Source: an uncultured Bacillota bacterium
GTDB taxonomy: Bacteria > Bacillota > Clostridia > Christensenellales > UBA1242
Assembly (NCBI GenBank): GCA_948465545.1
Contig: CAOJXO010000001.1
Span: forward strand, 95,728-159,727
Direction of reading: 5' to 3'
Length of the DNA stretch: 64,000 nucleotides
In this document: in pieces, positions 1 through 64,000 of the stretch
Layout: each line of letters begins with the position of its first letter
How positions within the stretch are numbered: position 1 is the first letter of the stretch
Notes under the pieces: generated by a model
Told to the model about the DNA's origin: nothing
What the model saw: only the letters and a program-made list of their open reading frames with translations
Database searches by the model: none
Made by a program: the position numbers and the translations under genes

Positions 1-899
1 GCCTTGAAAACACTGATGAAATCGAAATGTTAGATAAAGCAAGAAGTGCGGTGGTTGGTATTTCGGTGGATCTTGTTGGTGGATATGCAATAGGCAGCGG
101 TGTTGCAATTACAAATGGCGGATACATACTTACAAACAACCATGTAATTGAGGATGGCAACAACATAACCCTATACTTTGCAGATAAATCCACTGGCAAA
201 GCCTCAGTTTTATGGAAGGATGCAGGGCTTGACCTTGCTATACTTAAATCTTCAAGAGAGATTCCTTACCTTAGAGCAGGCAAAAGCAAAGAATTAAAGG
301 TCGGCGAACCTGTGTATGCACTAGGCACTCCACTCACCCTTCAATTTAAACATACCGTAACAAAAGGTATTGTAAGTGCACTGAACCGAACCTTAGAGGT
401 TGAAAGCAACAATGGAAGCAATTTCCTGCAATCTCTAGTTCAACATGACGCAAGTATTAACCCTGGCAACAGCGGAGGTCCACTAATCAATGCAAATGGT
501 GAAGTGGTTGGCATTAACACATTAAAGGCATCAGAGGGCGAAGGACTGGGCTTTGCAAACCCTATTGAAGTTGGCTCTGCCATTATGGATAGAATTATTG
601 AAAACAATTCTTATAAAGCCCCATATCTTGGCGTGTTTGGATTTGATAGCGAAATCGCTCAGGTATATGGTGAAAGCGTAGGTCAAGATGGAGTTTATAT
701 CATCAGCACCACAGGCCCAGCCAGCAAAGCGGGACTAATAAAAGGAGATATAATCACATCTATTGACGACAATCCTATTATAAGCGTACAAGATTTAAAG
801 ATATCACTATTTAAATATAACGTTGGAGATGATGTTGAAGTACACTTTGTTAGAAATGGCAAAAGTATGTCAATAACATTGAAATTAACCCAAAAATAA
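1..899 (+). CDS. htrA: HtrA/DegP-family trypsin-like serine protease with C-terminal PDZ domain (5' end cut by window edge)
   Basis: The frame is open from nt 3 to the stop at 897-899. Catalytic motifs are TNNHV (His) and GNSGGPL (Ser). The tail is PDZ-like (GVYIISTTGPASKAGLIKGDIITSIDD). Confidence 0.85.
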   Translation, partial: LENTDEIEMLDKARSAVVGISVDLVGGYAIGSGVAITNGGYILTNNHVIEDGNNITLYFADKSTGKASVLWKDAGLDLAILKSSREIPYLRAGKSKELKVGEPVYALGTPLTLQFKHTVTKGIVSALNRTLEVESNNGSNFLQSLVQHDASINPGNSGGPLINANGEVVGINTLKASEGEGLGFANPIEVGSAIMDRIIENNSYKAPYLGVFGFDSEIAQVYGESVGQDGVYIISTTGPASKAGLIKGDIITSIDDNPIISVQDLKISLFKYNVGDDVEVHFVRNGKSMSITLKLTQK

Positions 900-916
900 A
901 CTGAAATATACAAAAA

Positions 917-950
917 AATGGCTAGTTCGCATAAAAAGCAGCCATTTTTT
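917..950 (+). terminator. weak rho-independent terminator after htrA
   Basis: AATGGCT...AGCCATT stem with a large loop, followed by TTTTTT. Confidence 0.45.
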
Positions 951-962
951 CTATTTTACCTC

Positions 963-992
963 TTGAAATCTGTCACAAAGTGTGCTAAAATG
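963..992 (+). promoter_or_regulatory. sigma-A type promoter for the 1021..2676 gene
   Basis: TTGAAA (963-968), 17-nt spacer ending in TGc, then TAAAAT (986-991). Confidence 0.55.
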
Positions 993-1020
993 TAATAGTA
1001 AAATTAGGAGGGATAAAAAT

Positions 1021-2676
1021 ATGGCTAATACTGCTTTACAAAATCTTTCAAAAGCACTTATAAATGGCGAATACAAAACTCTTGCAAAAATCGCAACATT
1101 GGGACTTACTACCGACGAGGTTAAAAATGAGAATTTAAAACTATTCGCTACTGACTGTATGTGCTCTAAATTCGCATACGGAATGGATATGTATGAGTTT
1201 GGATATAAACTTGAATCAAAATCAGCCACAGGTATGAACACTGTAGTATCTGCAACAAAAAATGTTGATGCTATGGTAAAATCTTTGAAAAAAGGCTCAA
1301 TGCTTCAAGAAATCGTTGATTATCTTAATAGTGAAGATTGCAAAATTGAAAACAAAGAAATTTTAACCCATTCTTTAGAAGCTACTCAAGGTATTGTTGA
1401 CAAAAAGACTCCTGTAATCATCCCTATCTTTGCAGCTATTGTCAATGCTAAAATAGAAGCCATTAATAATCCTGCTAAAATTCAAGAAGTAAATGAGTTG
1501 GAAAAAAGCGTTGAACCACTTATTATAAGTCTTATCAACAACAGAAAGGTGAATATTGATTTAACAACAAGTGAAATTAGAAAACAAGTAATCTCATTAT
1601 TATCTACTAATGAGGAAAACGCTAACAAAGTTAAAAACTTTTTCTACAATGCTACAGTATCAGCCCTTCTTAACACAAATGTAAACCGTTTAGATTTCTT
1701 AAATGTAGGAATTGATAAAGGGTCAAAAAACCCTATGTTAAGAGTAGGTAATGATGGTACAACTAGAACATTCTTCGATCATCATTTCTCTGATACAAAT
1801 AAAAACACACATTTCTTAAAAACACATTCTTCTAAATTTACAGATCTTTTAACCTGTGATGGAAGTGATGTTGATGGGTACAAAAACAAACTTTACACTG
1901 CTTTCAAACTTTTACAAGAAAGAGTTGGGTTTGGTGAACTTGATGAAAACGGAGTTATCAAAAGTCGTGTCGCTGCTCCTGAAAAAATTGCAAGAATCTT
2001 AGTGGAAACAGCTATGCTTTGTGGCGTACTTAATGTAGATGTAGATAACGACTTTGCATTCACTGTTGCAAATCCTTTAATTGACATTATTGATTTTGTA
2101 GACCTTGAAACATTCAATAAAATTGTTAAAGATGCAAAAGCAGATGTTGTTGAAATATATAAAACAGAAAACCCTGGCGAGAATCTTCCTGATATTTTAC
2201 AAGAAAAGATAGTTCCAAAAACCGAAAAGCCTAAACCTAAAACTGAAAAACCGAAACCAAAGAATGAAAAGCCTAATCCAGAGACAAAACGTAAACCTAA
2301 AACAGTTAAACTTACCGATCCAAATCAAAAATTCAGACAGGCTGCTATAGAAGAATTTTCTAAACTGGCAGCTGAAATACTTAACTCTGATACAAAAACT
2401 TACGCTGATGTACTTGATCTTGCATCACCAACTGTTAAAATAGATAACGGAGTTAAACTTGCAACAATAACAAATAACACAACTCTTCTTGAGAGTTTTG
2501 ATATGAAAAAAATAACAAAATACTTTACTGTAACAACGAAAGGGCTTGTTGAAATATCTGCCTTAACTACTGATAGAAAAAGAGGAGTAGAAGAACTCGG
2601 TGCTAAAAAAGGTGGAGAAATCTTTAATAAACTTATAAAAGATCTTGAGCCAAAAGATGAAACAGAAGTTGAATAA
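1021..2676 (+). CDS. hypothetical protein with Lys/Pro-rich tandem repeat
   Basis: ATG at 1021 follows AGGAGGG (1006-1012), and the ORF is long and clean. Internal repeat KTEKPKPKTEKPKPKNEKPNPETKRKPK is encoded around 2220-2300. I recognise no family motif. Confidence 0.7.
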   Translation: MANTALQNLSKALINGEYKTLAKIATLGLTTDEVKNENLKLFATDCMCSKFAYGMDMYEFGYKLESKSATGMNTVVSATKNVDAMVKSLKKGSMLQEIVDYLNSEDCKIENKEILTHSLEATQGIVDKKTPVIIPIFAAIVNAKIEAINNPAKIQEVNELEKSVEPLIISLINNRKVNIDLTTSEIRKQVISLLSTNEENANKVKNFFYNATVSALLNTNVNRLDFLNVGIDKGSKNPMLRVGNDGTTRTFFDHHFSDTNKNTHFLKTHSSKFTDLLTCDGSDVDGYKNKLYTAFKLLQERVGFGELDENGVIKSRVAAPEKIARILVETAMLCGVLNVDVDNDFAFTVANPLIDIIDFVDLETFNKIVKDAKADVVEIYKTENPGENLPDILQEKIVPKTEKPKPKTEKPKPKNEKPNPETKRKPKTVKLTDPNQKFRQAAIEEFSKLAAEILNSDTKTYADVLDLASPTVKIDNGVKLATITNNTTLLESFDMKKITKYFTVTTKGLVEISALTTDRKRGVEELGAKKGGEIFNKLIKDLEPKDETEVE

Positions 2677-2678
2677 TA

Positions 2679-2710
2679 AAAAAGAATTGCGATTATGCAA
2701 TTCTTTTTTT
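2679..2710. terminator. bidirectional terminator between convergent genes
   Basis: AAGAATTGC-gattat-GCAATTCTT stem-loop flanked by an A-run and a T-run. Confidence 0.8.
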
Positions 2711-2711
2711 A

Positions 2712-4304
2712 TTATTTTCTAAGTTTTTCAAGTTCTACCGCTATATCAAGGCGAGGAAATAATATGCCGAGAGGTGAAATCTGTTCCCCTGCTTTTAAAG
2801 CATAGAAATCCAAAATGTTTTCATAGGTATCATTTGTAATACCAAGTGCATTAAGTGTCTTTTCAGCACACTCTGGTAGGAATGGTTGAAGTAGGCTTGA
2901 ACCAATCCTTATTGTTTCAAGCAGATTTCTCATTACATTTGCAAGAGCCTGCTTCTTACTTTCATCTTTTGCCATTGAAAAAGGTTCTGTCTTTTCAATA
3001 TATTTATTTGCTTGCGAGAAGATATTGAAGATACTTGCAAGTGCTTTTGTAACATCATAGTTTTTCATGTACTCAAACACTTTCTTAGTTTCATCTAAAA
3101 CAACGGTTTTAAGTTCTTTGCTTGCTTCCAAATCATCATTCTTAACTTCTGGCACTATAGAGCCAAAATACTTTTTAAGCATACTGAAAGTTCTTGAAAC
3201 AAGGTTTCCATAATTATTTGAAAGGTCACTATTAAATCTATTAAGTAAAATTTCATTTGTATAATTACCGTCAGAACCAAAAGGTATTTCGCGAAGAAGC
3301 ACATATCTGACAGCATCCGCTGAATAGTTTGACGCCAAAATGTATGGATCAATACAGTCTTTTATGCCGTCAGCCTTACTTTTTGAAAGTTTTCCACCAC
3401 CAAAAATCAGCCAACCATGCCCGAACACCTTTTTAGGAAGCGGAAGATCAAGTGCCATCAAGATTGCAGGCCAAATAATTGCATGGAAACGCACAATTTC
3501 TTTACCCATCATGTGTACATCTGCAGGCCAGTATTTTTGTAGTAATGAATCATCTTCCCCTTTATATCCAAGTGCAGTGATATAGTTTGGAAGGGCATCT
3601 ATCCAAACATACACCGTATGTTTAGGGTCAAAATCTACTGGCACACCCCACTTTACAGAAGTTCTTGAAACACACAAGTCTTCAAGCCCTGGTTTAAGGA
3701 AATTGTTTACCATTTCATTAACTCTTGCTTCTGGTTGCAAAAATTTTGGATTGTCTTTATATAATTTAAGAATCTTATCTGTGAAAGCTGAAAGTTTAAA
3801 AAAGTATGCCTCTTCTGATTGCACTGATACCGGTCGTCCACAATCAGGACATTTACCATCTACTAATTGGCTTTCAGTCCAAAATGACTCACAAGGTGTA
3901 CAATAAAGCCCCTTGTATTCCCCTTTATAGATATAACCTTTATCATAAAGTTCTCTAAATATTTTTTGCACTGCAACAACATGATAGTCATCGGTCGTTC
4001 TTATAAATTTATCATAACTGATATTAAGAAGTTCCCAAAGTTTTTTATAGCCCTCAATAATCTCATCCAAATACTCCATTTCGGTTTTGCCAGCATTTGC
4101 AACCGCCTGACTCACCTTTTGCCCATGTTCGTCAGTACCAGTAAGATAAAAAACATCCTTACCTTGCTTACGTACAAATCTTGCAATCGCATCACAAATT
4201 ACATTTGTATAGCAGTTGCCAAGATGTAATTTGTTGCTAGGATAATAAATAGGTGTTGTTATATAAAACTTTTCGCCCTTATTATAATAAATGTTGTCAC
4301 TCAT
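2712..4304 (-). CDS. metG: methionyl-tRNA synthetase
   Basis: The start is MSDNIYY at 4304, preceded by AGGAGG (revcomp of 4311-4316). Class I motifs are present (PSNKLHLGN as the HIGH-like motif, KLSKSK as KMSKS). MetRS-type Zn knuckle CPDCG. Confidence 0.93.
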   Translation of the reverse strand: MSDNIYYNKGEKFYITTPIYYPSNKLHLGNCYTNVICDAIARFVRKQGKDVFYLTGTDEHGQKVSQAVANAGKTEMEYLDEIIEGYKKLWELLNISYDKFIRTTDDYHVVAVQKIFRELYDKGYIYKGEYKGLYCTPCESFWTESQLVDGKCPDCGRPVSVQSEEAYFFKLSAFTDKILKLYKDNPKFLQPEARVNEMVNNFLKPGLEDLCVSRTSVKWGVPVDFDPKHTVYVWIDALPNYITALGYKGEDDSLLQKYWPADVHMMGKEIVRFHAIIWPAILMALDLPLPKKVFGHGWLIFGGGKLSKSKADGIKDCIDPYILASNYSADAVRYVLLREIPFGSDGNYTNEILLNRFNSDLSNNYGNLVSRTFSMLKKYFGSIVPEVKNDDLEASKELKTVVLDETKKVFEYMKNYDVTKALASIFNIFSQANKYIEKTEPFSMAKDESKKQALANVMRNLLETIRIGSSLLQPFLPECAEKTLNALGITNDTYENILDFYALKAGEQISPLGILFPRLDIAVELEKLRK

Positions 4305-4329
4305 TCTAAGCCTCCTAAATTTACAAATA

Positions 4330-4358
4330 ATGTTAGCATATACCCTAAAAAATGTCAA
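4330..4358 (-). promoter_or_regulatory. sigma-A promoter of metG
   Basis: On the - strand: TTGACA (4358-4353), 17-nt spacer with TGc, then TAACAT (4335-4330). This predicts a ~20-nt leader containing the SD. Confidence 0.6.
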
Positions 4359-4494
4359 TTAAATTAATGTTTATCAAAATTATCAAACGGACATAATTAA
4401 TTTATGAAAAAGTTTTGGTTGTTTGGTTTTGGATTTATTTTAATGTGTAGCATAGTTGTTTTACTTTCAATATATGCCCCTCAACTTCATAATT

Positions 4495-4526
4495 AAAAAG
4501 AAGCGGTCTGTACCCGCCTCTTTTTT
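4495..4526. terminator. terminator downstream of uvrA
   Basis: GAAGCGG-tctgtac-CCGCCTC stem with one mismatch. It has T-runs on both strands. Confidence 0.6.
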
Positions 4527-7356
4527 AGTTTAATATTTTTCTTAAAAATTGTCCTGTAAAACTTTCTGGCACAAGGGCTATCTCTTCTGGAGTGCCTTCG
4601 GCAACAATAGTGCCTCCACCACTTCCACCTTCTGGGCCAAGGTCTATAATATGGTCGGCACATTTGATAACATCAAGATTATGCTCGATAACGATTACCG
4701 TATTACCACCCTCAACAAGCCTATTTAAAATGGATATAAGTTTCTTTATATCATACATATGCAACCCTGTGGTAGGCTCATCCAAAAGATATATTGTCTT
4801 TCCTGTGGATTTACGAGCCAGTTCACTTGCAAGTTTTACCCTTTGTGCTTCACCGCCCGAAAGCGTAGTCGCAGGTTGCCCCAATTTAATATATCCAAGC
4901 CCAACATCATAAAGTGCTTGAATTTTTGTTTTAATTGAAGGGATGTTTTCAAAGAATGAAAGGGCCTCTTCAATCGTCATATCAAGTACGTCTGAAATGG
5001 TTTTACCTTTATATTTTACTTCCAAAGTTTCATGATTATATCGCTTACCTTTACATACCTCACAAGGCACTGTAATATCTGGAAGAAAATACATTTCAAT
5101 CTCTTTTATTCCCGCACCTTCACAGGCTTCACACCTTCCGCCTTTAACATTAAAACTAAACCTGCCAGAAGTATATCCTCTTGACCTTGCATCAGGGGTA
5201 CTTGCAAACAAATCTCGAATCGCAGTAAACAGTCCAACATAAGTTGCAGGGTTTGAACGTGGGGTACGTCCGATAGGCGACTGGTCGATAGCAATAACCT
5301 TATCAAGTTCCTTTACACCATCAATTCTTGAAAATTTACCAAGTTCCAAACGACTTCCATTAAGCACATTTGAAAGATATGGATATAATATCTCATTTAC
5401 AAGGCTGGATTTTCCACTGCCAGAAACACCAGTAACCGCAGTAAATACGCCAAGAGGAATTTCCACATCAATATCACGAAGATTGTTTTCCTTTGCACCT
5501 ACAATCTTTAAAAACTTCTCTGCTTTGCGTCTTATGCTAGGAACTTCAATTTTTTCTTCGCCAGTTAAAAATTTTGCAGTTATTGAGTTCTTATTTTTCA
5601 TAATCGCATCAAGTGTACCATTGCCAATAATCTCGCCACCATGCACGCCTGCATAAGGGCCAACATCCACAATCCAGTCTGCAGTACGAATTGTATCTTC
5701 ATCATGCTCTACAACTATCAGGGTATTGCCTAAATCTCGCAGATTCTTCATGGTTGCGATAAGCCTTTCATTGTCACGTTGATGAAGTCCAATGCTAGGC
5801 TCATCAAGAATATATAATACTCCACTCAACCCACTTCCTATTTGGGTGGCAAGTCTGATACGTTGAGCCTCACCGCCTGATAAACTTTCAGCAGAGCGGG
5901 AAAGTGTAAGATAGTTCAATCCAACATCAGACAAGAATTTAAGTCTTGCATTAATTTCCTTTAAAATGCTCTGTGCTATATTTGACGCCGTTTTATTAAG
6001 TTTAAGTCCTTGAAAATATGGTACAAGTTCTCCAACACTCATATCACAAGTGTCCGCTATATCTTTATTGTTTACCCTTATTGAAAGGGCTGCCTCATTA
6101 AGTCTTTTACCTTTGCAAACAGGACAGGTTTGTTCGCGTACAAACTTCGCAATTTCAAGGCGAATAAACTCGCTCTTTCCTGTGGCAAGACGCCTTTTTA
6201 AGTTGTTAATTATCCCTTCAAAAGAAAGTGCCTTTTTACCATTATAATGTTCGAAGGTTTTATTTTTAGACTCGTCTTCATATAGATCCAACTGCTCGCC
6301 ATCGTTTCCATAAAGCAAAAGATCAAGTTTCTTTCTAGGCAATTTCTTTACAGGAGTATCAAGGTCAATATCATATTTCTTTGCCACCGCTTTTAAATAT
6401 CGACTTGTCAACGAGCCTTCATCCATACGCCAGCCAGTGATATTGAATGCACCTTCATTTATGGATAGTTCACTATTTTTAAGCACAAGCGACTCATCAA
6501 AATCAGTTACAATACCAAGTCCAGAACAATGTGGACATGCACCATACGGCGCATTAAAAGAGAATATTCTAGGGGTCACTTCTTCTAATGTCCAACCACA
6601 ATCAGGGCAAGCATAGTTTGTACTGAAAGTTTGCTCGCTTCCGTCTTTATCTACAACAACAAGCCCCTCTCCTAGTTTTAAAGCAGTTTCAAGACTATCT
6701 GTAAGTCTGGTTCTTGCACTTTCTTTAAGTACAATTCTGTCAATCACTGCAAAAATGTTATGTTTGATATTTTTATCAAGATTGATTTCCTCATCAAGAG
6801 AATATATACTTCCATCCACCTGCACCCTTGCATAGCCAGACTTTTTCAAACTTTCAAACACCTTTGCAAAAGTACCCTTTTGCCCTCTTGCAATAGGTGC
6901 AAGCAAGGTAAGTTTGCTACCCTCTTCAAACTCACAAACTGTATCTACAATCTGGTCGATAGTTTGTTGAGAAATAGGCTTATGACAATGCGGACAGTAT
7001 GGAGTGCCAACTCTGGCAAACAAAAGTCTTAAATAATCATATATTTCAGTCACTGTACCTACCGTAGAACGCGGATTATGATTTGTTGTTTTTTGGTCGA
7101 TAGAAATGGCAGGACTAAGCCCATCAATAGACTCAACATCTGGCTTTTGTGCTTGTCCCAAAAATTGACGTGCATAGGAAGAGAGGCTTTCTATATATCT
7201 TCTTTGCCCCTCTGCAAAAATTGTGCCAAATGCAAGCGAACTCTTACCCGAGCCACTTACGCCAGTAAAAACAACAAGTTTGTTTTTTGGCACTTCTAAA
7301 CTAACATCTTTAAGGTTGTTTTCCTTCGCGCCTGTAATTAAAATTGAATTTTTCAT
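4525..7356 (-). CDS. uvrA: excinuclease ABC subunit A
   Basis: 943 aa with two ABC ATPase modules (GVSGSGKSS twice, LSGGEAQR twice) and the UvrA zinc-finger cysteine pairs (CPHC, CPDCG, CEAC..CEVC). Confidence 0.97.
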
Positions 7357-7362
7357 ATGATT

Positions 7363-7391
7363 ATTATACCCCTTTTAACCTTCATTATCAA
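7363..7391 (-). promoter_or_regulatory. candidate uvrA promoter placing the TSS at the start codon
   Basis: On the - strand: TTGATA (7391-7386), 17-nt spacer, TATAAT (7368-7363), then only 6 nt before the uvrA ATG (7356). A strong terminator lies just upstream at 7401..7434. Confidence 0.5.
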
Positions 7392-7400
7392 ACAAATTAA

Positions 7401-7434
7401 ATAAAAAAATATAGCATTTTCAATGCTATATTTT
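7401..7434 (-). terminator. rho-independent terminator after the 142-aa gene
   Basis: 11-bp stem AATATAGCATT/AATGCTATATT with a 3-nt loop, followed by a T7 run on the - strand. Confidence 0.75.
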
Positions 7435-7863
7435 TTATTGTTGCTCTTCATTAAAAGGGTAACTTTCATTAAATAAGACTTTTTGATCCGCAATTTTTTC
7501 TGGAATATTTGTAGCCTTATAAACTGTAACTTTAGCAGAAATAAAATCAGTATTAAGAAATAACTTTTTATTAATCTTAAGAGAATATGCATTGGATTTT
7601 TCTAAATACATCAATGGCATCTGGCGTAAAACTTCTATTGCAGAATCGTCATAATTACCTTTATATCCAACCTCTTTAAGTTGCACGTCAAAATCTGCTA
7701 TTTTAAACAAATGCTTCGCAATAATACATTTTTCAGCATTACGAAGTGATTTATGAGCCTCTAAAGATTCAGTCCACCACATATATAAACCTAAAAACCC
7801 GGGTTTAACAAATTTAACCTTTCCCATTACATATTTAATCTTTTCTTCAAATTCCTTTGTCAT
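7435..7863 (-). CDS. hypothetical protein (142 aa) between uvrB and uvrA
   Basis: Clean ORF on the same strand as uvrB and uvrA. I recognise no motif. Confidence 0.6.
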   Translation of the reverse strand: MTKEFEEKIKYVMGKVKFVKPGFLGLYMWWTESLEAHKSLRNAEKCIIAKHLFKIADFDVQLKEVGYKGNYDDSAIEVLRQMPLMYLEKSNAYSLKINKKLFLNTDFISAKVTVYKATNIPEKIADQKVLFNESYPFNEEQQ

Positions 7864-7916
7864 ATTGCCTCCAATATGATTTAATTATAACACAGTCTTA
7901 TTTCAATTTCAAGAGG

Positions 7917-9890
7917 CTATTTCCTATTCTTCGAATTCTTTTCAAGTTGTTTTTTAAGTTCTTGAATTTTATTTCTAAGTTCAATCGCCCTTTCAAATTC
8001 AAGCGAGTTTGAAGCAATCTTCATCATCGCCGTCAGTTTTTCAATCTCTTTTGGAATCTGCGTAACTGATAACTTTTCATCTTTCACCTTTTGCGACAAT
8101 TCAAGAGTATTTGTAATCTTTTTAATAATCGTCTTTGGCGTAATATTATGTTCTTTATTGTATTTCTCTTGCAATGCACGACGACGTTCTGTTTCTCCAA
8201 TAGCCCGTTTCATTGAATCTGTAATTGTGTCTGCAAACATAATAACGTGTCCGTTTGCGTTTCTCGCAGCCCTACCTATTGTTTGAACCAACGCCCCCTC
8301 GCTACGCAAAAAGCCTTCTTTATCAGCATCAAGTATTGCAACAAGTTCCACTTCTGGCATATCCAATCCTTCACGCAAAAGGTTGATTCCAACAAGCACA
8401 TCAAACTCACCTGCACGAAGTCCATTTACAATCTCCACCCTTTCCATAGTATCTATTTCTGAGTGCATATACTTGGCTTTTATATCATGCTCTAATAGAT
8501 AGTTCGTTAAACTTTCAGCCATCTTCTTTGTAAGTGTTGTAACAAGCGTTCTCGCATTCCTTGATGTTGTCTTTTTAATCTCAACCATAAGTTGCTCTAC
8601 TTGGTTTTCAATAGGTTTGATTTCAATAAGAGGGTCAAGAAGCCCAGTAGGTCTAATAAGTTGCTCCACCACTTGCCCAGCCTTATCAAGTTCATACTTT
8701 GCTGGAGTTGCTGAAACATATATCGTTTGTTTAAGTTTGTTTGAAAACTCATCAAATGTAAGCGGTCTGTTGTCCCTTGCGGCTTCCAATCTGAAACCAT
8801 AGTCCACCAGAGATGTCTTTCTTGCCTTGTCACCATTATACATAGCACGCACCTGCGGAAGTGTCATATGGCTTTCATCAATAATTGTTAAGAAATCGCT
8901 AGGAAAATAGTCAATCAAAGTATATGGTGCTTCCCCAGGCTTACGCCCGTCAAAATATCTTGAATAGTTTTCAATTCCGCTACAAAAGCCAACCTCTCGC
9001 ATCATTTCAATGTCATACGCAACACGCTGTCCTATACGCTCCGCTTCCAAAGGTTTGTTTTGAATTTGAAAAGCCTTGATTGCATCAAGTCTGTCCACCT
9101 CAATTTGTCTGAGTGCATTATCCATCCTCGCTTTACCAACTGCATAGTGGGTGGCTGGATATATGGCAACATATTTAAGTTCGTTTATAAGTTTACCAGA
9201 CACTGGTTCAAACTCATAGATCCTTTCAATTTCATCACCAAAAAACTGCACCCTTATTGCTAATTCTGACTGACTGGCAGGAAAAATATCTACAACATCA
9301 CCTTTTACACGAAATGTCGAACGTTTGAAATCAATATCATTTCTCATATACTGAATATTTACAAGGCTTGACAATAATTCATCTCGGTCAAGCAAATCGC
9401 CTGGCCTAAGAGAAATGTGAAGATTATAATATTCGTTTGGGTTGCCAAGTCCGTATATACAAGAGACCGACGCAACAATAATAACATCCTTTCTTTCTAA
9501 AATTGAAGATGTTGCACTAGAACGAAGTTTGTCAATTTCTTCATTGATAGACATGTCCTTTTCAATATAGGTATCAGAAGAAACTATGTACGCCTCTGGC
9601 TGATAATAATCATAATATGAAACAAAATATTCCACCCTGTTGTTAGGGAAAAATTCACGAAACTCATTACATAATTGTGCCGCTAATGTTTTATTATGGG
9701 CAATTACCAAAGTCGGCTTATTTATCTTGGCAATTATATTTGCCATGGTAAAAGTTTTACCGCTTCCAGTAACGCCAAGCAACACTTGATCTTTTAACCC
9801 ATCCTGCAATCCTTCCACCAATTTATCAATTGCCTGTGGCTGATCGCCAGCTGGCATATATGGTGCTCTCAAATCAAATTTTTCTTCCAT
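7917..9890 (-). CDS. uvrB: excinuclease ABC subunit B
   Basis: 657 aa. Helicase motifs are present ([12 protein letters not shown]). The C-terminal UVR coiled coil reads [16 protein letters not shown]. Confidence 0.97.
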
Positions 9891-10005
9891 AGTTTTATTA
9901 TAACTCTAATTACACAAAATTTCACATTATTTTTTTTAGTTTAGTTTTGATTTTGTACTTTTTTTGATATACTTATAAAAACAATAATACAAAAGAGGGA
10001 TTTTT

Positions 10006-10728
10006 ATGGAAAAATTTCAAAACTTAATAAAGTCAGAAAAAAACATTCATGACGGTCATCGAATACGACTTTTACAACTTGTAAAAAAATCTGGGCTTGA
10101 AAATGTAAGCGATATCCAAGCCATGGAGTTTATTTTAACCTATATTTTCCCTAGGGGTGATGTAAACCCACTTGCCCATCGATTGCTTGATAGATTTGGC
10201 TCGGTGGCGAATGTGCTTGATGCTGATGTGTCTGACCTTCAAAGTATAAAGGGTATTGGCAAGCGTGGTGCAGATCTACTTACTGCAATCCCTGACATTT
10301 TTCAACTCTATATGATGTGCAGAATAAGCAAGAAAGAACTTCTTTCCAGTAAAAGTGCAATCTATGATTTCTGTGAAATTCTCGTGCGTATGAAGAAAAA
10401 TGAAGAACTGTATATTGTTGGCCTTGACGCAAGGTATAGGCATCTTGGACATAGATGTCTTGCAAAAGGCACTCTCACTATGGTTGGAGTAAATCAAAAT
10501 GAAATAACAAAGTTTTTAAACTCAGTCAACCCTGTATTTGTATTTATCTTACATAATCATCCCGGAGGCGTCGCCCTTGCATCCGCTCAAGATGTTAAGG
10601 CAACAATTAATATGCAGACAATGTTTAACACATTAAGTATAAACTTCTTAGACCACTATATCGTTGGCACAAACGGAATCTACAGCATTTGTAATGCTCG
10701 CATGGAACGAGAGTTTATAGAATTATAA
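10006..10728 (+). CDS. radC: RadC-like JAB/MPN domain protein
   Basis: An N-terminal helix-hairpin-helix-like segment (LQSIKGIGKRGA) and a C-terminal JAMM motif (ILHNHPGGVALASAQD). Confidence 0.85.
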   Translation: MEKFQNLIKSEKNIHDGHRIRLLQLVKKSGLENVSDIQAMEFILTYIFPRGDVNPLAHRLLDRFGSVANVLDADVSDLQSIKGIGKRGADLLTAIPDIFQLYMMCRISKKELLSSKSAIYDFCEILVRMKKNEELYIVGLDARYRHLGHRCLAKGTLTMVGVNQNEITKFLNSVNPVFVFILHNHPGGVALASAQDVKATINMQTMFNTLSINFLDHYIVGTNGIYSICNARMEREFIEL

Positions 10729-11085
10729 AAATCGTGTTATAAACGCCCCTACAAAACCACCTATAAAAGATAGGATTAACATTGTCAAGAATAACCATAT
10801 ATATGGAAAGTTTTTTTGTTCCTTTCCTTTTTTATTCTCAGTTTCAACGATCTCATGCCCGTATGGTAAAACGCATAAACAATACACCCCATCATCATCA
10901 TACTTAATCGATATACAATCTTGACGCTCTAAATAGATTAATATATTATCAAGCCCATCACTATCAACCCGATATTTGGACGGCATAGAGGTAATAATGT
11001 CACTCGCTTCTATTATCTTATACGAGCCATTACCGCACTCCTTAATAAGGATTTTTAAAACTAACTTTGATTTAATATCAAGCAT
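10723..11085 (-). CDS. 120-aa protein: N-terminal winged-helix-like domain plus C-terminal TM helix (paralog A)
   Basis: Soluble ~90 aa, a Lys-rich linker, then a hydrophobic helix (IWLFLTMLILSFIGGFVGAFI). It has the same length and layout as 12169..12531. Confidence 0.65.
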   Translation of the reverse strand: MLDIKSKLVLKILIKECGNGSYKIIEASDIITSMPSKYRVDSDGLDNILIYLERQDCISIKYDDDGVYCLCVLPYGHEIVETENKKGKEQKNFPYIWLFLTMLILSFIGGFVGAFITRFL

Positions 11086-11192
11086 ATAAATTTAGTTTGT
11101 CGCTCATAATAACTAAATATTCATTCGACTTTTTTCGACCCTACTATTGACAATAAGGCTGTATTAGGGTAAAATAATTACAAGAGGTAAAG

Positions 11193-12092
11193 ATGAAAAA
11201 TCCAATAATCCCATTTCTTAATGAAAGTTTAAATAAAGTTACACTTGAAGAGGTTTTTAAGTTTTTCATTCGCGGAAACGAGACCGAACCTGTAAAAATT
11301 AAAATAACTGACGAAGTTGTTAAGGCTTTTATTGAATCAAACACAGAAGAATATTACAGAAATATGTGTAATATAGAAAAAACAAATAAAACAAGTTTTT
11401 ATCTTTTAAATTTCTATGATAAAGCACGTATAGTACTTCCAATAATATTTGACATTTCGATTGAGGACTGCAAAACTCAACTTCTAGATTTTATGACAAA
11501 GGCACAATGTGCCCTTGCACTTAAAAGAAACTCTGTTGTGTATGGAAAACGCATAAATGAAGATGAAGCATATAAAATTGCAAAAAGAAGTCTGTCACGT
11601 CTTCCAAGAAATCAAATATACAACCTCACCAACAGCCTTAAAGAAAGGCTATCGGCTTCAAATCCTGAAAATGATCCTGAGTATATTAATGCTGTAGATA
11701 TAATGGATCGCGAGCCTGACTCTGCTTTCGACCATGGTCATTTTTCTGACAAGTTTATTGATGCCCGTGCCTATGTAGAATCAAAAGACAGGATTTACAA
11801 TATCCTTAAAAACAAATTAACTTTGAATGAAAAATATTTAGAAGAGATAAGATTTTATGATGATGAAACGATTCTTATTGTCGACGATTTAATTATGGCA
11901 CCTTCCATATTTGAAGAAATGAATATCGGATTTGATATTTCAAAGTTAAAAATCCGACAACCCTTTGCCGAGCAGTTCGCAAAACAAATAGGGACTTGCC
12001 CATACATTGAAGATTTAGATCAATGGGAATACGAACAAATCTCTGAATACGAAGATGAACAACCTACAACATACGAAGAAGAAGATGAATAA
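11193..12092 (+). CDS. hypothetical protein with acidic C-terminus (299 aa)
   Basis: Clean ORF. The C-terminal tail is EYEQISEYEDEQPTTYEEEDE. No family recognised. Confidence 0.6.
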   Translation: MKNPIIPFLNESLNKVTLEEVFKFFIRGNETEPVKIKITDEVVKAFIESNTEEYYRNMCNIEKTNKTSFYLLNFYDKARIVLPIIFDISIEDCKTQLLDFMTKAQCALALKRNSVVYGKRINEDEAYKIAKRSLSRLPRNQIYNLTNSLKERLSASNPENDPEYINAVDIMDREPDSAFDHGHFSDKFIDARAYVESKDRIYNILKNKLTLNEKYLEEIRFYDDETILIVDDLIMAPSIFEEMNIGFDISKLKIRQPFAEQFAKQIGTCPYIEDLDQWEYEQISEYEDEQPTTYEEEDE

Positions 12093-12168
12093 GGGCTATA
12101 AAGTCCTTATTTTTTGCATAAAAAGCGGTTAGAAGTCAATAATTTAGCAAAATAGGTGTGGAGAAAAA

Positions 12169-12531
12169 ATGTCTAACCGCAAAGAAAAACTTGTTATGAG
12201 TTATCTGTGTAAGGTATGTACTGGAAAAAAGACATATCTAATTTCTCCAAACCAAATTGCAGAAGCAATCTGTAAAAAATGTGTTTTGTCGGTGGCAGAA
12301 ATAGATGAAATCATGGCGTCCCTCGCACTTGAAAACTATATAGACTTTGTGGTATCAGATGGTAAAGACGGCTATTTATATTGCGTTACCTTGAAGAAAA
12401 AAGGGCAAAGTTATCTGCTAGATTCAAAAAAGCAAAAAAAAACATTAGGGATGTTGGTGCTACGCAGTATCTTTCTTGCCACCGTGAGTTTTGTATTTGG
12501 GCTCATCCTCCGTGCGATATTTAAAAGTTAA
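12169..12531 (+). CDS. 120-aa protein: N-terminal winged-helix-like domain plus C-terminal TM helix (paralog B)
   Basis: Same architecture as 10723..11085: the ..DGKDGYLYCVTLKKKG.. core, a KKQKK linker, and the TM helix MLVLRSIFLATVSFVFGLILRAIF. Confidence 0.65.
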   Translation: MSNRKEKLVMSYLCKVCTGKKTYLISPNQIAEAICKKCVLSVAEIDEIMASLALENYIDFVVSDGKDGYLYCVTLKKKGQSYLLDSKKQKKTLGMLVLRSIFLATVSFVFGLILRAIFKS

Positions 12532-12559
12532 AAAAACCGCGTTTCCACGCGGTTTTTTT
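12531..12559. terminator. bidirectional terminator between paralog B and the giant gene
   Basis: AACCGCG-tttcca-CGCGGTT stem-loop flanked by A6 and T7. Confidence 0.85.
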
Positions 12560-12585
12560 GTGTTAACCAAATATGAATTTCAGCA

Positions 12586-15500
12586 TCAATATCTGAAAGC
12601 ATCAGGAACTCCTGTTGCAAACATACCTTCTTGAGTAACATGGTCTATAAATTCTGTTGGAAGTGCTTGGAAAGTCTTTCCTATTTGTTTAGTCTGTATA
12701 TTCTTATAAGAACATTCATTGTCTCCATTTGCTAAAACCGCACCAGCAAAACCACAGTAGTTACCCTCTGCACCAAAATATAGTGCTGGTTGTTCAAAAT
12801 TATTTAGTTCTATCATAAGTGCAGCATAAACCGCAGCCGCAACAATATCCATAAATGGCAATGGACCATCAGACAAAGCGATACCTAAATATACAGCTGT
12901 ATAGCCCGCATTTCGCAGACCTACATTTACACCATCCACACATCCAGCAATTGCAACCCAGCCTTGCATACCGCCATTTCCAGCGCTTGCTCTTTGGCCA
13001 TCTTTTCCATTCTTAAGATACTGATTTGAATTTTCAGTTGAATTTTCAGATGTACCATATAGATACGCTTCGCCTTTTTTGCCACCTGCAACAGCAGCTC
13101 CGCCATTTTTACCAGCAATCTTAGTAACGTCAATACCAGAAGTGGTACTGTTAGAAAGAACATCCCATCCTCTAGCACCATTTTTGCCTACAAATGATGA
13201 ACCACCATTTCCAGCAATAACATACTGGCTGTTTGAGCCAACTTGCTTATCCGTTTCAAAACCTATTGCATAAACATTGCTACCTTGTCCGCCTTGTCTG
13301 CCATTGCTAATTTCATTATAACCATTTCCCCCAATAAGCAACCCATAATTAGTTAAATTATCAATAGTTGCTGTTTCATTTTTATAGAAAATTCCTGTTA
13401 TAATGGTTGACTTAAAGTCTCTACCTGTAGAAGTTATACCATTTATAGCTACAAAGTTTCGAACATTATTTAAAGCACCTTCATTAAAACCAACAAAGCC
13501 ACTTGCTATATATTGATCATATTTTCTAAATTCAGCATTACGAACATTTCCATATGTTGACACATTATGAATGGTTGCCTTATTATAATTAGAAATTATT
13601 GAAGTTGCATAATATCTAGTATTTCCGCCAACCATCTCCTTAACCTCTTCAACATTGCAAGCATTTAATTGCCCTACAACGCTTAAGTCTTTCATAAATG
13701 CCCCATCTGTTGTCGAATCAAACAATGAAGATTGGTCTGAATGATAAGATATAACATAATCATTACCACTTAACCTTCCACTAAACAGAGCATATGAAAC
13801 TTTTCCTAAGTACATATTTCTTGTCAAGATTATACCTTCATAAGAAATCGAATCTCCACTTGGCAATATTGGCATAGCTATTGCATTGTCATTCTCTTGA
13901 CTAGCTATAAATGCACTAATCTCTCCAGTCATGGTGTTTGTTAATAACAACTTATCCTCACCATTAGGTTTATAGTTAAATGTTAAACTGTTAGAGGCAG
14001 AATCATAATTATAGAAAGTTGTTAGATCATCTACATCTACAACTTCATCTTGTAAGTTTGTAAAAGTCAAATCTGACTTGTCATAAACAAGAGTTTGATT
14101 TACTTTATTTAACTCTGCAAGATTAGAATTTATAGACAATTCTTTTGCATTAAACTTAAAGTTGGACTCAAGAGTTAATGATAAATCAATATTATCAGGA
14201 CTATCCAGATAAATTATCTTAGATGTATTTTCACCATTTCGTAAATAAACAATATCTAATCCACTGAGAACAAAATCTTCTTTTGTGAAATGAAGAACGA
14301 CAGGGGGTGTTTCTTCAGGTACTTTATCAGTATAATCCCCTAGATCAATATTATTTTGTTGTTTGGTTATATCAATACTACCATTTGAATAATTTGCCTT
14401 TATTGCTTCCTCAATACTATTATATGTATTTGAACTTCCATATACCGTCCACTTTCCTGTATCTCTATTATACGATGCAAGTTGATACTCTTTAGTGTGA
14501 GTAATGTTGTTAGGATGCTTGTTACCATCTTCATCAATATGAGGGTTATCAGACTGTTCAACCCAAGTGTTTGTATAAGTCCATGTTTCAATATTACCAT
14601 CTAATGTCCAAATATATTGTTCAAACATTTTTTCAACAAATTGCGTTACAGAAGCCAACTTTTCCTCTGTCGTTTTGTCTTTAAGCTCTTTTGAGGCAAG
14701 GTGCAATTCGATTGCTTTCATTATATAGTCATCAATAGTTTTACAGTCTGCATAAGGCTTGTTACCATTTTCATCTACTTGTTCTCTAATTTCTTCCATT
14801 GTATATACAAACTTATATTGAGTAATAGATTTTAAAGTTGTAACCCCATTCGCATTCAAATTATAGTTATAAATGAAACTTGGAGCCATTACATCATACA
14901 TTTTTCCATCTATATTAACGGAGTATTTTTTACCACCAGTAATATTAAATGTCATATCATATGCCGATTCAAAATAAGGTGCAACATTATTCTTTTCATC
15001 ATCTAAACTCATATCAACTTCAAAATGTGTATGATAGATGTTTGATTGAATAGAAAAGTCACTATCTACACTAAATGTTAATGTATTAGTTGCATTAGGC
15101 TGCAATTCAACCTCTGCATTACCAGCAACAAGTGAAAGACCTGAAAATTCAGTTTTCATATATCCACTACTATCTTTATTGTTGGTTATTGTAACATTCA
15201 AATTGTCTGTTGAATAGTTGACATTATAATTTGAATTAAATTTGAATGTGCCATAGTAAACTATAATTCCATTTGCAGATTTACTATTTACTTTACCTAA
15301 TGCATAAGTCATATTTAAAGTATGAATCTTAGACTGACTATTATCAGTAACATCAAACTCAACATCATTTTCCTCAAAAGCAAGGTCAACAAAGTTGTAT
15401 GTGATATTTCCACTCAAAATTCCATTGCTAAATTGTTTGTCATATACTTTATCAACAATAATTTGAGGAAGTACAATTTCTTTTAATTGATAGAAATAAT

Positions 15501-18500
15501 CAACTTCAATAGGAGCATTCTTTTCAAAGTCAAGTGAAGTAACAGTGACTTTATTATCTTCAATAGAAACCTGTAAGTTTCCTAATGTTGCAAACGCTGC
15601 AGCATTGTAACTAACAACTGGGGAATCTCCAATGTAGAACAATGCTTTGTCCCAAGATGAAGCATCTGGAAGAGTGAAACTTGCCGTATTTGAATATGCA
15701 GAAATATTATAATTTAATATTGAATTTATATCATCTGCACTAACATTTTCAAAACTCCACACTCCATCAGCAAATGTTGAAGTATAAGAATCAATTATTA
15801 AATCGTTAACCTTGGTCCAATTTGCCCCATCAAATACAACAAGTTTATTGTCATCTTTATCGGTCACTGTTGCAGTATATCCAGTAGAAGCAAATTGCCC
15901 TTGTATACTTATAGAGTCATAAGTTAATGTAAGAGTATTTAAATAATTTTCAATCTCAGATTGAATATCATCATCTGCATAAACGTCTGATACAATAATT
16001 AAAGTTTCCCCATTTGATGTAATAGTCATATTTATACCATTGATATCAAAGTTTTCAATCTCACTTGACCATACACCAGCTTTAAACACTGCAATTTTCC
16101 CAAGTTTCATATCGGTATTTCCAGACACATTAATTTCAAAAGATGTAATTCTGTCTGTAATATTTTCCTCATCAAACTCTGTCTTTATAATAGGCGCAGT
16201 GATATTATTTACAGTATCTAAAATGCTATAAGTAAAGTCAATAGGGACTCTTGAAGCAACAATATTTCCATTACCACCAGCCGTAAAACTGCTGTTAAAT
16301 TTTTCTGAATTAGAGATGTTTTTGTTACCAGTATAAGAATCACTAACCTTACCTGCACTAGACTTAGGTGCATCTACTGTAAATGTAGACTCAATAGTTA
16401 ATCCATAGTGAATTGTTATTGACTTTCCTGCAAGCATTTCTGGAAGAAGAGTGCTTGTGTTAACCGTATTCAAAACATTGCCATCTGAATTATATAATTT
16501 GAGATTCTTATATAATACTAGGCTCTTATTGCCGTACACAAAGTATAATTCCTTTGTTGTACCATTTGCTTGGTAGGTCGTATAATATGCATTAATAAAC
16601 TCCTCATCGCTATCATTCAATTTTGTTTGATAACCGAAAGCTGAACTATTATCAAAAATAGTTTCAATTAATGCTGTGTACGTATTATCAGAAATATCAA
16701 TTTCAATTCTTCCATCTTCTTCATAATAAGAATACTTATAATTAGTTAAATCTATAGTATATGTTTCATCTAATGAATAACTAATTGAAAGTTTTTTATC
16801 TGCCCAGTTGTTTATTTCTTCTGTTGCATAGATTGAAAGATCAAACACAACTTTTGCATTGCTACCAGAGCCAATTTTATTCCATCCAGTTCCAATAACC
16901 TTAACAATTTTTTCACTATCATCTTTATAATCGAAATTAAAGTTATTATATGAATAATCTCCTTTATCAAACAAGTCTATTATTGTAGGATCTGATGTTG
17001 TATAAGTTGTTGTGTAAATAAGAGCGGAGTTCATAAGATTATAAAGATCTGATCCAGCCTCATTTGCCAAATAATAGTATTTATTATTTATTAAAATGTT
17101 GGTATTTTTATTGTTAGATTTAGTTTCGGATAATACCTTGTTCTTTATATTATTAACATCACCATTATCAGTTGATTTCTTATTTTCATAAAAATTATAC
17201 TTATCAGCTACATAACTGCGATAAGTAGGCGTCTGAGAATCACTTGTCCACGAGTAGTAATCCTCTAAGTCCTTACTATATTTAGTTGTTGAAGCTTCTT
17301 TTATACTTACTCTATGTAAAAGTTTAATATATAAACTTGTAGGGAAACCAAATTCATCACGAGAGGTAATAACAAAGTGATTGTTATCATCCTTTTCCCC
17401 GCCTGACACTTCTTTAAAATAGGATTCATATGAAAATTGATAGTAACGCAACCAACCATCAGTAAAAGTATTAGAATTGGCAGGATATCCCGATATATCC
17501 ATAGTATACTTAGTACCACTAGTAATATCGCCTTTAATCGCACAACCATTCATAACGATTTCCTCGTTTGTATTGTAGTTTGTGCCAGCAATACCTTCAC
17601 TTCCATTATATCCTACACCATAAGCATATACATTTCTAAAAGATTCGGTATAAATCGTGAATGTACGGATTTTTTCATTAGCTGTTTTATTTGTCCTAAT
17701 CTTAAACTCTGAGTTTGTTGCAATAGCCTCAACTGAAGCTTCGTTGAGTGAGTTTGAAACAGAACTACCACCACTATAACCAACAATTCCGCCTGCATAT
17801 TGGGCTGTTGTACATTGTTTATTGCCCGCTTTAACAAGCCCTGAATTGTAGCAATAATCAATTGTAGAATTGTCACTTCTACCAGCAATTCCGCCCGCAT
17901 AGTTGCTTGCACTTGCACTGGTAATTACATATCCGCTTGTTACAGATGAAGTGTTATAGCAATATTCAACATAACTAGAGTTGTATAAATACCCAACAAT
18001 TCCACCTGTGTAAATACTACTTCTTGTACCTGTATTTGTAGTATTAATTGGACCATTATTTGAAGAATGCTTGATTGTTGTATTTTCAGCATAACCAACT
18101 AATCCACCCACATATCTCTTATTTGCATCTACTTTAAGATTACTCATAACAGACGCAATAGTAGAGTTTGTTGCTGTTCCTGTCACACCGCCATATTGAC
18201 CTGCATTATTAGCTTTATCAATAGTTACAATACCGCTTAAAGTTACATTTGATATGATTGTGTTTGTTATTGTTTCGGCAATAACACCTGTATTGCTAGA
18301 TTTATCTCTTATGCCTGTTATAGTAACATCTAAGACATCAACATTTCTCACAAAAGAATTTGTCAACACTTGGAAAAGTCCAGTACCATTGAAATTGTAA
18401 AGTCTGTGTCCTTGTCCGTCTAAATCAAGTGATGCCGTTGACTTAAAATTCTTAATTGTATTTGTTGAATCAAAGTAATTGAAATCAAAGTCATTTCTGA

Positions 18501-21500
18501 TAATCACTTTCTTGTTTTCAGTAATCCCATCATTAACATTTGGCAAATAACTATTCCATACGCCAGCGTTAGGAACAATGTAATATGCCCCCATTACATC
18601 AACAGGACTATTACCCCAAATCTCACTGCCAGTAAGGCGATTATATTCGTATCTTTCTATACCCTTAGTATCATCAGACAAATCAGTATCTTTATCCCCT
18701 CTTGATGCATAAGAACTATACTTCAAATAGTTAAACTGTCTTGTAGGATAACTATAGTTGAACTTGTCGTCTTGAGCCCAGTTGCCTGCATTAAACTTTT
18801 GTTTAATACCTGCCGTAGTTGTTGAACCTATACCATTTGCATTCTTATCATTATAAGTATCTGTAAGTTTTGCTCCATCAAATACCGTTCTATGGCTAGA
18901 GTCAGGTTCTGTATTTGCAGAAGTATGATCGTGCCAGTTAAGATTTGTTGCAGAATAACTATGCCTTATTTCAACTTCGGTTGAAGTATGTTCTCCTCTT
19001 CCTTGTATGAAACCATCGATATGAGTGTCAATATATGACTCTACAATACCAACTGCATATGTATAAGTAACTAAAACATTATTTATATTTTTATTGTTTA
19101 CTTTATTAACATTTGCTATTGCAGAAGCCTGACCGTAGAGAATGCTTCCGCCGTCTTTATATTGACCTGCACGGTAGATGATATGAATGTCTGACACTGA
19201 CTCGGTAATTAAACCATTTGCTATACTACCAACAAGTCCGCCAAGACTGATTGCGGTGTTTCCACCAACACTCATATTTCCAGATACACCGACAGCGTAT
19301 ATAATTCCGCTTTCCATGTAACTAGCCACACCACCGATTGACATTCTTTCTGTTTTGCCCGCTTTTACATTATCGTTATCAATATCAAGCACAATATTCA
19401 AGCCTGAAACAAAGGATTGTCCTTTGATATATTCAATAGGGCTTGCATTTTTGTTTGTATAGTTAATGGTATATCCATCACCTATAATAGCAACATTATC
19501 AAGAGTATTTGTAATTGATTCCATTGATACGGCTTGAGCGTTATCAGCAGAGAAATAATAATATCTCATACCATGTACCTTTTCAAGTTGATCAATTTCT
19601 TCAGTGGCGATCGCACCTGTGAATGATTTAGGGTTGAGTTTTGAGCCCTCGCCAGTTAAAGAAGTAACATTTGACACCCTTGTAAGCATAAATTCTGCAA
19701 GAGCATTTTTCTTTTCAGTAATTCCATCAAAGTACTCATGTCCAGTATATCCACCACCTGTAATACCCTTGTTTGTATCATAAGGGGTCATATACCCAAC
19801 GTCATAAGCATTATTGTCCGTAGTAAGAGTAACAGCATGACTATAGAAATTTCCTGCAGTTTCAGAAATTCCTTGAATATTTCCAAATACAGCATTAATC
19901 TTATCACCGTCATTAGGCCTTTGATCGTTATATGTTGTCATTATATAGTTTTCTTGAATTGGATTTTGAAGTCCAGAAACGTCTAAGCCTCTTCCAATAA
20001 GCCCACCATAATAAACTTGACCATGTTTAGAGAATGTTGTTTCAGTAGTGCTTACAGAATCTATTTTTTCATCTTTATACAAGAAGAAAACATCTCCGAA
20101 TGAGTAGTTGTTTGAAATTTCAACACGTCCTGCTTTGGCATTTGTTCCGCCCATATGTCCAGCATCTGCAAAAGTACCAACAAGGCCACCAATATCAAAT
20201 CCAATATTTTCTGCATTATAAATTTTAATCGCACCACCAAAAGCGGTATCTTTAATATAAATATTTTGACTTTCATCAAGACCAGTAATTCTTCCAACAA
20301 TTCCACCTATACTTGCTTTATGTGAAGTGTAGATCTGTCCAACGAAAGACATATCTGCATAAGAAAGTCCATCATTAACAATGTTTGCAGTTGCACCATT
20401 AGTAAGGTAAATATCTCCAACTAAACCGCCCACATATGCCTGAGTATTTTTATCTCCAAATCCCGCATTTACATCAAGCACACTGCCAACTCTTATAATA
20501 CCTTTGATTGTAAGATCTTTTTCGCTTCTACCAACAAGTCCGCCAACATAGGCATTTTTTTCTGCTCTAACTGATATCGCCTTATAAGGATTGTTGTATC
20601 TAAGAATTTCTTCATCACTTGTTATTGCTAAATTTCCAGTAGTACGTCCAACAAGTCCGCCAACATAGGCATTCTCATTAACTTCAAATGCGTTAAATGC
20701 AAATGTGTTGCCGAGATTGTCGATATAGTTTTTCATAATATCCGCAGAATTATGATATGCAGAAGTAAGTCTTCCACTTACATTTGTAGATTTAAATACT
20801 TCAAAGTTTGTAACAACATTTGAAATTTCAGGTGTGCCATCTGAAGCCATTTGTCCCACAAGTCCACCCAAATAAACATCGTTATTTTTATCACTTGAAG
20901 AATATATTCTTACATTAAATGTCTTAGTTGGAACACTTTCAGTTTTACCTGCAATATTTATTCCAGAACCTTTATACGCACCAAATAATCCACCAGCGTA
21001 AACAATGCTTTGTCCTGTAAAAGTTGATGTATTTCCAGATAATGAAAGGCTGATATTTGTGACTGTATCAATATCCGCAAATGTAACAGTATCAATATTG
21101 CTTGCAAGTCCCGCATAACCACCAATGTAAATATTATCGTGATTATAATTTACATTGATTGTTTCCGAAACATTGTTAAGTTGAGTAATACCTTTCCAGT
21201 CATTACCTTGAATTTGTGTATAGGTATTGCCCACTTTACCAATTTGAATATTAAGTTTTGTAGGAGTTAAGTCGTTGCCATTATCATCTTTACCGCTCTC
21301 CTTTAAAACTTCTCCAAAATAAGCACCTACATAAACATTGTTATTAGAAGTGTTTGAATTATTTATAAGGTTACCAGAAGCATCTGTGTAATTATAAATA
21401 TTTACGTTTTGAATATTCATAATTCTATTTTCGCTGTTTTGCGTTGCCTTTCCAGCAATAAGTCCTACCCTTGTCGCATCAGTACTCAAGAACACCTGAC

Positions 21501-24500
21501 CTGATTCTGGCAAATTGATAAAGATGTTAAAGTTTGAGATTGATGTGTTTGTAATTGTAGGTGCTAATAAGCCAACCTCACTATCATTATTACTATTATA
21601 GAAATAAACATTGTGAGTAAATTCAAACTGAACATTATCTAACACCGCCAACATCATGTTGCTATTAGAGAAAGCCCCTTTATAATCGCTGTCACTAGAG
21701 AATATTGTCTTATTAGTAATTTCTCCAAGAACGGGGTCTTTATAAGGTCTAAACTTCACAGAAACATTTGACATTCTGAAGCCTGCAGAAGTGCCATTAA
21801 AGAGCGGTCTATCAAGAAGAAGTGCTGGCCATTCTTGAGGGTAACCTTGAATAGACACTTGTTGCCCTACCTGCCATCCGATAAGTCTTCCTCTGAAGTT
21901 TTCAATTCCATCTTTAAATGTAATATCGTTTCGTTGTAAAAATCCTGCTATATCAATGTGTGCCTTAGTTTCACTGCCAGCTGCAGTAAGTCCCCTTACA
22001 CGCACTTCAATATCAGAGTTTTGCATACGTGTTAACGCAGCCCTAATAGAAGCATCATAAGCATCAAGATAGATGTAAGGTCTTTCCACTATAGAGAATT
22101 TGATACGTGGATATAATGAATCTGAGTCATGATACCAGTTGTTCATAGACCAAACATCACTGCCAAGGAACACGCCATAAGTATCATCATATCCAGTTTC
22201 TGCACTAGGATATGTAGACACACTAGGGATAGCCATAATGTTGTGAAGATTTCCCTCTTCATTTACATTAATATCACCAACACGATAAGGCTCGTTAGGA
22301 TAAGCAAAAAGTTTGATTGTATCAAGCGTGTTGATTGAAGAAACATATTGTCTTACCGCCCCAACTGTAACATAGCGTTTTGTGCCTGCCGCAGCGGCTT
22401 CATCGTCATCAGCGGCTTTAGTAACAACAAGGAAGTTAAAGTCGTTTTGGTTTTCATAGTTACCTATAATAGCATAAACATTAATCTTGTCAAAAGAGTA
22501 AATGTTGTACTCAATAGGTTGCTCGTTTTCGTCCAAGTCTGTGCTAACTTTAGACATATAGAAATCTTCCGCTCTGTACTGTACTTCTTCAGCATAATCA
22601 TAGGTTGAAAGGAAGTTAACAGCATTTACAGACTCTAAGATTATATTTGAACCACGTGAGACAGAGCCGATAATTCCACCTGCGGCATTTTTAGCACGCA
22701 CATCACCAGTTGCATACACTTCGTTCATATAGTACTTAGTCACTATATTGTCAGTACCATCAGAAATGTAATATACACCACTGTTTGTTGTGTTTACATA
22801 TCCGATAACACCGCCTGCATATCTAGCAAGCATATCTACAACATTAAGTTTTGAATAAGAAACAGTAAGTTGTCCGCTTCCTGCGTAACCAACAAGTCCG
22901 CCAACATATATTTGAGAATAATCTTTATCAATTCCCTCAGTGCTGAAAATTGTTGTGCTTCCACGTTCAGCATTATTGCTTCCGCTATAGTAAGTAAGCA
23001 GATTGTTTTCAATGGTATTTTGAGTTGTTTCATCATACTCACTGAAAAGTTGAATGTAATTGCCATAGCCTTGACCAACAATTCCACCTGCGTAGAATTT
23101 AGTTGCAACAAGGTGTGAAACAGGCTCGCTGGCAGGGTCTGTGAAGATTGCACCAGTATCTTTTATGTCAGTATGAACACCAGCAAAACCAACAACTCCG
23201 CCGACAACCTGACCTTGAACATTGATAGCCCCTTGCACCCTTACTTTTGAAAGTTCATAATCGCTTGATTGCATTTCTGTTTTATGTTGATAATCAGCCA
23301 CCATGCTTTCTTGTTCTGTAAAGATATCAACATAACCAAACGCACCACCAGCATATGACATGTTGCTGATAAATGCAACAACATTGTTAAGCATATTAAC
23401 ATTTGCTTCTGACAAGAAGATGTCACCGATTTGTTGAATAAGAAGCATACGAAGTTCAAATGCTGTTTGTGCTGAGAATGTTGCAACATTTCTCGTCATA
23501 CCGATATTTGAAGTTGCACCTTCTTGGCTTTCAATTCCAACTTCGTTGTATCTGTCTGCAATCACATTAGGGTCAATTACATTTACATTCTTAACTTTAG
23601 AGTCGCCAAACATCATGCCGACAACCCCACCAACAAAGTTAAGACCTTCAACAACGCAGTCTTTATTGTTTGTAATTTGGATATTTACAAGGTTTGAATT
23701 TTTTGCATAACCCGCAATACTTCCAACAAAATTTGCAAGGTTGTTTACTACTTGATTTACTGTGATATTAAGATTAATAATACTTGCACCTTCGATTGAT
23801 GCGAATAAACCAAAAGCAATCATATCTTCGCTTGAAGTGATTGAAAGATTAGCGATTGTAAAGCCGTTACCAAATAAGTTTCCAGTAAACGCCTTGTTTA
23901 TAGAAGGCAAGTCGATTGTGCCCTCTTCTTCGTTATCCCCACCTGAAACAACAAGGTCAGAGAAATCCAAATCAGATACAATGCGATAATTTCCATTTAT
24001 TCTTGTTTTTGTGAAATATGAAGATATATATGTAGATGTACTTTTTCCAGTAACATTAACAAATTCTTGTGCGTTTCTAATAATAATAGGGTTGTTTTCT
24101 GAACCGTAGTTTGCATTAATTAAACCGCGTTCTGAATTATACAATGTTGAGTAAGGAAGGAAGTATTGCCCCTCCTCTTCGCCTGCAAGATAATACCTGC
24201 TTGAATATGCAATTTTGTTTGGTTCAACAAGTGTTAAAATCCCCTCGCTTGCGATTAAAGACCAAACCCCATTTATTGAATTTTCACTTGAATTGAATGC
24301 GAAGCCATAGAAATAAGTTTCGTCGTCAAGTTCTGATAATTGCACTGCACGAGTGTTATAACTTTCCTCAGTAGAATCATCATTGCCAAGACTTTGAGCG
24401 TTGTAGTAATAGCAATTAATGTAAGAGCCTGTTGCAAGTAAATTACCTTTTTCGTCTACACCAGAGAAGTTCATCTGTGAGTATACAAGGCTGGTAATTT

Positions 24501-27500
24501 GAGATGCAGAAAAGCAGTTTTCAAGAGTGCCAGTGTTTTCATAAACAAATCCTGAAACAAGGTATGCTTGATTTTCATTTGAAGTATTTGAAATTAAAAT
24601 GTTTGAATATGCATCTTGGATTTTACCATCATTTTGATATACGAAACCTGCAATCTTGCCAAGGCTTGAACTAAGGCTTGAACCTTGTCTGCAGAATACA
24701 TCTTTAGGTTTATCTTCTTTAACACCTTCAACATAAGATGTTAAAATCTGACTGTTGTTGTTTGCAACAAAACCAGCAGTAATGCTTCTTGTGCTTGCTG
24801 TTTGGTTTTGCATGCCAAAGTTTTTAACAAAACTTGAAGCGATAGTTCCTGCATTTTCAAGAACAAAGCCTGCTATATTTCCCTGAGCGATTATGTTGAA
24901 TTTTTCAAGATAGGTCTTATCAAGGAAGTAACCGATTGTTTGTCCTTGTGAGTCAGTATAATTTTCTCCGATTGTGTATACATCTGAGCCACCTACACGA
25001 CTGTTTGTAATTGAGCCATTGTTTGTGATTACAAAGCCTGCTACATTTGACACTGCTGGATCTGACATGTATTCAGGTTGGGTTACACCCTCGCCTCTTA
25101 CATATTTAACAACAATACCAGTATCGCCATTTATAACTGCACCTGTAACCCCATTTTTCTGGAAGGAAACAACTTCGCAGTTGGTAATAATACCATTGTT
25201 TGTAATTGCAAGACCTGCAATATTTATAGATGAGTAGTTAGGGTTTGCAACATTGACGGTAATCTGTCCACCATTGTAAACATTCACCCTAATATTTTTA
25301 AGAGTAGTTGTGCTTGCAACATTATTAAATAATGCAAAATTTAACGATGCAGTATCTTCAGGATTTGGATTAAACCAATCTATATATATAGTATAACCAT
25401 TTCCATCAAGACTTGCGATTGCATTTGTATCAATAGGAGTATAGTTTCTAAGCACAATGTCATTCATTAAGATATAGTTTTGGGCGTCACCCTCTGCCAT
25501 ATCCATGAAATCATCTTCGCTGTAAACAAGAAGTGGAGTATCCTCATCTGAATAAACCTTAACAAGAACATTAAAGTAATAGTAATAGTCATTGTAAGTT
25601 TCACCCACCTGAACCGTGGTTTGAAGTCTAAGAGAAATAGGTGCGTTGTCTGTGGTTGGACGTAAACCTTTAACAAAAAGAATATTATCTCTTTCATTAT
25701 ATGTCCATTCTAAATAGCCACCAACCGAACTATACTCTCTACCATTGTATACAGACATCCAGTTGTTATTTACATTTGAATAATAATCAAGGCGAGTATT
25801 CACAGTTTTTGGTTGTGATGGAATAGGATTGCCATTGTTATCACGAGCATAGTTGATATAATAACCCGCATCTTCATCTTTGAAATAAGAATTCCTTTCA
25901 AACGAATTGATATTCGCTTTAATAGCATTTACATTGTCAACACTTTCTTGATCGCTTGGGTCATAAGTGTAGTTTTCTGGAAGAATAGGATATTTAAATT
26001 GAAGAGGCTCAGAAAGTCCTAAATAAGTGACAAAGGTGTCATTCTCAGCATTTGCAATAGAAATATTATCTGCGTCAACCTTAAAGTCAACAAGGTTTAC
26101 CTCAGCATATGCTGTTTTACGCTCTTCATAACCATTGCTGGTTCGTGACACTGTCACTGAAATTCTAAACATTCCATTTGCGTCATCTTTAAGTTTTGCA
26201 TTAATAGACGCTGAGATTCTTGATGTATAAACTACCACGCCAGCATTGCTGTCATCAATCTCCCAGTTAGTATTAAATAATGTAATACCGCTTACTACAT
26301 TTTCAACAATCGTAGAATTGATATCCACATTTTGGTCGGCAGGAACAACAATCTTCACCTCCGCCGTTTGCCCCTTTGCAAGTATGGCTGTTGAATAACC
26401 ATCTACAAGAACCTGAGGCTCTGCAAGATAACTTATTGTAAGGTTGTAATTTGCATAGGTTATCTCTTCGCCATTTGAATCGTAGAATCTGATAGTAAAT
26501 TTTAAAGCAACATCATCTTTTTGCTGAATTGCATTGTTTGCCCAAATCTTGAAGTAAAGGTCATAGTTCTCTTTTGCTTCACCACTAGGTATAACGCTTA
26601 TTCCGTTTGTAATAAGGTCTACTTGCGACTTAGTGTCTTCATAATATCTACCATAGATATCTTGTGTCATGAAGTTTATTGTTGCAGCGCCTATCATAGA
26701 TGCACCACTATATTCCATTGTGAAATGATGATAGTATGCGTATTGAGGGTTAACATTTACTTTAAGAAGACTACTGCTTCCAGGTGCAAGGATTCCACTG
26801 GTTGCATTACTTACCTCATATTTGTTTACATAAACATCTCTATCCTCGCCATAGCCACCTATTTTTTCATAGAGCATATTGTTTACTCTATAATTTGAAA
26901 TTGCAATGTTAGTAAATTCCTGTCTTGAAACAATCAGGTCAAAATCCTCTTCTACCACTTGATATAATGAAGAAAGTGAAATGTTATAGGTTTGAGTTTC
27001 AGAAATCTCTGCTCTATAATCTCTAACAACGCTTAAATATACCGTAAAGTTTAATGTATAAAGTCCGTCAACAGCCACCGCTGATTCGTTGCCTGCATCA
27101 GGAACAATCTGTATTAAAATTTGTTCCTGCTTGTCACGGCTAGCAGTCCATGTGCCATTATCGTTTACAACACTAAGGTCAACACTTCCACCAGCCAACA
27201 TTAATTTTACATTAGGTGTAAGGACATCGTCTTTTGCACCAGAGATAAGTTGTACCCTAACTACGCCCATTGAAGAAGGTGTAATTGAAACCTCGTTATT
27301 TGTTGCACCAATTGAAATTGCACCGTCGAATAAGTTTAAACTATAATTCTTTGCAAACTGAGTGCGAATCACATCACTTATTACATCTGACACCTGTTCG
27401 TCAAGGCCTAAAAGTCTAACATAGGTGTTAATCTCGGCATTTTCACTATCCTTATTTGTAACAAGGTTTAATATAGTTTTATTAGTTCCAGTAGTTTCAA

Positions 27501-30500
27501 CAATAATTGTATTTGAAGATGGAACATGGTTAAGTTCATACTCATTAGGAATAAGGTCAAAGACATTTCCACGATTTCCTAGATACATGCTTGCATGTTC
27601 GAAATTATAAGAAACCGTAAGCGACCTTCCCCTTTGAAGATTGATTACACTTCCGTTTGTAATATTCTCACTGCCACCTTGATATGCCCATGACGCATTT
27701 AAATCCGAAAGTGCATTAATTACATAAACGGTAATCGCTTTATTTAATGAATAGTCTTGTTTGCTTGAAATTGTCAGTGTCACCACGCCAGTATCTTTAA
27801 CAACAATGCTATTTGCATTTATATCTACAATACTTGTATCCGCACAGCCAACAACAAGTCTGTCTGCATCTTTGCTGTCAAGAAGTGAAGCAAGTGAAAT
27901 TGTGTTAAGACTTTCAAGAGCCATCTTTTCATTGTCTGTCATAAAAGCATAATCTCTTGAATCCACAGCATATCTGAACAAGATTGCCTCGCTAGTGCCA
28001 ACCTTTAATGCTTTATAAACATTATTACCTTCTTTAAGCACATCCACAACTTCATAGCCACTTACATTTGTAAGAGGTTCTGCTTGATAAACATTTTTAA
28101 GGTGAGCCATTCCGCCATTTACATAAGCCATAAAACTTGAAGAGTTTGGATTATTTGGTTTAGCCCAAATGTCAAGGCTAAGTGCAGCCTCGTTATCATT
28201 CTTCATACCATTGATATAGAAGTCTGAAACATAACCTGAATAAGAGTAGTAGGAAATATAAGTGTTATCTAATTGACTAAACACCCCACTTGATGTTGTG
28301 AAATATCTGTCTTCAATATTAACAACTGCAAACGACTTTGTTACATTTACACTGCTGTTTGCAAATCCCACAAACGCACTTCTGTGTGAACCTACAAGGT
28401 TAACGCCAGAATTTTCTGTCATAGTATAATCGTAGATATATGACTCTGTAATATTACCGCCGTCAAGATATCCAACAAAACCACCTACATATTCACCAGT
28501 AATTGTGTTTGCACCAGTTTCAAAATTGTAAATTTCAAAACTAGAACCTTTAATATTACCACCTTCATTCTTACCAGCAAATCCACCTACGTAACTTCCA
28601 GTTGTGCCAGCAACAATTTTCAATCCTAATACTTTTACATTTGATAAAGAAGCAAAGTTTTCGCCTACAACACCACCTACATAAGTTTTGGTTGTTCCGT
28701 CAAGTGTGCTAGGTTTATATACGCTACGACTTATACCAGTATCAGAATCTGTTTCAATCTCTGCATTCACGTCAATTATAACATTTTCAATAGTACCATA
28801 GTTTGAGTTTGCTACGAAACCACCACCTGCCACATTACCCGTAAAGGTAATATCACTAATAGTACCATGGTTTGTATTAACAAAACTTTCTCCGTTGATT
28901 GTTATTGTGATATTTTCATTATCCCCCCTAATTCCACCTGTAAGGTTTTCAATGCTAGTCCATGAGTCAAGGGTGATATTATTCATTACTCTGTAATATT
29001 TGTTTGATTCAAATTTTGTTTTAAAATCTTCTTCAGAATAGATGTGATACTCATAATCTCTAGAGCCATCAGCAACCATAACTGAAATTCTAATAAGAAT
29101 ATTTGAGAATGGAATTTCTTCATTTTTATTATTAATAAAGTAAGCGTTTTCATAAAGGTAATCAAACCATGTGGTTGTACCCTCTTTGATTTTTCCTAAA
29201 TTATCAAGAGATTCATTTTGGCTTATAGGATTGCCAAGTCCATCAAGGTCTGCAAGTTTATCAAAGTAAAAAATTCTACCTTGATTGATTGCGTCCTGTG
29301 GAAGAACATATATATATCCCGCTTTGCCTTCGCTTGCTGTTAACACCACTTGTCCATTATTATCAACATTTTTTACCTCTACAAAATTATCAGGGGTTGG
29401 ATTTCCCGCTTTGTCAGTAATGTGATAATAAAGTTCTTTTGTTTTGGCATTTGATGGAGCAGAAGAAATAACTAAGATAGATGGTTCAGTATCATTAACC
29501 TCAAAATAGATTCCGCCCTCTGCTTCATTTTCCCAAACAAGGCTTTCTATTCTATCGGCATTCACAATTTTAACATTAACAACGCCGTTAGGATTAACGT
29601 TTACTTCCTGCTTATCGGTGTTATAGTATCTTATTGTAAGCACATCATCAAAGTTTTGAACACCTTTAGTTGAAAGTCCATTGATAACAAAACTTAAATA
29701 AGTATCTGTTAAAACGATGTTAGAGATGTTGTAATATCCCTCAACCCAGGTGACACTATCACCAAGCATTGTACCAGCACCACCCATTCTGTTTGAATAG
29801 AATGTAAAATAGTCAAGGCTTGAATAAGTTAAAGGCACTTCGCTAAGAGTAATTCTTACTTCCGCCTTTGTTTCTTCACGATCCTTTGTAGAGACAGAAT
29901 CATAAGCATAAAGGTTTACAAAGGTTGGATTAACAGAAAATTCGGTTGGAGCAACATAGTTTTCAATCAAAACAATTCTTACAAATGTAACTTCATTGCC
30001 AAGTGTATCAAGTCCAGTAAAACTAACAACAAGATAGGTGTATCCCGTACGGTTGGTTGTTGTAAGCGACGTGGTTGTCACGTTAACAAAACTACTACTT
30101 GCCTTCCTTGCTGGATTGTTATAAATATCATTTGCAGTTTGACCTAAGAATACATCAAGGTCAGCACTTTCATCATAGTCAAGGAATGAGAATCTAATAC
30201 GTGCATCCGCATAATTTCCATTCGCACGGTTTTTAATAAATGTAAGTGGAACGCTAGACCCAGTCCTGACAAGCAAACTTGAAACGCTTGCAGAAGGGGT
30301 TGTTGCATTCTCCAAAGCGCCATCATTTAAGATATAAAGATTATTATTAAATTGTGCTTTTGTAACTGCGGAACTGCTTTCATAATCTATCCTAGCATCA
30401 GTTAAAGGAAGGAAAAGTTTAACATCAAAGGCGTCACTTGAAAGCCCATTTTTGTGTCTGATTCTATAAGAGCAATCTTTGGTAAGTCCAATACTGTTTG

Positions 30501-32220
30501 CGTCCACCTTGAATTTTACTCTAAATGTAACACTTCCGTCAGCATCTGTGGTAAATCCAATAGGCTCGATTGATGAAGCGGTAAACCCTTCACCTATAGT
30601 TTCCACCATTAAACCTTCAATAGAAGTTTGACCTCTTAAAACAAAAATCTTTTCTTCTTCTGAGGTTGTCATTGTTGAAAGACGTAATGAAGCATCAAAC
30701 CCCTCATACTCTTCAAACTTTATGTTGCTTGCTGACTTATATAAGTTAAGGGTGTATACACTGCTTACATTCGGATTATCAATAGACCTAAGAGTTAATT
30801 TAACATTTGAAATTGAACTATTGACAAACTCCTCGCTGGCAAGAATGTAAAGTTCGGTAGATGAAGTAAGTGTGCTTTCTATGCTATCAAATATAAGGTC
30901 ACTATTTGAATTTGTCCCCATAAAAATCTGGCCGTAACTACCGCTCATATTTCGATAGTAGAACTGCAAAGTGTCCTTATTAACATTGTTATTTTGAAGA
31001 TCTCTAGAATTACAGTTGTTGTAATCTACACTAAGGCTATATTTGCCAGTAGCATTATGTACCCCCGTTGGGGTTAATTCCACCCTATATTTTGCACCAT
31101 AAGGAGATGCATAAGTGGTGTATATTGATTGTACTGAAGAAGCCGCATTGCTGTTTTCCTCAGTATAGAGATTAATATCTCTTATTTTCTCATAACAATT
31201 AATGTTAAAACTGTTTGACTTTATTGCATAATCATATCCCTCATAGCCAACATTGAAGTATGAAGTAAATGCACCATTCACATTTGTTTTTAAGGCTTTA
31301 ACCTCATAAATTAAATAACCCTCTTCTTCACTCTGGCTCTGTTTTAAAATTGAGATGTTGGCAACATCCTCCTTGCCATTAAATAAAACAACTGGTTGTG
31401 GCAAAATAGGCTCGTTTCCATTATATCTAAAACGTATATAAGCGGTGTACGCACTGTCGGTAGAAATATTAGGTACAATAGAAATTGTTTCGCTATCTAA
31501 TGGAGTAAAGTCCTGACTTAGGCTGTAAGAATACTCCATTTTAATTGAACTTGCAGATAATGCGTTAAGCACAAACAATTTAACTGGTGTTGATTCGCCA
31601 GACTCTGCTGTCGCGATAAGAGTGATATAACCTTCATTATCTGCAACAAACCCTTCTGTAAGGGTTAAGGTATTTCCAACAAGGGTTGCATTGTTTGCAT
31701 CAACACCTTGAGCGAAAGACCATGTGATGTTTCTTCTTGCAGTGGCTGGATAAACAGTAATCAACTCCTTGTCGTCAAGGGTAACAGTGCCACCACGAAT
31801 AGCATACATCTTGCTTTGCCCTGTTTGAGAATCATCTTTTTGAGTCATGGATTTAACTTCACTGTAAACAGTAACAGAAACAATAGTCTTAACGCTACTG
31901 TCATAATCGCTTGTAATTATAATATCAGCATCACCCTCAGCAATAGCATTGATTGTAATATCATTTTTCCCAGTGATAGAGTTATACACAACAGAGGCTG
32001 AGGCAATGTTTTCATAGGAAGAAGAAGCCGTAACCCTTCCCTCGTCAATTCCGTTGACTGTGGCAGAGATTAAAGCCTTATGTTCTGAATCGTCATTTAA
32101 ACAAATATCAACATGCTGCTTGTCAAGGTCGATAGTAACAGTGGGGCTGCCACAAGCAGAAAGAATACTTCCGCCAAGAAGTATAATTGTACTTAAAAGT
32201 CCTACCCAAAACTTTTTCAT
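12586..32220 (-). CDS. giant surface lipoprotein (~6544 aa) with Big_2-like Ig domains and many GLUG-type/parallel-beta repeats
   Basis: A single uninterrupted 19.6-kb ORF. The likely start is MKKFW at 32220, preceded by AGGAGGAAAA. It has a signal peptide and lipobox (LLGGSILSAC). An N-terminal Big_2-like segment reads ITINAIAEGDADIIITS. There are dozens of x-Y-[VA]-G-G-[LIFV]-[VAI]-G-x repeats, including the CYN[ST][GS] context typical of GLUG motifs. I saw no LPXTG. Confidence 0.9.
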   Translation of the reverse strand: MKKFWVGLLSTIILLGGSILSACGSPTVTIDLDKQHVDICLNDDSEHKALISATVNGIDEGRVTASSSYENIASASVVYNSITGKNDITINAIAEGDADIIITSDYDSSVKTIVSVTVYSEVKSMTQKDDSQTGQSKMYAIRGGTVTLDDKELITVYPATARRNITWSFAQGVDANNATLVGNTLTLTEGFVADNEGYITLIATAESGESTPVKLFVLNALSASSIKMEYSYSLSQDFTPLDSETISIVPNISTDSAYTAYIRFRYNGNEPILPQPVVLFNGKEDVANISILKQSQSEEEGYLIYEVKALKTNVNGAFTSYFNVGYEGYDYAIKSNSFNINCYEKIRDINLYTEENSNAASSVQSIYTTYASPYGAKYRVELTPTGVHNATGKYSLSVDYNNCNSRDLQNNNVNKDTLQFYYRNMSGSYGQIFMGTNSNSDLIFDSIESTLTSSTELYILASEEFVNSSISNVKLTLRSIDNPNVSSVYTLNLYKSASNIKFEEYEGFDASLRLSTMTTSEEEKIFVLRGQTSIEGLMVETIGEGFTASSIEPIGFTTDADGSVTFRVKFKVDANSIGLTKDCSYRIRHKNGLSSDAFDVKLFLPLTDARIDYESSSAVTKAQFNNNLYILNDGALENATTPSASVSSLLVRTGSSVPLTFIKNRANGNYADARIRFSFLDYDESADLDVFLGQTANDIYNNPARKASSSFVNVTTTSLTTTNRTGYTYLVVSFTGLDTLGNEVTFVRIVLIENYVAPTEFSVNPTFVNLYAYDSVSTKDREETKAEVRITLSEVPLTYSSLDYFTFYSNRMGGAGTMLGDSVTWVEGYYNISNIVLTDTYLSFVINGLSTKGVQNFDDVLTIRYYNTDKQEVNVNPNGVVNVKIVNADRIESLVWENEAEGGIYFEVNDTEPSILVISSAPSNAKTKELYYHITDKAGNPTPDNFVEVKNVDNNGQVVLTASEGKAGYIYVLPQDAINQGRIFYFDKLADLDGLGNPISQNESLDNLGKIKEGTTTWFDYLYENAYFINNKNEEIPFSNILIRISVMVADGSRDYEYHIYSEEDFKTKFESNKYYRVMNNITLDSWTSIENLTGGIRGDNENITITINGESFVNTNHGTISDITFTGNVAGGGFVANSNYGTIENVIIDVNAEIETDSDTGISRSVYKPSTLDGTTKTYVGGVVGENFASLSNVKVLGLKIVAGTTGSYVGGFAGKNEGGNIKGSSFEIYNFETGANTITGEYVGGFVGYLDGGNITESYIYDYTMTENSGVNLVGSHRSAFVGFANSSVNVTKSFAVVNIEDRYFTTSSGVFSQLDNTYISYYSYSGYVSDFYINGMKNDNEAALSLDIWAKPNNPNSSSFMAYVNGGMAHLKNVYQAEPLTNVSGYEVVDVLKEGNNVYKALKVGTSEAILFRYAVDSRDYAFMTDNEKMALESLNTISLASLLDSKDADRLVVGCADTSIVDINANSIVVKDTGVVTLTISSKQDYSLNKAITVYVINALSDLNASWAYQGGSENITNGSVINLQRGRSLTVSYNFEHASMYLGNRGNVFDLIPNEYELNHVPSSNTIIVETTGTNKTILNLVTNKDSENAEINTYVRLLGLDEQVSDVISDVIRTQFAKNYSLNLFDGAISIGATNNEVSITPSSMGVVRVQLISGAKDDVLTPNVKLMLAGGSVDLSVVNDNGTWTASRDKQEQILIQIVPDAGNESAVAVDGLYTLNFTVYLSVVRDYRAEISETQTYNISLSSLYQVVEEDFDLIVSRQEFTNIAISNYRVNNMLYEKIGGYGEDRDVYVNKYEVSNATSGILAPGSSSLLKVNVNPQYAYYHHFTMEYSGASMIGAATINFMTQDIYGRYYEDTKSQVDLITNGISVIPSGEAKENYDLYFKIWANNAIQQKDDVALKFTIRFYDSNGEEITYANYNLTISYLAEPQVLVDGYSTAILAKGQTAEVKIVVPADQNVDINSTIVENVVSGITLFNTNWEIDDSNAGVVVYTSRISASINAKLKDDANGMFRISVTVSRTSNGYEERKTAYAEVNLVDFKVDADNISIANAENDTFVTYLGLSEPLQFKYPILPENYTYDPSDQESVDNVNAIKANINSFERNSYFKDEDAGYYINYARDNNGNPIPSQPKTVNTRLDYYSNVNNNWMSVYNGREYSSVGGYLEWTYNERDNILFVKGLRPTTDNAPISLRLQTTVQVGETYNDYYYYFNVLVKVYSDEDTPLLVYSEDDFMDMAEGDAQNYILMNDIVLRNYTPIDTNAIASLDGNGYTIYIDWFNPNPEDTASLNFALFNNVASTTTLKNIRVNVYNGGQITVNVANPNYSSINIAGLAITNNGIITNCEVVSFQKNGVTGAVINGDTGIVVKYVRGEGVTQPEYMSDPAVSNVAGFVITNNGSITNSRVGGSDVYTIGENYTDSQGQTIGYFLDKTYLEKFNIIAQGNIAGFVLENAGTIASSFVKNFGMQNQTASTRSITAGFVANNNSQILTSYVEGVKEDKPKDVFCRQGSSLSSSLGKIAGFVYQNDGKIQDAYSNILISNTSNENQAYLVSGFVYENTGTLENCFSASQITSLVYSQMNFSGVDEKGNLLATGSYINCYYYNAQSLGNDDSTEESYNTRAVQLSELDDETYFYGFAFNSSENSINGVWSLIASEGILTLVEPNKIAYSSRYYLAGEEEGQYFLPYSTLYNSERGLINANYGSENNPIIIRNAQEFVNVTGKSTSTYISSYFTKTRINGNYRIVSDLDFSDLVVSGGDNEEEGTIDLPSINKAFTGNLFGNGFTIANLSITSSEDMIAFGLFASIEGASIINLNITVNQVVNNLANFVGSIAGYAKNSNLVNIQITNNKDCVVEGLNFVGGVVGMMFGDSKVKNVNVIDPNVIADRYNEVGIESQEGATSNIGMTRNVATFSAQTAFELRMLLIQQIGDIFLSEANVNMLNNVVAFISNMSYAGGAFGYVDIFTEQESMVADYQHKTEMQSSDYELSKVRVQGAINVQGQVVGGVVGFAGVHTDIKDTGAIFTDPASEPVSHLVATKFYAGGIVGQGYGNYIQLFSEYDETTQNTIENNLLTYYSGSNNAERGSTTIFSTEGIDKDYSQIYVGGLVGYAGSGQLTVSYSKLNVVDMLARYAGGVIGYVNTTNSGVYYISDGTDNIVTKYYMNEVYATGDVRAKNAAGGIIGSVSRGSNIILESVNAVNFLSTYDYAEEVQYRAEDFYMSKVSTDLDENEQPIEYNIYSFDKINVYAIIGNYENQNDFNFLVVTKAADDDEAAAAGTKRYVTVGAVRQYVSSINTLDTIKLFAYPNEPYRVGDINVNEEGNLHNIMAIPSVSTYPSAETGYDDTYGVFLGSDVWSMNNWYHDSDSLYPRIKFSIVERPYIYLDAYDASIRAALTRMQNSDIEVRVRGLTAAGSETKAHIDIAGFLQRNDITFKDGIENFRGRLIGWQVGQQVSIQGYPQEWPALLLDRPLFNGTSAGFRMSNVSVKFRPYKDPVLGEITNKTIFSSDSDYKGAFSNSNMMLAVLDNVQFEFTHNVYFYNSNNDSEVGLLAPTITNTSISNFNIFINLPESGQVFLSTDATRVGLIAGKATQNSENRIMNIQNVNIYNYTDASGNLINNSNTSNNNVYVGAYFGEVLKESGKDDNGNDLTPTKLNIQIGKVGNTYTQIQGNDWKGITQLNNVSETINVNYNHDNIYIGGYAGLASNIDTVTFADIDTVTNISLSLSGNTSTFTGQSIVYAGGLFGAYKGSGINIAGKTESVPTKTFNVRIYSSSDKNNDVYLGGLVGQMASDGTPEISNVVTNFEVFKSTNVSGRLTSAYHNSADIMKNYIDNLGNTFAFNAFEVNENAYVGGLVGRTTGNLAITSDEEILRYNNPYKAISVRAEKNAYVGGLVGRSEKDLTIKGIIRVGSVLDVNAGFGDKNTQAYVGGLVGDIYLTNGATANIVNDGLSYADMSFVGQIYTSHKASIGGIVGRITGLDESQNIYIKDTAFGGAIKIYNAENIGFDIGGLVGTFADAGHMGGTNAKAGRVEISNNYSFGDVFFLYKDEKIDSVSTTETTFSKHGQVYYGGLIGRGLDVSGLQNPIQENYIMTTYNDQRPNDGDKINAVFGNIQGISETAGNFYSHAVTLTTDNNAYDVGYMTPYDTNKGITGGGYTGHEYFDGITEKKNALAEFMLTRVSNVTSLTGEGSKLNPKSFTGAIATEEIDQLEKVHGMRYYYFSADNAQAVSMESITNTLDNVAIIGDGYTINYTNKNASPIEYIKGQSFVSGLNIVLDIDNDNVKAGKTERMSIGGVASYMESGIIYAVGVSGNMSVGGNTAISLGGLVGSIANGLITESVSDIHIIYRAGQYKDGGSILYGQASAIANVNKVNNKNINNVLVTYTYAVGIVESYIDTHIDGFIQGRGEHTSTEVEIRHSYSATNLNWHDHTSANTEPDSSHRTVFDGAKLTDTYNDKNANGIGSTTTAGIKQKFNAGNWAQDDKFNYSYPTRQFNYLKYSSYASRGDKDTDLSDDTKGIERYEYNRLTGSEIWGNSPVDVMGAYYIVPNAGVWNSYLPNVNDGITENKKVIIRNDFDFNYFDSTNTIKNFKSTASLDLDGQGHRLYNFNGTGLFQVLTNSFVRNVDVLDVTITGIRDKSSNTGVIAETITNTIISNVTLSGIVTIDKANNAGQYGGVTGTATNSTIASVMSNLKVDANKRYVGGLVGYAENTTIKHSSNNGPINTTNTGTRSSIYTGGIVGYLYNSSYVEYCYNTSSVTSGYVITSASASNYAGGIAGRSDNSTIDYCYNSGLVKAGNKQCTTAQYAGGIVGYSGGSSVSNSLNEASVEAIATNSEFKIRTNKTANEKIRTFTIYTESFRNVYAYGVGYNGSEGIAGTNYNTNEEIVMNGCAIKGDITSGTKYTMDISGYPANSNTFTDGWLRYYQFSYESYFKEVSGGEKDDNNHFVITSRDEFGFPTSLYIKLLHRVSIKEASTTKYSKDLEDYYSWTSDSQTPTYRSYVADKYNFYENKKSTDNGDVNNIKNKVLSETKSNNKNTNILINNKYYYLANEAGSDLYNLMNSALIYTTTYTTSDPTIIDLFDKGDYSYNNFNFDYKDDSEKIVKVIGTGWNKIGSGSNAKVVFDLSIYATEEINNWADKKLSISYSLDETYTIDLTNYKYSYYEEDGRIEIDISDNTYTALIETIFDNSSAFGYQTKLNDSDEEFINAYYTTYQANGTTKELYFVYGNKSLVLYKNLKLYNSDGNVLNTVNTSTLLPEMLAGKSITIHYGLTIESTFTVDAPKSSAGKVSDSYTGNKNISNSEKFNSSFTAGGNGNIVASRVPIDFTYSILDTVNNITAPIIKTEFDEENITDRITSFEINVSGNTDMKLGKIAVFKAGVWSSEIENFDINGINMTITSNGETLIIVSDVYADDDIQSEIENYLNTLTLTYDSISIQGQFASTGYTATVTDKDDNKLVVFDGANWTKVNDLIIDSYTSTFADGVWSFENVSADDINSILNYNISAYSNTASFTLPDASSWDKALFYIGDSPVVSYNAAAFATLGNLQVSIEDNKVTVTSLDFEKNAPIEVDYFYQLKEIVLPQIIVDKVYDKQFSNGILSGNITYNFVDLAFEENDVEFDVTDNSQSKIHTLNMTYALGKVNSKSANGIIVYYGTFKFNSNYNVNYSTDNLNVTITNNKDSSGYMKTEFSGLSLVAGNAEVELQPNATNTLTFSVDSDFSIQSNIYHTHFEVDMSLDDEKNNVAPYFESAYDMTFNITGGKKYSVNIDGKMYDVMAPSFIYNYNLNANGVTTLKSITQYKFVYTMEEIREQVDENGNKPYADCKTIDDYIMKAIELHLASKELKDKTTEEKLASVTQFVEKMFEQYIWTLDGNIETWTYTNTWVEQSDNPHIDEDGNKHPNNITHTKEYQLASYNRDTGKWTVYGSSNTYNSIEEAIKANYSNGSIDITKQQNNIDLGDYTDKVPEETPPVVLHFTKEDFVLSGLDIVYLRNGENTSKIIYLDSPDNIDLSLTLESNFKFNAKELSINSNLAELNKVNQTLVYDKSDLTFTNLQDEVVDVDDLTTFYNYDSASNSLTFNYKPNGEDKLLLTNTMTGEISAFIASQENDNAIAMPILPSGDSISYEGIILTRNMYLGKVSYALFSGRLSGNDYVISYHSDQSSLFDSTTDGAFMKDLSVVGQLNACNVEEVKEMVGGNTRYYATSIISNYNKATIHNVSTYGNVRNAEFRKYDQYIASGFVGFNEGALNNVRNFVAINGITSTGRDFKSTIITGIFYKNETATIDNLTNYGLLIGGNGYNEISNGRQGGQGSNVYAIGFETDKQVGSNSQYVIAGNGGSSFVGKNGARGWDVLSNSTTSGIDVTKIAGKNGGAAVAGGKKGEAYLYGTSENSTENSNQYLKNGKDGQRASAGNGGMQGWVAIAGCVDGVNVGLRNAGYTAVYLGIALSDGPLPFMDIVAAAVYAALMIELNNFEQPALYFGAEGNYCGFAGAVLANGDNECSYKNIQTKQIGKTFQALPTEFIDHVTQEGMFATGVPDAFRY

Positions 32221-32394
32221 TTTTCCTCCTTGTTTAATATTTGCAATTTGACAATTCTTAATCAATTTAACTGCCAATATTCTACAAAATTAAACCTTCT
32301 GTAAAAAGTATAAAATTCAACAAGAAAAATGTCAAATAAATAATTATTAAATTAAAATAAATAATTATATATTATTCGTCCTCTTGCCTTAATT

Positions 32395-32424
32395 TCAGTT
32401 TAATAAATCCCCCCCCCGCGTCAA
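32395..32424 (-). promoter_or_regulatory. candidate promoter of the giant gene with a G9 homopolymer in the spacer
   Basis: On the - strand: TTGACG (32424-32419), c, G9 (32417-32409), atttat, then TAAACT. That gives a 16-nt spacer made mostly of the G tract. The tract is ~190 nt upstream of the start codon. Confidence 0.4.
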
Positions 32425-32544
32425 GTATTTACCTAAAATTTTATACGCAAAATTAGAGTGTTAAATATGCAAATATTTTTTTTGCATTAAATTATTGATT
32501 TTTAAATCTTTTTTTGATATATTTTTCATATCTACGAGGTAAAT

Positions 32545-33249
32545 ATGCAAAAAATCTTAGGCGGACTTAGAAAAATATGTGAAGAATTTAATTTAATAGA
32601 AAATGGAGATAAAATTGCGGTAGGCTTATCTGGCGGAAAAGATAGCACCACCCTTCTGTCTGCACTTGCAAAATACAGCGAATTTAGCAAAGAAAAATTT
32701 TCTCTTGTTGCAATCGCCGTAGATTTAAGTGACGGAAAGATGGATTACACCCCATTACAAAAATTCTGTGATGAATTAAAAGTCCCTTTCCATTTAGTAC
32801 CTTCAAATGTTTTTGAGGTGGTTTTTGATATTAGAAAGGAGAAAAACCCTTGCAGCCTATGTGCAAATATGCGAAGAGGAATATTAAACAGCACCGCAAA
32901 AGAACTTGGCTGCAATAAAGTTGCATTAGGTCATCACCAAGACGACTTAATCGAAACTTTTGTTATTTCTCTCTTTTTTGAAGGTAGACTTTCCACATTC
33001 AAACCTATGACATATCTTTCGAAAACTGACCTTCATGTAATCAGACCCCTTCTCTATTGCAGTGAAAAAGAAATAATAAATGTTTCTAAAAATTATCCTA
33101 TAATTACAAATGTATGTCCCGCCAATCATAAAACCGAAAGAGAAACAGCAAAAGAAATTCTTGAAAAATTAGACAAAAAATATCCAGACGCAAAAAAGAA
33201 GATTTTTAATGCAATTATTCACAAAGAAAGATACAATTTGTTTGATTAA
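32545..33249 (+). CDS. ttcA: PP-loop ATPase, TtcA-family tRNA 2-thiocytidine biosynthesis protein
   Basis: SGGKDS PP-loop and the PCSLCANMRRG cysteine motif typical of TtcA. Confidence 0.8.
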   Translation: MQKILGGLRKICEEFNLIENGDKIAVGLSGGKDSTTLLSALAKYSEFSKEKFSLVAIAVDLSDGKMDYTPLQKFCDELKVPFHLVPSNVFEVVFDIRKEKNPCSLCANMRRGILNSTAKELGCNKVALGHHQDDLIETFVISLFFEGRLSTFKPMTYLSKTDLHVIRPLLYCSEKEIINVSKNYPIITNVCPANHKTERETAKEILEKLDKKYPDAKKKIFNAIIHKERYNLFD

Positions 33250-33284
33250 AAAATAAAAAAATATTAAAAATTATTTAAAAATAA

Positions 33285-33322
33285 AGAAAAAATCGAGAAA
33301 ATACATTAAATATTCTCGATTT
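33285..33322. terminator. bidirectional terminator
   Basis: AAATCGAGAA...TTCTCGATTT 10-bp stem with A and T runs on both sides, between convergent genes. Confidence 0.75.
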
Positions 33323-33351
33323 TTATTTAATTATTAATTTATTTTAATTTT

Positions 33352-33897
33352 TTAACACTGTCTTTTAAGCCCATTAATACTTTCTTTTTGAGAGGTTAAA
33401 TTTGCTGAAATAGCCGTTATTTGACTGCTAATTCCTGGCGTATTTACCGCATTTTGAAGGCGTACATTCAAAGCAATCATACCTGACAAATAGTCTGAAA
33501 TTACACTAAGTCCACTACAAAAGTTGTTACCCAAACTAGGAATGGTAAGCTTTTCCCTAGGCGGATTATCCTCCCCACTTAAAGAATAATAAACATTAAG
33601 CACTGCCGCCTGAGCAACTTTATTCTCTGTCATAAGGCTTTGAATAGCACTTCTGTTACTCTGACTTATATCTCGCATCTGCTGATACATCATATCAAGC
33701 ACCCTTGTGCGGTTATACAAATCAGCAGCAAAACATACTGCATCTTCCCCACTTACCGTAGGCAGTGCGGGGCTAGGCCTTACTGGCACTGCATTTTGCG
33801 GAGGGGTAACTATAGGTGCAACAGGAACATTATTCACTTGATTATTTTCAACCATAACCTTACCCTGCCTCTGCGAGTCGTTTTTTAATTCATCCAT
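33352..33897 (-). CDS. hypothetical protein (181 aa), Pro/Val-rich N-terminal region
   Basis: Clean ORF. No family recognised. Confidence 0.55.
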   Translation of the reverse strand: MDELKNDSQRQGKVMVENNQVNNVPVAPIVTPPQNAVPVRPSPALPTVSGEDAVCFAADLYNRTRVLDMMYQQMRDISQSNRSAIQSLMTENKVAQAAVLNVYYSLSGEDNPPREKLTIPSLGNNFCSGLSVISDYLSGMIALNVRLQNAVNTPGISSQITAISANLTSQKESINGLKRQC

Positions 33898-33989
33898 AAA
33901 ATCTCCTTACAAATTTATATATGTCACAAACCGAAAGATTGTTTGACTTTATAAATTAAAGGGGATAAACTCTATACTAGGAGAAAATT

Positions 33990-35489
33990 ATGGTTACACT
34001 AATAATCTTGGACGGATTCGGCCTTAATAAAAAAACATTTGGAAACGCTATTGCAGCGGCAGGCACACCAAACCTTGATAAACTTATAAAAAAATACCCT
34101 TACACCACCCTTAAAGCAAGCGGAGAAGCAGTAGGCCTTCCCGCAGGGACTATGGGAAACTCAGAAACAGGACACCTTACAATAGGAAGTGGCAGAGTAA
34201 TCCTACAAGACTTAAAACTTATAGACAGCGAAATTGCAAATGGCAACTTCTTTAAAAATAAAGCCCTTAATAAAGCAATGCAACACGCTGAAAAAAACAA
34301 GAGCAATCTCCATATTATGGGGATTTTGTCCGATGGTAGGGTACACGCTGATATTAACCATTTATTTGCCATTCTCGATCAAAGTAAAAGTTACAAAATC
34401 AAAAATATATATCTTCATGTCTTCACAGACGGACGTGATACAGGACTGAAAGACGCACCTAAATACATTAAGATGACAGAAGAAAAAATTAAAAACACTA
34501 ATATTAAGATAGGAACACTTGTAGGCAGGGTGCTTCTTGACCGTGCAGGACAATATGATAAAGTAAAAAAGATGTATGATTTACTAGTGCATGGGAAAGG
34601 CGAAAAAGTAAATAGTGCTATGGAAGCCATAGAAAAAAGTTATGCAAAAGGGATATATGATGAAGTAATAGAGCCTTTTGTTATTGACAAAAATGCAAAA
34701 ATACAAGATAATGACAGCGTAATCTTCTATCACTATAGAAGCGACCGCGAACATGAAATCACCTCTGCTATTGTTGATCCAAACTTTAAAGAATTTAAAA
34801 CTAAAAAGTTTACAAATCTTCTCTTTACACCTATGACACAGTATCTAGATAGTTTAAAACATCTTAATACTATATTTCCACCAAAAGAAGTATGCAATGG
34901 GCTTTCTGAGATTATCTCTAAGAATGGCTTAAAACAATATCATATAGCTGAAACAACAAAATATGCACATGTTACATTTTTCTTTAATGGCGGAAGAGAT
35001 AAACCTTTTAAAGGCGAAGAACATAAGTTGATTGATAGTTATAATACTGACGACTTCTCTTACTACCCTAAAATGAGGGCTCTAGAAATTACCGAAAGTA
35101 CACTGGAAGCCATCGCTTCGCTTAAATACGATTTCATTCTTGTAAATTATTCCAACCCTGATATGATAGGCCATACAGGCAATTTTGAAGCCACTAAGGA
35201 GGCTATCACCTGCGTCGATAAACAAGCCTACGCACTTGCACTTGCCACACTTATGGCTGGTGGCGACTGTATTATTACAGCCGATCATGGAAATGCCGAA
35301 TGTATGATTGATGAAAAAGGAAATCCAATAAAAACACACACAACAAACGATGTCCCTTGCATACTTGTCAGCGAAAAATATAAAAAGGCGAAACTTAAAA
35401 AGAAGTGCTCTATAGCAAACATTGCACCAACTATACTTAAATTATTAAACCTTGAAATCCCAGACTCAATGGAAAACCCTTTATTTTAA
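33990..35489 (+). CDS. gpmI: 2,3-bisphosphoglycerate-independent phosphoglycerate mutase
   Basis: 499 aa. The N-terminus is ILDGFG...GNSETGHLTIGSGR, the catalytic Ser region. The C-terminus is ITADHGNAE, the metal-binding motif. Confidence 0.95.
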   Translation: MVTLIILDGFGLNKKTFGNAIAAAGTPNLDKLIKKYPYTTLKASGEAVGLPAGTMGNSETGHLTIGSGRVILQDLKLIDSEIANGNFFKNKALNKAMQHAEKNKSNLHIMGILSDGRVHADINHLFAILDQSKSYKIKNIYLHVFTDGRDTGLKDAPKYIKMTEEKIKNTNIKIGTLVGRVLLDRAGQYDKVKKMYDLLVHGKGEKVNSAMEAIEKSYAKGIYDEVIEPFVIDKNAKIQDNDSVIFYHYRSDREHEITSAIVDPNFKEFKTKKFTNLLFTPMTQYLDSLKHLNTIFPPKEVCNGLSEIISKNGLKQYHIAETTKYAHVTFFFNGGRDKPFKGEEHKLIDSYNTDDFSYYPKMRALEITESTLEAIASLKYDFILVNYSNPDMIGHTGNFEATKEAITCVDKQAYALALATLMAGGDCIITADHGNAECMIDEKGNPIKTHTTNDVPCILVSEKYKKAKLKKKCSIANIAPTILKLLNLEIPDSMENPLF

Positions 35490-35494
35490 CAACA

Positions 35495-35523
35495 AAAACA
35501 CAAGACCTTCTTGTGTTTTTATA
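35495..35523 (+). terminator. rho-independent terminator after gpmI
   Basis: AAACACAAG-acctt-CTTGTGTTT followed by a T-rich run. Confidence 0.8.
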
Positions 35524-35566
35524 TTTTTCCTTTGGAGTTTCGACAATTTTCGACTACAATTAATCT

Positions 35567-36196
35567 ATGACTTTTACCAAGAATTTTAAACTTATTCTAT
35601 CCTCCTTGATAATTCTATTTGTCAGCATTTCAAGTATGCTGGGAGTTTTTATATTCTATTAATTCCAAAAAGAGCCTTTAAACTTCATCCTAACTAGTAG
35701 CATAACCCTAGAAATAGATCAAACAAAAACAATATCCTACAATGTAAATTTTAAAGATGCCGAAATCACATTTCTCATTGCCGATCCTAACATTGCAAAC
35801 ATTGATGGCAATAAAATCACTGGTCTTGCAGAGGGCACAACAACCTTGCGTGCCACCGCACTATATAATGGACAAATTCAATATTCAAGTTGCGAAGTTA
35901 TAGTCGAACCTCGCCCTGCACTAAACTTCAATTTTAACATTACCCCTCTTGTAGACTGCTCGTACATAGATGCAACATTATATATGGCAAATAATACTGC
36001 AAGTTTTAAACTAGAAATCTTTGATAACAGCAACAATAAAATTGATATAAGTGATATAGATCATAGTTGCACTTGCGATATTTCACTTTCAAAACAAATG
36101 GATATAATTATCGTCACAGCCAACGACGAGGGTTATGTGGAATTTAAAGTACAAAATACAGATTTCATATTTAGCCTTCCTATTAAAAAATTTTAA
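35567..36196 (+). pseudogene. membrane-anchored Big_2-domain protein interrupted by an in-frame TAA
   Basis: ATG at 35567 encodes a 31-aa signal-anchor (MTFTKNFKLILSSLIILFVSISSMLGVFIFY). TAA follows at 35660-35662. The same frame then continues with a Big_2-like sequence (ITLEIDQTKTISYNV..IANIDGNKITGLAEGTTTLRATALYNG..) to the stop at 36196. There is no in-frame ATG downstream of the stop until ~35986. Confidence 0.6.
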
Positions 36197-36214
36197 AAAA
36201 ATCCTAAAAAAAGG

Positions 36215-36243
36215 TTGACTTGTTTTGCAATACAAGGTATAAT
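36215..36243 (+). promoter_or_regulatory. consensus sigma-A promoter of the (host) tRNA-Ile gene
   Basis: TTGACT (36215-36220), 17-nt spacer, TATAAT (36238-36243). It is the only near-perfect consensus promoter in the window. Confidence 0.8.
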
Positions 36244-36327
36244 TCTATTGCGTTGTTAAAAGAAGCGAAGAAAAAACTCACATAATCCCTCTTTGAGTAA
36301 TATAATCCTTCTTGTAAACGCATATAT

Positions 36328-36366
36328 AGAGGTGTAGCTCAGCTGGTTAGAGCACCACCCTGATAA
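36328..36366 (+). pseudogene. 5' half of host tRNA-Ile(GAU), truncated in the anticodon loop (attL side)
   Basis: AGAGGTG-TA-GCTC-AGCTGGTTA-GAGC-A-CCACC-CTGATAA, after which tRNA similarity is lost at 36367. The acceptor 5' arm AGAGGTG pairs with CATCTCT at 50362-50368. Confidence 0.85.
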
Positions 36367-36427
36367 AGAGAATTAGGGTCGGAGACGCAAGGTCAGAACT
36401 TGCCATGTCAAACACAATTTAATATGA

Positions 36428-36504
36428 TGGGATGTAGCTCAGTCGGTTAGAGCACCACCCTGATAAGGTGGGGGTCGGTGGTTCGAGTCCACTCATCCCA
36501 ACCA
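36428..36504 (+). tRNA. tRNA-Ile (anticodon GAU), complete, CCA-encoded, carried just inside the element
   Basis: Cloverleaf read by eye: TGGGATG / GCTC-AGTCGGTTA-GAGC / CCACC-CTGATAA-GGTGG / GGGTC / GGTGG-TTCGAGT-CCACT / CATCCCA-A-CCA. Confidence 0.9.
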
Positions 36505-36507
36505 TCG

Positions 36508-36535
36508 AAAAGTCCGTGTTTACGGACTTTTTTTT
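36508..36535 (+). terminator. rho-independent terminator after the element tRNA-Ile
   Basis: AAAGTCCGT-gttt-ACGGACTTT followed by T8. Confidence 0.85.
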
Positions 36536-36563
36536 ATGATTTTATAACTAAATTTAGCACAAA

Positions 36564-36599
36564 TTTTGACAGCAAATATACCTATTTTTGACAGCAAAT
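36564..36599 (+). repeat. two direct copies of TTTTGACAGCAAAT (candidate arm-type integrase sites)
   Basis: Identical 14-mers at 36564-36577 and 36586-36599, 22 bp apart. A third TGACAGCAAA copy lies at the other element end (50237-50246). Confidence 0.5.
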
Positions 36600-36716
36600 G
36601 TTTTTTTGCCAAAAAAGGACAAAAAAATAGACCGATAATTGCGATTTGCAACTATCGGTCTAAATTTACTTAAAACTGCCTAAAACTGATATATTTGTAG
36701 TCAAATTGTAGTCAAA

Positions 36717-38063
36717 CTACATTTCAAAATCTTTTTCTTTTTTGCGCTTTCGTTTTTCCAAAAGTTCAAGCAACTTATCAAGTTCGTCATCATTGAGATC
36801 TTCAAGTAAGTTTTGTGTTGTATTCGCCTGATCTGTCTTGTTGCCATCAACTGCATATTGTTTGTTTAATTTGTCGGTTGTTTTTTGAAAATATGAGCGG
36901 TCAACAGAGTTATATGTTGTGATTGTAGTTTTAACGGATTTGTGGCCCAAAAGTGCTTGAATAACTTTTGGGTTTTCATTATTCTCAAAAAGCATATTCG
37001 AATAGGTATGCCTTAGTCCATGAAAGTGAATCCCATATTTATCAAGTTTGTTTGACTTCAAAAATCTTTCAAGAATTGATTTTGTGCCAGAATAACTTCT
37101 CACACTTCCGTCACTATTACCAAAAACAAGCGAGGAATTTTGTGTTAAATTAACATTATTCTCTCGTCCAAAAAAGTGGCGATTTTCTTTCCATTCTTCC
37201 AAAGCTTGAATGAGAACATCTGGCATTGGCACTTCTCTAACAGAGCATGTCGTTTTCGTTTCACTGATGACGGTCACACGTTCTTTGACTTTCCCTTTTT
37301 CGTCAAACTTAGGGATGGTTGTTATTGCTCGTTTGATATTGATTGTCTTATTTTTAAAATCAATATCTTCCCAAGTGAGAGCCAATACTTCACCAGTTCT
37401 TAAACCTGCAAACATCATGCACATGCAAAGCGGTTTAAGAAATTCATGTGTGTTTAACTTGCTTAAAAATTCATCTCTCGCTTGCGGAGGGATTGCTTTA
37501 TATTTGTTTTCACTTTCATAAACTTTCCTTTCATTGCTTCGCACTCTTGTTCTTGTTGTAGGATTATTCGTCGCAAGTTTGTTATCAACAGCATAATTAA
37601 AAAATTGATTGAAGATAAATTTGACTTTCTTCACAACTGCAAGACTATATCCTTCTTCAAGCATTTCGTTAAGCACTTTCTGAATGACAATTGTGTCTAC
37701 TTCATCTATTTTCATATTCCCGATTTTAGGATCTATGTGCAATTTGAAATTTCTATATGTGTGTTCAAAAGTTCTTGGACTAACTTGCATTTTTTTAAAA
37801 ACTAAAAGCCACTCGTTCATCATCTCACCAATCGTTGTATTTTCAATATACTCATAATTATTGCTGCTTATTTTGTTCATTAATTTGTTGAGTTTGTCCA
37901 CGACTTCTAGACGCGATTTTCCGTAAACAGTCTTGCGAATTGTCTTACCATTTTCATTATATCCGGCAGTTGCAACGCCAGCCCATCTGCCATCTGATCT
38001 TTGGTATATTGACCCCTCATTGTTGCCACGTCTTGTTTTACTTCTTATTTTTTTCTTAGCCAT
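36717..38063 (-). CDS. int: tyrosine recombinase / phage-type integrase
   Basis: 448 aa. Catalytic signature: FAGLRTGEVLAL (Arg I), HGLRHTYSNMLF (H-x-x-R), LLGHKSVKTTITTY (His/Tyr). It is adjacent to the tRNA att site. Confidence 0.92.
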   Translation of the reverse strand: MAKKKIRSKTRRGNNEGSIYQRSDGRWAGVATAGYNENGKTIRKTVYGKSRLEVVDKLNKLMNKISSNNYEYIENTTIGEMMNEWLLVFKKMQVSPRTFEHTYRNFKLHIDPKIGNMKIDEVDTIVIQKVLNEMLEEGYSLAVVKKVKFIFNQFFNYAVDNKLATNNPTTRTRVRSNERKVYESENKYKAIPPQARDEFLSKLNTHEFLKPLCMCMMFAGLRTGEVLALTWEDIDFKNKTINIKRAITTIPKFDEKGKVKERVTVISETKTTCSVREVPMPDVLIQALEEWKENRHFFGRENNVNLTQNSSLVFGNSDGSVRSYSGTKSILERFLKSNKLDKYGIHFHGLRHTYSNMLFENNENPKVIQALLGHKSVKTTITTYNSVDRSYFQKTTDKLNKQYAVDGNKTDQANTTQNLLEDLNDDELDKLLELLEKRKRKKEKDFEM

Positions 38064-38316
38064 TTGTCACCTCACTTGCGTTGTTGTTTAAAGTCAGCCA
38101 AGTGACGAAATTAAGCACGCTTACAACTTGCCTTTTCCCAACTTTAGTTGTAGGAAAATCTTTGCTTCTCAAAAGATTTCTCACATTATCTCTTCCAAGC
38201 CCTGTAATTTTCATAATATCTTCACAATCTAAAAAATCTTTATCATATTTTGTTGAAATTCTATCCACTTCAGTTTGTATTAAATTGTTAATATTTAGTT
38301 GTTGATTGTTGTTCAT
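38056..38316 (-). CDS. xis: excisionase-family HTH DNA-binding protein
   Basis: 86 aa. It overlaps the int start by 8 nt. The HTH reads IMKITGLGRDNVRNLLRSKDFPTTKVGKRQVVSVLNFVTWL. Confidence 0.75.
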   Translation of the reverse strand: MNNNQQLNINNLIQTEVDRISTKYDKDFLDCEDIMKITGLGRDNVRNLLRSKDFPTTKVGKRQVVSVLNFVTWLTLNNNASEVTNG

Positions 38317-38495
38317 GTTTACTCCTCGTAGTTATATTTGTATTTATAAAAAATCGGTTTCGGGTATCCCGAAAGCTAAAAGATTGACGAGAACATTTGG
38401 TGATTCTGCCAAAAGCCTTTATTTTAGGGCAATTGGCAGATTTTATAACACCAAAAGTTTCTCACTTATCCTGTTTTCTTAAATCTCTATAAAAA

Positions 38496-39701
38496 TCACA
38501 TTTCAAAGTCTATAATTCCTTCTTCAACAAGCCTGCTAAACTTGGCTTCGTCAAGTCTTTGCATATATTCTTGAAAGGCACTCATAACTTCATATTCAAA
38601 TTGATTAGCAAGTCGCAAACACTCATTAAGTTGCTTTGCCAATTTCTTCTTTTGCATAAGTTTTTCTCTACGAACACTTGCATTAAGTTTTAATCTTTCG
38701 TTATCAATTTGTTTAATTTTGAAAGAATAGTCAATCACAATATTTCCAAGCCTGCGATAAATATCTTGCGTGTATTTCTTTTCAAAAAAGAATGGTTGTT
38801 TGCACCGATTTCGTTTGCAATAACATTCAAATCTTTCATCTTTATATTTTGCCAAATTAATAAAATCTTCATAGGCAACTTTTGAGAATTTTGATTTGTT
38901 TATCATATAACTTGTTATGCTGTCAATCTCAGATCGCAAACTTGACATATTCTCGCTTGCATAAGCAAGACTCCCTTTCTTTGAAAATCGGCCCGCAAGT
39001 GAAAGCAATTTGTTGTTGAGAATAAGCCCCATATTCTCGTTTAATTGCTCATTTACATATTCTTGAATAAGTTGTCTATTTCTTCTTTCTCGGGCTTTAA
39101 AATCAGTCGCAGCAAGCTCTAAATGTGCTTTAAATTCAAGAATGGCAGTTTTGGACAATTTGCCATTTGAAAACCCCTTGTCATCTTGTCGCGGACGCAG
39201 TCGAACCGGCTCTTTTTCAAAAAAGGATAAATGGATATGCCTGTTGTCGGTATTCTCGTGAAGTCCAGCATACCAAATCATATTGTCTGGATTAAGCCCT
39301 GCTCGTTTAAAAAACTTTGGCAATTCACTTTTCACAAGTTCATATGCCTGCTCATATGAATTGCACCAAGTCTTACCAAAGCTCTCTTCAAAGGTTATAA
39401 GCCCATCCCAAATAACAGACTGGGTTTCTCTTAATCGTTCTCTCAATTGCTTTTTATCCTTCTCTGATAAAAGTCCATTTTGATTAAATATGCCAGACGA
39501 TTTTTCTTTATTGTTTGCATACTCAACATAGTCTTTAAATTCTTGAATACCAGTTTGGATATAGTTAATATAATCTTTCGCTATGTTGGAAGAATAATAT
39601 TTTCTTTTCTCTTTATAAAAATCACTTGAATTGTTTGGCCCATAAAAGTTCAAGAAAAAGTTGACATTAGGCGTTTGATTATCTACCACCATTCTCCTCA
39701 T
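38496..39701 (-). CDS. relaxase (MobL/MobA-VirD2-like mobilization nuclease)
   Basis: His-triad region WYAGLHENTDNRHIHLSFF. The N-terminal YINYIQTG segment resembles MobL-type relaxases. It overlaps the upstream RHH gene. The start could instead be Met4 at 39692. Confidence 0.7.
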   Translation of the reverse strand: MRRMVVDNQTPNVNFFLNFYGPNNSSDFYKEKRKYYSSNIAKDYINYIQTGIQEFKDYVEYANNKEKSSGIFNQNGLLSEKDKKQLRERLRETQSVIWDGLITFEESFGKTWCNSYEQAYELVKSELPKFFKRAGLNPDNMIWYAGLHENTDNRHIHLSFFEKEPVRLRPRQDDKGFSNGKLSKTAILEFKAHLELAATDFKARERRNRQLIQEYVNEQLNENMGLILNNKLLSLAGRFSKKGSLAYASENMSSLRSEIDSITSYMINKSKFSKVAYEDFINLAKYKDERFECYCKRNRCKQPFFFEKKYTQDIYRRLGNIVIDYSFKIKQIDNERLKLNASVRREKLMQKKKLAKQLNECLRLANQFEYEVMSAFQEYMQRLDEAKFSRLVEEGIIDFEM

Positions 39702-40128
39702 ACTCTTTATTCATGATTTTGATTTTCTCATAATCAACATTGCAAAGCCCTTCACTAATGTCCCCGCCAACAATCTTATTGCCTTCGTTATTAAAAACTG
39801 CACAAGCAATATAGTTCAAAATCTTTTCTACAAATTTATTTTCAATATGTTGATCTGCACTATCAGCTTTTCTTTCACCATTTTGTCTTTTGAGTTCTTT
39901 GTTGATTTCGCTTAAATTTTCTTTAATTTCTGTCAAATTTATAATTTCATCATAGGCATTGTCTCCGAGCAATTTCTTTGCTCCAAGCAAAACGCAATGA
40001 CGAATAAAGTCTGCCATGTTGTCAAACTTTTTCTTGCTTTTGTCAAAAGCCTTTTCCAATGTTTCTTGATCCTCTTGTGTGTAAATTCGTAAAGTGTGTT
40101 GCAACTTCACTTTTTCTGGTTTTAACAT
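39679..40128 (-). CDS. MobC-like ribbon-helix-helix relaxosome accessory protein
   Basis: N-terminal strand-helix pattern (HTLRIYTQEDQETLEKAFDKS..MADFIRHCVLLGAKKLL). It sits immediately upstream of, and overlaps, the relaxase gene. Confidence 0.55.
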   Translation of the reverse strand: MLKPEKVKLQHTLRIYTQEDQETLEKAFDKSKKKFDNMADFIRHCVLLGAKKLLGDNAYDEIINLTEIKENLSEINKELKRQNGERKADSADQHIENKFVEKILNYIACAVFNNEGNKIVGGDISEGLCNVDYEKIKIMNKEYEENGGR

Positions 40129-40163
40129 TTTTACCTCCGTGTATTTTAAAATTTAGGTGCAAC

Positions 40164-40197
40164 AAAAAAAGAACGAGTGCAGGAAATCGTTCTTTTT
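40164..40197 (-). terminator. terminator after the sigma-like gene (alternatively an oriT inverted repeat)
   Basis: AAAGAACGA-gtgcaggaaa-TCGTTCTTT with a T7 run on the - strand. It lies in the 160-bp gap upstream of the mob genes. Confidence 0.55.
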
Positions 40198-40287
40198 CTG
40201 TTTGCTTCCTATAATATATAAAGGACATTTTAAAGTATAAAAGTTTAGGCAGTAAATGTATTTTTGATAGAAAATTTTAAAATTTTT

Positions 40288-40971
40288 CTATTTTTGTATT
40301 GATTTTATAAAATCAGTGACTGTTTTTGACATAAATTGCCAAAGTTTCTTTTGTTTTGGACTAAGCCCAACTCCAAGTTTATCTGCAGTTTTAATCGCTT
40401 GTGTCGCACCTTTTGCAAAATCTAAAATCTTATCTAAATCAAATTCAAAGTTCTCATTTGTCAAGCCTTCTTCAAGAGTGTCAATAAATTCATCTGTAAA
40501 ATGTTTGCAATGACTTTGCCAAAAATCTGTCTTAATAAAATCTTTATCTCTTGCAAGAAAGAAAACAAAATGCTTATAAGTTGTTTTCAAAAATTGCGTC
40601 AGTGCACTTTTGCTCATATTGTGTTTTTTGGCAATATCGCAAAGTTTCATATCTTTTTTAAATCTTTCAATCAAAATTTCTTTTTGTAGCGGTTGCAATT
40701 TTTCTGCAACTTTCCAAATTATTTCAGCAAAGATTTTATTATCAACCTCTTGCTCGATATCCACACTTTCATCTTTGATCGTCTCTATAAACTCAATCTC
40801 ATCGCCATCATCAGAAATGGTTTCAAAATAACTGCACTCATATTTACGTGCTTTTTTCATAAGTCTTCGCCAATATATATCGTTAGCCCAAAGATAGCGA
40901 GCAACTTCTTCACTGACTTCCAAGTCAATAGTTTTGTTATGTATTCGGTCTTTATACTTAATCCAAACCAT
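40288..40971 (-). CDS. sigma-70 region-4-like HTH regulator (227 aa)
   Basis: LQPLQKEILIERFKKDMKLCDIAKKHNMSKSALTQFLK resembles the sigma-70 r4 / LuxR-type HTH. The rest is unassigned. Confidence 0.5.
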   Translation of the reverse strand: MVWIKYKDRIHNKTIDLEVSEEVARYLWANDIYWRRLMKKARKYECSYFETISDDGDEIEFIETIKDESVDIEQEVDNKIFAEIIWKVAEKLQPLQKEILIERFKKDMKLCDIAKKHNMSKSALTQFLKTTYKHFVFFLARDKDFIKTDFWQSHCKHFTDEFIDTLEEGLTNENFEFDLDKILDFAKGATQAIKTADKLGVGLSPKQKKLWQFMSKTVTDFIKSIQK

Positions 40972-41027
40972 TCTTGCTCCTTTGCCAGATTATAACATAT
41001 ATGTTTCAACTTTGCTATGCATCTGAC

Positions 41028-41057
41028 AAAAAAAGACAAGCCAAAATATGGCTTGTC
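41028..41057 (-). terminator. rho-independent terminator ending the DGR transcription unit
   Basis: GACAAGCC-aaaatat-GGCTTGTC 8-bp stem followed by T7 on the - strand. Confidence 0.8.
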
Positions 41058-41080
41058 CTAAAAAGCGAGCATGAAAACCA

Positions 41081-41323
41081 TCAGCAAGACTTCCTTTTAA
41101 GTTTTTTGATTTCTTCTTTAAGTGCAAGAGTTTCTTCAGCAAGAGTTTTAAACTTTTCTTCGCTTGCTTTCATTTCTTTCTCAATTCCAACCCTGGATTT
41201 TTCATCCGCGTCAACATATCTTTCCATGATATCGAGTTTCTCTGCTTCCAACCCATCAAGCGTTTTAAGTTTTTCATCCAATGCTTTTTCAAATTGTTTT
41301 AATTGTTTTTCAACGTTTTCCAT
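41081..41323 (-). CDS. small coiled-coil protein (80 aa)
   Basis: AAGGAG RBS. Heptad-like, Glu/Lys-rich sequence. The gene is translationally close to the stop of the DGR target. Confidence 0.55.
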   Translation of the reverse strand: MENVEKQLKQFEKALDEKLKTLDGLEAEKLDIMERYVDADEKSRVGIEKEMKASEEKFKTLAEETLALKEEIKKLKRKSC

Positions 41324-41333
41324 AAGTCACTCC

Positions 41334-44261
41334 TTATAACGTTTGCTGACTTTCAGCTCTTTTCTCTCGAATCTCTTGGATATCTTTTCTCGCTTCTTTT
41401 GCAGCCTGTCTGATTTCATCGCCATACATTCTTGTCACTTCATCGTAGGTTTTGATGATGTATTGTGCACTGCGAGCGTCCGAATATCCGCTATATCCTC
41501 TGTGCTGTGCCTTTGGACTGGACTCTCTTTCAAACTTTTCTGAAAGTTCGCGTTTTAAATCGTTGTAGCCTTCGCCAGTTGTCACTCTTTCAACTTTCAT
41601 GCCATCTTTGTTCATTGCTGTCATAATTGCGACCGCAGACTCTTCAACAGCGTCCATAAGAGTTTTGGAAGTAACCCTGCTGTCTTCATGCTTGTTGCCT
41701 TTGCGCATTTCATCAAGAACTTTTGTTGGAATTTCAATGTTGTCATAGCAAACCGTCTTAGTTTGTGGGTCATACCAAATATATGCTTGTCCAAGCACTC
41801 TGGTCTCGCCAGTTGGCTTTCCATTTTCGTCCAAAATACTTTCTTCAAACACAAGAAACCCTGCGTTTGGATTTGTGTATCCATCATCAACACAAGTTTC
41901 TCCGTCCCCACCAAGCACTTGACAACAATTTGTAATGTCTCCAAGCACAAAGCCAAGCGGATCATCTTTTTCAAGAACTCTAAATTGCACGGGATTGCTT
42001 TCTTTTGCTTTGTCAGCTCTTATAATGTAGGTGTCTTTCAACTTTTTAGCAGTCTCATAAACTTCTTGAATATGGTCAAATTGTTCTTGATCATAGCCAT
42101 ATCTTCCGAGCAACTCCGCCAAAATTTCGTTTCCTTCTTCCACACCTTCATATTCAACAAAAGATGAATGTTCAGCAACAAATCTTGGGGAAAGTAATGC
42201 ACGCTCTTCATTTCCATTCACAACTCTGTTTGGATAGTTTTTCAAAATGCTTTCAAACGCATTGTGCGCTGCGCACAAATAATCTTGGCTGTCCATCAAA
42301 TCGCCATCTTTATCACGAAGGCGGAAGTTCATAAAGTCAGGATTGTCTTTATAATATTTCATGAAAAATTGAGCAAATGCTTTGTTGTATTCACCTTTAA
42401 GTGTCAATTTTGAAAATCTTGCATGAATTTCAGCACCAATTTGACTTGGCGTTGGATTTTTTACATACGCATATCCCTCGCGTCCAATAATAGCCTTTCC
42501 CTTTGCAACATATTGCAAAATATATTCAAAAGCCTTTTCACTTTCACCTTGATTTTCTGAAAAGCCACCAATTGCATAGTAAATTTTCATAAGATCAACA
42601 AGTGAATTATTTTTCTCAGTTCCTTCCAGAGTGTCAAAGCCAAGAGTTTTGACAAGTTTGCCCCAACGCCCGCTATTGTTGTTTACAAAATATTTTTCCA
42701 TTTGGCTGGAAGGGAAAACTTCCATCGTATATTCGGGTGGAATAAATTTGATTTTCTTTTCTTCACGCCAAACTTTAAGTTGAACATAGTTCTGTCTGAA
42801 ATTGTTTTCAAACCATTTGCTTACAGGTTTTAAGCCTTGTCCTGCAATTTGCCCGAAATTAATAGTGGCGTCAAAAGCTCCAGACATTCTTTCAGTTTCA
42901 AGTGTTGAAATGCTTTCTCTAACGCAAGATTTTTCAAGTTCAGGATCAACACTTGTTGTCATTGTCAATTTCGTTCCATCTTTTGACAAATAAATATATT
43001 TAAATGCACTGCCAGCAAAAGCTTTCTTATCAATTGAAATTCCTTTTGCTCCACATATAAATTCCAATTGCGTGTTTTGAAGACCTGAGAACGCATTTGC
43101 ACCAACTTTCTTTACGCCATCATGAACAATAATTTTTTCAATCCCTACGCATCCAGCAAACGCATAGTCAGCAATCTCTTTTTCGTATTCTGGGATAACA
43201 TATTCACGCGTTGGCTCACGCGTCAAATCAAGTGCTTGATACAAAAAACCGCTTTTTGAAAAATCCCATTTGTATGGAGTTTCAAATTCTGGATTTCCAT
43301 CCAATTCTTCACTTTTGGCAGAACTTAAAAAGCATCTTTGTAAGCTGTTTTGCCACATAGAACAATTTGAATGATGCCAGTCCGGATAAAATGGCAAGCC
43401 AGACAAGATTGCTTCTTCCGCTTCTAGCTCGATTGTCTCATCTGCACCAAATCTTTTTCCTTTTGGATTGATGCTTTTTGGCAGACGATCCCAGTTTGTT
43501 ATTTCAAATGTCACTGGCTCAACTTCAAGCCAGACTACAGCACCAGTTCTTGGCACAGCACTTCCATCTGCAAACTTTCTGTCGTTGTCATTCCAAACGA
43601 TTGTCCTGACATATTTTTTGCCATTAAGTTCAAATTCTGGATTTTGCTTTGACAAAAAGTCTTTTCCAGATTCTCTTTGACCATTCGTCGTGAAAAGTCT
43701 GCCTGTGCAAGTCAGTCCTGACTTCAAAATTCCACCGTTAAACATTTCTTCAAGCGCTTGTTGGATCTCGTCAGTCGCTTTTGTCTTTGGATATTCTCCA
43801 ATTTTCAAAAAATGTTTTTCTTTCCCACTTTTTGTCTTTTTAGTCTCAAAAATTTCGCTCGCCGACGCGCTTCGCGCGGCGATTAAAGATTGAAGATTAA
43901 GGGACAAAGCGGGAACGGAGCCAAGGGAACTAAGGTTTACAGAGGTAGAGGACCGCGAGCCGTCACTGGTCACACGTCTTACATAGTTTCCATCGTCAGC
44001 CGAACGCGACCAATAAACTCCTGTAAATTTGTCGTTTTCTGCTGTATAGGAAGAATTCTGCCAAGCAAAATTGCATAAAGCAAAGTCTGTGTTTGATTTT
44101 CTTCTTTCTTCGTTTGTTCTGTCAGCCATTTCATCCCAAGAAAGAAGTCTCACGCTGTCAGTTGTGTCAAACTCTCTGCTGGCGTTGTCTCCACGATTGT
44201 CCGTGTTTTTGTTTTTTCTTGCCACAATCATTTGCATAAAGTTTATTTTTTCTTTTGCCAT
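41334..44261 (-). CDS. DGR target protein (975 aa): N-terminal variable domain, BspA-type leucine-rich repeats, large unassigned C-terminal region; no signal peptide
   Basis: GGAGA RBS and ATG at 44261. The VR covers aa ~84-119 (WSRSADDGNYVRRVTSDGSRSSTSVNLSSLGSVPA). The LRR_5-like segment is aa ~353-425 (IPEYEKEIADYAFAGCVGIEKIIVHDGVKKVGANAFSG..). The N-terminus is hydrophilic. Confidence 0.9.
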   Translation of the reverse strand: MAKEKINFMQMIVARKNKNTDNRGDNASREFDTTDSVRLLSWDEMADRTNEERRKSNTDFALCNFAWQNSSYTAENDKFTGVYWSRSADDGNYVRRVTSDGSRSSTSVNLSSLGSVPALSLNLQSLIAARSASASEIFETKKTKSGKEKHFLKIGEYPKTKATDEIQQALEEMFNGGILKSGLTCTGRLFTTNGQRESGKDFLSKQNPEFELNGKKYVRTIVWNDNDRKFADGSAVPRTGAVVWLEVEPVTFEITNWDRLPKSINPKGKRFGADETIELEAEEAILSGLPFYPDWHHSNCSMWQNSLQRCFLSSAKSEELDGNPEFETPYKWDFSKSGFLYQALDLTREPTREYVIPEYEKEIADYAFAGCVGIEKIIVHDGVKKVGANAFSGLQNTQLEFICGAKGISIDKKAFAGSAFKYIYLSKDGTKLTMTTSVDPELEKSCVRESISTLETERMSGAFDATINFGQIAGQGLKPVSKWFENNFRQNYVQLKVWREEKKIKFIPPEYTMEVFPSSQMEKYFVNNNSGRWGKLVKTLGFDTLEGTEKNNSLVDLMKIYYAIGGFSENQGESEKAFEYILQYVAKGKAIIGREGYAYVKNPTPSQIGAEIHARFSKLTLKGEYNKAFAQFFMKYYKDNPDFMNFRLRDKDGDLMDSQDYLCAAHNAFESILKNYPNRVVNGNEERALLSPRFVAEHSSFVEYEGVEEGNEILAELLGRYGYDQEQFDHIQEVYETAKKLKDTYIIRADKAKESNPVQFRVLEKDDPLGFVLGDITNCCQVLGGDGETCVDDGYTNPNAGFLVFEESILDENGKPTGETRVLGQAYIWYDPQTKTVCYDNIEIPTKVLDEMRKGNKHEDSRVTSKTLMDAVEESAVAIMTAMNKDGMKVERVTTGEGYNDLKRELSEKFERESSPKAQHRGYSGYSDARSAQYIIKTYDEVTRMYGDEIRQAAKEARKDIQEIREKRAESQQTL
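43863..43881 (-). promoter_or_regulatory. GC-rich hairpin 23 nt downstream of the VR 3' end
   Basis: CGCGC-GAA-GCGCG (read on the - strand), extendable by 2 bp across one mismatch. It lies in an otherwise AT-rich gene. Confidence 0.55.
43905..44013 (-). repeat. DGR variable repeat (VR)
   Basis: 109 bp aligned to 45570..45678. There are 90 identities and 19 mismatches, and every mismatch is at an A of the TR coding strand. Confidence 0.93.
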
Positions 44262-44344
44262 GCGTTTCTCCTTAAAACTTACATATTAAGTATATCACAT
44301 TTTGTAAAAAAAGTAAATACCTGTGCCTTAAAAAGTTATTCCTC

Positions 44345-45358
44345 TTATGTTTTTATGTATCGTTGCAACAAATTTAAGGCATTTGAATGGCATAAATGTG
44401 CTTTATAAGCGTTTAGTCGCACATTGATATATTCGTCATCGACAAGTTCTTCTTTCCTAAATCGATAAATATGTTTGATATTTCGCCTTAATCTCAATTT
44501 TGCTTGAGCTCTTAAAAGTCGAATGATTTTGCCATTCTCATTTAAAATTGTTCTAAATCCCAAGAAATCAATTCCATTTGAGAGTTTTCCAATTTGTGTT
44601 TTCTCATTAAGTTCAAGATGAAGCTTTTCGTTGCAATAATTTTCTATCTCATTTTTGCAATGTTTGAGATATTCCTTATCTTTATGCACCAAAATCATGT
44701 CGTCCATATAGCGCACATAATATTTTATCCTAAGTTTCTCTTTTATAAAATGGTCAAGTCCATTAAGATAAAAAAGTGCAAACCATTGACTTGTTTGATT
44801 ACCTATTGGGAGCCCAACATTTGTGTCAAAATTTCTGCTGTCGATTATTTGATTTATTATCCACATGACTTTGTCATCAAAATCAACTTTTAAAAGTTGT
44901 CTTTTTAAAATGTCATGGTCGATATTTTGAAAATATTTTCTTACATCGCATTTCAAAAAATAGCCCACATTGTTTTTGTTGATATTATAAAATTTACGCA
45001 AGAATAATTTCAATCTATCAAGTCCAAACATTGTTCCTTTGCATTTTCTGCAAGCAACATTGTCAAAAATCAGTTTATTCTCAAGTTTAGATTCCAATAT
45101 GTTTGTGCAAAAAGCCATCAAAACAACTCTGTCTTTATATGACAGAGCTTCAATGTTTCGCTTTTTGGGCTCGTATATATAAAATTGTTTATATTTGCCG
45201 ATTTGATATGTTTGCTGTAAAAGTTTTTTTGACATTTCAGTCAAATTCTGACTTAAATTTATTTCAAAAGAGATTGTTTCTTTTTTATGCTGCCTTGAAA
45301 GTCTGCATTTTTTGTGTGCAGCGAGCAACTTTTCAAATGTGAAAGCATCTTCAAGCAT
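44345..45358 (-). CDS. DGR reverse transcriptase
   Basis: The start is MLEDAFTFEKLL at 45358, preceded by AAGGAG. RT motifs are present, including PIGNQTSQ (the [ILV]GxxxSQ motif characteristic of DGR RTs) and YVRYMDDMILV (YxDD). Confidence 0.93.
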   Translation of the reverse strand: MLEDAFTFEKLLAAHKKCRLSRQHKKETISFEINLSQNLTEMSKKLLQQTYQIGKYKQFYIYEPKKRNIEALSYKDRVVLMAFCTNILESKLENKLIFDNVACRKCKGTMFGLDRLKLFLRKFYNINKNNVGYFLKCDVRKYFQNIDHDILKRQLLKVDFDDKVMWIINQIIDSRNFDTNVGLPIGNQTSQWFALFYLNGLDHFIKEKLRIKYYVRYMDDMILVHKDKEYLKHCKNEIENYCNEKLHLELNEKTQIGKLSNGIDFLGFRTILNENGKIIRLLRAQAKLRLRRNIKHIYRFRKEELVDDEYINVRLNAYKAHLCHSNALNLLQRYIKT

Positions 45359-45569
45359 ACAATCTCCTTTTAATTTTAAAGATGCCACCACCTGAAAGAC
45401 AGAAAACTTCCAAAGAAACATTCGTTGGTTGTTATGGTGGCAATTTTCTTCCAATTCTTTCGCAAGAGTTTGGAAAAGAGTAAGATTCCTTTGCCTTAAA
45501 CACGGGGTTGCTCCACTTGGATGCAATCACTTCTGGCATTTTATCAAGCATAATGCTTGCTTTATAAGG

Positions 45570-45678
45570 CAAATCGGGAACGGAGCCAAGGTTTCTATTG
45601 TTTACATTGTTATAGTTCCGCGAGCCGTCATTGTTCACATTTCTTACATTGTTTTCATCGTTAGCCGAACGCGACCAA
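45570..45678 (-). repeat. DGR template repeat (TR)
   Basis: Non-coding copy between avd and the RT gene. Read in the VR frame it has 12 Asn (AAC/AAT) codons (WSRSANDENNVRNVNNDGSRNYNNVNNRNLGSVPD). A 211-nt spacer follows before the RT start. Confidence 0.93.
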
Positions 45679-45724
45679 AACAGACAGTCCCAAAAATAAT
45701 CTTACCTTAATTAAAGCGTCACCG

Positions 45725-46300
45725 CTATAATCCGTATTTATTGCCGAGACGATCGGCGTCACTTTTTCTCCAAGCAACAAGCAGATTTATACAATCCGCA
45801 ACTTGCAAAGAGATTTGCTCATATTGCTTTTTCAATATACATTGGCTTTCAAGTGACAAAAAAGCCATGTATCCAAGAAGTTTCAGTTTTAAATATGCTG
45901 TGTGTTGACATTCTTTCCTTCGGTCAATGTTTTTGGCATTGTTCATTTGTAGTGAATTTGCCTCAATCAAATTTTCCAAAGCGTCCAAACAATAATTTTG
46001 CAATCTGTTTACAAAAACAGCTCGAAATCGCTTAGGCGACTTTTCTGTCACGGTGATGACATATGCTGCCAACTTTTTTGTTTTTGTGACAACCAAAAAC
46101 TCGCTTGTGCCTTGACGGATTTTCACCGGCTCGTCAATTTCTGGAATTTCGTTTTTAATGGCAGACGTTTCTTTATATTTTTTGTTTTCTCCGCGTGCAA
46201 CACCTTTTGCGGTTGCAACTCGGTCATCATAAATTTCCTTATTGTCAGCCACATTTGGGATTGTTAATTGAACTCCAATAGGATTTCTTCCTTTGTTCAT
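45725..46300 (-). CDS. avd: Avd-like four-helix-bundle accessory protein with ~70-aa N-terminal extension
   Basis: The C-terminal ~120 aa (KKLAAYVITVTEKSPKRFRAVFVNRLQNYCLDALENLIEANS...QYEQISLQVADCINLLVAWRKS) match the Avd / S23-like helical bundle pattern. The gene sits directly upstream of TR. ATG at 46300 with a GGAAAGGA RBS is preferred over the TTG at 46327. Confidence 0.7.
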   Translation of the reverse strand: MNKGRNPIGVQLTIPNVADNKEIYDDRVATAKGVARGENKKYKETSAIKNEIPEIDEPVKIRQGTSEFLVVTKTKKLAAYVITVTEKSPKRFRAVFVNRLQNYCLDALENLIEANSLQMNNAKNIDRRKECQHTAYLKLKLLGYMAFLSLESQCILKKQYEQISLQVADCINLLVAWRKSDADRLGNKYGL

Positions 46301-46352
46301 ATCCTTTCCTTTTATATATTTTATCAAAAAAATTTATGCTTTTCAATAGGTT

Positions 46353-46754
46353 TTAGAAAATATCTGTAATTGCAAACTTTGCATAGCATATTGACCTTTT
46401 GTCTTTAAAAATGTGCACATCTTTAAGTTTGGCATCTTCTTGCGTTAAGCAAAATACAAAATTTAAAATCAAATCGTTATACAAAACATCATCCATATAT
46501 AAAGGATAGTATTTGTCAAAATAGTCAACAAACTTCTCATGCTTATAAAGATATTCTCTAATCAACAAATGCACTTTATCATAGTTCCGTTGTCTTGTTT
46601 TCTTATTAAGGTTTGCAGCGCAAAAGCAAATTTCTTTTGGGATTATTTCTTTTAAGTCTTGATAGACAACATTGATGAGAAACTTCTCATCTTCTTTTGT
46701 TTGATATAAATGATCAATTAGCTTTCGCTTTTCATCTTGGGTTAAAGTAATCAT
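46353..46754 (-). CDS. hypothetical protein (133 aa)
   Basis: Clean ORF with an RBS, 25 nt upstream of avd and 17 nt downstream of the SLOG gene. No motif recognised. Confidence 0.55.
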   Translation of the reverse strand: MITLTQDEKRKLIDHLYQTKEDEKFLINVVYQDLKEIIPKEICFCAANLNKKTRQRNYDKVHLLIREYLYKHEKFVDYFDKYYPLYMDDVLYNDLILNFVFCLTQEDAKLKDVHIFKDKRSICYAKFAITDIF

Positions 46755-46771
46755 TTTTCTTTTCCTTTAAT

Positions 46772-47290
46772 TTATCTATAATCCTCTGGGTTTATAATTC
46801 TCACTTTGCATCCATTTTCTTGTGCGAAACGCACAGTGTTTCCTGTTCCGCTTCTTTTTCCGCTCCAGCAAGCAATACAAACACTTGAATGTTGCACCAT
46901 CCACAAATTTCTTTCATTAAAACATTCTTGAGTAGGATGGTCTGACAAAATTATTTTGTCGTCACAGTGTCCTAAGATTTTCCAATATCTTTCTTGCTGC
47001 TTTGGTTTCCAATTTTTCTCTTGTCCTTTGCATGGGATAACAGCAATCAACTTGATATGCGGAAAGTCATTTTGCAATTCAATTAAGGTTTCAGCGGCAA
47101 TCATATCAAAGCCCTCTGCCATACCTGTCAAAAAGGTTGTTATTCCATAATTGATTGCGCCAATATAAAGATTTTTCAAATCCTCTTTAAATTTGGCACA
47201 ACTCGGTCTTGTTTCGTTATAGCCCCAAGGCAAGCCAAAAGGTCTGTGTCCGGTGTTGCAAGCGGTTTCTTCTTTAATAATGTTTATCAT
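46772..47290 (-). CDS. SLOG-superfamily protein (DUF1273/YpsA-like)
   Basis: The start is MINIIKEE at 47290 with a GGAAGGA RBS. The TGHRP motif, the GMAEGFD segment and the C-terminal GTGNTV are typical of the YpsA/DUF1273 SLOG fold. Confidence 0.7.
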   Translation of the reverse strand: MINIIKEETACNTGHRPFGLPWGYNETRPSCAKFKEDLKNLYIGAINYGITTFLTGMAEGFDMIAAETLIELQNDFPHIKLIAVIPCKGQEKNWKPKQQERYWKILGHCDDKIILSDHPTQECFNERNLWMVQHSSVCIACWSGKRSGTGNTVRFAQENGCKVRIINPEDYR

Positions 47291-47520
47291 TTCATCCTTC
47301 CTTTTATATCGCGTATGTATCAATACAAAAATGACTTATAATTGAATACTTTTGCAGAATTTGATTAAAAATATATCAGTGTTTGACTTATATAGTGCAG
47401 AGTATATCACACAATGATATAAAATTGCAAATTATTTTGACAAAATTAAAAATTCACATCACTCTTTGATTAAGGCAAAAGATTGCCAGAATTTAAAATT
47501 AAAAAGTGAGGTGAGTTATT

Positions 47521-47853
47521 ATGAAAAATAAGGAAAATTTTAATAAAGAATATAAGGATTTAGTTTTTAAAATCGGTTATTTTAGAAATAAAAACAACTT
47601 GTCGGCAAGAGACACAAGTTTGCGTTTGGGTTTCAGCGATAGTTTTATAAACAGAATTGAAACATATAAAGTTGAATTGAAAGTTTCAACATTGTTGAAG
47701 TTTATGGAGCTGGTGGGAATAACGCCGGAAGAATTTTTCTATGCCAATCCAGAAGATTATGCAAAAGATAAAGAGATCTTTGACCTTATCAAATCATTAA
47801 GTTCTGAAAATAAAGAAACAATACTTGATTTGGCTAAAAAGTTGAAAAGATAA
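47521..47853 (+). CDS. XRE-family helix-turn-helix transcriptional regulator
   Basis: 110 aa with a GAGGTGAG RBS. The HTH reads LSARDTSLRLGFSDSFINRIETYK. Confidence 0.75.
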   Translation: MKNKENFNKEYKDLVFKIGYFRNKNNLSARDTSLRLGFSDSFINRIETYKVELKVSTLLKFMELVGITPEEFFYANPEDYAKDKEIFDLIKSLSSENKETILDLAKKLKR

Positions 47854-47862
47854 ATTGACAAC

Positions 47863-47895
47863 AAAAAACCGAGGGATATTTTCTCTCGGTTTTTT
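47863..47895. terminator. bidirectional terminator
   Basis: AAACCGAGGG-atatttt-CTCTCGGTTT flanked by A and T runs, between convergent genes. Confidence 0.8.
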
Positions 47896-47923
47896 GTATT
47901 TTTAGTTTTAAAGAATTTTGATT

Positions 47924-48646
47924 TTAATCTTCCAACACAACCACATTCACTTTATAAGTGTGAGCAGTACAGGCATCCAGTGCTATCATATCTTTTGTTA
48001 TGAAAGGCTCAAAATTTTCATTTTCTCCAAATTCATCATATTTCTCCGGATATTTTTCGTGCCACAAAGCACTGCAATGCCAATGTCCACACACAATCGT
48101 TTTGTTTGGCTCGTAAATTTCATATCTAAACATATCAACAGGGTTTTGCCAACGAGCTTTTTCCCAGCGCTCTTTGCGGGCATTTCGCCAATCGGCGTCA
48201 TATAAACAGCAATTTTCAATTATAGGTATCCAGCCATGAACAAAGATATAATGTTTTGTTTCAAAATAATCAACGCACAAAGACAGAACTTCTTCAAGCC
48301 CAGTTTCTTTTGCAATTTCTTTCAAGTCAAATTTGCTAACTTGCCATTCTGGGCACAAATCAACGATTGTATAAGCCGTTCCATTTGAAAGATCAGCAAA
48401 ATTGTTTTTATTTCGTTCAATCATTTCTTCCATTAAATATTCATGGTTGCCTTTGATTAGGATTATCTTATTTTTATGAGCCAAAACAAAATCAATAATT
48501 TGTTTTGGCTGACGACCTCTATCAAACAGATCACCACAAACAACTATTTTATGCTGTTGGTTGTCTATGTCAAAATCGTTTTTTTTCAAAGCCGACATCC
48601 ATTCATCAAAGAACCCATGAATGTCAGCACTTACAAAGTATTTCAT
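47924..48646 (-). CDS. calcineurin-like metallophosphoesterase
   Basis: Motifs are DIHG, GDLFDRG, GNHE and VHGW..CGHWH. Confidence 0.8.
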   Translation of the reverse strand: MKYFVSADIHGFFDEWMSALKKNDFDIDNQQHKIVVCGDLFDRGRQPKQIIDFVLAHKNKIILIKGNHEYLMEEMIERNKNNFADLSNGTAYTIVDLCPEWQVSKFDLKEIAKETGLEEVLSLCVDYFETKHYIFVHGWIPIIENCCLYDADWRNARKERWEKARWQNPVDMFRYEIYEPNKTIVCGHWHCSALWHEKYPEKYDEFGENENFEPFITKDMIALDACTAHTYKVNVVVLED

Positions 48647-48665
48647 ATTTACTCTCTTCTATCGG

Positions 48666-49964
48666 TTACATAATGCAAAAGACTGCATATAGTGGCACTG
48701 ACTTTATATTATTTTCAAAGCCAAAGTTTTTTGCTGAAATGCGGATTGCATAGGCTGGCTTAAATTGTTGCATATAAACCGCCAAACTTTTTGAGCGTGT
48801 ATTTTCACCAGATTTTACTTCAATCGGCACTACATCTTTATTAATGCGAGTTATAAAGTCAATTTCAGCATCAGATTTGCTTGTCCAATAGTATGCTGAA
48901 AGTTTGTTTACATCCAGCTGATTGAAAACATAATTCTCTGTCAATCCGCCTTTAAATTCAAAATTGTCATTGTCTAGAATAATATCGTCAAATTGGAGTT
49001 TCTGATTTGCACAGCATAATCCAACATCATTCATGTAAAATTTAAAATCATCCAGTGATTTAAAGGCATCAAGTGGAAGTTTAATTTGTTCAATCCTATA
49101 AAGTTGCTTTGCAATACCTGCCAAACACAGCCATTCAATTGCGTCTTCAAATTCTCTTGCTCTGCCACCACTTTTGATTAAGGAATATTTAAACTTTCTA
49201 TTTTCTTTTGCAAGTTGTGTAGTTATGTTTTTGTAAACAAGCCTCACTTTTGGGATCTCTGTGGCTTTGTTATATTTGCTCATATCATTGAAATAGGCTT
49301 GAAGAATTGTCTCTTGTTTAACTCTCACCAACTCATAATTACCAGTTTTCACAAATTCTTCAACAACCTCTGGCATTCCTCCGACAAACAAATAACTTTT
49401 ATATAAATCAATGGCTTCATTATGAAAAGGTCTTGCAAGTGGAGAGTTTTCCGCATAACATCTTTTAATTTCTTCAATTAAAACCTCATAGTTTTCATTT
49501 TGTGCAAGTAAAAATTCTTCAAAATCCATTGGTGCCATTGTCATAAATTGAACTTTCCCGACAGGGAATGAATAACTTCCTCTGTTTAGCGAAACTCCAA
49601 GCAAAGAACCCGTGGCAATTATATGATAATCATTTGCTTCTTCATTAAAATATTTTAATGAAGTCAATGCCTTTGGACAGCATTGAATTTCATCGAAAAT
49701 AATTAAAGTTTTTTCTTTGAAAATTTCTTTCTTTTTATGAGCACCAATCAACTTCAGAATCCTTGTTGGATCCAAGTTGTCAAAAAAATCTTTCAAACTT
49801 TCATCTTGCTCAAAATTGCAATAAACAGCATTGACATATTCTCGACTTCCGAACAAGTTCGTAATATAGGTTTTACCGACTTGTCGTGGTCCTTGTAAAA
49901 TCAAAGGCTTTCGATCTTCTGAATTTTTCCATTTTAATAAATCATTGTATATTTTTCTCTCCAT
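48666..49964 (-). CDS. AAA+ ATPase of the AAA_14/DUF4143 type
   Basis: Walker A (GPRQVGKT), Walker B (LIIFDEIQ), and a C-terminal restriction-endonuclease-like tail (EIDFI...PIEVK). Confidence 0.75.
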   Translation of the reverse strand: MERKIYNDLLKWKNSEDRKPLILQGPRQVGKTYITNLFGSREYVNAVYCNFEQDESLKDFFDNLDPTRILKLIGAHKKKEIFKEKTLIIFDEIQCCPKALTSLKYFNEEANDYHIIATGSLLGVSLNRGSYSFPVGKVQFMTMAPMDFEEFLLAQNENYEVLIEEIKRCYAENSPLARPFHNEAIDLYKSYLFVGGMPEVVEEFVKTGNYELVRVKQETILQAYFNDMSKYNKATEIPKVRLVYKNITTQLAKENRKFKYSLIKSGGRAREFEDAIEWLCLAGIAKQLYRIEQIKLPLDAFKSLDDFKFYMNDVGLCCANQKLQFDDIILDNDNFEFKGGLTENYVFNQLDVNKLSAYYWTSKSDAEIDFITRINKDVVPIEVKSGENTRSKSLAVYMQQFKPAYAIRISAKNFGFENNIKSVPLYAVFCIM

Positions 49965-50235
49965 TTTTTACTCCTCGTTTTAATAATAATATAGAAAAAC
50001 ACAAAAGTCAAGCAGAAATACCATTTTTTTGGAGATTGTCAAGGAGAAAAATTACACTTTTTTGGAGATAGTGCACATCTCAGCAATTAAAATGTCTTTC
50101 CCAACTTTAAAAATTCGCCAAAATGCTTCTATAGCCTTCTTAACCATTTTATATAGTTTTAGGCAGTCTCAAAACACTCAATTTACACTAAAAGGTGACT
50201 TTTGCAGTAAACTATTGTCAACTTTTTAAATTATG

Positions 50236-50247
50236 CTGACAGCAAAA
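50236..50247 (+). repeat. third copy of the TGACAGCAAA motif near attR
   Basis: CTGACAGCAAAA, ~80 bp inside the right element boundary. It matches the two left-end copies. Confidence 0.4.
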
Positions 50248-50325
50248 ACTATTTATTATTGCCAATTAAGTTTATTTTAGGCACTTATAGGAAAGAGAGT
50301 AAAATCTCTGCCAAATCAAACACTT

Positions 50326-50372
50326 CCCTGATAAGGTGGGGGTCGGTGGTTCGAGTCCACTCATCTCTACCA
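50326..50372 (+). pseudogene. 3' half of host tRNA-Ile(GAU) (attR side)
   Basis: CCCTGATAA-GGTGG-GGGTC-GGTGG-TTCGAGT-CCACT-CATCTCT-A-CCA. No 5' half precedes it. The acceptor arm matches the 5' fragment at 36328, not the element tRNA. Confidence 0.85.
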
Positions 50373-50384
50373 CTATATACAAAA

Positions 50385-50424
50385 CGCTATAAGCCTGAAA
50401 AATAAAGGCCTATAGCGATTTTTT
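50385..50424 (+). terminator. terminator of the original host tRNA-Ile gene
   Basis: CGCTATAAGCC...GGCCTATAGCG stem with one mismatch, followed by T6. Confidence 0.7.
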
Positions 50425-50530
50425 ATTTCTTAATCAATTTGTGAAATTTTACTCCGATTTAGCGTATTTTTGCCAAAGTGTGCCAAATGTGTGCCAAAAC
50501 TAAAATAAAAGAGAGATTTTTATCTCTCTT

Positions 50531-51358
50531 TTATTCTTTTCCAACAAATACAAAACCAAATGCGTTTGGCCCCCAATGACAAGCAATTGCAGGGTCAAGG
50601 TTGTCAAATACCTTCATTTGCTTTTTAAACTTTTCGTCTGTCATTGCTATCAACTTATCCACATTGCCTTTATTATAAGTGTATGAAGGGATAATTTCAT
50701 AGTTTTCATCACACTCAAACTCTTTTAAAGCATTTACAATATACACCATGCCATTTTTAAGTCCCATCTTCTTCGCAAGCACAGACACCTTTCCGTCCTT
50801 AAATCCTATGATAGGTTTTACATTAAGCATACTTCCAAGAAGCCAATCCATTTTTGAAAGTCTGCCACCACGAAGGAGATAGTTTAATGTTTCTGGAATA
50901 GCCATAATCTTTATTCTTGGTATTAGTGCGTTCACCTTCTCAACAATCTCATCAACAGACTTATCTCTATTTTTATTAATTTCGTCAACAAGAAGCCTTA
51001 TGCCTCCCACTGCCATTTTTGAATCAACCACCCTTACCTTTGGTTCATCTTTAAAAAGCATACTAATTGCATTGTGCGTGCCAGAAATTAAAGACGATAT
51101 AGTAAGGATAATAACATCATCACCCGCTTCAACACACTTATTTACCCTGTTTTGCACTTCATCTAAGTCTGGAAGTGAAGTTTTAGGAAATCCCTTTTCA
51201 TCAATAAGAAACTTATAAAACTCATCCATTTCAAGATTAATACCATCCAAATATTCTTTTTCACCTAAAAGAAGGTTGAGCGGAATAATCTCTACTTGAT
51301 ACTTTTCTTTTTCTTCTTGCTTTATACTACTGCCAGAATCTACAAACACCTTTAACAT
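50531..51358 (-). CDS. DegV-family fatty-acid-binding protein
   Basis: The start is MLKVFVDSGSS at 51358 with an AAAGGAGAAA RBS. The length and N-terminus are typical of DegV. Confidence 0.85.
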   Translation of the reverse strand: MLKVFVDSGSSIKQEEKEKYQVEIIPLNLLLGEKEYLDGINLEMDEFYKFLIDEKGFPKTSLPDLDEVQNRVNKCVEAGDDVIILTISSLISGTHNAISMLFKDEPKVRVVDSKMAVGGIRLLVDEINKNRDKSVDEIVEKVNALIPRIKIMAIPETLNYLLRGGRLSKMDWLLGSMLNVKPIIGFKDGKVSVLAKKMGLKNGMVYIVNALKEFECDENYEIIPSYTYNKGNVDKLIAMTDEKFKKQMKVFDNLDPAIACHWGPNAFGFVFVGKE

Positions 51359-51550
51359 AATTTCTCCTTTGGCATATATCAATATTTTATTTAATGTTCT
51401 ATCATTTCATTCCTATATTGATCTGCGTTTTCCGCTTCTGCTTATGACAAGTATATCAACAAACAGATTTTTAGTCAAGCAATAATTAACAAATAGATTT
51501 TTGTTGGTAAAATCAAATTTTCATGATATAATTACTAAAAAGGAGATAAT

Positions 51551-52426
51551 ATGAAAGGAATAATTCTTGCAGGCGGGCTTGGCTCTCGCCTATATCCAGC
51601 CACACTTAGCTGCACAAAACCAATCCTCCCAATCTATGATAAACCAATGATCTATTACCCACTTACCACCCTCATCCAAGCAGGAATAAAAGAGGTGCTG
51701 ATAATTAGCACCCCAACCGACCTACCTACATTTAAAAGACTTTTAGGTGACGGTTCAGCACTTGGAATGAAATTTTCTTATGCTGTGGAAGAAAAGCCAA
51801 GAGGAATCGCCCCCGCCTTCATTATTGGTGAAGAGTTTATTGGCAAGGACTCTGTATGCTTAATACTTAGTGATAACATTTTCCACGGCAAAAGCATGCC
51901 TGAAATGTTAAAGCAAAGTGCCCGTCTTAAAAAAGGGTGTGAACTTTATGCACTTAAAGTAGATAACCCTGAAAAATTTGGCGTTATATATGAAGAAAAG
52001 GGCAAGGTGGTAAGGATTGAAGAAAAACCACCTCACCCAACCTCAAACCTTGCACAAACAGGCTTATTCTTCTATGACAACAGCGTTGTTGAAGTTGCAA
52101 AAAACTTAAAGCCTTCTGCTAGAGGTGAATATGAAATAACCGACATAAACAACCACTATGTTAAAAAGGGAATCTGCAAAGTAAATAGACTTAAATCCGA
52201 TGTCGCATGGCTTGACACAGGCTCTCATGAGAGTTTATTTAAAGCCAGCCAATTTGTAAATTCTATTCAAACCACCACAAATGAATTTATCGCCTGCATT
52301 GAAGAAGAAGCATATAAAGCAGGCTTTATCGGTAAGGAAGCCTTACTATACGGAGCAGAAAAGAATAAATCCACCGCTTATGGTAAACATCTTAAGAAAC
52401 TTTATGACGAATTAGGAAACAAATAA
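51551..52426 (+). CDS. rfbA: glucose-1-phosphate thymidylyltransferase
   Basis: The MKGIILAGGLGSRLYPAT nucleotidyltransferase signature and RmlA-like sequence throughout. Confidence 0.92.
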   Translation: MKGIILAGGLGSRLYPATLSCTKPILPIYDKPMIYYPLTTLIQAGIKEVLIISTPTDLPTFKRLLGDGSALGMKFSYAVEEKPRGIAPAFIIGEEFIGKDSVCLILSDNIFHGKSMPEMLKQSARLKKGCELYALKVDNPEKFGVIYEEKGKVVRIEEKPPHPTSNLAQTGLFFYDNSVVEVAKNLKPSARGEYEITDINNHYVKKGICKVNRLKSDVAWLDTGSHESLFKASQFVNSIQTTTNEFIACIEEEAYKAGFIGKEALLYGAEKNKSTAYGKHLKKLYDELGNK

Positions 52427-52451
52427 AAAATCGCTGATTAAAGCGATTTTT

Positions 52452-53273
52452 TTATTTATTTTTTCTAATTTTTTCATGATGAAAAAATATTTTATGGCTA
52501 ATTTTATTCTTTTGACAATACTCCGAAATTTCTTTTTCCAAACTTTCCCAATATGAATTATCCCCTTTGTAATATATCTTTGAATATAAATTGAAAAGGT
52601 CTTTTCGCTTAGCATGAATATAATCCATAATTGTAAATTTGTAACTTCCCCTAAGGTTTAAATTCTCAAACCAGTACTCATCAACATATTCTTTTGTGCT
52701 TTCAACTATCGCTTTAAAATCGGTAATCTCTGGAAATATTGGCGACATAAACAGCACTGTTTTTATTCCATTTTCGTGAAGCACTTTCAATGTATTAATT
52801 CGCTCCGCAATCGTGCTTGCCCTATCCATCTCCGCCTTAAACTTTTCATCTAAAGTATTAATGGATATAGCAACAATTACATTTTTACATTCTTTCAATA
52901 TATCAATATCACGAAGCACTAAGGAGGACTTGGTTGTGATTGTAAGTTCGCAACTTGCATGCTTTAACTGCTCTAAAATTGCTCTTGTAGCCAAAGCCTT
53001 CTTTTCAAGCGGATTGTAACAATCTGTCACCGATGACATAAAAACACTTTTACCATCAATCTTTTTAAGGTTTATAGGTTTGTCACACTGCTTAACGTCA
53101 ATGAAATATCCCCAAGGCTCTTCATGCCCTGAAAACCTCTTCATGAAGCAGGCATAACAATACCTGCAAGCATGTAAACACCCTACATAAGGGTTTATCA
53201 CATAATCACTTGCAGGTAAGTTTGATTTTGTTAATAAATCTGCCGTTTTAACTTTGTTTACTTTTATATCCAT
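52452..53273 (-). CDS. radical SAM protein (SPL/DNA-photolyase-like family)
   Basis: CxxxCxxC cluster (CLHACRYC). Starting at MDIKVN (53273) avoids overlap with the VanZ gene. The RBS is weak. Confidence 0.7.
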   Translation of the reverse strand: MDIKVNKVKTADLLTKSNLPASDYVINPYVGCLHACRYCYACFMKRFSGHEEPWGYFIDVKQCDKPINLKKIDGKSVFMSSVTDCYNPLEKKALATRAILEQLKHASCELTITTKSSLVLRDIDILKECKNVIVAISINTLDEKFKAEMDRASTIAERINTLKVLHENGIKTVLFMSPIFPEITDFKAIVESTKEYVDEYWFENLNLRGSYKFTIMDYIHAKRKDLFNLYSKIYYKGDNSYWESLEKEISEYCQKNKISHKIFFHHEKIRKNK

Positions 53274-53277
53274 ACTT

Positions 53278-53811
53278 TTACTTTTGTTTGTATATTTTCT
53301 TTGATAACCCAACACATACTCTGCCAATAAAGCCACCTATGAAAAGACTTATCATATTGAAAATTGCATCTGATAATTGTACACTACGTGCAATAGGCAA
53401 AATGTATTGACTTAATTCTAAGATAAATCCGAATGCGAAGCCAAGATACCAACAAATAAGCACTGCTTTCAACACAGAAAGATGTCTAAAGAAATATCCT
53501 AAAATTATACCTAAAGGAATAAGCATTACAATGTTGATAATGGTATCCAGTAATTCTAAGTCCGCAAAAGTCCAGTTAACAACTTTACCACCAACACCAT
53601 GCGTAAAGTCAAAGCCAATAGTCACATTAGTTCTTGTTATACCTACATCACCAATAATAAAAACAACAAGGAGGGCTAAATATAAAATTAGAAACAAACT
53701 CATTATAAATGTTTTACCCTTGCCATTTTTTACAAACGACAAAACAAACAGTGGCAACGCCACAAACACAGCAATCCATATCCAAAAAACAAGACTTGTA
53801 CTAATACTCAT
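53278..53811 (-). CDS. VanZ-family membrane protein
   Basis: Multiple TM helices and the VanZ motif region (LELSQYILPIARSVQLSDAIFNMISLFIGG). Confidence 0.75.
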   Translation of the reverse strand: MSISTSLVFWIWIAVFVALPLFVLSFVKNGKGKTFIMSLFLILYLALLVVFIIGDVGITRTNVTIGFDFTHGVGGKVVNWTFADLELLDTIINIVMLIPLGIILGYFFRHLSVLKAVLICWYLGFAFGFILELSQYILPIARSVQLSDAIFNMISLFIGGFIGRVCVGLSKKIYKQK

Positions 53812-53904
53812 ATTTCTATTGTATACCTTTTAAAAAAATATTGCAAAGATTATTGCAATATTTTAATTTGATATCTCTATAAAAAAGACTCTTTTGTTTT
53901 CATT

Positions 53905-53987
<83 letters not shown>

Positions 53988-54040
53988 ACATCGCATCACT
54001 AGTATACTTTATTTGATTTCGTTTTGCAACTCTTTTAATT

Positions 54041-54068
54041 AAAAAGGTGCACCCCGTGCACCTTTTTT
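54041..54068 (-). terminator. terminator after spoIIE
   Basis: AAAGGTGCA-ccccg-TGCACCTTT with T-runs. Confidence 0.8.
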
Positions 54069-54071
54069 CAT

Positions 54072-56372
54072 CTACCCTTCAAACACTTTTACAACCATAC
54101 AGGTCATATCATCAACTGCATAACCATTATTGTTTGCAATAGCCTTCTCCACAATCTTATCTGCAAACTCTTGTGGATTAGAATTTCGTATCGACAGAAT
54201 AAAGTCTTTAAGTTCACCGTCGCTTCCAAAAGAATCACTAACGCCGTCGCTACACAACACAATCAAGTCTTTACCGCTTACCACAAGTTTCTTAGTAAGT
54301 GCGTTCACATTATTCAGCACCCCTATAGGAAGTGCCCCACCTTCAACAATCTTGCACTCCTCTTCACTGCGGATATATGTAGACGGAGAGCCCATTTTAA
54401 TAAGGTCAACGAGTCCACTTCGCAAATCCACAACACAAATATCAAGGGTAGAGAATATCTCATCTTTCTCAAGATTAAGCAGTTTATTCACGCTAGATAA
54501 GATTATCTCATTATCAAACCCTGCCTTATAGAAGTTTTCAATAAGACCAATCGCCGTATCACTCTTCTCGTTTGCCTTAGTGCCAGAGCCCATTCCGTCA
54601 CAAAGTGCAAACATAAACTTATCGCCGTCAAGCCTTAACACGCTATGATTATCCCCCGACACGCTTGAACCCGATTTAGTTTTATTAGAGAGTCCAAATA
54701 TACAATCAAACCTAGGTGCTGTTTTAAGGTTTACCGTTTTAAGCCCAGCACGTGACGCAGGATAAATTTCGTAAGGGGTCATTTTGTTTCCACAGACCTT
54801 ACTTACCGTTTGTTGAAGTTTCACCCTATCCACATCTTCATCACGCACAATTAAAGAGGCCATCATTGTACGGGCATCTTTTTCATACACAACCGCATCG
54901 GTACAAACAATATTATTGTAAGCAAGTTCATCAATTATCTTTCCCTCCCTTGTTGAGTCAAAGGAAACCATAGCATCAACCTCACTTGCCAGTCCTTTCA
55001 TAATGCTTGATATTCCACCTAATTGGTCGGCAATAAGCATCTTGCTGGTATCCACATTCCCCACCAAGTTTGCATAATTTTTGTACTGACTGGTAAGGGT
55101 ATTTATCTCACTGATAAGATTGTTAGTTTTGCCACAGCGTGAGGTTAGATAACTTGGAATGTCAAGAAGAGTAATCTTACCTTTTTCTATTGAAATCTGA
55201 ATCAACTCTTCAAACATCTTTTTCGTATCATCAGAGAATGTGCGGTGGCAATGTTTATATTCAGGACACCCTTTACAGATTTGCCCCCTGACCTCTTCAA
55301 AAAGCATATCCTTCACTTCGTCCTCAGACATGTTTTGTTTGATAAGTTTTTTGAATACCTCATTCATATCACAAAAAACTTCCGATAGATTGCTAAGGCG
55401 TCTATGTAAAACTTCACGATTACGATTTACCACATTTTTCATTGCAAGCCTATCTGATGTGGTTGAAAGAAGCACAGCCACCTGATCGTACCATGCCTTT
55501 GGTAACAAGAAAAATATCGCTGCCCCGAGTATCACTGGCAAAAAGTCAAGCCAAATAAAATTGTAGTAAAGGGTAAAATAGTATCCACTTACAAGTTCTG
55601 CTATTATAATGGCGAGGCTTGGAAAAATCCTGTTTCTTGTCCTAAAACAACTTATCGCAAGCGACCAAAGTATGAACGGTGCAACATATACAGCATTATT
55701 TGTGCCAAGCATTGTGCCAAGCCCTAGCACCCCTGCCACCAAACAGGCATTATACCCTTTTGTGGTATAGGATACTGCAAGCAAAATAAAAGCAACAAAA
55801 AGTTTTAAACAAGAAAAACCAAAGAACGAAAACCCTGACAGCCCATCACTAAAAATAAGAAGGAGTATCGCACCACAGATAAGTTCTAGACTTGTAAGTT
55901 TATATGCGAAGCCACGAACAATCAAAGGCTCAAAAATATTAACAATTGCATACAAGAAAAGAATGGAAATTATCACTTGTGCGATGATAAGCAGTGGGTG
56001 CAATCCGCCTAACGCTTGAAACACAATGTTGGCACTCTGGCCGATAACAGCATAAATACCAAGTTCATACTTTCGCATATTCTTTTTACAAAGCACATGG
56101 ATATAATAAGGAAGTGCACAAAGAAGCACCATGGCAAGTGCAGAAATTATATTCTCAAAATTTATACTACAAGCAACTGCGGCTAAAATGTAGGCTGGAC
56201 AAACAAGCCATACTTTCTGATTTGCCCAAACAAGGGAAAACATCATTCCTATTGCAAACGGATAAATTGCCCCGCCAACGCTTGCGTGTTGTAGAACAAA
56301 AAACAAAACAAAATAAATTGCAAGTGCAATAACATATCTAAGGTATTTGTTAATTCTTATAAACTTTTCCAT
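54072..56372 (-). CDS. spoIIE: stage II sporulation protein E (PP2C phosphatase with polytopic membrane domain)
   Basis: 766 aa. The N-terminal ~300 aa hold about 10 TM helices. The C-terminal PP2C-type domain reads GDNHSVL...LCDGMGSG...LCSDGVSD. Confidence 0.9.
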   Translation of the reverse strand: MEKFIRINKYLRYVIALAIYFVLFFVLQHASVGGAIYPFAIGMMFSLVWANQKVWLVCPAYILAAVACSINFENIISALAMVLLCALPYYIHVLCKKNMRKYELGIYAVIGQSANIVFQALGGLHPLLIIAQVIISILFLYAIVNIFEPLIVRGFAYKLTSLELICGAILLLIFSDGLSGFSFFGFSCLKLFVAFILLAVSYTTKGYNACLVAGVLGLGTMLGTNNAVYVAPFILWSLAISCFRTRNRIFPSLAIIIAELVSGYYFTLYYNFIWLDFLPVILGAAIFFLLPKAWYDQVAVLLSTTSDRLAMKNVVNRNREVLHRRLSNLSEVFCDMNEVFKKLIKQNMSEDEVKDMLFEEVRGQICKGCPEYKHCHRTFSDDTKKMFEELIQISIEKGKITLLDIPSYLTSRCGKTNNLISEINTLTSQYKNYANLVGNVDTSKMLIADQLGGISSIMKGLASEVDAMVSFDSTREGKIIDELAYNNIVCTDAVVYEKDARTMMASLIVRDEDVDRVKLQQTVSKVCGNKMTPYEIYPASRAGLKTVNLKTAPRFDCIFGLSNKTKSGSSVSGDNHSVLRLDGDKFMFALCDGMGSGTKANEKSDTAIGLIENFYKAGFDNEIILSSVNKLLNLEKDEIFSTLDICVVDLRSGLVDLIKMGSPSTYIRSEEECKIVEGGALPIGVLNNVNALTKKLVVSGKDLIVLCSDGVSDSFGSDGELKDFILSIRNSNPQEFADKIVEKAIANNNGYAVDDMTCMVVKVFEG

Positions 56373-56470
56373 AACAACATTATAAGTTGTTTAAGATTAC
56401 CCGCCCTTGTATTTTCATGTTTAATAATTAGCGAATTTTAAGAATTTTGTCATATTAAAAAACAAGGCAT

Positions 56471-57016
56471 CTACTCACCTTGTTTTGAAATAAACTCTTT
56501 TATTGTATCTATCGTTTTTTGCATATCTAGGTTTTCTATGACAAGATCGTATTCATCCTTATATTGTCTTTCCATTACACCACGTGAAAGTCTTATCTTT
56601 GCCCTTTCTTCACTTTCACCTCTTTTAATTAGCCTTTGATACAAAACTTCATCAGGGGCATCTAAAAAGATTGAGGTGACTTTAACCTTTCCGTTAAAAT
56701 ATTCTCTTAGTTTGCGATTGCCATGCACCTCAATGTCCTTTATATAGATATTTTGTGGATTGTTTATTAACTTTTCAAGTTCACTATATTGAGTTGCATA
56801 CCAATAACCATGAGTGAACTCTGTTTCAAAAAATGCACCTTCCTCTTTTTTACGCAAAAACTCCTCTTCGCTCATAAAGTCATAGATGGTCTCGCCTTCA
56901 CGCCTTGGACGAGTGGTTGCCGACCTAAAAAAATACATATTATCATACTGTTCAATCAACTTTTGGATAATAGTGTTTTTACCCACACCAGAAACACCAG
57001 ACATAATAATAACCAT
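56471..57016 (-). CDS. guanylate kinase-family protein
   Basis: P-loop (GVSGVGKNT), SATTRPRREGE, and the HGYWYAT region, which parallel Gmk motifs. Confidence 0.7.
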   Translation of the reverse strand: MVIIMSGVSGVGKNTIIQKLIEQYDNMYFFRSATTRPRREGETIYDFMSEEEFLRKKEEGAFFETEFTHGYWYATQYSELEKLINNPQNIYIKDIEVHGNRKLREYFNGKVKVTSIFLDAPDEVLYQRLIKRGESEERAKIRLSRGVMERQYKDEYDLVIENLDMQKTIDTIKEFISKQGE

Positions 57017-57080
57017 ATTTCACCTCTCAACAAAGAGGATAGCAAATTTAAAAAACTTTGTAAAACAAAAAACACAAAAC

Positions 57081-58097
57081 TTAACGTTTTGTGTTTTTAT
57101 TTTCAAAATTCCAACTGGTTTTACACATATCTTCAAGGTCACGTTCAGCCTTCCATCCCATTTCCTTATATGCTTTATCTGCATTTGCATAACAAATATC
57201 AATATCTCCAGGTCGTCGTGGAGCAATCTTATACTTAACCTTACCACCACATACCTTGTTGTAAGCATTAACAATATCAAGTACAGAATAACCGACTCCA
57301 GTTCCAAGATTATAAATCTTTAACCCACAATTAGTTTTAAGTTTGTTAAGAGCCTTTAAATGTCCTTTTGCAAGGTCGACAACATGAATATAATCTCTAA
57401 CGCCCGTACCGTCATGGGTGTCATAATCATTTCCAAACACACTTAAACATTCAAGTTTACCTGTTGCCACCTTTGAAATATAAGGCATAAGATTATTTGG
57501 AATACCGTTAGGATCTTCCCCAATAAGTCCACTATCATGTGCCCCTATAGGATTAAAGTATCTTAAAATTGCAATATTGTAAGAATTATCACTTAAATAC
57601 AAATCTTTCAATATTTGCTCAATAAACAATTTAGTTTGCCCGTAAGGATTGGTTGCACCGATTTCAAAATCCTCATATATAGGCATAGACTTTGCCCTGC
57701 CGTATACTGTCGCTGAAGAACTAAACACAAAATTTTTCACATTAAAATGCTTCATTGTATTAAGTAACACAAGAGTTGAAGTCAGGTTATTATCATAATA
57801 CTCTACAGGTTTTTGTACTGATTCCCCCACAGCCTTTAACCCAGCAAAATGTATAACAGAATCAATATGTTCCTCTGTAAAAATCTTGTCTAATATTTTT
57901 TTGTCCCTAACATCACCTATATACACCTTTAAATTTTCTGCACACCTGCTTCCGACAATCTTCTTTATCTTGTCAGCAACATCAATATTACTGTTAGAAA
58001 GATTATCAATAACAACCACCTGTTTACCATCTTCCAAAAGTTCAACTGCGGTATGCGAACCAATATATCCCAGTCCACCAGTCAATAATACACTCAT
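57081..58097 (-). CDS. galE: UDP-glucose 4-epimerase
   Basis: GGLGYIGSH Rossmann motif, the YGQTK catalytic motif, 338 aa. Confidence 0.93.
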   Translation of the reverse strand: MSVLLTGGLGYIGSHTAVELLEDGKQVVVIDNLSNSNIDVADKIKKIVGSRCAENLKVYIGDVRDKKILDKIFTEEHIDSVIHFAGLKAVGESVQKPVEYYDNNLTSTLVLLNTMKHFNVKNFVFSSSATVYGRAKSMPIYEDFEIGATNPYGQTKLFIEQILKDLYLSDNSYNIAILRYFNPIGAHDSGLIGEDPNGIPNNLMPYISKVATGKLECLSVFGNDYDTHDGTGVRDYIHVVDLAKGHLKALNKLKTNCGLKIYNLGTGVGYSVLDIVNAYNKVCGGKVKYKIAPRRPGDIDICYANADKAYKEMGWKAERDLEDMCKTSWNFENKNTKR

Positions 58098-58250
58098 ATT
58101 TTCCTCCTAAATATACTTCAATTATACATAAAAAAATATGGTTTGGAAAGCAAACTAATAAAAATAACAAAATTTACCTCTAAAAACTATATTTTTTTTA
58201 CTAAATGTAAGCGTTTTTAATTTGCTAAATACATGCACTAATAATATTTT

Positions 58251-61200
58251 TTATTTTCTTTTGTTTTTAAGCAAGAGTTTTTTTACAAACGCCCTTCGCC
58301 TTGAACCTCTTGGAATAAAGACTCTCGCACAGCCATTTGCAAACTTTCTTCTCCTTGTACCAGAAGGCAGTAATATTTCGGCTAGCAATCTATATCTACT
58401 CATTTTTGTGGTTGGTGCGGACATTACTGTACCAATCATGTGGTTTACAGTTCTTTGAAATTCCCAACTTTGAATAACATCAACATTACCCATTCCAATA
58501 CTATCTTCAAACATGAATCCCTTAAAAATTTGCACATCAATATATTCAGGGCTGTGTAGATACTTCTCAAGTGGTAGTGCTGCAACCTCTCTTGGGTACA
58601 TTCTCAATACCTCAATATTATTCTTGTTGTTTTCCATAAGGTCACGCACAAACTTAAGTTCGTTATATTGGATTGCATTAATTACACTTAATTCATACTC
58701 TTTATATTCTTTTTGCTTATCAAAACGGAGCGTAGGTTTTCCATCACTATTAAAATCATAGCCAAGGAAAGATTGATCAGTTTTCATAAAGAAAAGTTCT
58801 CTAAGTTCTCCTGTGACAACAGGTTTATAGTTAAAGAAACATTGGTTCTTTGCACCCACCTTATCCATGTTCATATAGAGGGTGTCAGCATTGCCATGAA
58901 GATAGAAACTATCAATCGGAAAACCCAAAAGTGAGGATAAAATTACCTCTCCTCTGCCATTATAGCCGATATCAACAAGCACATCATTTTTGTGAATTTG
59001 ACTTGAAATATATTCTCTATTTTGGCTATGATATTTTTCAATCATCTTAAAATCTAAACAATCTGCAACCAGATGAATATTTTTATATAAATCATTAAAA
59101 TCTATAAATTTATGACTTTTCTGCTCTTTAATAAGTTTTTTCACCCCATCATCTTTGATACAAAAATCAGGAAAGTAGTTTAAGAGTTTTTCTACTGAAT
59201 GATTAAATATATTTAATTGTGCATAACTTGTAAACAAGTCTTGTGGTGAACTGATAGAGAGGGGATAAAGGGCTTTACGGGACATAAAAAGATAATTAGA
59301 ATTAGGTAGTTTTTCTCTTTCAAGAAGACTTTTCTTGATTATTTCAAAAGCAAGTTGTGGGATATAGCCATCACGTGAAACAAAATGCAAACATCCACAT
59401 TTTCTTGTGTTTTGAATAATCCAATTAATAAACGCAAAAAGTTCCATACCGACAGCATAATAGCCTAGATATTTTGTACTGCCGTTTAATTCACTTTCAT
59501 TACCAGTAAAAGGAAAATCAAACAGTTCATTTGCCACAGTGGCAAACATTTGTCTGAGCCCAATATATATATTGTTATTTATTTCTATATTAGTTATGTT
59601 AGAATTAAAAAGTTTAGAAAAAAGCCTATCTACAAAAAGTTTGCTAACATTTGGAAGGTGAAATCCATTCACTCCTGCACCCTGTGCCTGTTTAACATCT
59701 GCATGTATATTGTCCCCGATATGAACTATAGCATTTGTTGATACTTTCAACTTAGATGCAACTTCTTTGAATAATTTACCCGCATCCTTAGTTTTCATAA
59801 ACTCATTGCTGACAAACAATTGATTTTCTTTACTATACCCTGCTTTGTGTAGAAGAGAGTAAATAAATTGTTTGCTAAGATACATATCTGAAGTGTAAAC
59901 AACCTTTTTTGAATTTATCATTGCTATATCGTATAAATCCATACCTGTTTTACGAGGAAGAGAACAATTAAATTCCACTTCAAGTTCTGTAGTCTTTAAC
60001 TTTTCAGTTAACTGCGGACTCATATGATAATCTTTTTCCATATAGTCAAATATTTCGTCAAACGTGATTTCAGGGTTTTTGCTTTTAACTCTTGCAAAAT
60101 ATTCTGAATTTTGTCTGATATCCTGATATCTACAAGCAAAACTTGAAGAAAGGTCATTTTTACATTTATATCCAACAAGGTAGAAGATATCCGTCGGATT
60201 TAAGGTAGACCTCAAAAGAAGAGTATCAAAAATATCAAAACTTACAACCTTAGTCTTTTTAGAACATATCGCCTGCACCATTTTTTCATACTGATTGTAA
60301 GCGTTTTTATCAAAATCTAATGCCTGTTCTCTTCCTACAAAACAACACTCTTTCTTATCAAAATCTTTCAGTCCAGTAATCTCTATAAAAAGTTTTTCCC
60401 CATTTATAAAGCCCTTAGACATAATGTAATAACTGGCCAAAATATTATCTCTAAATTTAATATATTCCTCTTCACAATCCTCAAATTTAGATTTAGAGAC
60501 AAGCAATTCTTTTACATAACAAAGAACCTTGTTTGTATCTGCAAGGTTTTTAATAAATTTCTCTTTACTATTAGTGTTTGTTGACTGACCAGAATGAGTG
60601 TAATAATGATAATAAACATTATGGCAATTTACCACCTTATTTGCAAACATATAAAAGATAGAAGAATATGCCACATCCTCTAGCATAATAAGCCTATCAC
60701 AAGTAGAGGCAAACTGCTCGATAGAAGGAAGAGCCTTTTCAATTACACTGCGTTTTATAAGTTTGTTCCAAACCACCTGCCAAATAAAGTCATAGGCATG
60801 TCCCTTAAAGTATTTATCTAGAATCTGTTTATTATCAAATTCAATATCAACATTACGCAACTCTTGTGCTGGAATATATTTCATGCTGCCATCTTCATAT
60901 TCCCAAACAAAATCGGCAAGACATATATCAGCATTTTTAGACTCTAAGGCTCTTAACATCTTTCTGTAATAATCGCTACTAATACTATCATCACTATCTA
61001 AGAAGGCAACATAATCTCCACTGCAAGCCTTGATTCCTGTTAAACGTGCAACAAACAATCCTTTGTTTTTCTCATGCTTTAAATAAACAATATTACTATG
61101 TTTCTTCTGATAATCGAGTATAATCTTTTCGCTACCATCTGGGCTTGCATCATTGACGATAACAATTTCTATATTTGGATATGTTTGACGCAACACACTA

Positions 61201-61283
61201 TCAATGCATTTAGTCAAAAATTTTTCTGTATTATAAACTGGTATTATGACCGATATCTTTGGTAAATCCATCTTGCCCCCCAT
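58251..61283 (-). CDS. family-2 glycosyltransferase fused to a HAD-like domain and a large unassigned C-terminal region (1010 aa)
   Basis: The N-terminus is ISVIIPVYNTEKFLTKCIDSVLRQTYPNIEIVIVNDASPDGS (GT2). The middle holds SFDIFDTLLLR and HIGDNIHADV (HAD motifs I and IV). The start is ambiguous, 61283 or 61271. Confidence 0.8.
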   Translation of the reverse strand: MGGKMDLPKISVIIPVYNTEKFLTKCIDSVLRQTYPNIEIVIVNDASPDGSEKIILDYQKKHSNIVYLKHEKNKGLFVARLTGIKACSGDYVAFLDSDDSISSDYYRKMLRALESKNADICLADFVWEYEDGSMKYIPAQELRNVDIEFDNKQILDKYFKGHAYDFIWQVVWNKLIKRSVIEKALPSIEQFASTCDRLIMLEDVAYSSIFYMFANKVVNCHNVYYHYYTHSGQSTNTNSKEKFIKNLADTNKVLCYVKELLVSKSKFEDCEEEYIKFRDNILASYYIMSKGFINGEKLFIEITGLKDFDKKECCFVGREQALDFDKNAYNQYEKMVQAICSKKTKVVSFDIFDTLLLRSTLNPTDIFYLVGYKCKNDLSSSFACRYQDIRQNSEYFARVKSKNPEITFDEIFDYMEKDYHMSPQLTEKLKTTELEVEFNCSLPRKTGMDLYDIAMINSKKVVYTSDMYLSKQFIYSLLHKAGYSKENQLFVSNEFMKTKDAGKLFKEVASKLKVSTNAIVHIGDNIHADVKQAQGAGVNGFHLPNVSKLFVDRLFSKLFNSNITNIEINNNIYIGLRQMFATVANELFDFPFTGNESELNGSTKYLGYYAVGMELFAFINWIIQNTRKCGCLHFVSRDGYIPQLAFEIIKKSLLEREKLPNSNYLFMSRKALYPLSISSPQDLFTSYAQLNIFNHSVEKLLNYFPDFCIKDDGVKKLIKEQKSHKFIDFNDLYKNIHLVADCLDFKMIEKYHSQNREYISSQIHKNDVLVDIGYNGRGEVILSSLLGFPIDSFYLHGNADTLYMNMDKVGAKNQCFFNYKPVVTGELRELFFMKTDQSFLGYDFNSDGKPTLRFDKQKEYKEYELSVINAIQYNELKFVRDLMENNKNNIEVLRMYPREVAALPLEKYLHSPEYIDVQIFKGFMFEDSIGMGNVDVIQSWEFQRTVNHMIGTVMSAPTTKMSRYRLLAEILLPSGTRRRKFANGCARVFIPRGSRRRAFVKKLLLKNKRK

Positions 61284-61318
61284 TGTTAATTATTCCCTCT
61301 AAATTTTATAATATTTTA

Positions 61319-62083
61319 TCAATGATTACAAAAATCAAGATATTTTTTTACAACATCCTCACTTCTTCCATACATATGCATATGGTTGTCTTTAAGCCAT
61401 AATGCATGCTTACAAAGCCTAACCACTTCATCCATATTGTGCGAAACATACACAAGAGTTGTCCCTTTAGCCAGCATTTCTTCTATTTTTTTCTGGCACT
61501 TTTGACGAAAGTTGTAATCCCCCACTGATAGCACTTCATCCACTAACAATATATCTGGTTGAACATCAACGGCAATTGAAAAACCTAGGCGAGTTAGCAT
61601 ACCAGAAGAAAAGTTTTTGATTGGCGTATTCATAAAATCTTTTAGTTCTGAAAACTCAACAATCGAGTCGTATTTCTCCTGCATCTGTTTCTTTGAGTAG
61701 CCTAATATTGCACCATTTAGAAAAATATTCTCTTTTGCTGTTGCCTCAAAGTCAAATCCAGCACCAAGGTTAATTAATGGTGCAATGCTTCCCGCAATTC
61801 TAACACTTCCCTTAGTAGGCTCTAATATTCCAGCAATCGTTTTAAGTAAAGTTGTCTTTCCACAACCATTTATACCAATAAGCCCAAGAGACTCTCCCCT
61901 TTTTACTTCAACACTAATATCATTTAATACCCAAAAAGTATTATATCTAAGTTTTCCTTTTACCAGGCGTACAAAAAATTCTTTAAGCGTGCCAATCTTT
62001 TCTGTCGGCTTGTTATATTTCAAACTAACATTATCAATCTCAATTATATTTTCCTTTTTAATTGTCTTTGTTATTTTTTCCAT
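61319..62083 (-). CDS. ABC transporter ATP-binding protein (polysaccharide/teichoic-acid export type)
   Basis: Walker A (GINGCGKTT), ABC signature (FSSGMLTRL), Walker B (ILLVDE). Confidence 0.88.
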   Translation of the reverse strand: MEKITKTIKKENIIEIDNVSLKYNKPTEKIGTLKEFFVRLVKGKLRYNTFWVLNDISVEVKRGESLGLIGINGCGKTTLLKTIAGILEPTKGSVRIAGSIAPLINLGAGFDFEATAKENIFLNGAILGYSKKQMQEKYDSIVEFSELKDFMNTPIKNFSSGMLTRLGFSIAVDVQPDILLVDEVLSVGDYNFRQKCQKKIEEMLAKGTTLVYVSHNMDEVVRLCKHALWLKDNHMHMYGRSEDVVKKYLDFCNH

Positions 62084-62091
62084 TCCGCCCT

Positions 62092-62940
62092 CTAAATATA
62101 TAAAATATATTTTCTTCTATTTAACTTAAAAATTAATAATCCTAGCACCAGCATACCAATTGCCCATGCATAACATATTAGGTAATCCATTCCACTTGGC
62201 ACAACTCCCCACTGTATTACATCCCTAAAAGCTGTAACAAAAACTGTGAGAGGATTAAGCCCTATAACATTTGTGATAAACTCACTTCCAAGACTGTCTT
62301 TTGCATAGAAAATTGGAGTCATATACATAATTAAAGTGATTCCAACCTCATAAATATGTTTTATATCTCTAAAGAAAACATATAAACTTGACAATATGTA
62401 TCCCACACCAAGGGAGAATAAAAGTACCGCAGGGATAATTGTTATTGTAAGGAGGATAGTCCAATAAAACTGCTGCCCTACAATAAGCATAACGATAATC
62501 ATTGCAACCATAGATGCTGAAAAATTAACGAGTGCGGTAAACATGTTGGAAACTGGAAAAATCGAGTAGGAAATTTTAACCTTTTTAATAAGGTCAGAGT
62601 TTGAAACTAAACAGTCAAGAGATTGTGTAGTAATTTGGCGGAATATATTAAAAATTAGGTTTCCACATAAAAGATAAACGGGATAATTACCAAGGCTTCC
62701 ATCTCCATTAAACATATTGGAGAAAACTATAGAAAGGACAATCATATTTAATAGTGGGTTTAGTACTGTCCAAAGTACACCTAAGATTGAATTTCTATAC
62801 TGAGATCTAAAATTCTTTTTCACCATTGCTGAAAGTACATAACTATTCTTTCTCATTTGTTCAATAAATGCTCTTTCTTGTTTAGAAAGAATTTGCTTGT
62901 TATTTTTATCTGCCTCGTTTTTCTTCACAATTGACCTCAA
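62092..62940 (-). CDS. ABC-2 type transporter permease
   Basis: Six predicted TM helices. It sits directly upstream of the ATPase gene. Confidence 0.8.
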   Translation of the reverse strand: MRSIVKKNEADKNNKQILSKQERAFIEQMRKNSYVLSAMVKKNFRSQYRNSILGVLWTVLNPLLNMIVLSIVFSNMFNGDGSLGNYPVYLLCGNLIFNIFRQITTQSLDCLVSNSDLIKKVKISYSIFPVSNMFTALVNFSASMVAMIIVMLIVGQQFYWTILLTITIIPAVLLFSLGVGYILSSLYVFFRDIKHIYEVGITLIMYMTPIFYAKDSLGSEFITNVIGLNPLTVFVTAFRDVIQWGVVPSGMDYLICYAWAIGMLVLGLLIFKLNRRKYILYI

Positions 62941-63000
62941 ACTTTTACGATAATTATATCTAAAAGAAAAATCGTTGTCAATTGATTTGCCTTAATTCTA

Positions 63001-63990
63001 CTACCTAAACCGCTTAATTATACTAATTAAAAATTCTTGCAAAAAAGCATCTGTGCGATACAGAATTTGAAATGGTTTTGAAAGATATCTTATTATTCCA
63101 TATTTCCAAAAAAGCGGAGTGGAGTTACCAACTCCAAACACGCTTTTAAGTACCCTACAAACTAGCAACTGCTTTTTCAACTCTTTTGTAAGCGACTTGT
63201 CACAAAGAGGAATACGATAGCAGTCTGATGGGTCATCACAAAAATTTATTGTACTTAAAAGTTTTAACTGGTCTTTGCTAGGATAAACCATACATTTTTT
63301 TATTTTTTTATAACATTTCTTTCTGGATTTTTTTAATGTGAAATCCTTGAGATTAAGGTCTGCATTAGAAGTCAAATATTGTCTTATTTCATATATTTGC
63401 TTATTTACAAATTGGAAAAACTCCTCCGTTTCCTCTTTCAAAATAGGCACAAACTTTTCATCTATTTTTTTATAACCAAGCGTCGTACCATGATTTGCTG
63501 ACAGCATAATCTCAAAAAGGTTATTGTTAAACATTATCTTTCTCTTAAGTCCTTTATTATAAGAGAAATAGTATGTAAAAAACTGCCCATAGTCTTTATT
63601 TGTTTTTGTATATAATCCAAAATAATACCCAAGTATATTGCCATTATATCCAGCATAAGTGAGAAGTTTTGAAAAGGATTTCTGCATACTACCAATCCAA
63701 CCGCTATCAGCAATTATAAAATCCCCTTCAAACACCTTTTCTTGTTTGAAATAGTGTAAAGTGTTCTGATAAACTTCTTTTGAATTTTTCAAAGCCTTGT
63801 CAATAAAAACATTGTCAGACTTCAATTTTTTTGTAACCCTGTCAAACTCGTCCTCACTAAGCCTTTCATTTAAGTTTTCAACACCTAGGGCAAAGGCAAA
63901 ATTCTTAATCTCCTTTTCGGTTAATCCCGCCCTCTCAAGCACAACCTGTAAAGATAAATGCTTGGCACTTGCAAACAAGAGATTAAACAT
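63001..63990 (-). CDS. hypothetical protein in the glycopolymer locus (329 aa)
   Basis: Complete ORF with ATG at 63990 and an AGGGAGG RBS. No confident family assignment. Confidence 0.55.
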   Translation of the reverse strand: MFNLLFASAKHLSLQVVLERAGLTEKEIKNFAFALGVENLNERLSEDEFDRVTKKLKSDNVFIDKALKNSKEVYQNTLHYFKQEKVFEGDFIIADSGWIGSMQKSFSKLLTYAGYNGNILGYYFGLYTKTNKDYGQFFTYYFSYNKGLKRKIMFNNNLFEIMLSANHGTTLGYKKIDEKFVPILKEETEEFFQFVNKQIYEIRQYLTSNADLNLKDFTLKKSRKKCYKKIKKCMVYPSKDQLKLLSTINFCDDPSDCYRIPLCDKSLTKELKKQLLVCRVLKSVFGVGNSTPLFWKYGIIRYLSKPFQILYRTDAFLQEFLISIIKRFR

Positions 63991-64000
63991 AGCCTCCCTT

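Follow-up and report, generated by a model that had tools for sequence, protein, structure and literature searches.

A giant Bacillota surface protein with a predicted lipid anchor and a strain-variable outer half, a likely adhesin or fibre

Bacterial proteins of more than 5000 aa are rare, and those described are mainly NRPS/PKS or, outside these, mostly surface proteins for attachment and recognition that govern how the cell attaches to its surroundings; the giant genes tend to be strain-specific (PMC11573180). The giant surface proteins of Gram-positive bacteria, such as Ebh, the SRRPs and the mucus-binding proteins, are Sec-exported, beta-rich and surface-bound, and they are highly repetitive and mostly anchored through LPXTG or the C-terminus. 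The binding region of the SRRP of L. reuteri (5NXK) is a right-handed beta-helix. In Mycoplasma, Neisseria and Campylobacter, surface antigens such as variable surface lipoproteins are controlled by homopolymers at contingency loci. A beta-helix also forms the NTD of the M26 IgA1 metalloproteases of S. pneumoniae (6XJA/6XJB) and G. haemolysans (7UVK), where it acts as a non-catalytic gating domain (PMC7695701), and it is present in BACOVA_03286 of B. ovatus (3N6Z). GLUG proteins occur in gut Clostridia and archaea, for example the "GLUG motif-containing protein" of Ruminococcus bicirculans and those of Methanimicrococcus, and have been proposed as adhesins in gut archaea (PMC9723798).

The gene described here lies in a window of 64,000 nucleotides, the whole stretch of DNA that was analysed, and its product has something in common with each of these systems. 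Like Ebh, the SRRPs and the mucus-binding proteins, it is very large and would be a Sec-exported, beta-rich, surface-bound adhesin or fibre, features that are predicted here; unlike them, it is non-repetitive, has a lipobox in place of LPXTG and has no sequence in common with them. Seven modules are homologous to the beta-helix of the M26 IgA1 proteases and of 3N6Z. In contrast to the M26 enzymes, the protein has no M26 catalytic region, HEXXH, G5 domain or LPXTG anchor, and it contains seven copies of the module, which together (~2490 aa) make up only 38% of its 6544 aa. The GLUG proteins resemble one module, m6, alone (24-44% identity over 24-90% of the module); all of those among the matches listed, in a search that seemingly misses long proteins, have at most 580 aa, and they hold nothing like the other 62% of the chain. 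As in variable surface lipoproteins and at contingency loci, there is a predicted N-terminal lipid anchor, the exposed part would vary strongly between strains, and a length-variable homopolymer, the candidate switch, lies upstream of the gene within a promoter-like spacer. The differences are that a single giant gene is present rather than a multigene family, that old segments are recombined between alleles instead of repeats being expanded, and that, downstream of the candidate switch, there is a second, strong promoter-like site separate from it. A giant adhesin-like surface protein is of a known kind and as a general conclusion not surprising as such; what is new is the opposition between a conserved N-terminal half and a mosaic C-terminal half, the conserved Gly-rich C-terminus with its hairpin, and the run of 8 or 9 G upstream.

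The 19.6-kb gene is real and intact. The single unbroken frame of the original prediction, which gave no strand, was recovered on the minus strand, and across its span the other five frames contain 317-860 stops; at this base composition, a frame of this length would stay open by chance with a probability of ~1e-228. The exact 6544-aa protein was found in a public collection, where its cluster comprises 16 full-length members (6544-6546 aa), and full-length copies of 6465-6553 aa are carried by more than 20 independent assemblies. The sole "split" copy (GCA_948888385.1) is broken merely by a scaffolding N-gap. Selection for an intact frame, which had been proposed from the lack of any frameshift over 19.6 kb, is borne out by these copies together with dN/dS values of 0.31-0.58 in every segment. 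A scan of the gene for tandem and long direct DNA repeats found none, and self-BLAST of the protein returned only four weak pairs, each between GLUG blocks; with the few motif clusters described below, this means that the protein is essentially non-repetitive and not "built from" repeats. Since repeats are absent, repeat-driven misassembly is no risk and the gene assembles reliably. An assembly collapse or chimera, the doubt that had been raised with the prediction itself, was rejected on this lack of repeats and on the concordance of more than 20 assemblies. Being found intact in many samples, the gene is a clean example of its class.

Table 1. Features of the giant gene, its product and its upstream region (positions within the window; aa, residues of the protein)
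Feature	Position	Strand	Basis or remark
Coding sequence of the giant (predicted) lipoprotein	12586..32220	-	6544 aa plus stop; ATG at 32220, stop at 12586-12588
Signal peptide and lipobox LSAC, aa 1-23, predicted lipidated Cys23	32152..32220	-	hydropathy peak 1.91
N-terminal region, aa 24-1046, beta-rich by eye	29083..32151	-	no Pfam, NCBIfam or PDB match
GLUG beta-helix module m1, aa 1047-1345	28186..29082	-	Pfam Glug 42.9 bits; module HMM built without self 41.7 bits
Region aa 1346-2223, no family assigned	25552..28185	-	sub-threshold Ig_NUP210_15th match only; no internal repeats
GLUG-type module m2, aa 2224-2644, degenerate AGFV variant	24289..25551	-	module HMM 18.2 bits, i-E 5e-8
GLUG-type module m3, aa 2703-3267, with insertion	22420..24114	-	module HMM 54.8 and 39.2 bits
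Allele-variable C-terminal half, aa ~3400-6544	12589..22020	-	allele comparison
GLUG-type module m4, aa 3537-4119	19864..21612	-	module HMM 7.6 and 34.3 bits; weak 1.6-bit start segment; Pfam Glug 18.7 bits, sub-threshold
GLUG-type module m5, aa 4284-4497	18730..19371	-	module HMM 13.1 bits, i-E 2e-6
GLUG module m6, aa 4564-5030, best-conserved	17131..18531	-	Pfam Glug 45.8 bits; module HMM 151 bits
Region aa 5031-6138, no family match	13807..17130	-	highly allele-variable except for a conserved island at aa ~5300-5600
GLUG-type module m7, aa 6139-6294	13339..13806	-	module HMM 12.6 bits, i-E 2.5e-6
Glycine-rich C-terminal region, aa 6295-6544, 17% Gly	12589..13338	-	no homologue outside the lineage (search with the last 1200 aa)
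Hydrophobic stretch, putative two-helix, aa ~6437-6472	12805..12912	-	present in all three allele classes
RBS AGGAGG	32225..32230	-	4 nt upstream of ATG
Promoter-like site P1, TTGACA-17-TATACT	32307..32335	-	consensus match only, 11/12; ~87 nt upstream of ATG
Promoter-like site P2, TTGACG-16-TAAACT	32397..32424	-	consensus match; G9 run inside its spacer
G9 homopolymer (C9 on the + strand), candidate hypermutable switch	32409..32417	-	190 nt upstream of ATG

The N-terminus reads MKKFWVGLLSTIILLGGSILSAC followed by GS, with L-S-A-C at aa 20-23, and comprises a basic n-region, a hydrophobic h-region and then a lipobox of the form [LVI][ASTVI][GAS]C, as had been expected from the first reading of the sequence. 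The protein would be exported via Sec, and Cys23, judging from the lipobox, is predicted to be lipidated by the Lgt/LspA pathway; with a lipid there, the protein would be held by its N-terminus on the outside of the cytoplasmic membrane. The pattern LP.T[GASN] is found nowhere in the whole protein, and a sortase substrate was rejected on this ground; choline-binding and SLH repeats, also absent according to the original prediction, gave no Pfam match. The host is probably a spore-forming Firmicute, and its monoderm envelope was assumed from SpoIIE and from a MobL relaxase that matches mainly Bacillota plasmids. For the neighbouring element, an origin as prophage or plasmid was rejected, with no phage match and a MobL relaxase only ~25% identical to those of Bacillota plasmids.

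Of the two domain families that had been predicted, GLUG was recovered by HMM scanning and Big_2 was not. The Pfam profile PF07581, whose gathering threshold is 20.5 bits, passed it in two 720-aa pieces, with 42.9 bits at aa 651-1370 and 45.8 bits at aa 4551-5270, and stayed below it at aa 3251-3970 (18.7 bits); with the protein cut into 3500-aa pieces, the score was just 17.1 bits. A GLUG-module profile built without the giant protein scored the modules at 12.6-151 bits and shuffles at no more than 3.9 bits. The many blocks of Y-[VA]-G-G-[LIFV]-[VAI]-G described earlier are present but had been overstated, as the strict motif occurs 12 times (17 when relaxed) in five clusters, and the 62% of the chain outside the modules is free of such repeats; likewise, the CYN[ST][GS] context does occur, but merely twice, at aa 4754 and 4790. 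Module m6 alone was modelled, the other six being assigned by profile. In its AlphaFold2 model (pLDDT 84.5, pTM 0.86), m6 is a beta-solenoid with the right-handed parallel beta-helix fold of the IgA1-protease NTD; its best Foldseek matches are 3n6z, 7uvk and 6xja (TM about 0.54-0.57), followed by pectate lyases, tailspikes and the SRRP adhesin of L. reuteri. The module profile in turn matches the IgA1-protease and 3n6z PDB chains at E 1e-20 to 2e-26, so that the suggested link to IgA-protease-like proteins stands on both structure and profile. At the sequence level, m6 matches 372 GLUG proteins (best E 2e-28), nearly all of which carry PF07581, and the sole match in a scan of genome contigs was a generic GLUG match in a Bacteroidales PUL protein.

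For the remaining 62% of the protein, Pfam, NCBIfam and the PDB gave no match, and internal repeats are absent. Big_2-like Ig domains, which had been placed after the lipobox, gave no match even at E <= 1 in 720-aa pieces, and aa 24-330 have no PDB match. The sole Ig-like hint is Ig_NUP210_15th near aa 1905-1930, whose 20 bits (E 5e-4) fall short of the cut-off of 27, and an internal Ig-like periodicity was rejected, no pair within the non-GLUG regions exceeding 5 bits. Sequence searches of the PDB with whole halves, with the N-terminus and with a three-allele profile of aa 2583-6544 returned nothing outside the GLUG modules. When the last 1200 aa were searched exhaustively against 1.84 billion representative proteins, only the giant gene's own lineage was matched, and two JGI metagenome scans gave no match. 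With ~4000 residues lacking detectable relatives, the protein is a useful target for structure prediction and for the discovery of new extracellular folds.

Comparison between strains divides the protein in two. The N-terminal half is 98-100% conserved, and in a MAG whose flanks are 96.9% identical, aa 24-1046 are 98% identical. In the C-terminal half, at least three old allele classes form a mosaic, with identity down to 13-36% and saturated dS; dS is 0.036 in shared segments and 1.3-1.6 in divergent ones, and the flanking genes are 97-99% identical. Homologous recombination reshuffles the allele classes among strains, and purifying selection still acts on them, a pattern compatible with diversifying or balancing pressure exerted by hosts, phages or competitors. 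From end to end, divergent alleles are homologous and collinear, and all retain m7, the hydrophobic hairpin, the Gly-rich region and a common set of invariant motifs. At the C-terminus, ASAGNG, QP and P-x-E are invariant in four aligned alleles, and DGPLP and LPTE are retained in two of the three allele classes.

These results describe a giant Bacillota surface protein, lipid-anchored by prediction, that is likely to be an adhesin or fibre with a strain-variable outer half. Its predicted anchor is followed by a long, non-repetitive, beta-rich chain, in which lineage-specific domains of unknown fold alternate with seven right-handed beta-helices of the GLUG / IgA1-protease-NTD type. The half next to the anchor (aa 1-3400), which is conserved, would serve as a stalk and the distal half (aa 3400-6544) as the exposed part that bears ligands or antigens; as a rough guess, a fully extended chain would give a fibre of 100-200 nm, a geometry that we infer only, because 62% of the protein has no recognisable fold. 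The likeliest role would be adhesion, or that of a protective spacing fibre. On this reading, a stalk conserved like housekeeping genes against a distal half with at least three ancient alleles would mark where selection by the host, phages or competitors acts.

The picture of a free distal tip would be wrong if the C-terminal hairpin, ~90 aa from the end, were a second membrane anchor. The N-terminal lipid and the hairpin would then sit in the same membrane, and the chain would form a giant loop, belt or coat instead of a free fibre. Ebh of Staphylococcus aureus, to which such an arrangement can be likened, is held by a C-terminal membrane segment. In favour of it, the position of the hydrophobic stretch is unchanged among the three allele classes, and every allele has a Kyte-Doolittle peak of 1.78-1.88 there despite an identity of only ~30%; a constrained function is also suggested by the motifs around it, of which ASAGNG and QP are common to all four aligned alleles and DGPLP to two of the three classes. 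Two helices are drawn at this place, but only in an AlphaFold2 model of the C-terminal 695 aa, built with three alleles, whose pLDDT of 30 makes it untrustworthy. The stretch also barely exceeds the classical transmembrane threshold, carries charges (D, E, R) as well as a proline-rich turn, is followed by a hydrophilic tail of 70-90 aa and might be no more than the core of a small globular cap domain, so that anchoring at both ends appears rather unlikely. A more far-reaching proposal, which we consider unlikely, is that of a new envelope structure: a phase-variable, recombination-shuffled giant fibre or belt with folds largely without relatives, held by the N-terminal lipid and by the conserved, glycine-rich C-terminal domain with its hydrophobic hairpin, which would be a novel anchoring or membrane-inserting module, and in which the allele classes would recognise host, phage or kin in a strain-specific way.

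Two further explanations would give the protein an activity of its own, and both are weighed here against an adhesin or fibre. A surface-bound enzyme complex, in which the beta-helix modules or unassigned regions would act as a polysaccharide lyase/hydrolase or protease on host mucus or IgA, seems quite improbable. Below the IgA1-protease beta-helices, Foldseek does list pectate lyases, polygalacturonases, fucoidan and alginate lyases and phage tailspike depolymerases, and the module also occurs in Bacteroidales, joined to a GDSL lipase within a SusC/SusD locus; with TM 0.2-0.35 and E above 5e-4, however, the enzyme matches are weak and reflect a generic fold, and the homologous beta-helix of IgA1 proteases is the non-catalytic gating domain (PMC7695701). 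No HEXXH was found anywhere in the protein, nor any catalytic family in Pfam or NCBIfam, and an IgA protease of the M26 type was rejected, M26 domains being absent and the IgA1P sequence match being confined to the beta-helix. The contrast between a conserved N-terminal half and a C-terminal 1700 aa that diverges strongly among strains with flanks 97-99% identical would also be expected of a polymorphic toxin serving contact-dependent competition or kin recognition, with a conserved delivery stalk and interchangeable C-terminal effectors as in WapA, Rhs and CdiA, and the giant, beta-helix-rich architecture resembles filamentous delivery proteins. Yet collinearity and common motifs extend to the last residues of the alleles, which is not the pattern of unrelated toxin domains being swapped, Pfam revealed no toxin family, and no allele-linked immunity gene was seen. 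The downstream ORFs (120 aa, 299/315 aa and 120 aa) are convergent or opposite, hence not co-oriented with the gene, and their conservation among the allele classes A, B and C is at least 90%. A toxin of this kind is therefore very improbable.

Upstream of the gene, the G9 run is the sole G/C run of at least 7 in the 64 kb, where ~0.13 runs of at least 8 would be expected, and its length is 8 or 9 in 23 other assemblies. Samples with a run of 9 are SRR29855649 and SRR29855685, and those with a run of 8 include SRR29855719 and SRR29855673. From the run length and one extra A, the spacer of P2 would be 15-18 nt in other assemblies. As a candidate hypermutable switch only, the G8/G9 run may modulate expression of the giant gene, which is possibly phase-variable; the difference between G8 and G9 could also be homopolymer noise of short-read assemblies. 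If the run does toggle expression, an uncultured Firmicute would here possess a contingency locus. In one strain, nine 3.1-kb loci are identical except for the G run, which has 8 residues in seven of them and 9 in two.

The giant gene, by far the longest ORF in the window, ends at 12586 and lies on the minus strand, which the original prediction had left unstated. Its first in-frame start codon is a TTG at 32277, giving 6563 codons, while the ATG at 32220 has AGGAGG 4 bases 5' of it and opens a protein whose N-terminus is MKKFWVGLLSTIILLGGSILSAC followed by GSP, a textbook signal peptide with a lipobox at its end. The extent first proposed, 12586-32220 and 6544 aa, is therefore right. The five alternative frames contain 317-860 stops across the same DNA, and 6544 codons free of stops would arise by chance, given this composition, with a probability of about 1e-228. 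After the stop, no intrinsic terminator was recognised.

An assembly collapse or chimera, which had been named as the outcome that would undo the prediction, is ruled out by the lack of repeats and by concordant, independent full-length copies. Tandem Repeats Finder reported nothing across the 19.6-kb gene, the longest direct DNA repeat within it is 38 nt with a 74% match, and self-BLAST of 150-aa protein fragments gave only four weak pairs, every one a GLUG block against another GLUG block. The exact 6544-aa sequence is present in a public protein collection, on a 263-kb NCBI contig; its 90%-identity cluster holds 16 full-length members of 6544-6546 aa from separate assemblies, and full-length alleles of 6465, 6541 and 6553 aa were called in other samples. 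In the MAG GCA_948888385.1 (contig CAQTPV010000003.1) the gene is in two pieces; at the break a stretch of N throws off the frame, so the break is a scaffolding gap, not a mutation. Between two alleles, dN/dS was 0.31-0.58 in every segment, in line with the proposed selection for an unbroken frame. The gene is thus real, intact and under purifying selection.

Features of the giant gene, its protein and the neighbouring DNA (window positions unless marked aa)
Feature	Position	Strand	Remarks
m1	aa 1047-1345		module HMM 41.7 bits
m2	aa 2224-2644		module HMM 18.2 bits
m3	aa 2703-3267		module HMM 54.8 + 39.2 bits
m4	aa 3537-4119		module HMM 1.6 + 7.6 + 34.3 bits
m5	aa 4284-4497		module HMM 13.1 bits
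m6	aa 4564-5030		module HMM 151 bits
m7	aa 6139-6294		module HMM 12.6 bits
Non-module regions	aa 24-1046, 1346-2223, 3268-3536, 5031-6138, 6295-6544		other 62% of giant protein
120-aa ORF	10723-11085	minus	apparent C-terminal hydrophobic helix
Acidic 299-aa ORF	11193-12092		between the two 120-aa ORFs
120-aa ORF	12169-12531	plus	apparent C-terminal hydrophobic helix
Promoter-like site TTGACA-17-TATACT	32335-32307	minus	11/12 matches; ~87 nt upstream of ATG
G9 homopolymer	32409-32417	giant gene's strand	189-197 nt 5' of ATG
Second promoter-like site TTGACG-16-TAAACT			G9 run inside its spacer
TilS-like gene	32545-33249		divergent from giant gene
Integrated mobile element	36428-50000		adjoins tRNA-Ile (36428-36504)
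Tyrosine integrase	36717-38063		mobile element
MobL relaxase	38496-39701		mobile element
Retroelement-like region	41334-45678	minus	within mobile element
BspA-type LRR ORF	41334-44261		975 aa
Reverse transcriptase	44345-45526		repeat copy 45570-45678 directly upstream
AAA/DUF4143 ATPase	48666-49964		mobile element
SpoIIE gene	54072-56372
Epimerase/dehydratase and glycosyltransferase	57081-61283		adjoin SpoIIE

The GLUG-type modules of this protein are bona fide GLUG domains. Scanned as two 3500-aa halves, the protein gave nothing in NCBIfam and, in Pfam, one sub-threshold Glug match. Cut into pieces of 720 aa, it exceeded the gathering score of Pfam Glug (PF07581) twice (42.9 bits at aa 651-1370, 45.8 bits at aa 4551-5270) and fell slightly under it in aa 3251-3970, with no other significant family. 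Of the strict repeat motif in the original prediction there are 12 copies, grouped in five clusters; its CYN[ST][GS] context appears twice. A search with m6 (aa 4540-4870), the best block, returned 372 proteins at E <= 1, the best at 2e-28. PF07581 is present in nearly all of them, and a few, from Ruminococcus or Clostridia, bear the name 'GLUG motif-containing protein'. An HMM was built after aligning 84 of these matches with m6, the query itself being excluded, and it delineated seven modules, m1 to m7, which jointly cover about 2490 residues or 38% of the protein; in 20 composition-preserving shuffles the maximum was at most 3.9 bits.

AlphaFold2, run on m6 as the one module modelled and with the 84-match alignment, returned a confident beta-solenoid (pLDDT 84.5, pTM 0.86), a right-handed beta-helix. 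The top Foldseek matches in the PDB were 3N6Z, a 'putative IgA1 protease' of Bacteroides ovatus, and 7UVK, 6XJA and 6XJB, IgA1 metalloproteases from Gemella and S. pneumoniae (TM about 0.54-0.57), with pectate lyases, tailspikes and the L. reuteri SRRP adhesin scoring far more weakly. The module profile also matched IgA1-protease PDB chains in sequence, at E 1e-20 to 2e-26. The proposed link to IgA-protease-like proteins is therefore correct for the modules, although these make up only a minor part of the chain. In the pneumococcal IgA1 protease, the same beta-helix is a non-catalytic N-terminal gating domain (PMC7695701).

Outside the modules, no Pfam or NCBIfam family, no PDB relative (by single sequence or allele profile) and no detectable internal repeat was found. 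The whole protein lacks HEXXH, and an IgA protease was rejected as its identity on that ground. LPXTG is likewise absent throughout, as had been noted from the sequence, and an LPXTG protein was rejected. The Big_2-like Ig domains of the original prediction found no Pfam match in the 720-aa pieces, so that a Big_2 protein was also rejected; the lone Ig-like hint in that scan is a sub-threshold Ig_NUP210_15th near aa 1905-1930.

The one exhaustive homologue search, a phmmer run of the C-terminal 1200 residues over 1.84 billion representative proteins, gave a single match, P0035, an N-truncated copy of the gene from GCA_948888385.1 with 75% identity overall and 57% across those 1200 aa. Patterns from a three-allele alignment, scanned over 185,579 species-representative genomes, recovered only a Bacteroidales protein with 27% identity across m6, which is generic, being a GLUG and GDSL-lipase protein in a SusC/SusD locus. 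Neither of two JGI metagenome scans turned up a match.

Within the 90% cluster, aa 1-3400 are about 99-100% identical, and differences fall mainly at aa 3400-5000 and 5600-6544. Comparison of six alleles revealed a mosaic. The allele L001, whose DNA flanks are 99% identical, shows 92-100% identity to the window protein at aa 3977-4776, 25-33% at aa 4877-5276, an island of 72-95% at aa 5277-5576, and 13-40% from there to the end. In P0035, and in the full-length 6553-aa allele L036, identity is 71-98% at aa 3877-4876 and 33-61% over the final 800 aa; L040 hardly differs from the window allele, and P0002, the cluster representative, ranks as an intermediate subtype. In the shared segment synonymous divergence stands at 0.036, against 1.3-1.6 (saturated) in the divergent ones. 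One MAG, with flanking DNA of just 96.9% identity, matches the N-terminal 1022 aa at 98%. The variant segments read as old alleles swapped via recombination, not as recent bursts of mutation. Given an N-terminal anchor, such variation fits what we would expect of a conserved stalk with an exposed, selected distal part.

The giant protein is probably a surface fibre or adhesin. It would be exported through Sec and held by its N-terminal lipid, with IgA1-protease-type beta-helix modules interspersed with lineage-specific domains along the chain, and recombination would diversify its distal half, antigenically or functionally. Lipidation, surface exposure and adhesion are all presumptive here, and so is the fibre geometry, for which a length of 100-200 nm in the extended state is no more than a rough guess. 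Huge bacterial proteins include a 'surface attachment and recognition' class, whose genes are known as strain-specific (PMC11573180), and the giant protein is placed with that class; for GLUG proteins of gut microbes, an adhesin role has been proposed (PMC9723798). Faced with a giant Gram-positive surface gene, a specialist would have expected this overall conclusion, and the case is solid and suited to follow-up. Unusual traits are the roughly 4000 residues of non-repetitive orphan sequence, lipoprotein anchoring at such size and the ancient mosaic alleles; the C-terminal hairpin domain and an upstream G-run are leads.

The main uncertainty of this model lies at the C-terminus. Glycine makes up 17% of the last 250 aa; ASAGNG, QP and P-x-E are kept in all three allele classes despite about 30% identity, and DGPLP and LPTE in two of the three. 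A hydrophobic stretch about 90 residues before the end recurs in all three classes (Kyte-Doolittle peaks 1.78-1.88), and the structure predicted for this end has very low confidence (pLDDT 30). The stretch may serve as a second anchor in the membrane, insert into a membrane in some other way, or form the core of a cap domain. Anchoring at both ends, which would turn the protein into a loop or coat, is unlikely, and a surface enzyme, in a chain that lacks catalytic signatures, is rather improbable. A polymorphic toxin or kin-recognition protein would be very improbable, because the alleles stay collinear through to their final residue and because the ORFs downstream, not co-oriented with the gene, are kept across allele classes.

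The G9 run is the sole G/C homopolymer of at least 7 in the 64-kb window, where about 0.13 runs of at least 8 are expected. A G/C run of 8 or 9 was found in all 23 other assemblies spanning the region. In one sample series, nine 3.1-kb loci belonging to a single strain agree at every base but for the length of the run, which is 8 in seven of them and 9 in the other two. It looks like a hypermutable contingency tract, and phase variation is offered as a lead, not a finding. Homopolymer noise could also explain the 8/9 difference, and the run lies upstream of the stronger promoter-like site. The run also lies upstream of the TilS-like gene and could thus affect either gene.

The gene is chromosomal. 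It is bordered on one side by uvrA, uvrB, radC and three small ORFs, and on the other by the PP-loop (TilS-like) gene, iPGM and tRNA-Ile; GC content is 35%. The small ORFs, between radC and the giant gene's stop, belong to no family and are conserved across every allele class; the two of 120 aa look like paralogues by eye, and the acidic one has 315 aa in all other strains, hence a shorter C-terminus in the window's copy. Beside SpoIIE, an NAD-dependent sugar epimerase/dehydratase and a 1010-aa family-2 glycosyltransferase suggest a cell-envelope polysaccharide locus. The SpoIIE gene, together with a MobL relaxase that matches mainly Bacillota plasmids (at just about 25% identity to their relaxases), suggests a spore-forming Bacillota host.

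The mobile element that carries this relaxase had no match in the phage collection, and its integrase sequence is present on 109 contigs. Part of it looks like a diversity-generating retroelement, with no group II intron RNA there. A 109-nt repeat pair (45570-45678 and 43905-44013) shares 83% identity, and all mismatches are A in the copy proximal to the reverse transcriptase and another base in the second copy, which is the signature of a template and variable repeat. Unusually, the variable copy falls at aa ~83-119 of the BspA-type LRR ORF, close to its 5' end.

Follow-up and report, generated by a model that had tools for sequence, protein, structure and literature searches.

A length-polymorphic C9/G9 tract between the divergent promoters of ttcA and a giant predicted lipoprotein gene in an uncultured Clostridia lineage

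Phase variation through a homopolymer in a promoter spacer is known from the poly-G tract of porA and the poly-C tract of opc in Neisseria meningitidis, and from the poly-A tract of vlp in Mycoplasma hyorhinis. A sigma-70-type promoter varies in strength when its spacer changes between 15 and 18 nt. Repeat-slippage loci have been described mainly in small-genome pathogens; among gut commensals, most known phase variation involves invertible promoters. Homopolymers prone to slippage are as such familiar from the vicinity of surface-protein genes; the instance reported here is new and belongs to a clade in which loci of this kind have hardly been described. Repeats may also act from outside the core promoter. 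The TAAA repeats of nadA modulate this adhesin gene through NadR operators and IHF (PMC2791445), and the T-tract of sabA, which abuts the −35, works as a rheostat via the alignment of a UP-like element (PMC4081817).

The tract studied here is a run of nine C, or nine G on the opposite strand, between two divergent genes. It resembles those of porA, opc and vlp in being a slippage-prone G/C homopolymer upstream of a predicted surface-protein gene, with a length that differs both between and within lineages, and −35-like and −10-like hexamers can be drawn around it. In porA, opc and vlp, however, the tract lies in the spacer of a mapped promoter that is the only relevant one, whereas here 73 nt separate the tract from a conserved, near-consensus promoter downstream of it, the hexamers that enclose the tract are of chance level and species-specific, the length range is narrower and the locus is known from sequence alone. 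With nadA and sabA it shares its place as an intergenic repeat that precedes the −35 of a gene of adhesin type, and the predicted effect would be graded and not on/off. Unlike the tract of sabA it does not abut the −35, and unlike that of nadA, which is flanked by mapped NadR operators, it has no recognisable operator or regulator. The likeness to ordinary hypermutable intergenic microsatellites lies in a single long run, recurrent changes of one unit up or down, an occasional interrupting substitution and restriction to one lineage. Unlike those, the tract is situated between two divergent promoters and beside the gene of a 6,544-aa lipoprotein, which leaves room for a regulatory role.

The intergenic region in question covers 32221-32544 of the window, by which we mean the whole 64-kb stretch of DNA that was analysed. 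It measures 324 bp with 22% G+C, in agreement with the preliminary description, in which it was called AT-rich and upstream of a giant gene. That gene (12586..32220, − strand) begins with an ATG at 32220, preceded by AAGGAGGA. The N-terminus of its product, MKKFWVGLLSTIILLGGSILSAC, reads as a lipoprotein signal peptide with an LSAC lipobox. GLUG motifs (PF07581, E = 1e-8), seen when the protein was searched in 1,000-aa pieces, were the only Pfam matches; two 3,270-aa halves gave no Pfam match, and a PDB sequence search with the first 1,200 aa found no relative. The signal peptide and the GLUG motifs fit a surface product downstream of the tract, as in the surface-antigen switches to which the preliminary description likened it, and the predicted protein may reasonably be named a giant surface lipoprotein. 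Its called length ranges from 6,465 to 6,553 aa among strains. Orthologues are called beside ttcA in three sister species, and 18 species retain a divergent gene that starts with MKKF... and has the same promoter. Some 145 nt downstream of the stop codon, at 12434-12442, lies the only A run of nine in the window.

On the other side of the intergenic region, ttcA (32545..33249, + strand) is transcribed away from the giant gene. Its product is tRNA 2-thiocytidine synthetase-like (PF01171), and close relatives are named TtcA by NCBI. A scan of genome contigs with TtcA returned relatives only, the best of them, from the next species, at 78% identity, and the TtcA relatives place the window in an uncultured gut Clostridia/Firmicutes lineage represented by MAGs only. 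A consensus scan places a putative ttcA promoter at 32495..32523 on the + strand (TTGATT, a 17-nt spacer with TG, TATATT), from which the TSS would lie near 32530; the three sister species show the arrangement ATTATTG...17...TATATT upstream of ttcA as well. The −35 of the ttcA promoter in the window is closely preceded, at 32462-32487, by a palindrome, ATGCAAA-TAT-TTTTTTTGCAT, with a run of eight T (32476-32483). The T8 occurs in the strain of the window only, and every other same-species assembly that reaches the run has T7. Around the ttcA start codon (32540-32558) the sequence TAAATATGCAAA is repeated 78 nt upstream. The palindrome and the repeat may represent an operator or the remnant of a small duplication.

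The order of the leftward giant gene, the rightward ttcA, a gene for a 181-aa protein and iPGM is conserved in the sister species. Some 4 kb away from the tract, a tyrosine integrase of phage type (PF00589, 36717-38063) adjoins a MobL-family relaxase (PF18555, 38496-39701) on the − strand, and the pair probably belongs to an integrative mobilisable element beside the iPGM gene.

The nine C occupy 32409-32417 and were confirmed in the sequence, which on the + strand reads ...TTAATAAAT-CCCCCCCCC-GCGTCAAG...; over 32395-32424 the letters are TCAGTTTAATAAAT-CCCCCCCCC-GCGTCAA. No other C or G run longer than six is present in the 64-kb window, in which runs of nine or more would be expected 0.02 times if bases were independent and 0.04 times under a first-order Markov model. 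Extrapolated, such runs would occur about once in a genome of 2-3 Mb, and one other C9 was found in approximately 490 kb of related low-GC Clostridia loci. The tract is thus unusual locally but not extraordinary genome-wide. The tract was found in every one of approximately 30 independent same-species assemblies that reach its position, and is therefore not an assembly artefact of the window.

The position of the tract relative to the promoters is decisive for its interpretation. On the strand of the giant gene the letters are exactly as the preliminary description gave them, TTGACG-c-G9-ATTTAT-TAAACT with a 16-nt spacer, and they constitute a candidate promoter here termed P2 (−35 at 32424..32419, −10 at 32402..32397, − strand). 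P2 matches the consensus in 9 of 12 positions. The scan returned eight sites at or above this score, compared with 3.5 +/- 2.2 in shuffles of the same 800 bp. The best promoter match in the region was another, P1, with TTGACA at 32335..32330, a spacer of 17 nt and TATACT at 32312..32307 on the same strand, which agrees with the consensus in 11 of 12 positions. For the 18 species that carry the divergent MKKF... gene beside ttcA, an alignment was made of the 150 nt that precede this orthologue. All 18 have TTGAC[A/T], a spacer of 17-18 nt and TATA[A/C]T at the corresponding place, at distances of 69-109 nt between the −10 and the ATG, and the spacer sequence itself has diverged. In comparative analysis, hexamers and spacing that are kept around a diverged spacer are the classical mark of a functioning sigma-70-type promoter, and on these grounds the TSS of the giant gene would lie near 32300.

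The comparative evidence consequently places the promoter of the giant gene with confidence at 32335..32307, and this corrects the earlier assignment, in which the tract was inside the promoter spacer. The tract is 73 nt off, and P2 is of shuffle-level quality in a segment that the related species examined do not share. Since a conserved, near-consensus P1 stands downstream of the tract, changes in the P2 spacer cannot turn the gene off, and the classic on/off switch through the spacer that had been envisaged is unlikely. Annotation of the tract as a promoter-spacer switch is not warranted without transcript evidence. The proposal that it remains unsettled which of the two genes the tract affects was a fair one, as the divergent core promoters on its two sides both lie downstream of the tract and at nearly equal distances: the gap to the −35 is 73 nt for P1 and 77 nt for ttcA, which puts the tract at approximately −109 to −117 from the predicted TSS of the giant gene and −113 to −121 from that of ttcA.

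The transcript from P1 would have a leader of 86 nt (32221..32306, − strand) that carries the RBS AAGGAGGA at 32225-32232 and a strongly conserved proximal segment. The last approximately 35 nt of the leader and the first codons (ACAAATATTAAACAAGGAGGAAAAATGAAAAAGTTT, 32221-32260, − strand) are nearly invariant in most of the 18 species, and the remainder of the leader diverges. This invariant end could be a translational or RNA-level control element, or merely a strong RBS. When 31900-32900 was searched against Rfam (E <= 1), three chance-level hits were the only outcome, with no known leader or riboswitch among them.

The tract lies in a segment of 93 bp (32368..32460) with 34% G+C, richer than the 16-18% of the intergenic remainder. 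The intergenic regions of the three sister species are shorter (270-280 bp) and contain no C or G runs of five or more, and in 21 related genome loci none of six or more was found in the region upstream of ttcA (up to 450 nt). A counterpart of the 32368-32460 segment was not found in the related species examined, and a short-word BLAST of the 106 bp at 32360-32465 against the window and approximately 500 kb of related loci returned nothing significant. The flanks of the tract have no further copies within the window, and 0 hits came from a JGI metagenome scan in which a gap of variable length was allowed between them. That the segment is a repeated or mobile element was rejected, since there is no second copy in the window or in the approximately 500 kb of related loci.

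Variation in tract length between strains, the first check named in the preliminary description, was borne out at the level of consensus contigs. Seven TtcA variants of the species (at least 97% identity) were looked up in public assemblies, and this gave the approximately 30 loci that reach the tract; the lengths were taken from consensus contigs and not from reads. Fourteen intergenic haplotypes were distinguished, of which C9 is the commonest tract allele: it is carried by the strain of the window, by three further assemblies that are 100% identical to the window, and by all haplotypes other than those with C8 and the clonal series described below. C8 was found in two loci (L011 and L020) on differing SNP backgrounds, and this change has accordingly arisen at least twice. 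The clonal series consists of nine SRR29855xxx assemblies that are identical over 4.69 kb when the tract is masked, so that the tract is their only variable site. Six of them carry C8TC, two carry C9TC and one carries C9, and no variation is seen in seven A/T runs of 7-8 nt within these loci. By a rough count at least 4 events have affected the tract, compared with about 20 variable sites in the other approximately 320 intergenic positions. In all strains sampled at least eight uninterrupted C are kept, a length capable of slipping (approximately 8 or more for G/C).

These alleles support a slippage-type hypermutability of the tract, as judged from the assembled sequences. The C9/G9 mononucleotide repeat would gain and lose units by slipped-strand mispairing, which is presumably the cause of the length changes, and populations of one clone would come to carry differing tract lengths. 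The repeat would do so outside the spacer of P1, midway between two divergent core promoters and in a lineage-specific segment. The most plausible hypothesis, which we consider probable though by no means assured, is that the tract is hypermutable with no or a weakly modulatory effect, near-neutral, and not an on/off phase switch; a strong effect on expression would then be absent. The retention of at least eight C in every strain would be expected under selection on length too, and would be compatible with neutrality at a divergence of 2-5%. Whatever its effect, a length change at clone level beside a giant lipoprotein gene would provide a cheap marker of within-host population dynamics, and if the tract does affect transcription, it would exemplify stochastic variation of the surface in a group that has received little study.

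The alternative closest to the original proposal is that P2 functions as a second, upstream promoter, in which slippage would shift the spacer from 15 to 18 nt and thereby vary the share of P2 on top of P1. The alleles seen would indeed set P2 spacers at 15, 16, 17 and 18 nt, the hexamers are present with T1, A2 and T6 of the −10 kept, and the gene on this side encodes a predicted surface lipoprotein. The finding of a G9 in a much better promoter spacer in another Clostridia MAG makes such an arrangement plausible in the class. The P2 hexamers are also unchanged in all strains of the species, that is, in the 14 haplotypes, while nearby positions vary (a T/C position in the spacer and bases just upstream of the −35). 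With approximately 6% of intergenic positions variable, however, chance alone would leave all twelve hexamer bases unchanged in about half of cases. Moreover, a score of 9/12 is at chance level in DNA this AT-rich, P2 lacks the extended −10 TG and is absent from all related species examined, and next to the universally conserved, near-consensus P1 it could not silence the gene. Tract lengths (8-9 pure, 10-11 interrupted) span a narrow range compared with classical contingency loci. We therefore regard a functional P2 as unlikely, though it deserves to be kept in mind.

The clonal series invites a further reading. Different samples of one clone, otherwise unchanged over 4.69 kb, have three alleles as their consensus, and selection on the tract may have contributed to this besides a high mutation rate. 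The tract might then be a working contingency element, in which slippage stochastically tunes the 6,544-aa GLUG lipoprotein via a weak upstream promoter or via the spacing of a distal site, and the majority alleles of the clone would be the outcome of in-host selection. We hold this to be unlikely; if true, it would to our knowledge be the first documented variable surface-protein locus in commensal Clostridia that is based on a repeat and not on an inverton, found from metagenomes alone.

Less probable than a functional P2 is a rheostat by distal spacing, with the tract altering the helical phasing or distance of an upstream regulator or UP-like site relative to P1, to the ttcA promoter or to both. 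Consistent with it are the location of the tract, which has a divergent promoter on either side with the −35 boxes 73 and 77 nt away, and the compositionally distinct 93-bp segment, which could hold a protein-binding site. Adhesin genes modulated by tracts outside the core promoter provide the precedent (PMC2791445, PMC4081817), but the sabA type of effect requires the tract to be next to the −35 (PMC4081817), whereas here 73 nt intervene. No regulator site is recognisable in the segment, which shows neither conservation beyond the species nor a convincing palindrome, and the neighbours (iPGM, the 181-aa protein, uvrB and radC) include no adjacent regulator gene. Such a rheostat is accordingly improbable.

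It is likewise improbable that the length variation is technical, with homopolymer errors or bubble-popping in low-coverage metagenome assemblies disguising a stable C9 of no biological role. All the evidence does consist of consensus contigs, some of low coverage (cov 2.2-7.6 in ENA contigs), and the extra T of C8TC is an odd product of pure slippage. The short metagenome contigs L123 (1-9) and L030 (1-10) end at the C tract or 1 nt away from it. A de Bruijn assembler can break contigs at a repeat of heterogeneous length, and these ends are weakly suggestive of length heterogeneity within a sample; low coverage would end contigs likewise. Against a technical origin, C8TC was recovered from six separate runs, with five of the six contigs 48-64 kb long, and C9TC from two; C8 occurs in two unrelated studies; and the A/T runs of the clonal loci are free of noise. 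At normal depth, Illumina indel errors at a 9-mer are much too infrequent to change a consensus.

An invertible promoter was also considered and rejected, as the inverted-repeat search gave no convincing arms (complementarity is only 74% in the longest, of 23 nt, and the two that match perfectly measure 10-12 nt) and all aligned same-species loci are collinear with the window.

The G9 in the other uncultured Clostridia MAG lies at L067:1435-1500 (CAMRUG010000003.1), as C9 on the + strand and G9 on the − strand. There, TTGACT is followed by a 19-nt spacer made up of TTTTCTAATC and the G9, and then by TATACT. A gene whose product is hydrophobic, at least 478 aa long (MAKNKKVENLTPDQ...) and probably located in the membrane has its ATG, together with AGGAGGG, approximately 20 nt beyond the TATACT. 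With this arrangement, L067 makes a clearer case than the tract in the window as a candidate for promoter-spacer homopolymer switching.

Follow-up and report, generated by a model that had tools for sequence, protein, structure and literature searches.

A mobile element of 13,968 bp has split the tRNA-Ile(GAU) gene of its host in the anticodon loop, and 61 bp inside its left end it carries a complete tRNA-Ile(GAU) gene in the same orientation. It lies in a stretch of 64,000 nucleotides from an uncultured Bacillota bacterium, the whole of which is called the window here. The best explanation, which we consider probable, is that an integrative mobilizable element (IME) integrates by a "split-and-substitute" module: the interrupted gene is not rebuilt at the junction, and the element supplies a replacement that would be expressed from the promoter of the gene it disrupts.

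Insertion into the host tRNA-Ile(GAU) gene

The features referred to below are as follows, with positions counted in the window.

36215..36243, + strand: host tRNA-Ile promoter TTGACT-17-TATAAT (promoter scan, 11/12)
36277..36306, + strand: second promoter-like site CTCACA-18-TATAAT (promoter scan, 10/12), 22 nt 5' of the host tRNA start
36328..36366, + strand: host tRNA-Ile(GAU) 5' half, from acceptor strand AGAGGTG to the anticodon loop, cut at attL
36358..36366, + strand: core CCCTGATAA, attL copy, the crossover region comprising the anticodon-stem end and the loop (attB/attL/attR alignment)
36367..50334, no strand: integrated mobilizable element, 13,968 bp (empty site in contig L130; same element in L001, L003, and L010; Pfam and PHROGs content)
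36367..36427, + strand: 61-nt linker, a decayed tRNA 3' half (GGGTCGG at 36376-36382; hairpin at 36387-36403)
36428..36504, + strand: complete element tRNA-Ile(GAU) with U1:A72, discriminator A, and encoded CCA (ARAGORN; Rfam RF00005)
36507..36540, + strand: intrinsic terminator after the element tRNA (11-bp stem, 36507-36532, plus a T run)
36567-36576 and 36589-36598, + strand: two copies of TGACAGCAAA, candidate P' arm-type integrase sites
36717..38063, - strand: tyrosine integrase of 448 aa, convergent with the tRNA (Pfam Phage_integrase, 4e-25; SAM_3; Phage_int_M)
38056..38316, - strand: excisionase-like HTH_17 protein (profile search)
38496..39701, - strand: MobL/MobP2-type relaxase (profile search)
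50237..50246, + strand: third copy of TGACAGCAAA, a candidate P arm-type site 80 bp before the attR core
50326..50334, + strand: core CCCTGATAA, attR copy
50335..50372, + strand: displaced host tRNA-Ile 3' half, GGTGG … CATCTCT-A-CCA, pairing with AGAGGTG at 36328

ARAGORN called two tRNAs in the window, one of which is the tRNA-Ile(GAU) at 36428-36504. The host 5' half begins 100 bases upstream of this gene and is followed by unrelated sequence after its anticodon loop. Joining the two host halves in silico yields a perfect tRNA-Ile(GAU) with an A1:U72 pair, which differs from the element tRNA at seven positions (1, 3, 5, 16, 17, 70, and 72). The repetition of these tRNA sequences is not due to chance, since a 32-nt pattern of the 3' half and a 33-nt pattern of the 5' half each occur twice in the window and were absent from 100 shuffles.

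The unoccupied attB was found by looking up the NTP-transferase encoded in the right flank, which led to contig L130 of a related strain from another sample; a look-up of the DegV protein (TTG start) matched no record. L130 contains the left flank, an intact AGAGGTG...CATCTCTACCA tRNA-Ile gene, and the right flank. Its left flank corresponds to positions 36223-36327 of the window and so includes the -10 region of the promoter at 36215, directly 5' of the intact tRNA. In a three-way alignment, attB equals the left part of attL and the right part of attR joined within CCCTGATAA, the 9-bp direct repeat common to both ends, which defines the element as 36367-50334. The element has thus split the host tRNA-Ile(GAU) gene in the anticodon loop, with boundaries proven by L130. 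A preliminary description of this DNA, made from the sequence alone, had claimed the destruction of a host tRNA gene by the insertion, which the unoccupied site bears out, as well as a host promoter at 36215, where the scan indeed places one.

No tRNA is rebuilt at the left junction. The sequence that the element contributes after the core reads AGAGAATTAGGGTCGG… and not the 3' strand of the anticodon stem; the linker has AGAGA in the place of that strand, and its acceptor strand CATGTCA remains unpaired with AGAGGTG. The junction (36328-36411) reaches 27.3 bits with the Rfam tRNA model, below the gathering score of 29, and ARAGORN made no tRNA call there. The failure to rebuild follows from the attP sharing only the 9-bp core with its target, and the canonical behavior of tDNA-restoring elements, in which a fragment within attP regenerates the target gene, is therefore not seen in the window. 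One could still regard the tRNA at 36428 as the host gene restored by a 3' half from the element, and the upstream fragment and linker as an unrelated scar or duplication. Such restoration is the usual rule for tDNA-targeting islands (PMC4383910), and one relative of the element (L006) resembles a canonical chimera, with a G5xA68 mismatch. For the window, three observations refute this reading and leave it hardly any probability: the 3' half at attR ends in CATCTCT, which pairs with the upstream AGAGGTG and not with TGGGATG; in L130, the AGAGGTG...CATCTCT tRNA immediately follows the promoter seen in the window; and the linker and the TGGGATG tRNA accompany the integrase into a different flank in L001. 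A tandem tRNA duplication in the host, which we also considered, is contradicted by both L130 and L001.

The mobilizable element and its relatives

Besides the integrase, the excisionase-like protein, and the relaxase, the element encodes a sigma-r4-like protein, a diversity-generating retroelement (DGR), a YpsA/SLOG protein, an HTH protein, a metallophosphatase, and an AAA/DUF4143 ATPase. Searching the element with Pfam and PHROGs revealed no capsid, terminase, portal, tail, or lysis genes and no T4SS or coupling-protein matches. With an integrase, an Xis-like protein, a relaxase, and att repeats and no conjugation machinery, the element is, judged by its gene content, an IME and not a prophage, mobilizable because it encodes a MobL/MobP2 relaxase; no oriT was identified. 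The best match of the integrase among deposited phages is 33%, and since there is no close phage relative, no characterized att system can be transferred by homology. The motif TGACAGCAAA has four matches in the window (0.28 expected), three of which are located at the element ends in the layout expected for arm-type sites; this would place the tRNA inside attP. Rfam also gave sub-threshold matches, to ncr1241 and, at both tRNA 3' halves, to HPnc0260. These were dismissed; it is the tRNA 3'-half sequence itself that produces the HPnc0260 alignments.

Relatives were collected by a protein-guided scan of species-representative genomes with the integrase as the query. The linker pattern was not the route to them: an exact-pattern scan for the window-type linker GGGTCGGAGACGCNNGGTCAGAACNTGCC gave no match in JGI metagenomes or IMG/VR. 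The same element is found in three mouse-gut MAGs (L001, L003, and L010), with identities of 85–100% for the integrase and 88–99.7% for the DNA over 10–12 kb. In L001, the integrase is 100% and the element DNA 97–99.7% identical, and the DNA preceding the tRNA 5' half on its left has no relation to the window; in L003, TGGCTTG replaces AGAGGTG in the host 5' half. In both, homology to the window element begins with the tRNA 5' half and does not continue to its left. More distant relatives (L002, L004, L005, L008, L082, and L086) with integrases of 62–87% identity have the same layout, consisting of a host 5' half, a linker of 61–73 nt, a complete tRNA-Ile(GAU), a terminator, and a convergent integrase. 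Other host 5' halves, namely TGGCTTG, AGGATTG, and AGAGATG, occur among L003, L004, L005, L008, L082, and L086. Whether the tRNA always travels with the element had been proposed as a check, and L001, L003, and the relatives L004, L005, L008, L082, and L086 do carry it in the same place. It is always co-oriented with the target, and successive units always start about 100 bp apart. Not all members of the family conform: L006 (with its chimeric tRNA and G5xA68 mismatch) and L084 have a single tRNA beside the integrase and no fragment, so that canonical and substitute modes seem to coexist.

Several loci contain two units of a 5' half and a linker before the complete tRNA (L008 and L086, and L095, L099, L101, L102, and L104 of the tRNA-Thr clade described below), often with different linkers. 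The acceptor strand of the inner 5' half is usually unlike that of the outer one (L008, L095, L099, and L104), which is consistent with an origin of the inner half from the tRNA of an earlier element. The same host flank can precede different arrays, as in L095 and L101 and in L099 and L102. The predicted reciprocal junction, in which the element end, the core, and a 3' half adjoin another integrase, was found in L009, and an attP-like junction lies within a 342-kb contig (L116). A second assembly of the window's strain, found via iPGM (L079), has a contig that ends inside the repeat, in the 5' half of the element tRNA plus linker; this end may represent either a tandem copy or an assembly artefact.

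A sister clade (L090-L105), whose integrases are 51–55% identical to that of the window, adjoins a complete tRNA-Thr(GGU) that is identical in nine loci. Before it lie one or two 5' halves of host tRNA-Thr genes, which end in CCTTGGTAA, with linkers of 61–72 nt and a period of about 100 bp; the unit adjoining the tRNA has a 63-nt linker. As the sister clade does the same at tRNA-Thr(GGU), the strategy is a property of the integrase family and not of one element.

The element-borne tRNA, its linker, and its expression

The element tRNA, called tRNA-Ile(gat) by ARAGORN, scores 72.5 bits with Rfam RF00005 (gathering score 29) and folds into a regular cloverleaf with seven of seven Watson-Crick pairs in the acceptor stem (TGGGATG/CATCCCA). 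Its D-loop reads AGTCGGTTA, compared with AGCTGGTTA in the host 5' half; the host 3' half is identical to it at positions 18 to 69, with differences confined to acceptor positions 70 and 72. The preliminary description had thus read the locus correctly in reporting a complete tRNA-Ile(GAU) 61 bp inside the left junction (the spacing is exact), an acceptor stem with a U1:A72 pair, a D-loop unlike that of the host, identity to the host 3' half from the anticodon stem through the T arm, and a strong terminator behind the gene. It had also named a pseudogene-level tRNA score as a ground for abandoning its interpretation, from which the Rfam score is far removed. The U1:A72 pair is no warning sign, because the host tRNA-Ile genes of this group start with A1 or U1 as well, and none has G1:C72.

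The gene is conserved beyond its surroundings: L001-L004 agree at all 77 nucleotides, but identity drops to 74–87% over the 212 nt that follow. A second element lineage has the acceptor stem AGGATTG/CAATCCT, which differs from TGGGATG/CATCCCA by three compensatory pair changes (1:72, 4:69, and 5:68) and keeps seven of seven pairs. The conservation together with the compensatory changes marks the gene as a tRNA in use, folded and under selection, and not as a pseudogene or a mere DNA site.

The linker is likewise derived from a tRNA, namely from a 3' half. The preliminary description had noted GGGTCGG in it, at 36376-36382, and guessed at a decayed tRNA remnant; a relative's linker now speaks for that guess. 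In L086, L008, and L116, the linker contains AGTGG-TTCGACT-CCACT-CATCCCG, 22 of whose 23 nucleotides are identical to a real T arm and acceptor 3' strand. Behind a common GGGT..GGAGAC, this segment aligns with GCAAG-GTCAGAA-CTTGC-CATGTCA of the window, the first part of which forms a T-arm-like hairpin (GCAAG-GTCAGAA-CTTGC, 36387-36403). All seven sequences form the 5-bp stem, with double changes in four of the five pairs; none of 500 shuffles was as good, and shifted registers were 31–51% paired. The alignments therefore support a decayed tRNA 3' half whose hairpin seems to be maintained, for which precursor processing and attP architecture are candidate roles. As a speculation, the module might have originated from a canonical element in the first of two tandem tRNA genes that was then excised via the anticodon loop of the second; the circle formed by such an excision would carry the core, the 3' half, the spacer, the complete tRNA, the terminator, and the integrase.

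As to its expression, the + strand of the window has no terminator between the promoter at 36215 and position 36507. We applied the same scanner criteria to 16 related arrays. In 14 of them, the outermost fragment is preceded by a promoter matching at least 10 of 12 positions, often 11 or 12; between that fragment and the complete tRNA, none of the 16 has a site of 9/12 or better. The earlier statement that the element tRNA has no convincing promoter of its own is supported. The site named there, TTGCCA-14-TAATAT, is present as described, and the scanner adds a formal sigma-70 match, TTGCCA-17-TATGAT (10/12, 36400-36428), whose -10 hexamer ends on nucleotide 1 of the tRNA. Transcription that continues from the host promoter into the element, with RNase P and 3'-end processing of the product, would be the best-supported route to the element tRNA, given the upstream promoter in 14 of the 16 arrays, the lack of one inside them, and a match in the linker that would start transcription within the tRNA. 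In a minimum free energy fold of the 286-nt precursor, the two copies of the 5' half pair with each other and no cloverleaf forms; since this thermodynamic model takes no account of co-transcriptional folding, it says little about processing.

Two other views of the element tRNA have to be weighed. It could be transcribed from one of the two linker sites independently of the host promoter; the match at 36400-36428 has the 17-nt spacing, and the tRNA of the phage Fionnbharth has a demonstrated promoter of its own (PMC10865867). Transcription from this match would, however, start about 5–9 nt inside the tRNA, its -10 hexamer reads TACGAT in L001 and L004, and nothing scoring 9/12 or better is present in the remaining linker types (L005, L008, L082, L086, and the Thr family), so that we consider a separate promoter unlikely. 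A different objection concerns the need for the tRNA at all. If the host has further tRNA-Ile(GAU) copies, for instance in rRNA operons, compensation would be superfluous, and the gene might be kept as a part of attP, as an attB landing pad, or as a hitchhiker from its capture. Its position between the core and the candidate P' arm sites fits this view, as does the use of the element tRNAs themselves as targets (L008, L086, L079, and L095-L104). The target itself, however, needs only 9–12 bp, and the compensatory acceptor changes and the 77/77 identity beside flanks of 74–87% point to a tRNA in use. Moreover, tRNA-Ile(GAU) decodes AUU and AUC, and at a genomic GC content of 34.6% these codons should be common. 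We therefore find it improbable that the tRNA is dispensable.

In the split-and-substitute module, which we prefer, the tyrosine integrase recombined the 9-bp attP core CCCTGATAA with the host tRNA-Ile(GAU) gene at its anticodon stem-loop. The host 5' half stayed behind its promoter, as seen at attL, with the 3' half displaced by 14 kb, and the element brought a complete, co-oriented tRNA-Ile(GAU) with its own terminator 61 bp downstream of the crossover. Transcription from the host promoter would then yield a precursor comprising the defunct 5' half, the linker, and the element tRNA, from which RNase P and 3' processing would free a functional tRNA-Ile replacing the lost one. Precise excision would restore the host gene, as the empty site suggests, and the attP junction of the excised circle would read …AACACTTCCCTGATAAAGAGAATT….

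An advantage of this module may be that a complete tRNA removes the constraint of matching the host's acceptor stem. A chimera of the host 5' half and the element 3' half would have the mismatches A1xA72 and A3xC70 here, and two acceptor mismatches would arise at seven of the ten tabulated fragment positions. Supplying a 3' half alone would presumably cause two acceptor mismatches in most hosts, because host acceptor stems differ. As a side effect, the element tRNA would constitute an identical new attB into which further elements can insert, generating the arrays of 5' halves and linkers. More tentatively, and with somewhat less than even confidence, we propose a mobilizable family of gut Clostridia with a "cut-and-substitute" module that combines a complete and apparently promoterless tRNA inside attP, capture of the host promoter, a broad host range, a self-renewed attB with stacking, a functional hairpin, and at least two targets. 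If this is true, elements would stack or leapfrog, leaving scars about 100 bp apart; a crossover at the core of the element tRNA instead of attP would interconvert them with canonical 3'-half elements; and the linker hairpin would be a functional signal, for processing or attP architecture, instead of junk.

Such a module could have several practical consequences. Island-finding tools that assume tDNA regeneration could misplace the boundaries or call the fragment and the tRNA a 61-bp "island". Independence from the acceptor stem offers a simple rationale for a broad host range, and the element may be stabilized because its imprecise loss would remove the only complete tRNA gene of the locus. 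Stacked fragment arrays would provide a readable record of past integrations, and the int-attP-tRNA cassette is a possible portable integration tool for genetically intractable gut Firmicutes.

Comparison with known systems

In the canonical islands collected in Islander, the tDNA fragment of attP regenerates the gene at the junction (PMC4383910). Islands of this kind with an anticodon-centred attP (Williams class A) share with the window element a tyrosine integrase beside the tRNA, a crossover in the anticodon loop, a 3' fragment at the far end, and possible tandem arrays. They regenerate the tDNA at the junction, whereas in the window recombination leaves no tRNA there and the element brings a complete gene separately. 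A looser analogue is the tRNA-Thr(GGU) locus of the archaeon Caldiarchaeum subterraneum, where a 5' fragment lies upstream of a complete tRNA of the same type together with recombinase-encoding mobile DNA (Sugahara et al., 2012; PMC3293823). In that locus, 1.8 kb of mobile DNA separates the fragment from the tRNA, introns are present, and no element-borne replacement gene next to attP was described. Our limited search of the ICE/IME literature found no description of the present layout, which is no proof of novelty.

The principle of substituting the disrupted gene has been demonstrated experimentally as "tRNA-dependent lysogeny" in actinobacteriophages (Fionnbharth, LeBron, Gaia, and others), which integrate over a short core without reconstruction of the tRNA and complement the loss by a cognate phage tRNA (Guerrero-Bustamante and Hatfull, 2024; PMC10865867). 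Outside Actinobacteria, the Firmicutes prophage Lj965 of Lactobacillus johnsonii was noted as a possible case (PMC10865867); as described by the papers citing it, its integration reportedly fails to rebuild the tRNA and the prophage encodes a cognate one (PMC10865867, PMC3714127). The likeness to Lj965 follows these descriptions, according to which it is a prophage with several tRNA genes, unlike the IME here.

Like the actinobacteriophages, the window element combines a tyrosine integrase, an attB in a host tRNA gene, and a tRNA with the same anticodon, which is conserved across its copies; the common core is comparably short (8–17 bp in the phages and 9 bp here), and the tRNA is rebuilt in neither. 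In the phages, too, close relatives within the same integrase family use the canonical 3'-half mode, and both modes coexist in Cluster K mycobacteriophages, as seems to be so in the family of the window element. The carrier is different, however, since a 14-kb IME of low-GC gut Clostridia with a relaxase, DGR cargo, and no virion genes takes the place of a temperate phage. The window tRNA is located inside attP, 61 bp from the crossover, co-oriented and apparently promoterless, whereas that of Fionnbharth lies in another part of the genome and has been shown to possess a promoter. The retention of a relic 3' half and the stacked fragment arrays also distinguish it from the actinobacteriophages, and the targets, tRNA-Ile(GAU) here and tRNA-Thr(GGU) in the sister clade, are unlike theirs. 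The window element would thus extend tRNA-dependent integration to non-phage mobilizable elements of uncultured gut Clostridia, in a more compact form that probably borrows the promoter of its target. While the principle is already known from the phages described in 2024, the non-phage carrier, the promoter-capture layout, the two-target family, and the self-renewing attB arrays are apparently new.

Remnants of tRNA structure upstream of the element tRNA

The linker, the 61 nt that precede the element-borne tRNA-Ile(GAU) and read as the relic of a tRNA 3' half, contains a T-arm-like hairpin at window positions 36387-36403 (columns 33-49 of the alignment of linker variants). Its pairing is preserved among the linker variants through compensatory changes (AGTGG/CCACT, GCAAG/CTTGC, GCGGG/CCTGC), and the loop has lost its resemblance to a T-loop. 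At L003, the locus of a relative, the outermost tRNA-Ile 5' fragment lies approximately 200 nt upstream of the complete tRNA (~9500-9610 in window orientation) and stops at CCAC, followed by an odd stretch of ~50 nt and then the T-arm-like AATGG-TTCAACT-CCATT. This arrangement may be the scar of another element or of a different crossover point.

On the - strand, each tRNA 3' half gives sub-threshold Rfam matches to the Helicobacter antisense RNA HPnc0260, one region spanning window 36466-36610 and the other 50334-50448. We rejected them as genuine family matches because the alignments rest on the T-arm and acceptor sequence of the tRNA.

Possible tandem insertions and the layout at tRNA-Thr(GGU)

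A contig from a second assembly of the window's own strain (L079, ERZ14864032) is 100% identical to window 27990-36466. After the anticodon loop of the element tRNA, this contig enters the linker sequence once more and stops within it (L079 8330-8510). Either a tandem second copy has inserted into that tRNA, or the contig end is an artefact of the assembly. At another relative's locus, L116, the non-tRNA end of an element is followed by CCACCCTGATAA, the linker and a complete tRNA-Ile (~880-1050 in locus coordinates). Since this attP-like junction is internal to a chromosome-sized contig (ERZ1643251 NODE-16, 342 kb), it suggests head-to-tail elements at L116. The same contig carries a second related integrase, L112, ~35 kb off.

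The arrangement of a host tRNA cut by insertion and probably replaced by a whole tRNA from the element also occurs at tRNA-Thr(GGU), in a sister integrase clade that is 51-55% identical (metagenome loci L090, L093, L095, L099-L105). There, the units are ~100 bp apart with linkers of several types. L095 and L101 share one host flank and possess different arrays of repeated 5' half and linker, as do L099 and L102.

Giant ORF and retroelement cargo

Left of the integration site lies a giant ORF, which is called at 6,544 residues in the L079 assembly. The cargo of the element includes a diversity-generating retroelement (DGR).

Giant ORF and DGR features in the window
12586-32277, - strand, giant ORF of 6,563 aa
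41334-46327, - strand, DGR
43905-44013, variable repeat (VR)
45570-45678, template repeat (TR)

The DGR genes are ordered as bAvd, TR, reverse transcriptase and a 975-residue BspA-LRR protein, and all TR/VR mismatches (19/19) fall at TR adenines. Two features of the DGR are unusual: the target, the BspA-LRR protein, is located downstream of the reverse transcriptase, and the VR resides near the N-terminus of the target (~residues 83-119), at the end of a DUF6273-like domain.

Follow-up and report, generated by a model that had tools for sequence, protein, structure and literature searches.

Within a 64,000-nt stretch of DNA from an uncultured Bacillota bacterium (the window), a 5' and a 3' fragment of a tRNA lie 14 kb apart, with a complete tRNA-Ile(GAU) gene between them. 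The locus raises the question of whether the two fragments once formed a single host gene and, if so, what became of its function. An initial annotation had proposed that they are the halves of one host tRNA-Ile(GAU), separated by a 14-kb mobile element. The goal of this study was to examine this proposal and the role of the complete tRNA.

The 5' half (36328..36366, plus strand; AGAGGTG...CCACC-CTGATAA) comprises the acceptor 5' strand AGAGGTG, the D arm, the 5' strand of the anticodon stem and the loop CTGATAA, and represents the host part of attL. Its last nine positions (36358..36366) are the shared core. The corresponding attR (50326..50372, plus strand) reads CCCTGATAA-GGTGG...CATCTCT-A-CCA and consists of a second core copy, CCCTGATAA (50326..50334), followed by the displaced host 3' half (50335..50372). 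Taken singly, neither half was called as a tRNA by ARAGORN. When 36328..36366 was joined to 50335..50372 in silico, as the initial annotation had suggested, a 77-nt tRNA-Ile(gat) was called, with an acceptor stem (AGAGGTG/CATCTCT) of six Watson-Crick pairs and one G-U pair, as anticipated. The joined tRNA is identical to the complete tRNA at 70 of 77 positions, and the differences are confined to the acceptor stem and the D loop. Both tRNAs have an unusual first base pair, A1-U72 in the host tRNA and U1-A72 in the complete one. Also in agreement with the initial annotation, the 3' half pairs with the upstream 5' half and not with the complete tRNA. The same was seen in four independent attL/attR pairs (the window, L001/L030, L005/L026 and L007/L028): the attL 5' half pairs with the attR 3' half at 7/7 positions, but with the 3' strand of the element tRNA at only 4-5/7.

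The search for an uninterrupted gene in relatives, likewise proposed at the outset, revealed the empty site. Contigs of the same species, recognised by an identical encoded DegV protein, carry the intact 77-nt tRNA between the same promoter and terminator (in full in L013, L016 and L022, in part in L019), and the occupied right junction is present in a further one (L014). Several same-species contigs end within the tRNA. The identity of the empty-site tRNA to the window stops exactly at 36366. Relative to L013 the insert measures exactly 13,968 bp, with the 9-bp direct repeat CCCTGATAA on both sides, as had been claimed; this is the only sequence common to both junctions. The host promoter (36215..36243, plus strand; TTGACT-17-TATAAT), which matches 11 of 12 consensus positions, is identical upstream of the intact tRNA in L013. 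The terminator of the original gene (50381..50428, plus strand), a hairpin followed by a T-run (-15.9 kcal/mol, z = -4.5), is stranded behind the 3' half in the window and has an identical copy at the empty site; because of its long loop it was skipped by a simple terminator scan. As precisely this tRNA occurs uninterrupted in other assemblies of the species, the insertion into the host tRNA-Ile(GAU) is confirmed as real and polymorphic, and not a chance resemblance.

The gene content given for the insert in the initial annotation (int, xis, relaxase, DGR) was upheld by Pfam and repeat searches. Convergent with the complete tRNA lies a tyrosine integrase of 448 amino acids (36717..38063, minus strand; Pfam Phage_integrase, Phage_int_SAM_3 and Phage_int_M), for which 564 homologues were found at E<=1e-30. 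Nothing above 33% identity to it was found in phage and plasmid collections. Upstream of int, in the window and in all relatives, is a gene for a small Xis-like HTH protein (86 aa, 38056..38316, minus strand; weak HTH_17 match). It is followed by a MobL-family relaxase (401 aa, 38496..39701, minus strand; Pfam MobL, E = 6e-24) and by two genes kept in relatives (39679..40971, minus strand), one encoding 149 amino acids with no Pfam match and the other 227 amino acids with a weak sigma-70 region 4-like HTH. The element carries a diversity-generating retroelement (DGR; 41334..46327, minus strand) composed of a 975-aa target ORF with LRR_5 (VR 43905..44013), a reverse transcriptase (44345..45526; RVT_1), a TR found by repeat search (45570..45678) and an Avd-like gene (45725..46327; weak bAvd match). 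TR and VR are 83% identical across 109 nt, with mismatches at TR adenines, so that this part of the cargo has the reverse transcriptase, the Avd-like protein and the adenine-variable repeats of a DGR. The remaining cargo (46353..49964, mixed strands) includes, according to Pfam, a 133-aa ORF, a YpsA/SLOG protein, an HTH_3 regulator on the plus strand, a metallophosphoesterase and an AAA_14/DUF4143 ATPase. In Pfam searches, none of the 13 ORFs of the element was recognised as a structural or lysis gene of a phage, and domains of type IV secretion or coupling proteins were likewise missing. With an int/xis module and a relaxase and without mating-pore genes, the element has the composition of an IME, and its mobilization is predicted from gene content; given the MobL relaxase, it is therefore mobilizable rather than a phage.

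Comparison with relatives most likely narrows the crossover from the 9 bp shared by both junctions to the 7-nt anticodon loop CTGATAA, within which the cleavage positions of the integrase would lie. Sublocation classes for tRNA-targeting elements, with anticodon-loop crossover among them, were reportedly defined by Williams in 2002. In the reconstructed attP, the junction reads ...TCAAACACTT-CCCTGATAA-AGAGAATTAGGG... k-mer analysis of this sequence revealed candidate arm-type integrase sites in the P' arm, namely two direct repeats of TTTTGACAGCAAAT (36564..36599, plus strand) and a further pair of TTGTAGTCAAA (36695 and 36706); analogous repeat pairs occupy the equivalent position in relatives. 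Candidate sites in the P arm (50155..50246, plus strand) are AGTTTTAGGCAGT, with an inverted copy at 36675..36687, and TGACAGCAAA (50237). The repeats of both arms are putative integrase binding sites. The right end of the element (50262..50325) was also considered as a decayed unit of core and spacer, and this was dismissed as too weak, the motif TGCCAWRTCAAACAC being all that is common. Neither the attR junction nor the attL/spacer junction had an exact match in IMG/VR, and the excised circle, i.e., the attP junction, was not recovered from any collection searched (IMG/VR, JGI metagenomes). The contig with a 100%-identical integrase (P0001) stops 114 nt past int and gave no junction. Because no excised circle was found, the case for current mobility rests on the polymorphism of empty and occupied sites.

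A consequence that the initial annotation overlooked concerns the complete tRNA (36428..36504, plus strand; acceptor arms TGGGATG/CATCCCA, CCA encoded), which was called by ARAGORN and scored 72.5 bits against the tRNA model of Rfam: this cognate copy is the element's own. The empty site holds only the AGAGGTG/CATCTCT tRNA, and the TGGGATG tRNA is absent from it. An identical tRNA is found in related elements residing in host tRNAs of differing acceptor stems, and at equal distance from int in at least five other host contexts with integrases of 85-88% identity. The complete tRNA hence belongs to the element. It starts 61 nt inside the left junction, in the same orientation as the host promoter, and is followed by its own intrinsic terminator (36507..36540, plus strand; an 11-pair stem, then a T-run). 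After insertion, the host promoter faces the 5' half, a spacer and then this tRNA, and no terminator-like site was detected between promoter and tRNA. No further tRNA-Ile was found within the window. From the sequence, the function of the target tRNA is most likely replaced rather than lost. The geometry of the locus suggests that the spare tRNA would be transcribed from the host promoter, and the host cell may need it. Should further tRNA-Ile(GAU) genes exist in the host, such as within rRNA operons, it would be non-essential. With the target loop included in its sequence, the spare tRNA also provides a new attB.

That the target tRNA is not regenerated at attL, as had been stated initially, held true for the window: ARAGORN called no tRNA there, and the best match to the Rfam tRNA model (36328..36411, E = 3e-4) reached 27.3 bits, short of the gathering score of 29, and included an "anticodon loop" of 18 nt. 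In the 61-nt spacer (36367..36427, plus strand), a tRNA 3' half in decay precedes the 5' leader that belongs to the complete tRNA. In the window, about 10 nt are inserted behind the anticodon loop; the decayed half also has a hairpin resembling a T arm (GCAAG-GTCAGAA-CTTGC) and a pseudo acceptor strand (CATGTCA), but lacks CCA. The spacers of relatives keep a length of 61-63 nt, and in alignment with a genuine 3' half, spacers show 10-14 inserted nucleotides past the loop. Rfam tRNA scores of the attL hybrids range from 27 to 48 bits, some of them above the gathering threshold, and ARAGORN calls the one in L001 as a gene. Because the core is followed in the element by a tRNA 3' half that is crippled, attL amounts to a pseudo-tRNA; burial of its anticodon in a helix is predicted, as the minimum free energy folds of attL hybrids pair the anticodon region with the spacer. 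The 5' strand of this helix is invariant, so that covariation carries no information on it. Spacer types were compared by individual folds, the MAFFT alignment placing the TTAGGG motif out of register between types. A scan of genome contigs for the spacer yielded three species representatives, all of them mouse-gut MAGs, and the type-i spacer had no exact match in JGI metagenomes. A promoter-like sequence overlapping the spacer (TTGCCA-17-TATGAT, 36400..36428) was rejected as a promoter of the spare tRNA, since transcription would start inside the tRNA.

The same layout recurs throughout the integrase clade (54-88% identity), with tRNA-Ile(GAU) or tRNA-Thr(GGU) as target. The tRNA-Ile relatives include elements with integrases of 57% (P0069) and 65% identity (P0020), and the tRNA-Thr(GGT) relatives elements with integrases of 54% (P0072 and P0113). 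Without exception, the carried tRNA of both groups is cognate to the target, has the same orientation and comes immediately after the junction, in most cases at a distance of 61-63 nt. The element was found within tRNA-Ile genes of several differing acceptor stems. In relatives, 5' halves form stacks of as many as three, and tandem arrays occur, although all related sequences are metagenome assemblies or MAGs, in which stacked 100-nt units and tandem elements assemble poorly, so that copy numbers may err. Element-borne tRNAs are split in turn by further elements. One contig (L046) contains three spacer variants of two types together with three different 5' halves.

Taken together, we consider it highly probable that a 13,968-bp IME was inserted by its integrase into the anticodon loop of the host tRNA-Ile(GAU) gene and that its complete, co-oriented spare tRNA replaces the function of this gene. 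Recombination by the tyrosine integrase would take place between attP and a target that share CCCTGATAA alone, with the exchange within CTGATAA. Integration would put the self-terminated spare tRNA directly behind the host tRNA promoter, and precise excision would restore the host gene. With a self-contained spare tRNA, the acceptor 5' strand of the host and the 3' strand of the element would not need to match; this may be why tRNA-Ile genes with various acceptor stems are usable, a rationale for host range that we infer from the layout. The presence of the target loop in the spare tRNA, and with it of a new landing site, would account for the stacked units of 5' half and spacer and for the tandem arrays.

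The main competitor of this reading is that the complete tRNA is a passenger or a historical leftover, other host tRNA-Ile(GAU) genes making the loss of the target costless. In many bacteria, tRNA-Ile(GAU) is encoded in several rRNA operons, and a multi-copy tRNA would fit this explanation; the window itself is without other tRNA-Ile. A passenger would not, however, be expected to have an anticodon that always equals that of the target, in Ile and Thr relatives alike, or to be constant in orientation and placement down to 54% integrase identity. The spare tRNA also has a normal score, and elements from different hosts carry it in perfectly conserved form. Because a cognate, co-oriented and conserved tRNA is hard to explain without selection, we regard the passenger explanation as unlikely.

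Two further explanations can be given far less weight. The stacked units and the split arrangement could be artefacts of metagenome assembly caused by the repeated tRNA sequence; several same-species contigs do break in the tRNA, and the relatives are short-read assemblies. Yet the single-unit layout of the window appears in many independent assemblies and host contexts with consistent junctions, and stacked units often differ in sequence, as in L046, which a collapse of identical repeats cannot yield. An artefact is very improbable on these grounds. The order of tRNA, terminator and integrase resembles the end of a standard tRNA-int island, and the complete tRNA might be read as the repaired target of a canonical integration, the upstream 5' half being an unrelated older fragment. 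This is already refuted by the tRNA present at the empty site; moreover, the attR 3' half pairs with the upstream 5' half instead, and the 5' half of the complete tRNA moves with the element into other hosts. The probability left to a canonical integration is negligible.

An insertion that disables the target tRNA and replaces it with a carried copy has its closest counterpart in the tRNA-dependent lysogeny of the actinobacteriophages Fionnbharth/K4, cluster L, Gaia, BrutonGaster and Mollymur, in which the requirement for the phage tRNA was shown experimentally (Guerrero-Bustamante & Hatfull, mBio 2024, PMC10865867). Prophage Lj965 of Lactobacillus johnsonii is a possible further case (PMC10865867). 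Like these phages, the element has a tyrosine integrase, an arm-type organisation, an attB in a host tRNA gene, a short common core (9 bp, compared to 8-17 bp) and a carried cognate tRNA, and in neither is a tRNA rebuilt at attL. In contrast to a temperate phage, it is a mobilizable element of low-GC gut Clostridia, equipped with a MobL relaxase and a DGR, and its integrase is at most 33% identical to the phage integrases in INPHARED. The tRNA of Fionnbharth is located elsewhere in the phage genome and has its own demonstrated promoter (PMC10865867), whereas in the element it is part of the P' arm, separated from the core by 61 nt, co-oriented and behind the host promoter. Further differences from the phages are that the element side of attL is recognisable as a crippled tRNA 3' half, that stacks of 5' halves form, and that the carried tRNA serves again as an attB. 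A requirement for the carried tRNA, experimental in the phages, is putative in the element. With canonical tRNA islands (Islander database, PMC4383910) the element has in common an int gene beside a tRNA, a displaced 3' tRNA fragment at the far end and a crossover in the 7-nt anticodon loop within a symmetric anticodon stem. In those islands, however, attP brings a tRNA 3' portion and a working chimeric tRNA is rebuilt at attL, whereas here the 3' portion is disabled by insertion and decay, and a 5' fragment is also left. The int-xis-relaxase set, the missing conjugation apparatus, the size of 14 kb and the site-specific integration into a tRNA are shared with IMEs of Firmicutes (PMC5704250). 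In the literature searched, no IME was described as disabling its target tRNA while carrying a complete cognate copy, which is not proof of absence. The principle matches that of the actinobacteriophages; what appears to be new is its use by a non-phage MobL/DGR element in mouse-gut Christensenellales-like bacteria, with the tRNA positioned for promoter capture.

A broader proposal can be offered tentatively, namely that a non-phage mobilizable clade in gut Clostridia practises a "disable and replace" integration into the anticodon loops of tRNA-Ile(GAU) and tRNA-Thr(GGU), with the crippled 3' half retained. Under this proposal, the crippled half would be kept on purpose, blocking mismatched chimeric tRNAs in foreign hosts, and it may give a tRNA-like handle for RNase P/Z processing of a dicistronic precursor. 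The spare tRNA would broaden the range of hosts and double as a landing pad that moves with the element, and with every invasion a dated fossil of 100 nt, made up of a 5' half and a spacer, would be deposited upstream of the current tRNA.

For genome annotation, the finding means that the left end of such elements will be set wrongly by island finders that seek a regenerated tRNA and a displaced 3' fragment, and that some attL pseudo-tRNAs will be annotated as tRNA genes. The int-attP-tRNA module could become an integration vector for poorly tractable Clostridia. In the stacked 5' halves, the history of successive invasions of a single locus can be read. Beyond that, tRNA-dependent integration, described for actinobacteriophages in 2024, would extend to conjugatively mobilizable elements of gut anaerobes, with the spare tRNA inside attP and positioned to use the host promoter. 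A suggested advantage is that crossover in the anticodon loop divides the acceptor stem between host and element: a canonical element would give mismatched chimeras wherever the host acceptor stem differs, and a self-contained tRNA would lift this constraint.

A near-consensus promoter (36215..36243, 11/12 match) precedes the tRNA-Ile 5' half (36328..36366; AGAGGTG, D arm, CCACC, and CTGATAA) by 85 nt. The 3' half (50326..50372) consists of CCCTGATAA and a tRNA 3' half terminating in CATCTCT-A-CCA, and is followed by a strong hairpin with a T-run (-15.9 kcal/mol, z = -4.5). Neither half alone was called as a tRNA by ARAGORN, but the 5' half joined in silico to 50335..50372 was called as a 77-nt tRNA-Ile(gat), in which the acceptor arms AGAGGTG and CATCTCT form six Watson-Crick pairs and one G-U pair. 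A complete tRNA-Ile(GAT), hereafter the spare tRNA (36428..36504; acceptor stem TGGGATG/CATCCCA; Rfam 72.5 bits), has its own terminator (36507..36532). The tRNA-Ile(GAU) genes studied here, host and element-borne, all carry A1-U72 or U1-A72 instead of the usual G1-C72 (window 36328..36504; L013 6987..7063).

Contigs of the same species were retrieved by the exact DegV protein, whose gene lies just right of the 3' half. In these, 367 bp of intergenic sequence separate DegV from the iPGM side; in L013, L016, and L022, this region contains the uninterrupted 77-nt tRNA (the 5' half plus the rest of the 3' half) with identical promoter and terminator. The anticodon region is intact in L019, L014 carries an occupied right junction, and other contigs end inside the tRNA. 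Relative to the empty site in L013, the insert measures exactly 13,968 bp with the 9-bp repeat CCCTGATAA at both ends; no base matches beyond 36366, and exactly nine match left of 50335. The split is real and polymorphic in the species. The empty site lacks the spare tRNA, which must therefore have come in with the element. The initial annotation, which had described a promoter-led 5' half and a terminator-followed 3' half of one tRNA-Ile(GAU), mutually complementary and split by a 14-kb element, and had pointed to related genomes for the uninterrupted gene, was correct as written, and its finding can be extended.

The int, xis, relaxase, cargo, and DGR that it had placed between the halves were all identified in the insert. 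Encoded on the minus strand are the integrase (36717..38063), an Xis-like HTH protein, a MobL relaxase, two small conserved genes, a DGR (975-aa LRR_5 target, reverse transcriptase, and Avd-like gene; VR 43905..44013, TR 45570..45678), a YpsA/SLOG protein, a metallophosphoesterase, and an AAA_14/DUF4143 ATPase; only an HTH_3 regulator is on the plus strand. Since neither phage structural nor mating-pore genes were found among them, the element is an integrative mobilizable element. The integrase had no close relatives in phage and plasmid collections (≤33% identity). The reconstructed attP is flanked by repeated 9-14-mers, candidate arm-type sites: TGACAGCAA(A) at 50237, 36567, and 36589, and AGTTTTAGGCAGT at 50155 with an inverted copy at 36675. 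The spare tRNA lies within the P' arm, with the core on one side and candidate arm-type repeats on the other.

Within the DGR (41334..46327), the VR is located near the N-terminus (~aa 83-119) of the LRR_5 ORF, not at the C-terminus, in a stretch with a weak DUF6273 match. In L005, L006, and L036, this stretch is called as a gene of its own (99-111 aa) ahead of an LRR protein of 663-857 aa; in L001 and L007, it is fused into a 965-975-aa ORF. Matches to HPnc0260, an Rfam family for a Helicobacter antisense RNA, at 36466..36610 (-) of the window and at equivalent positions of L024, L041, L044, L046, and L048 score 49-58 bits, below the gathering score of 59; they stem from the antisense strand of the tRNA 3' half and probably carry no meaning.

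The same element, with integrases 85-88% identical (P0003, P0004), occurs in at least five other chromosomal contexts, in hosts named as uncultured Christensenella, Christensenellaceae, and Eubacteriales MAGs of the mouse gut catalogue. In tRNA sense, the order is host promoter, 39-nt tRNA-Ile 5' half with terminal CCCTGATAA, spacer (the same 61 nt as at window 36367..36427, or a close variant, GGTAATTT...), a spare tRNA identical to that of the window, terminator, repeat pair, and int. The host 5' half varies: AGAGGTG in the window and L024, AGAGATG in L006, AGGCTTG with anticodon stem CTACC in L001 and L025, and TGGCTTG in L005, L007, and L011. The far (attR) ends, retrieved via the ATPase gene, carry 3' halves with CAAGCCA (L005/L026 and L007/L028, left-end/right-end contig pairs) or CAAGCCT and GGTAG in the anticodon stem (L001/L030). 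The host halves pair mutually at 7/7 positions in all four pairs, the window included, compared to only 4-5/7 with the 3' strand of the spare tRNA. In L005/L026 and L007/L028, the element sits in the TGGCTTG tRNA-Ile between the same neighbors (LbH/hexapeptide side; adh_short-HTH-GPD side), but tRNA and element are oppositely oriented and the terminators differ, which points to an inversion or to a pair of inverted tRNA copies at this locus.

This layout is a property of the integrase clade. Elements with integrases P0069 (57% identity) and P0020 (65%) show it at tRNA-Ile, each with its own complete tRNA (AGGATTG/CAATCCT and TGGCTTG/CAAGCCA), one to three stacked units of 5' half plus spacer, and cargo (e.g., purA) that separates int from the tRNA. 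Those with P0072 and P0113 (54%) show it at tRNA-Thr(GGT) with the loop TTGGTAA: three stacked halves precede the complete tRNA-Thr in L051, and single 5' halves occur in L052 and L054, the latter with a spacer of ~190 nt. Housekeeping-type genes (adenylosuccinate synthetase (purA), AP endonuclease, tyrosyl-tRNA synthetase) lie between int and spare tRNA in L040-L047 (~3890..5218), L041 (3867..4730), and L031 (1065..2294).

In L031, one element ends on the right directly against the spacer and complete tRNA of another, related element (435-aa integrase). Foreign right ends are joined at the loop to element-type tRNA 3' halves in L034/L036, L040, L043, L047, and L053, in the last four to the resident element's own tRNA; the spare tRNA is thus itself a target. 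Stacks would arise when a further copy integrates into a resident spare tRNA and the tandem pair then collapses via homologous recombination or via the assembler. Stacked units differing in sequence, e.g., in L046, are not assembly artefacts.

Next to a window-type attR, L034 (79..1727) and L036 (49..1697) encode a different, 471-aa integrase and a 73-aa gene, placed immediately behind a CATCCCA-type tRNA 3' end. It appears that the same tRNA also serves, through its 3' end, an unrelated third family of elements. On the upstream side of the TGGCTTG-type target, L005 (11700..11900), L007 (11700..11870), and L044 (5545..5781 (-)) hold an older, different unit, in which a 5' half is followed by 85-150 nt that bring back GGTGG together with a T arm (GGTTCAACTCC) and an acceptor-like strand. 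It is effectively a tRNA-like gene whose anticodon loop contains a large insertion (47.9 bits against Rfam tRNA in L044). We interpret it as a fossil left by another family of elements and fixed in several lineages of hosts.

The 9-bp CCCTGATAA had been proposed as the crossover core. It holds as the repeat bounding the insert, but the crossover region could be narrowed. Left of the loop, tRNA likeness at the right ends varies from 17 nt in elements with the ATPase P0125 (93% identical to that of the window; ...GAGCACCACCCTGATAA) through 9 nt in the window to 0-2 nt in others (...TATT|CTGATAA and ...TTTC|CTGATAA). At the second base of the 9-mer, L026, L028, and L031 show a C/T difference that goes with the right end of the element. 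On the right-hand side, identity extends past CTGATAA by 0-6 bases, according to spacer type. Only the 7-nt anticodon loop CTGATAA is common to all compared elements; putative exchange within it, at predicted cleavage positions, matches the 6-8-bp overlap usual for tyrosine recombinases (PMC10865867). The motif TGCCAWRTCAAACAC is present twice, 2 nt before the attR core (50310..50324) and, within the spacer (36401..36415), ~12 nt before the spare tRNA; it is missing from P0125-type right ends. It could be a binding site or what is left of an old spacer unit; similarity beyond the motif is weak.

Spacers, 61-63 nt long across ten variants, were aligned with a true tRNA 3' half. They carry a 10-14-nt insertion directly 3' of the loop and lack CCA, and their anticodon-stem 3' strand is damaged (GGTCG or GTTTGG replacing GGTGG). 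The T arm is nearly intact in the type iii spacer (AGTGG-TTCGATC-CCACT, acceptor CATTCCA) and decayed in the others with pairing kept: GCAAG/CTTGC in the window versus GCAGG/CCTGC in L048 is a two-sided change, and L031 has GCGGG/CCTGC. As had been proposed, the target tRNA is not regenerated at the left junction (attL); the window's attL hybrid is a non-tRNA scoring 27.3 bits, just below the Rfam gathering score of 29. Those of relatives reach 30.7-47.9 bits, and ARAGORN called the L001 hybrid as an 87-nt tRNA. In minimum-energy folds of four spacer types, ACCCUGA(U), which comprises the stem strand and the start of the loop with most or all of the anticodon, is predicted to pair with the spacer's U(U/C)(A/G)GGG; covariation is uninformative for this helix because its 5' strand is invariant. 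In our reading, the spacer derives from a canonical attP 3' half that was later disabled.

No terminator-like site was found between the host promoter and the spare tRNA. The promoter would drive a transcript through the 5' half and spacer into the spare tRNA, which RNase P and 3' trimming would release, and the function of the host tRNA would be lost until precise excision. The benefit may be freedom from acceptor-stem matching, as supported by the 4-5/7 pairing. Our confidence is high in the structural account of split and element and moderate in the functional one, in which the spare tRNA is expressed, needed, and beneficial to host range.

The underlying principle, tRNA-dependent lysogeny, was described in 2024 for actinobacteriophages: a tyrosine integrase acts at an 8-17-bp common core, the tRNA is not rebuilt, and viable lysogens depend on a cognate tRNA encoded by the phage; Lj965 of L. 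johnsonii is mentioned as a possible case outside Actinobacteria (PMC10865867). The element shares the three sequence-level features (tyrosine integrase acting at a host tRNA gene, short core without tRNA rebuilding, and a cognate tRNA of its own) but is not a phage. Its tRNA is located inside attP, 61 nt from the core and placed to use the host promoter, whereas that of Fionnbharth lies elsewhere in the genome with its own promoter. Furthermore, unlike in the actinobacteriophages, the disabled 3' half is still recognizable and 5' halves accumulate. Our literature search found no description of disable-and-replace tRNA integration in IMEs or ICEs. With the phage precedent, the core idea is no longer unprecedented; the present case is of interest to specialists in mobile elements and tRNA biology. 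Carrying the tRNA may also stabilize the element, since no other working copy would remain at the locus after imprecise loss.
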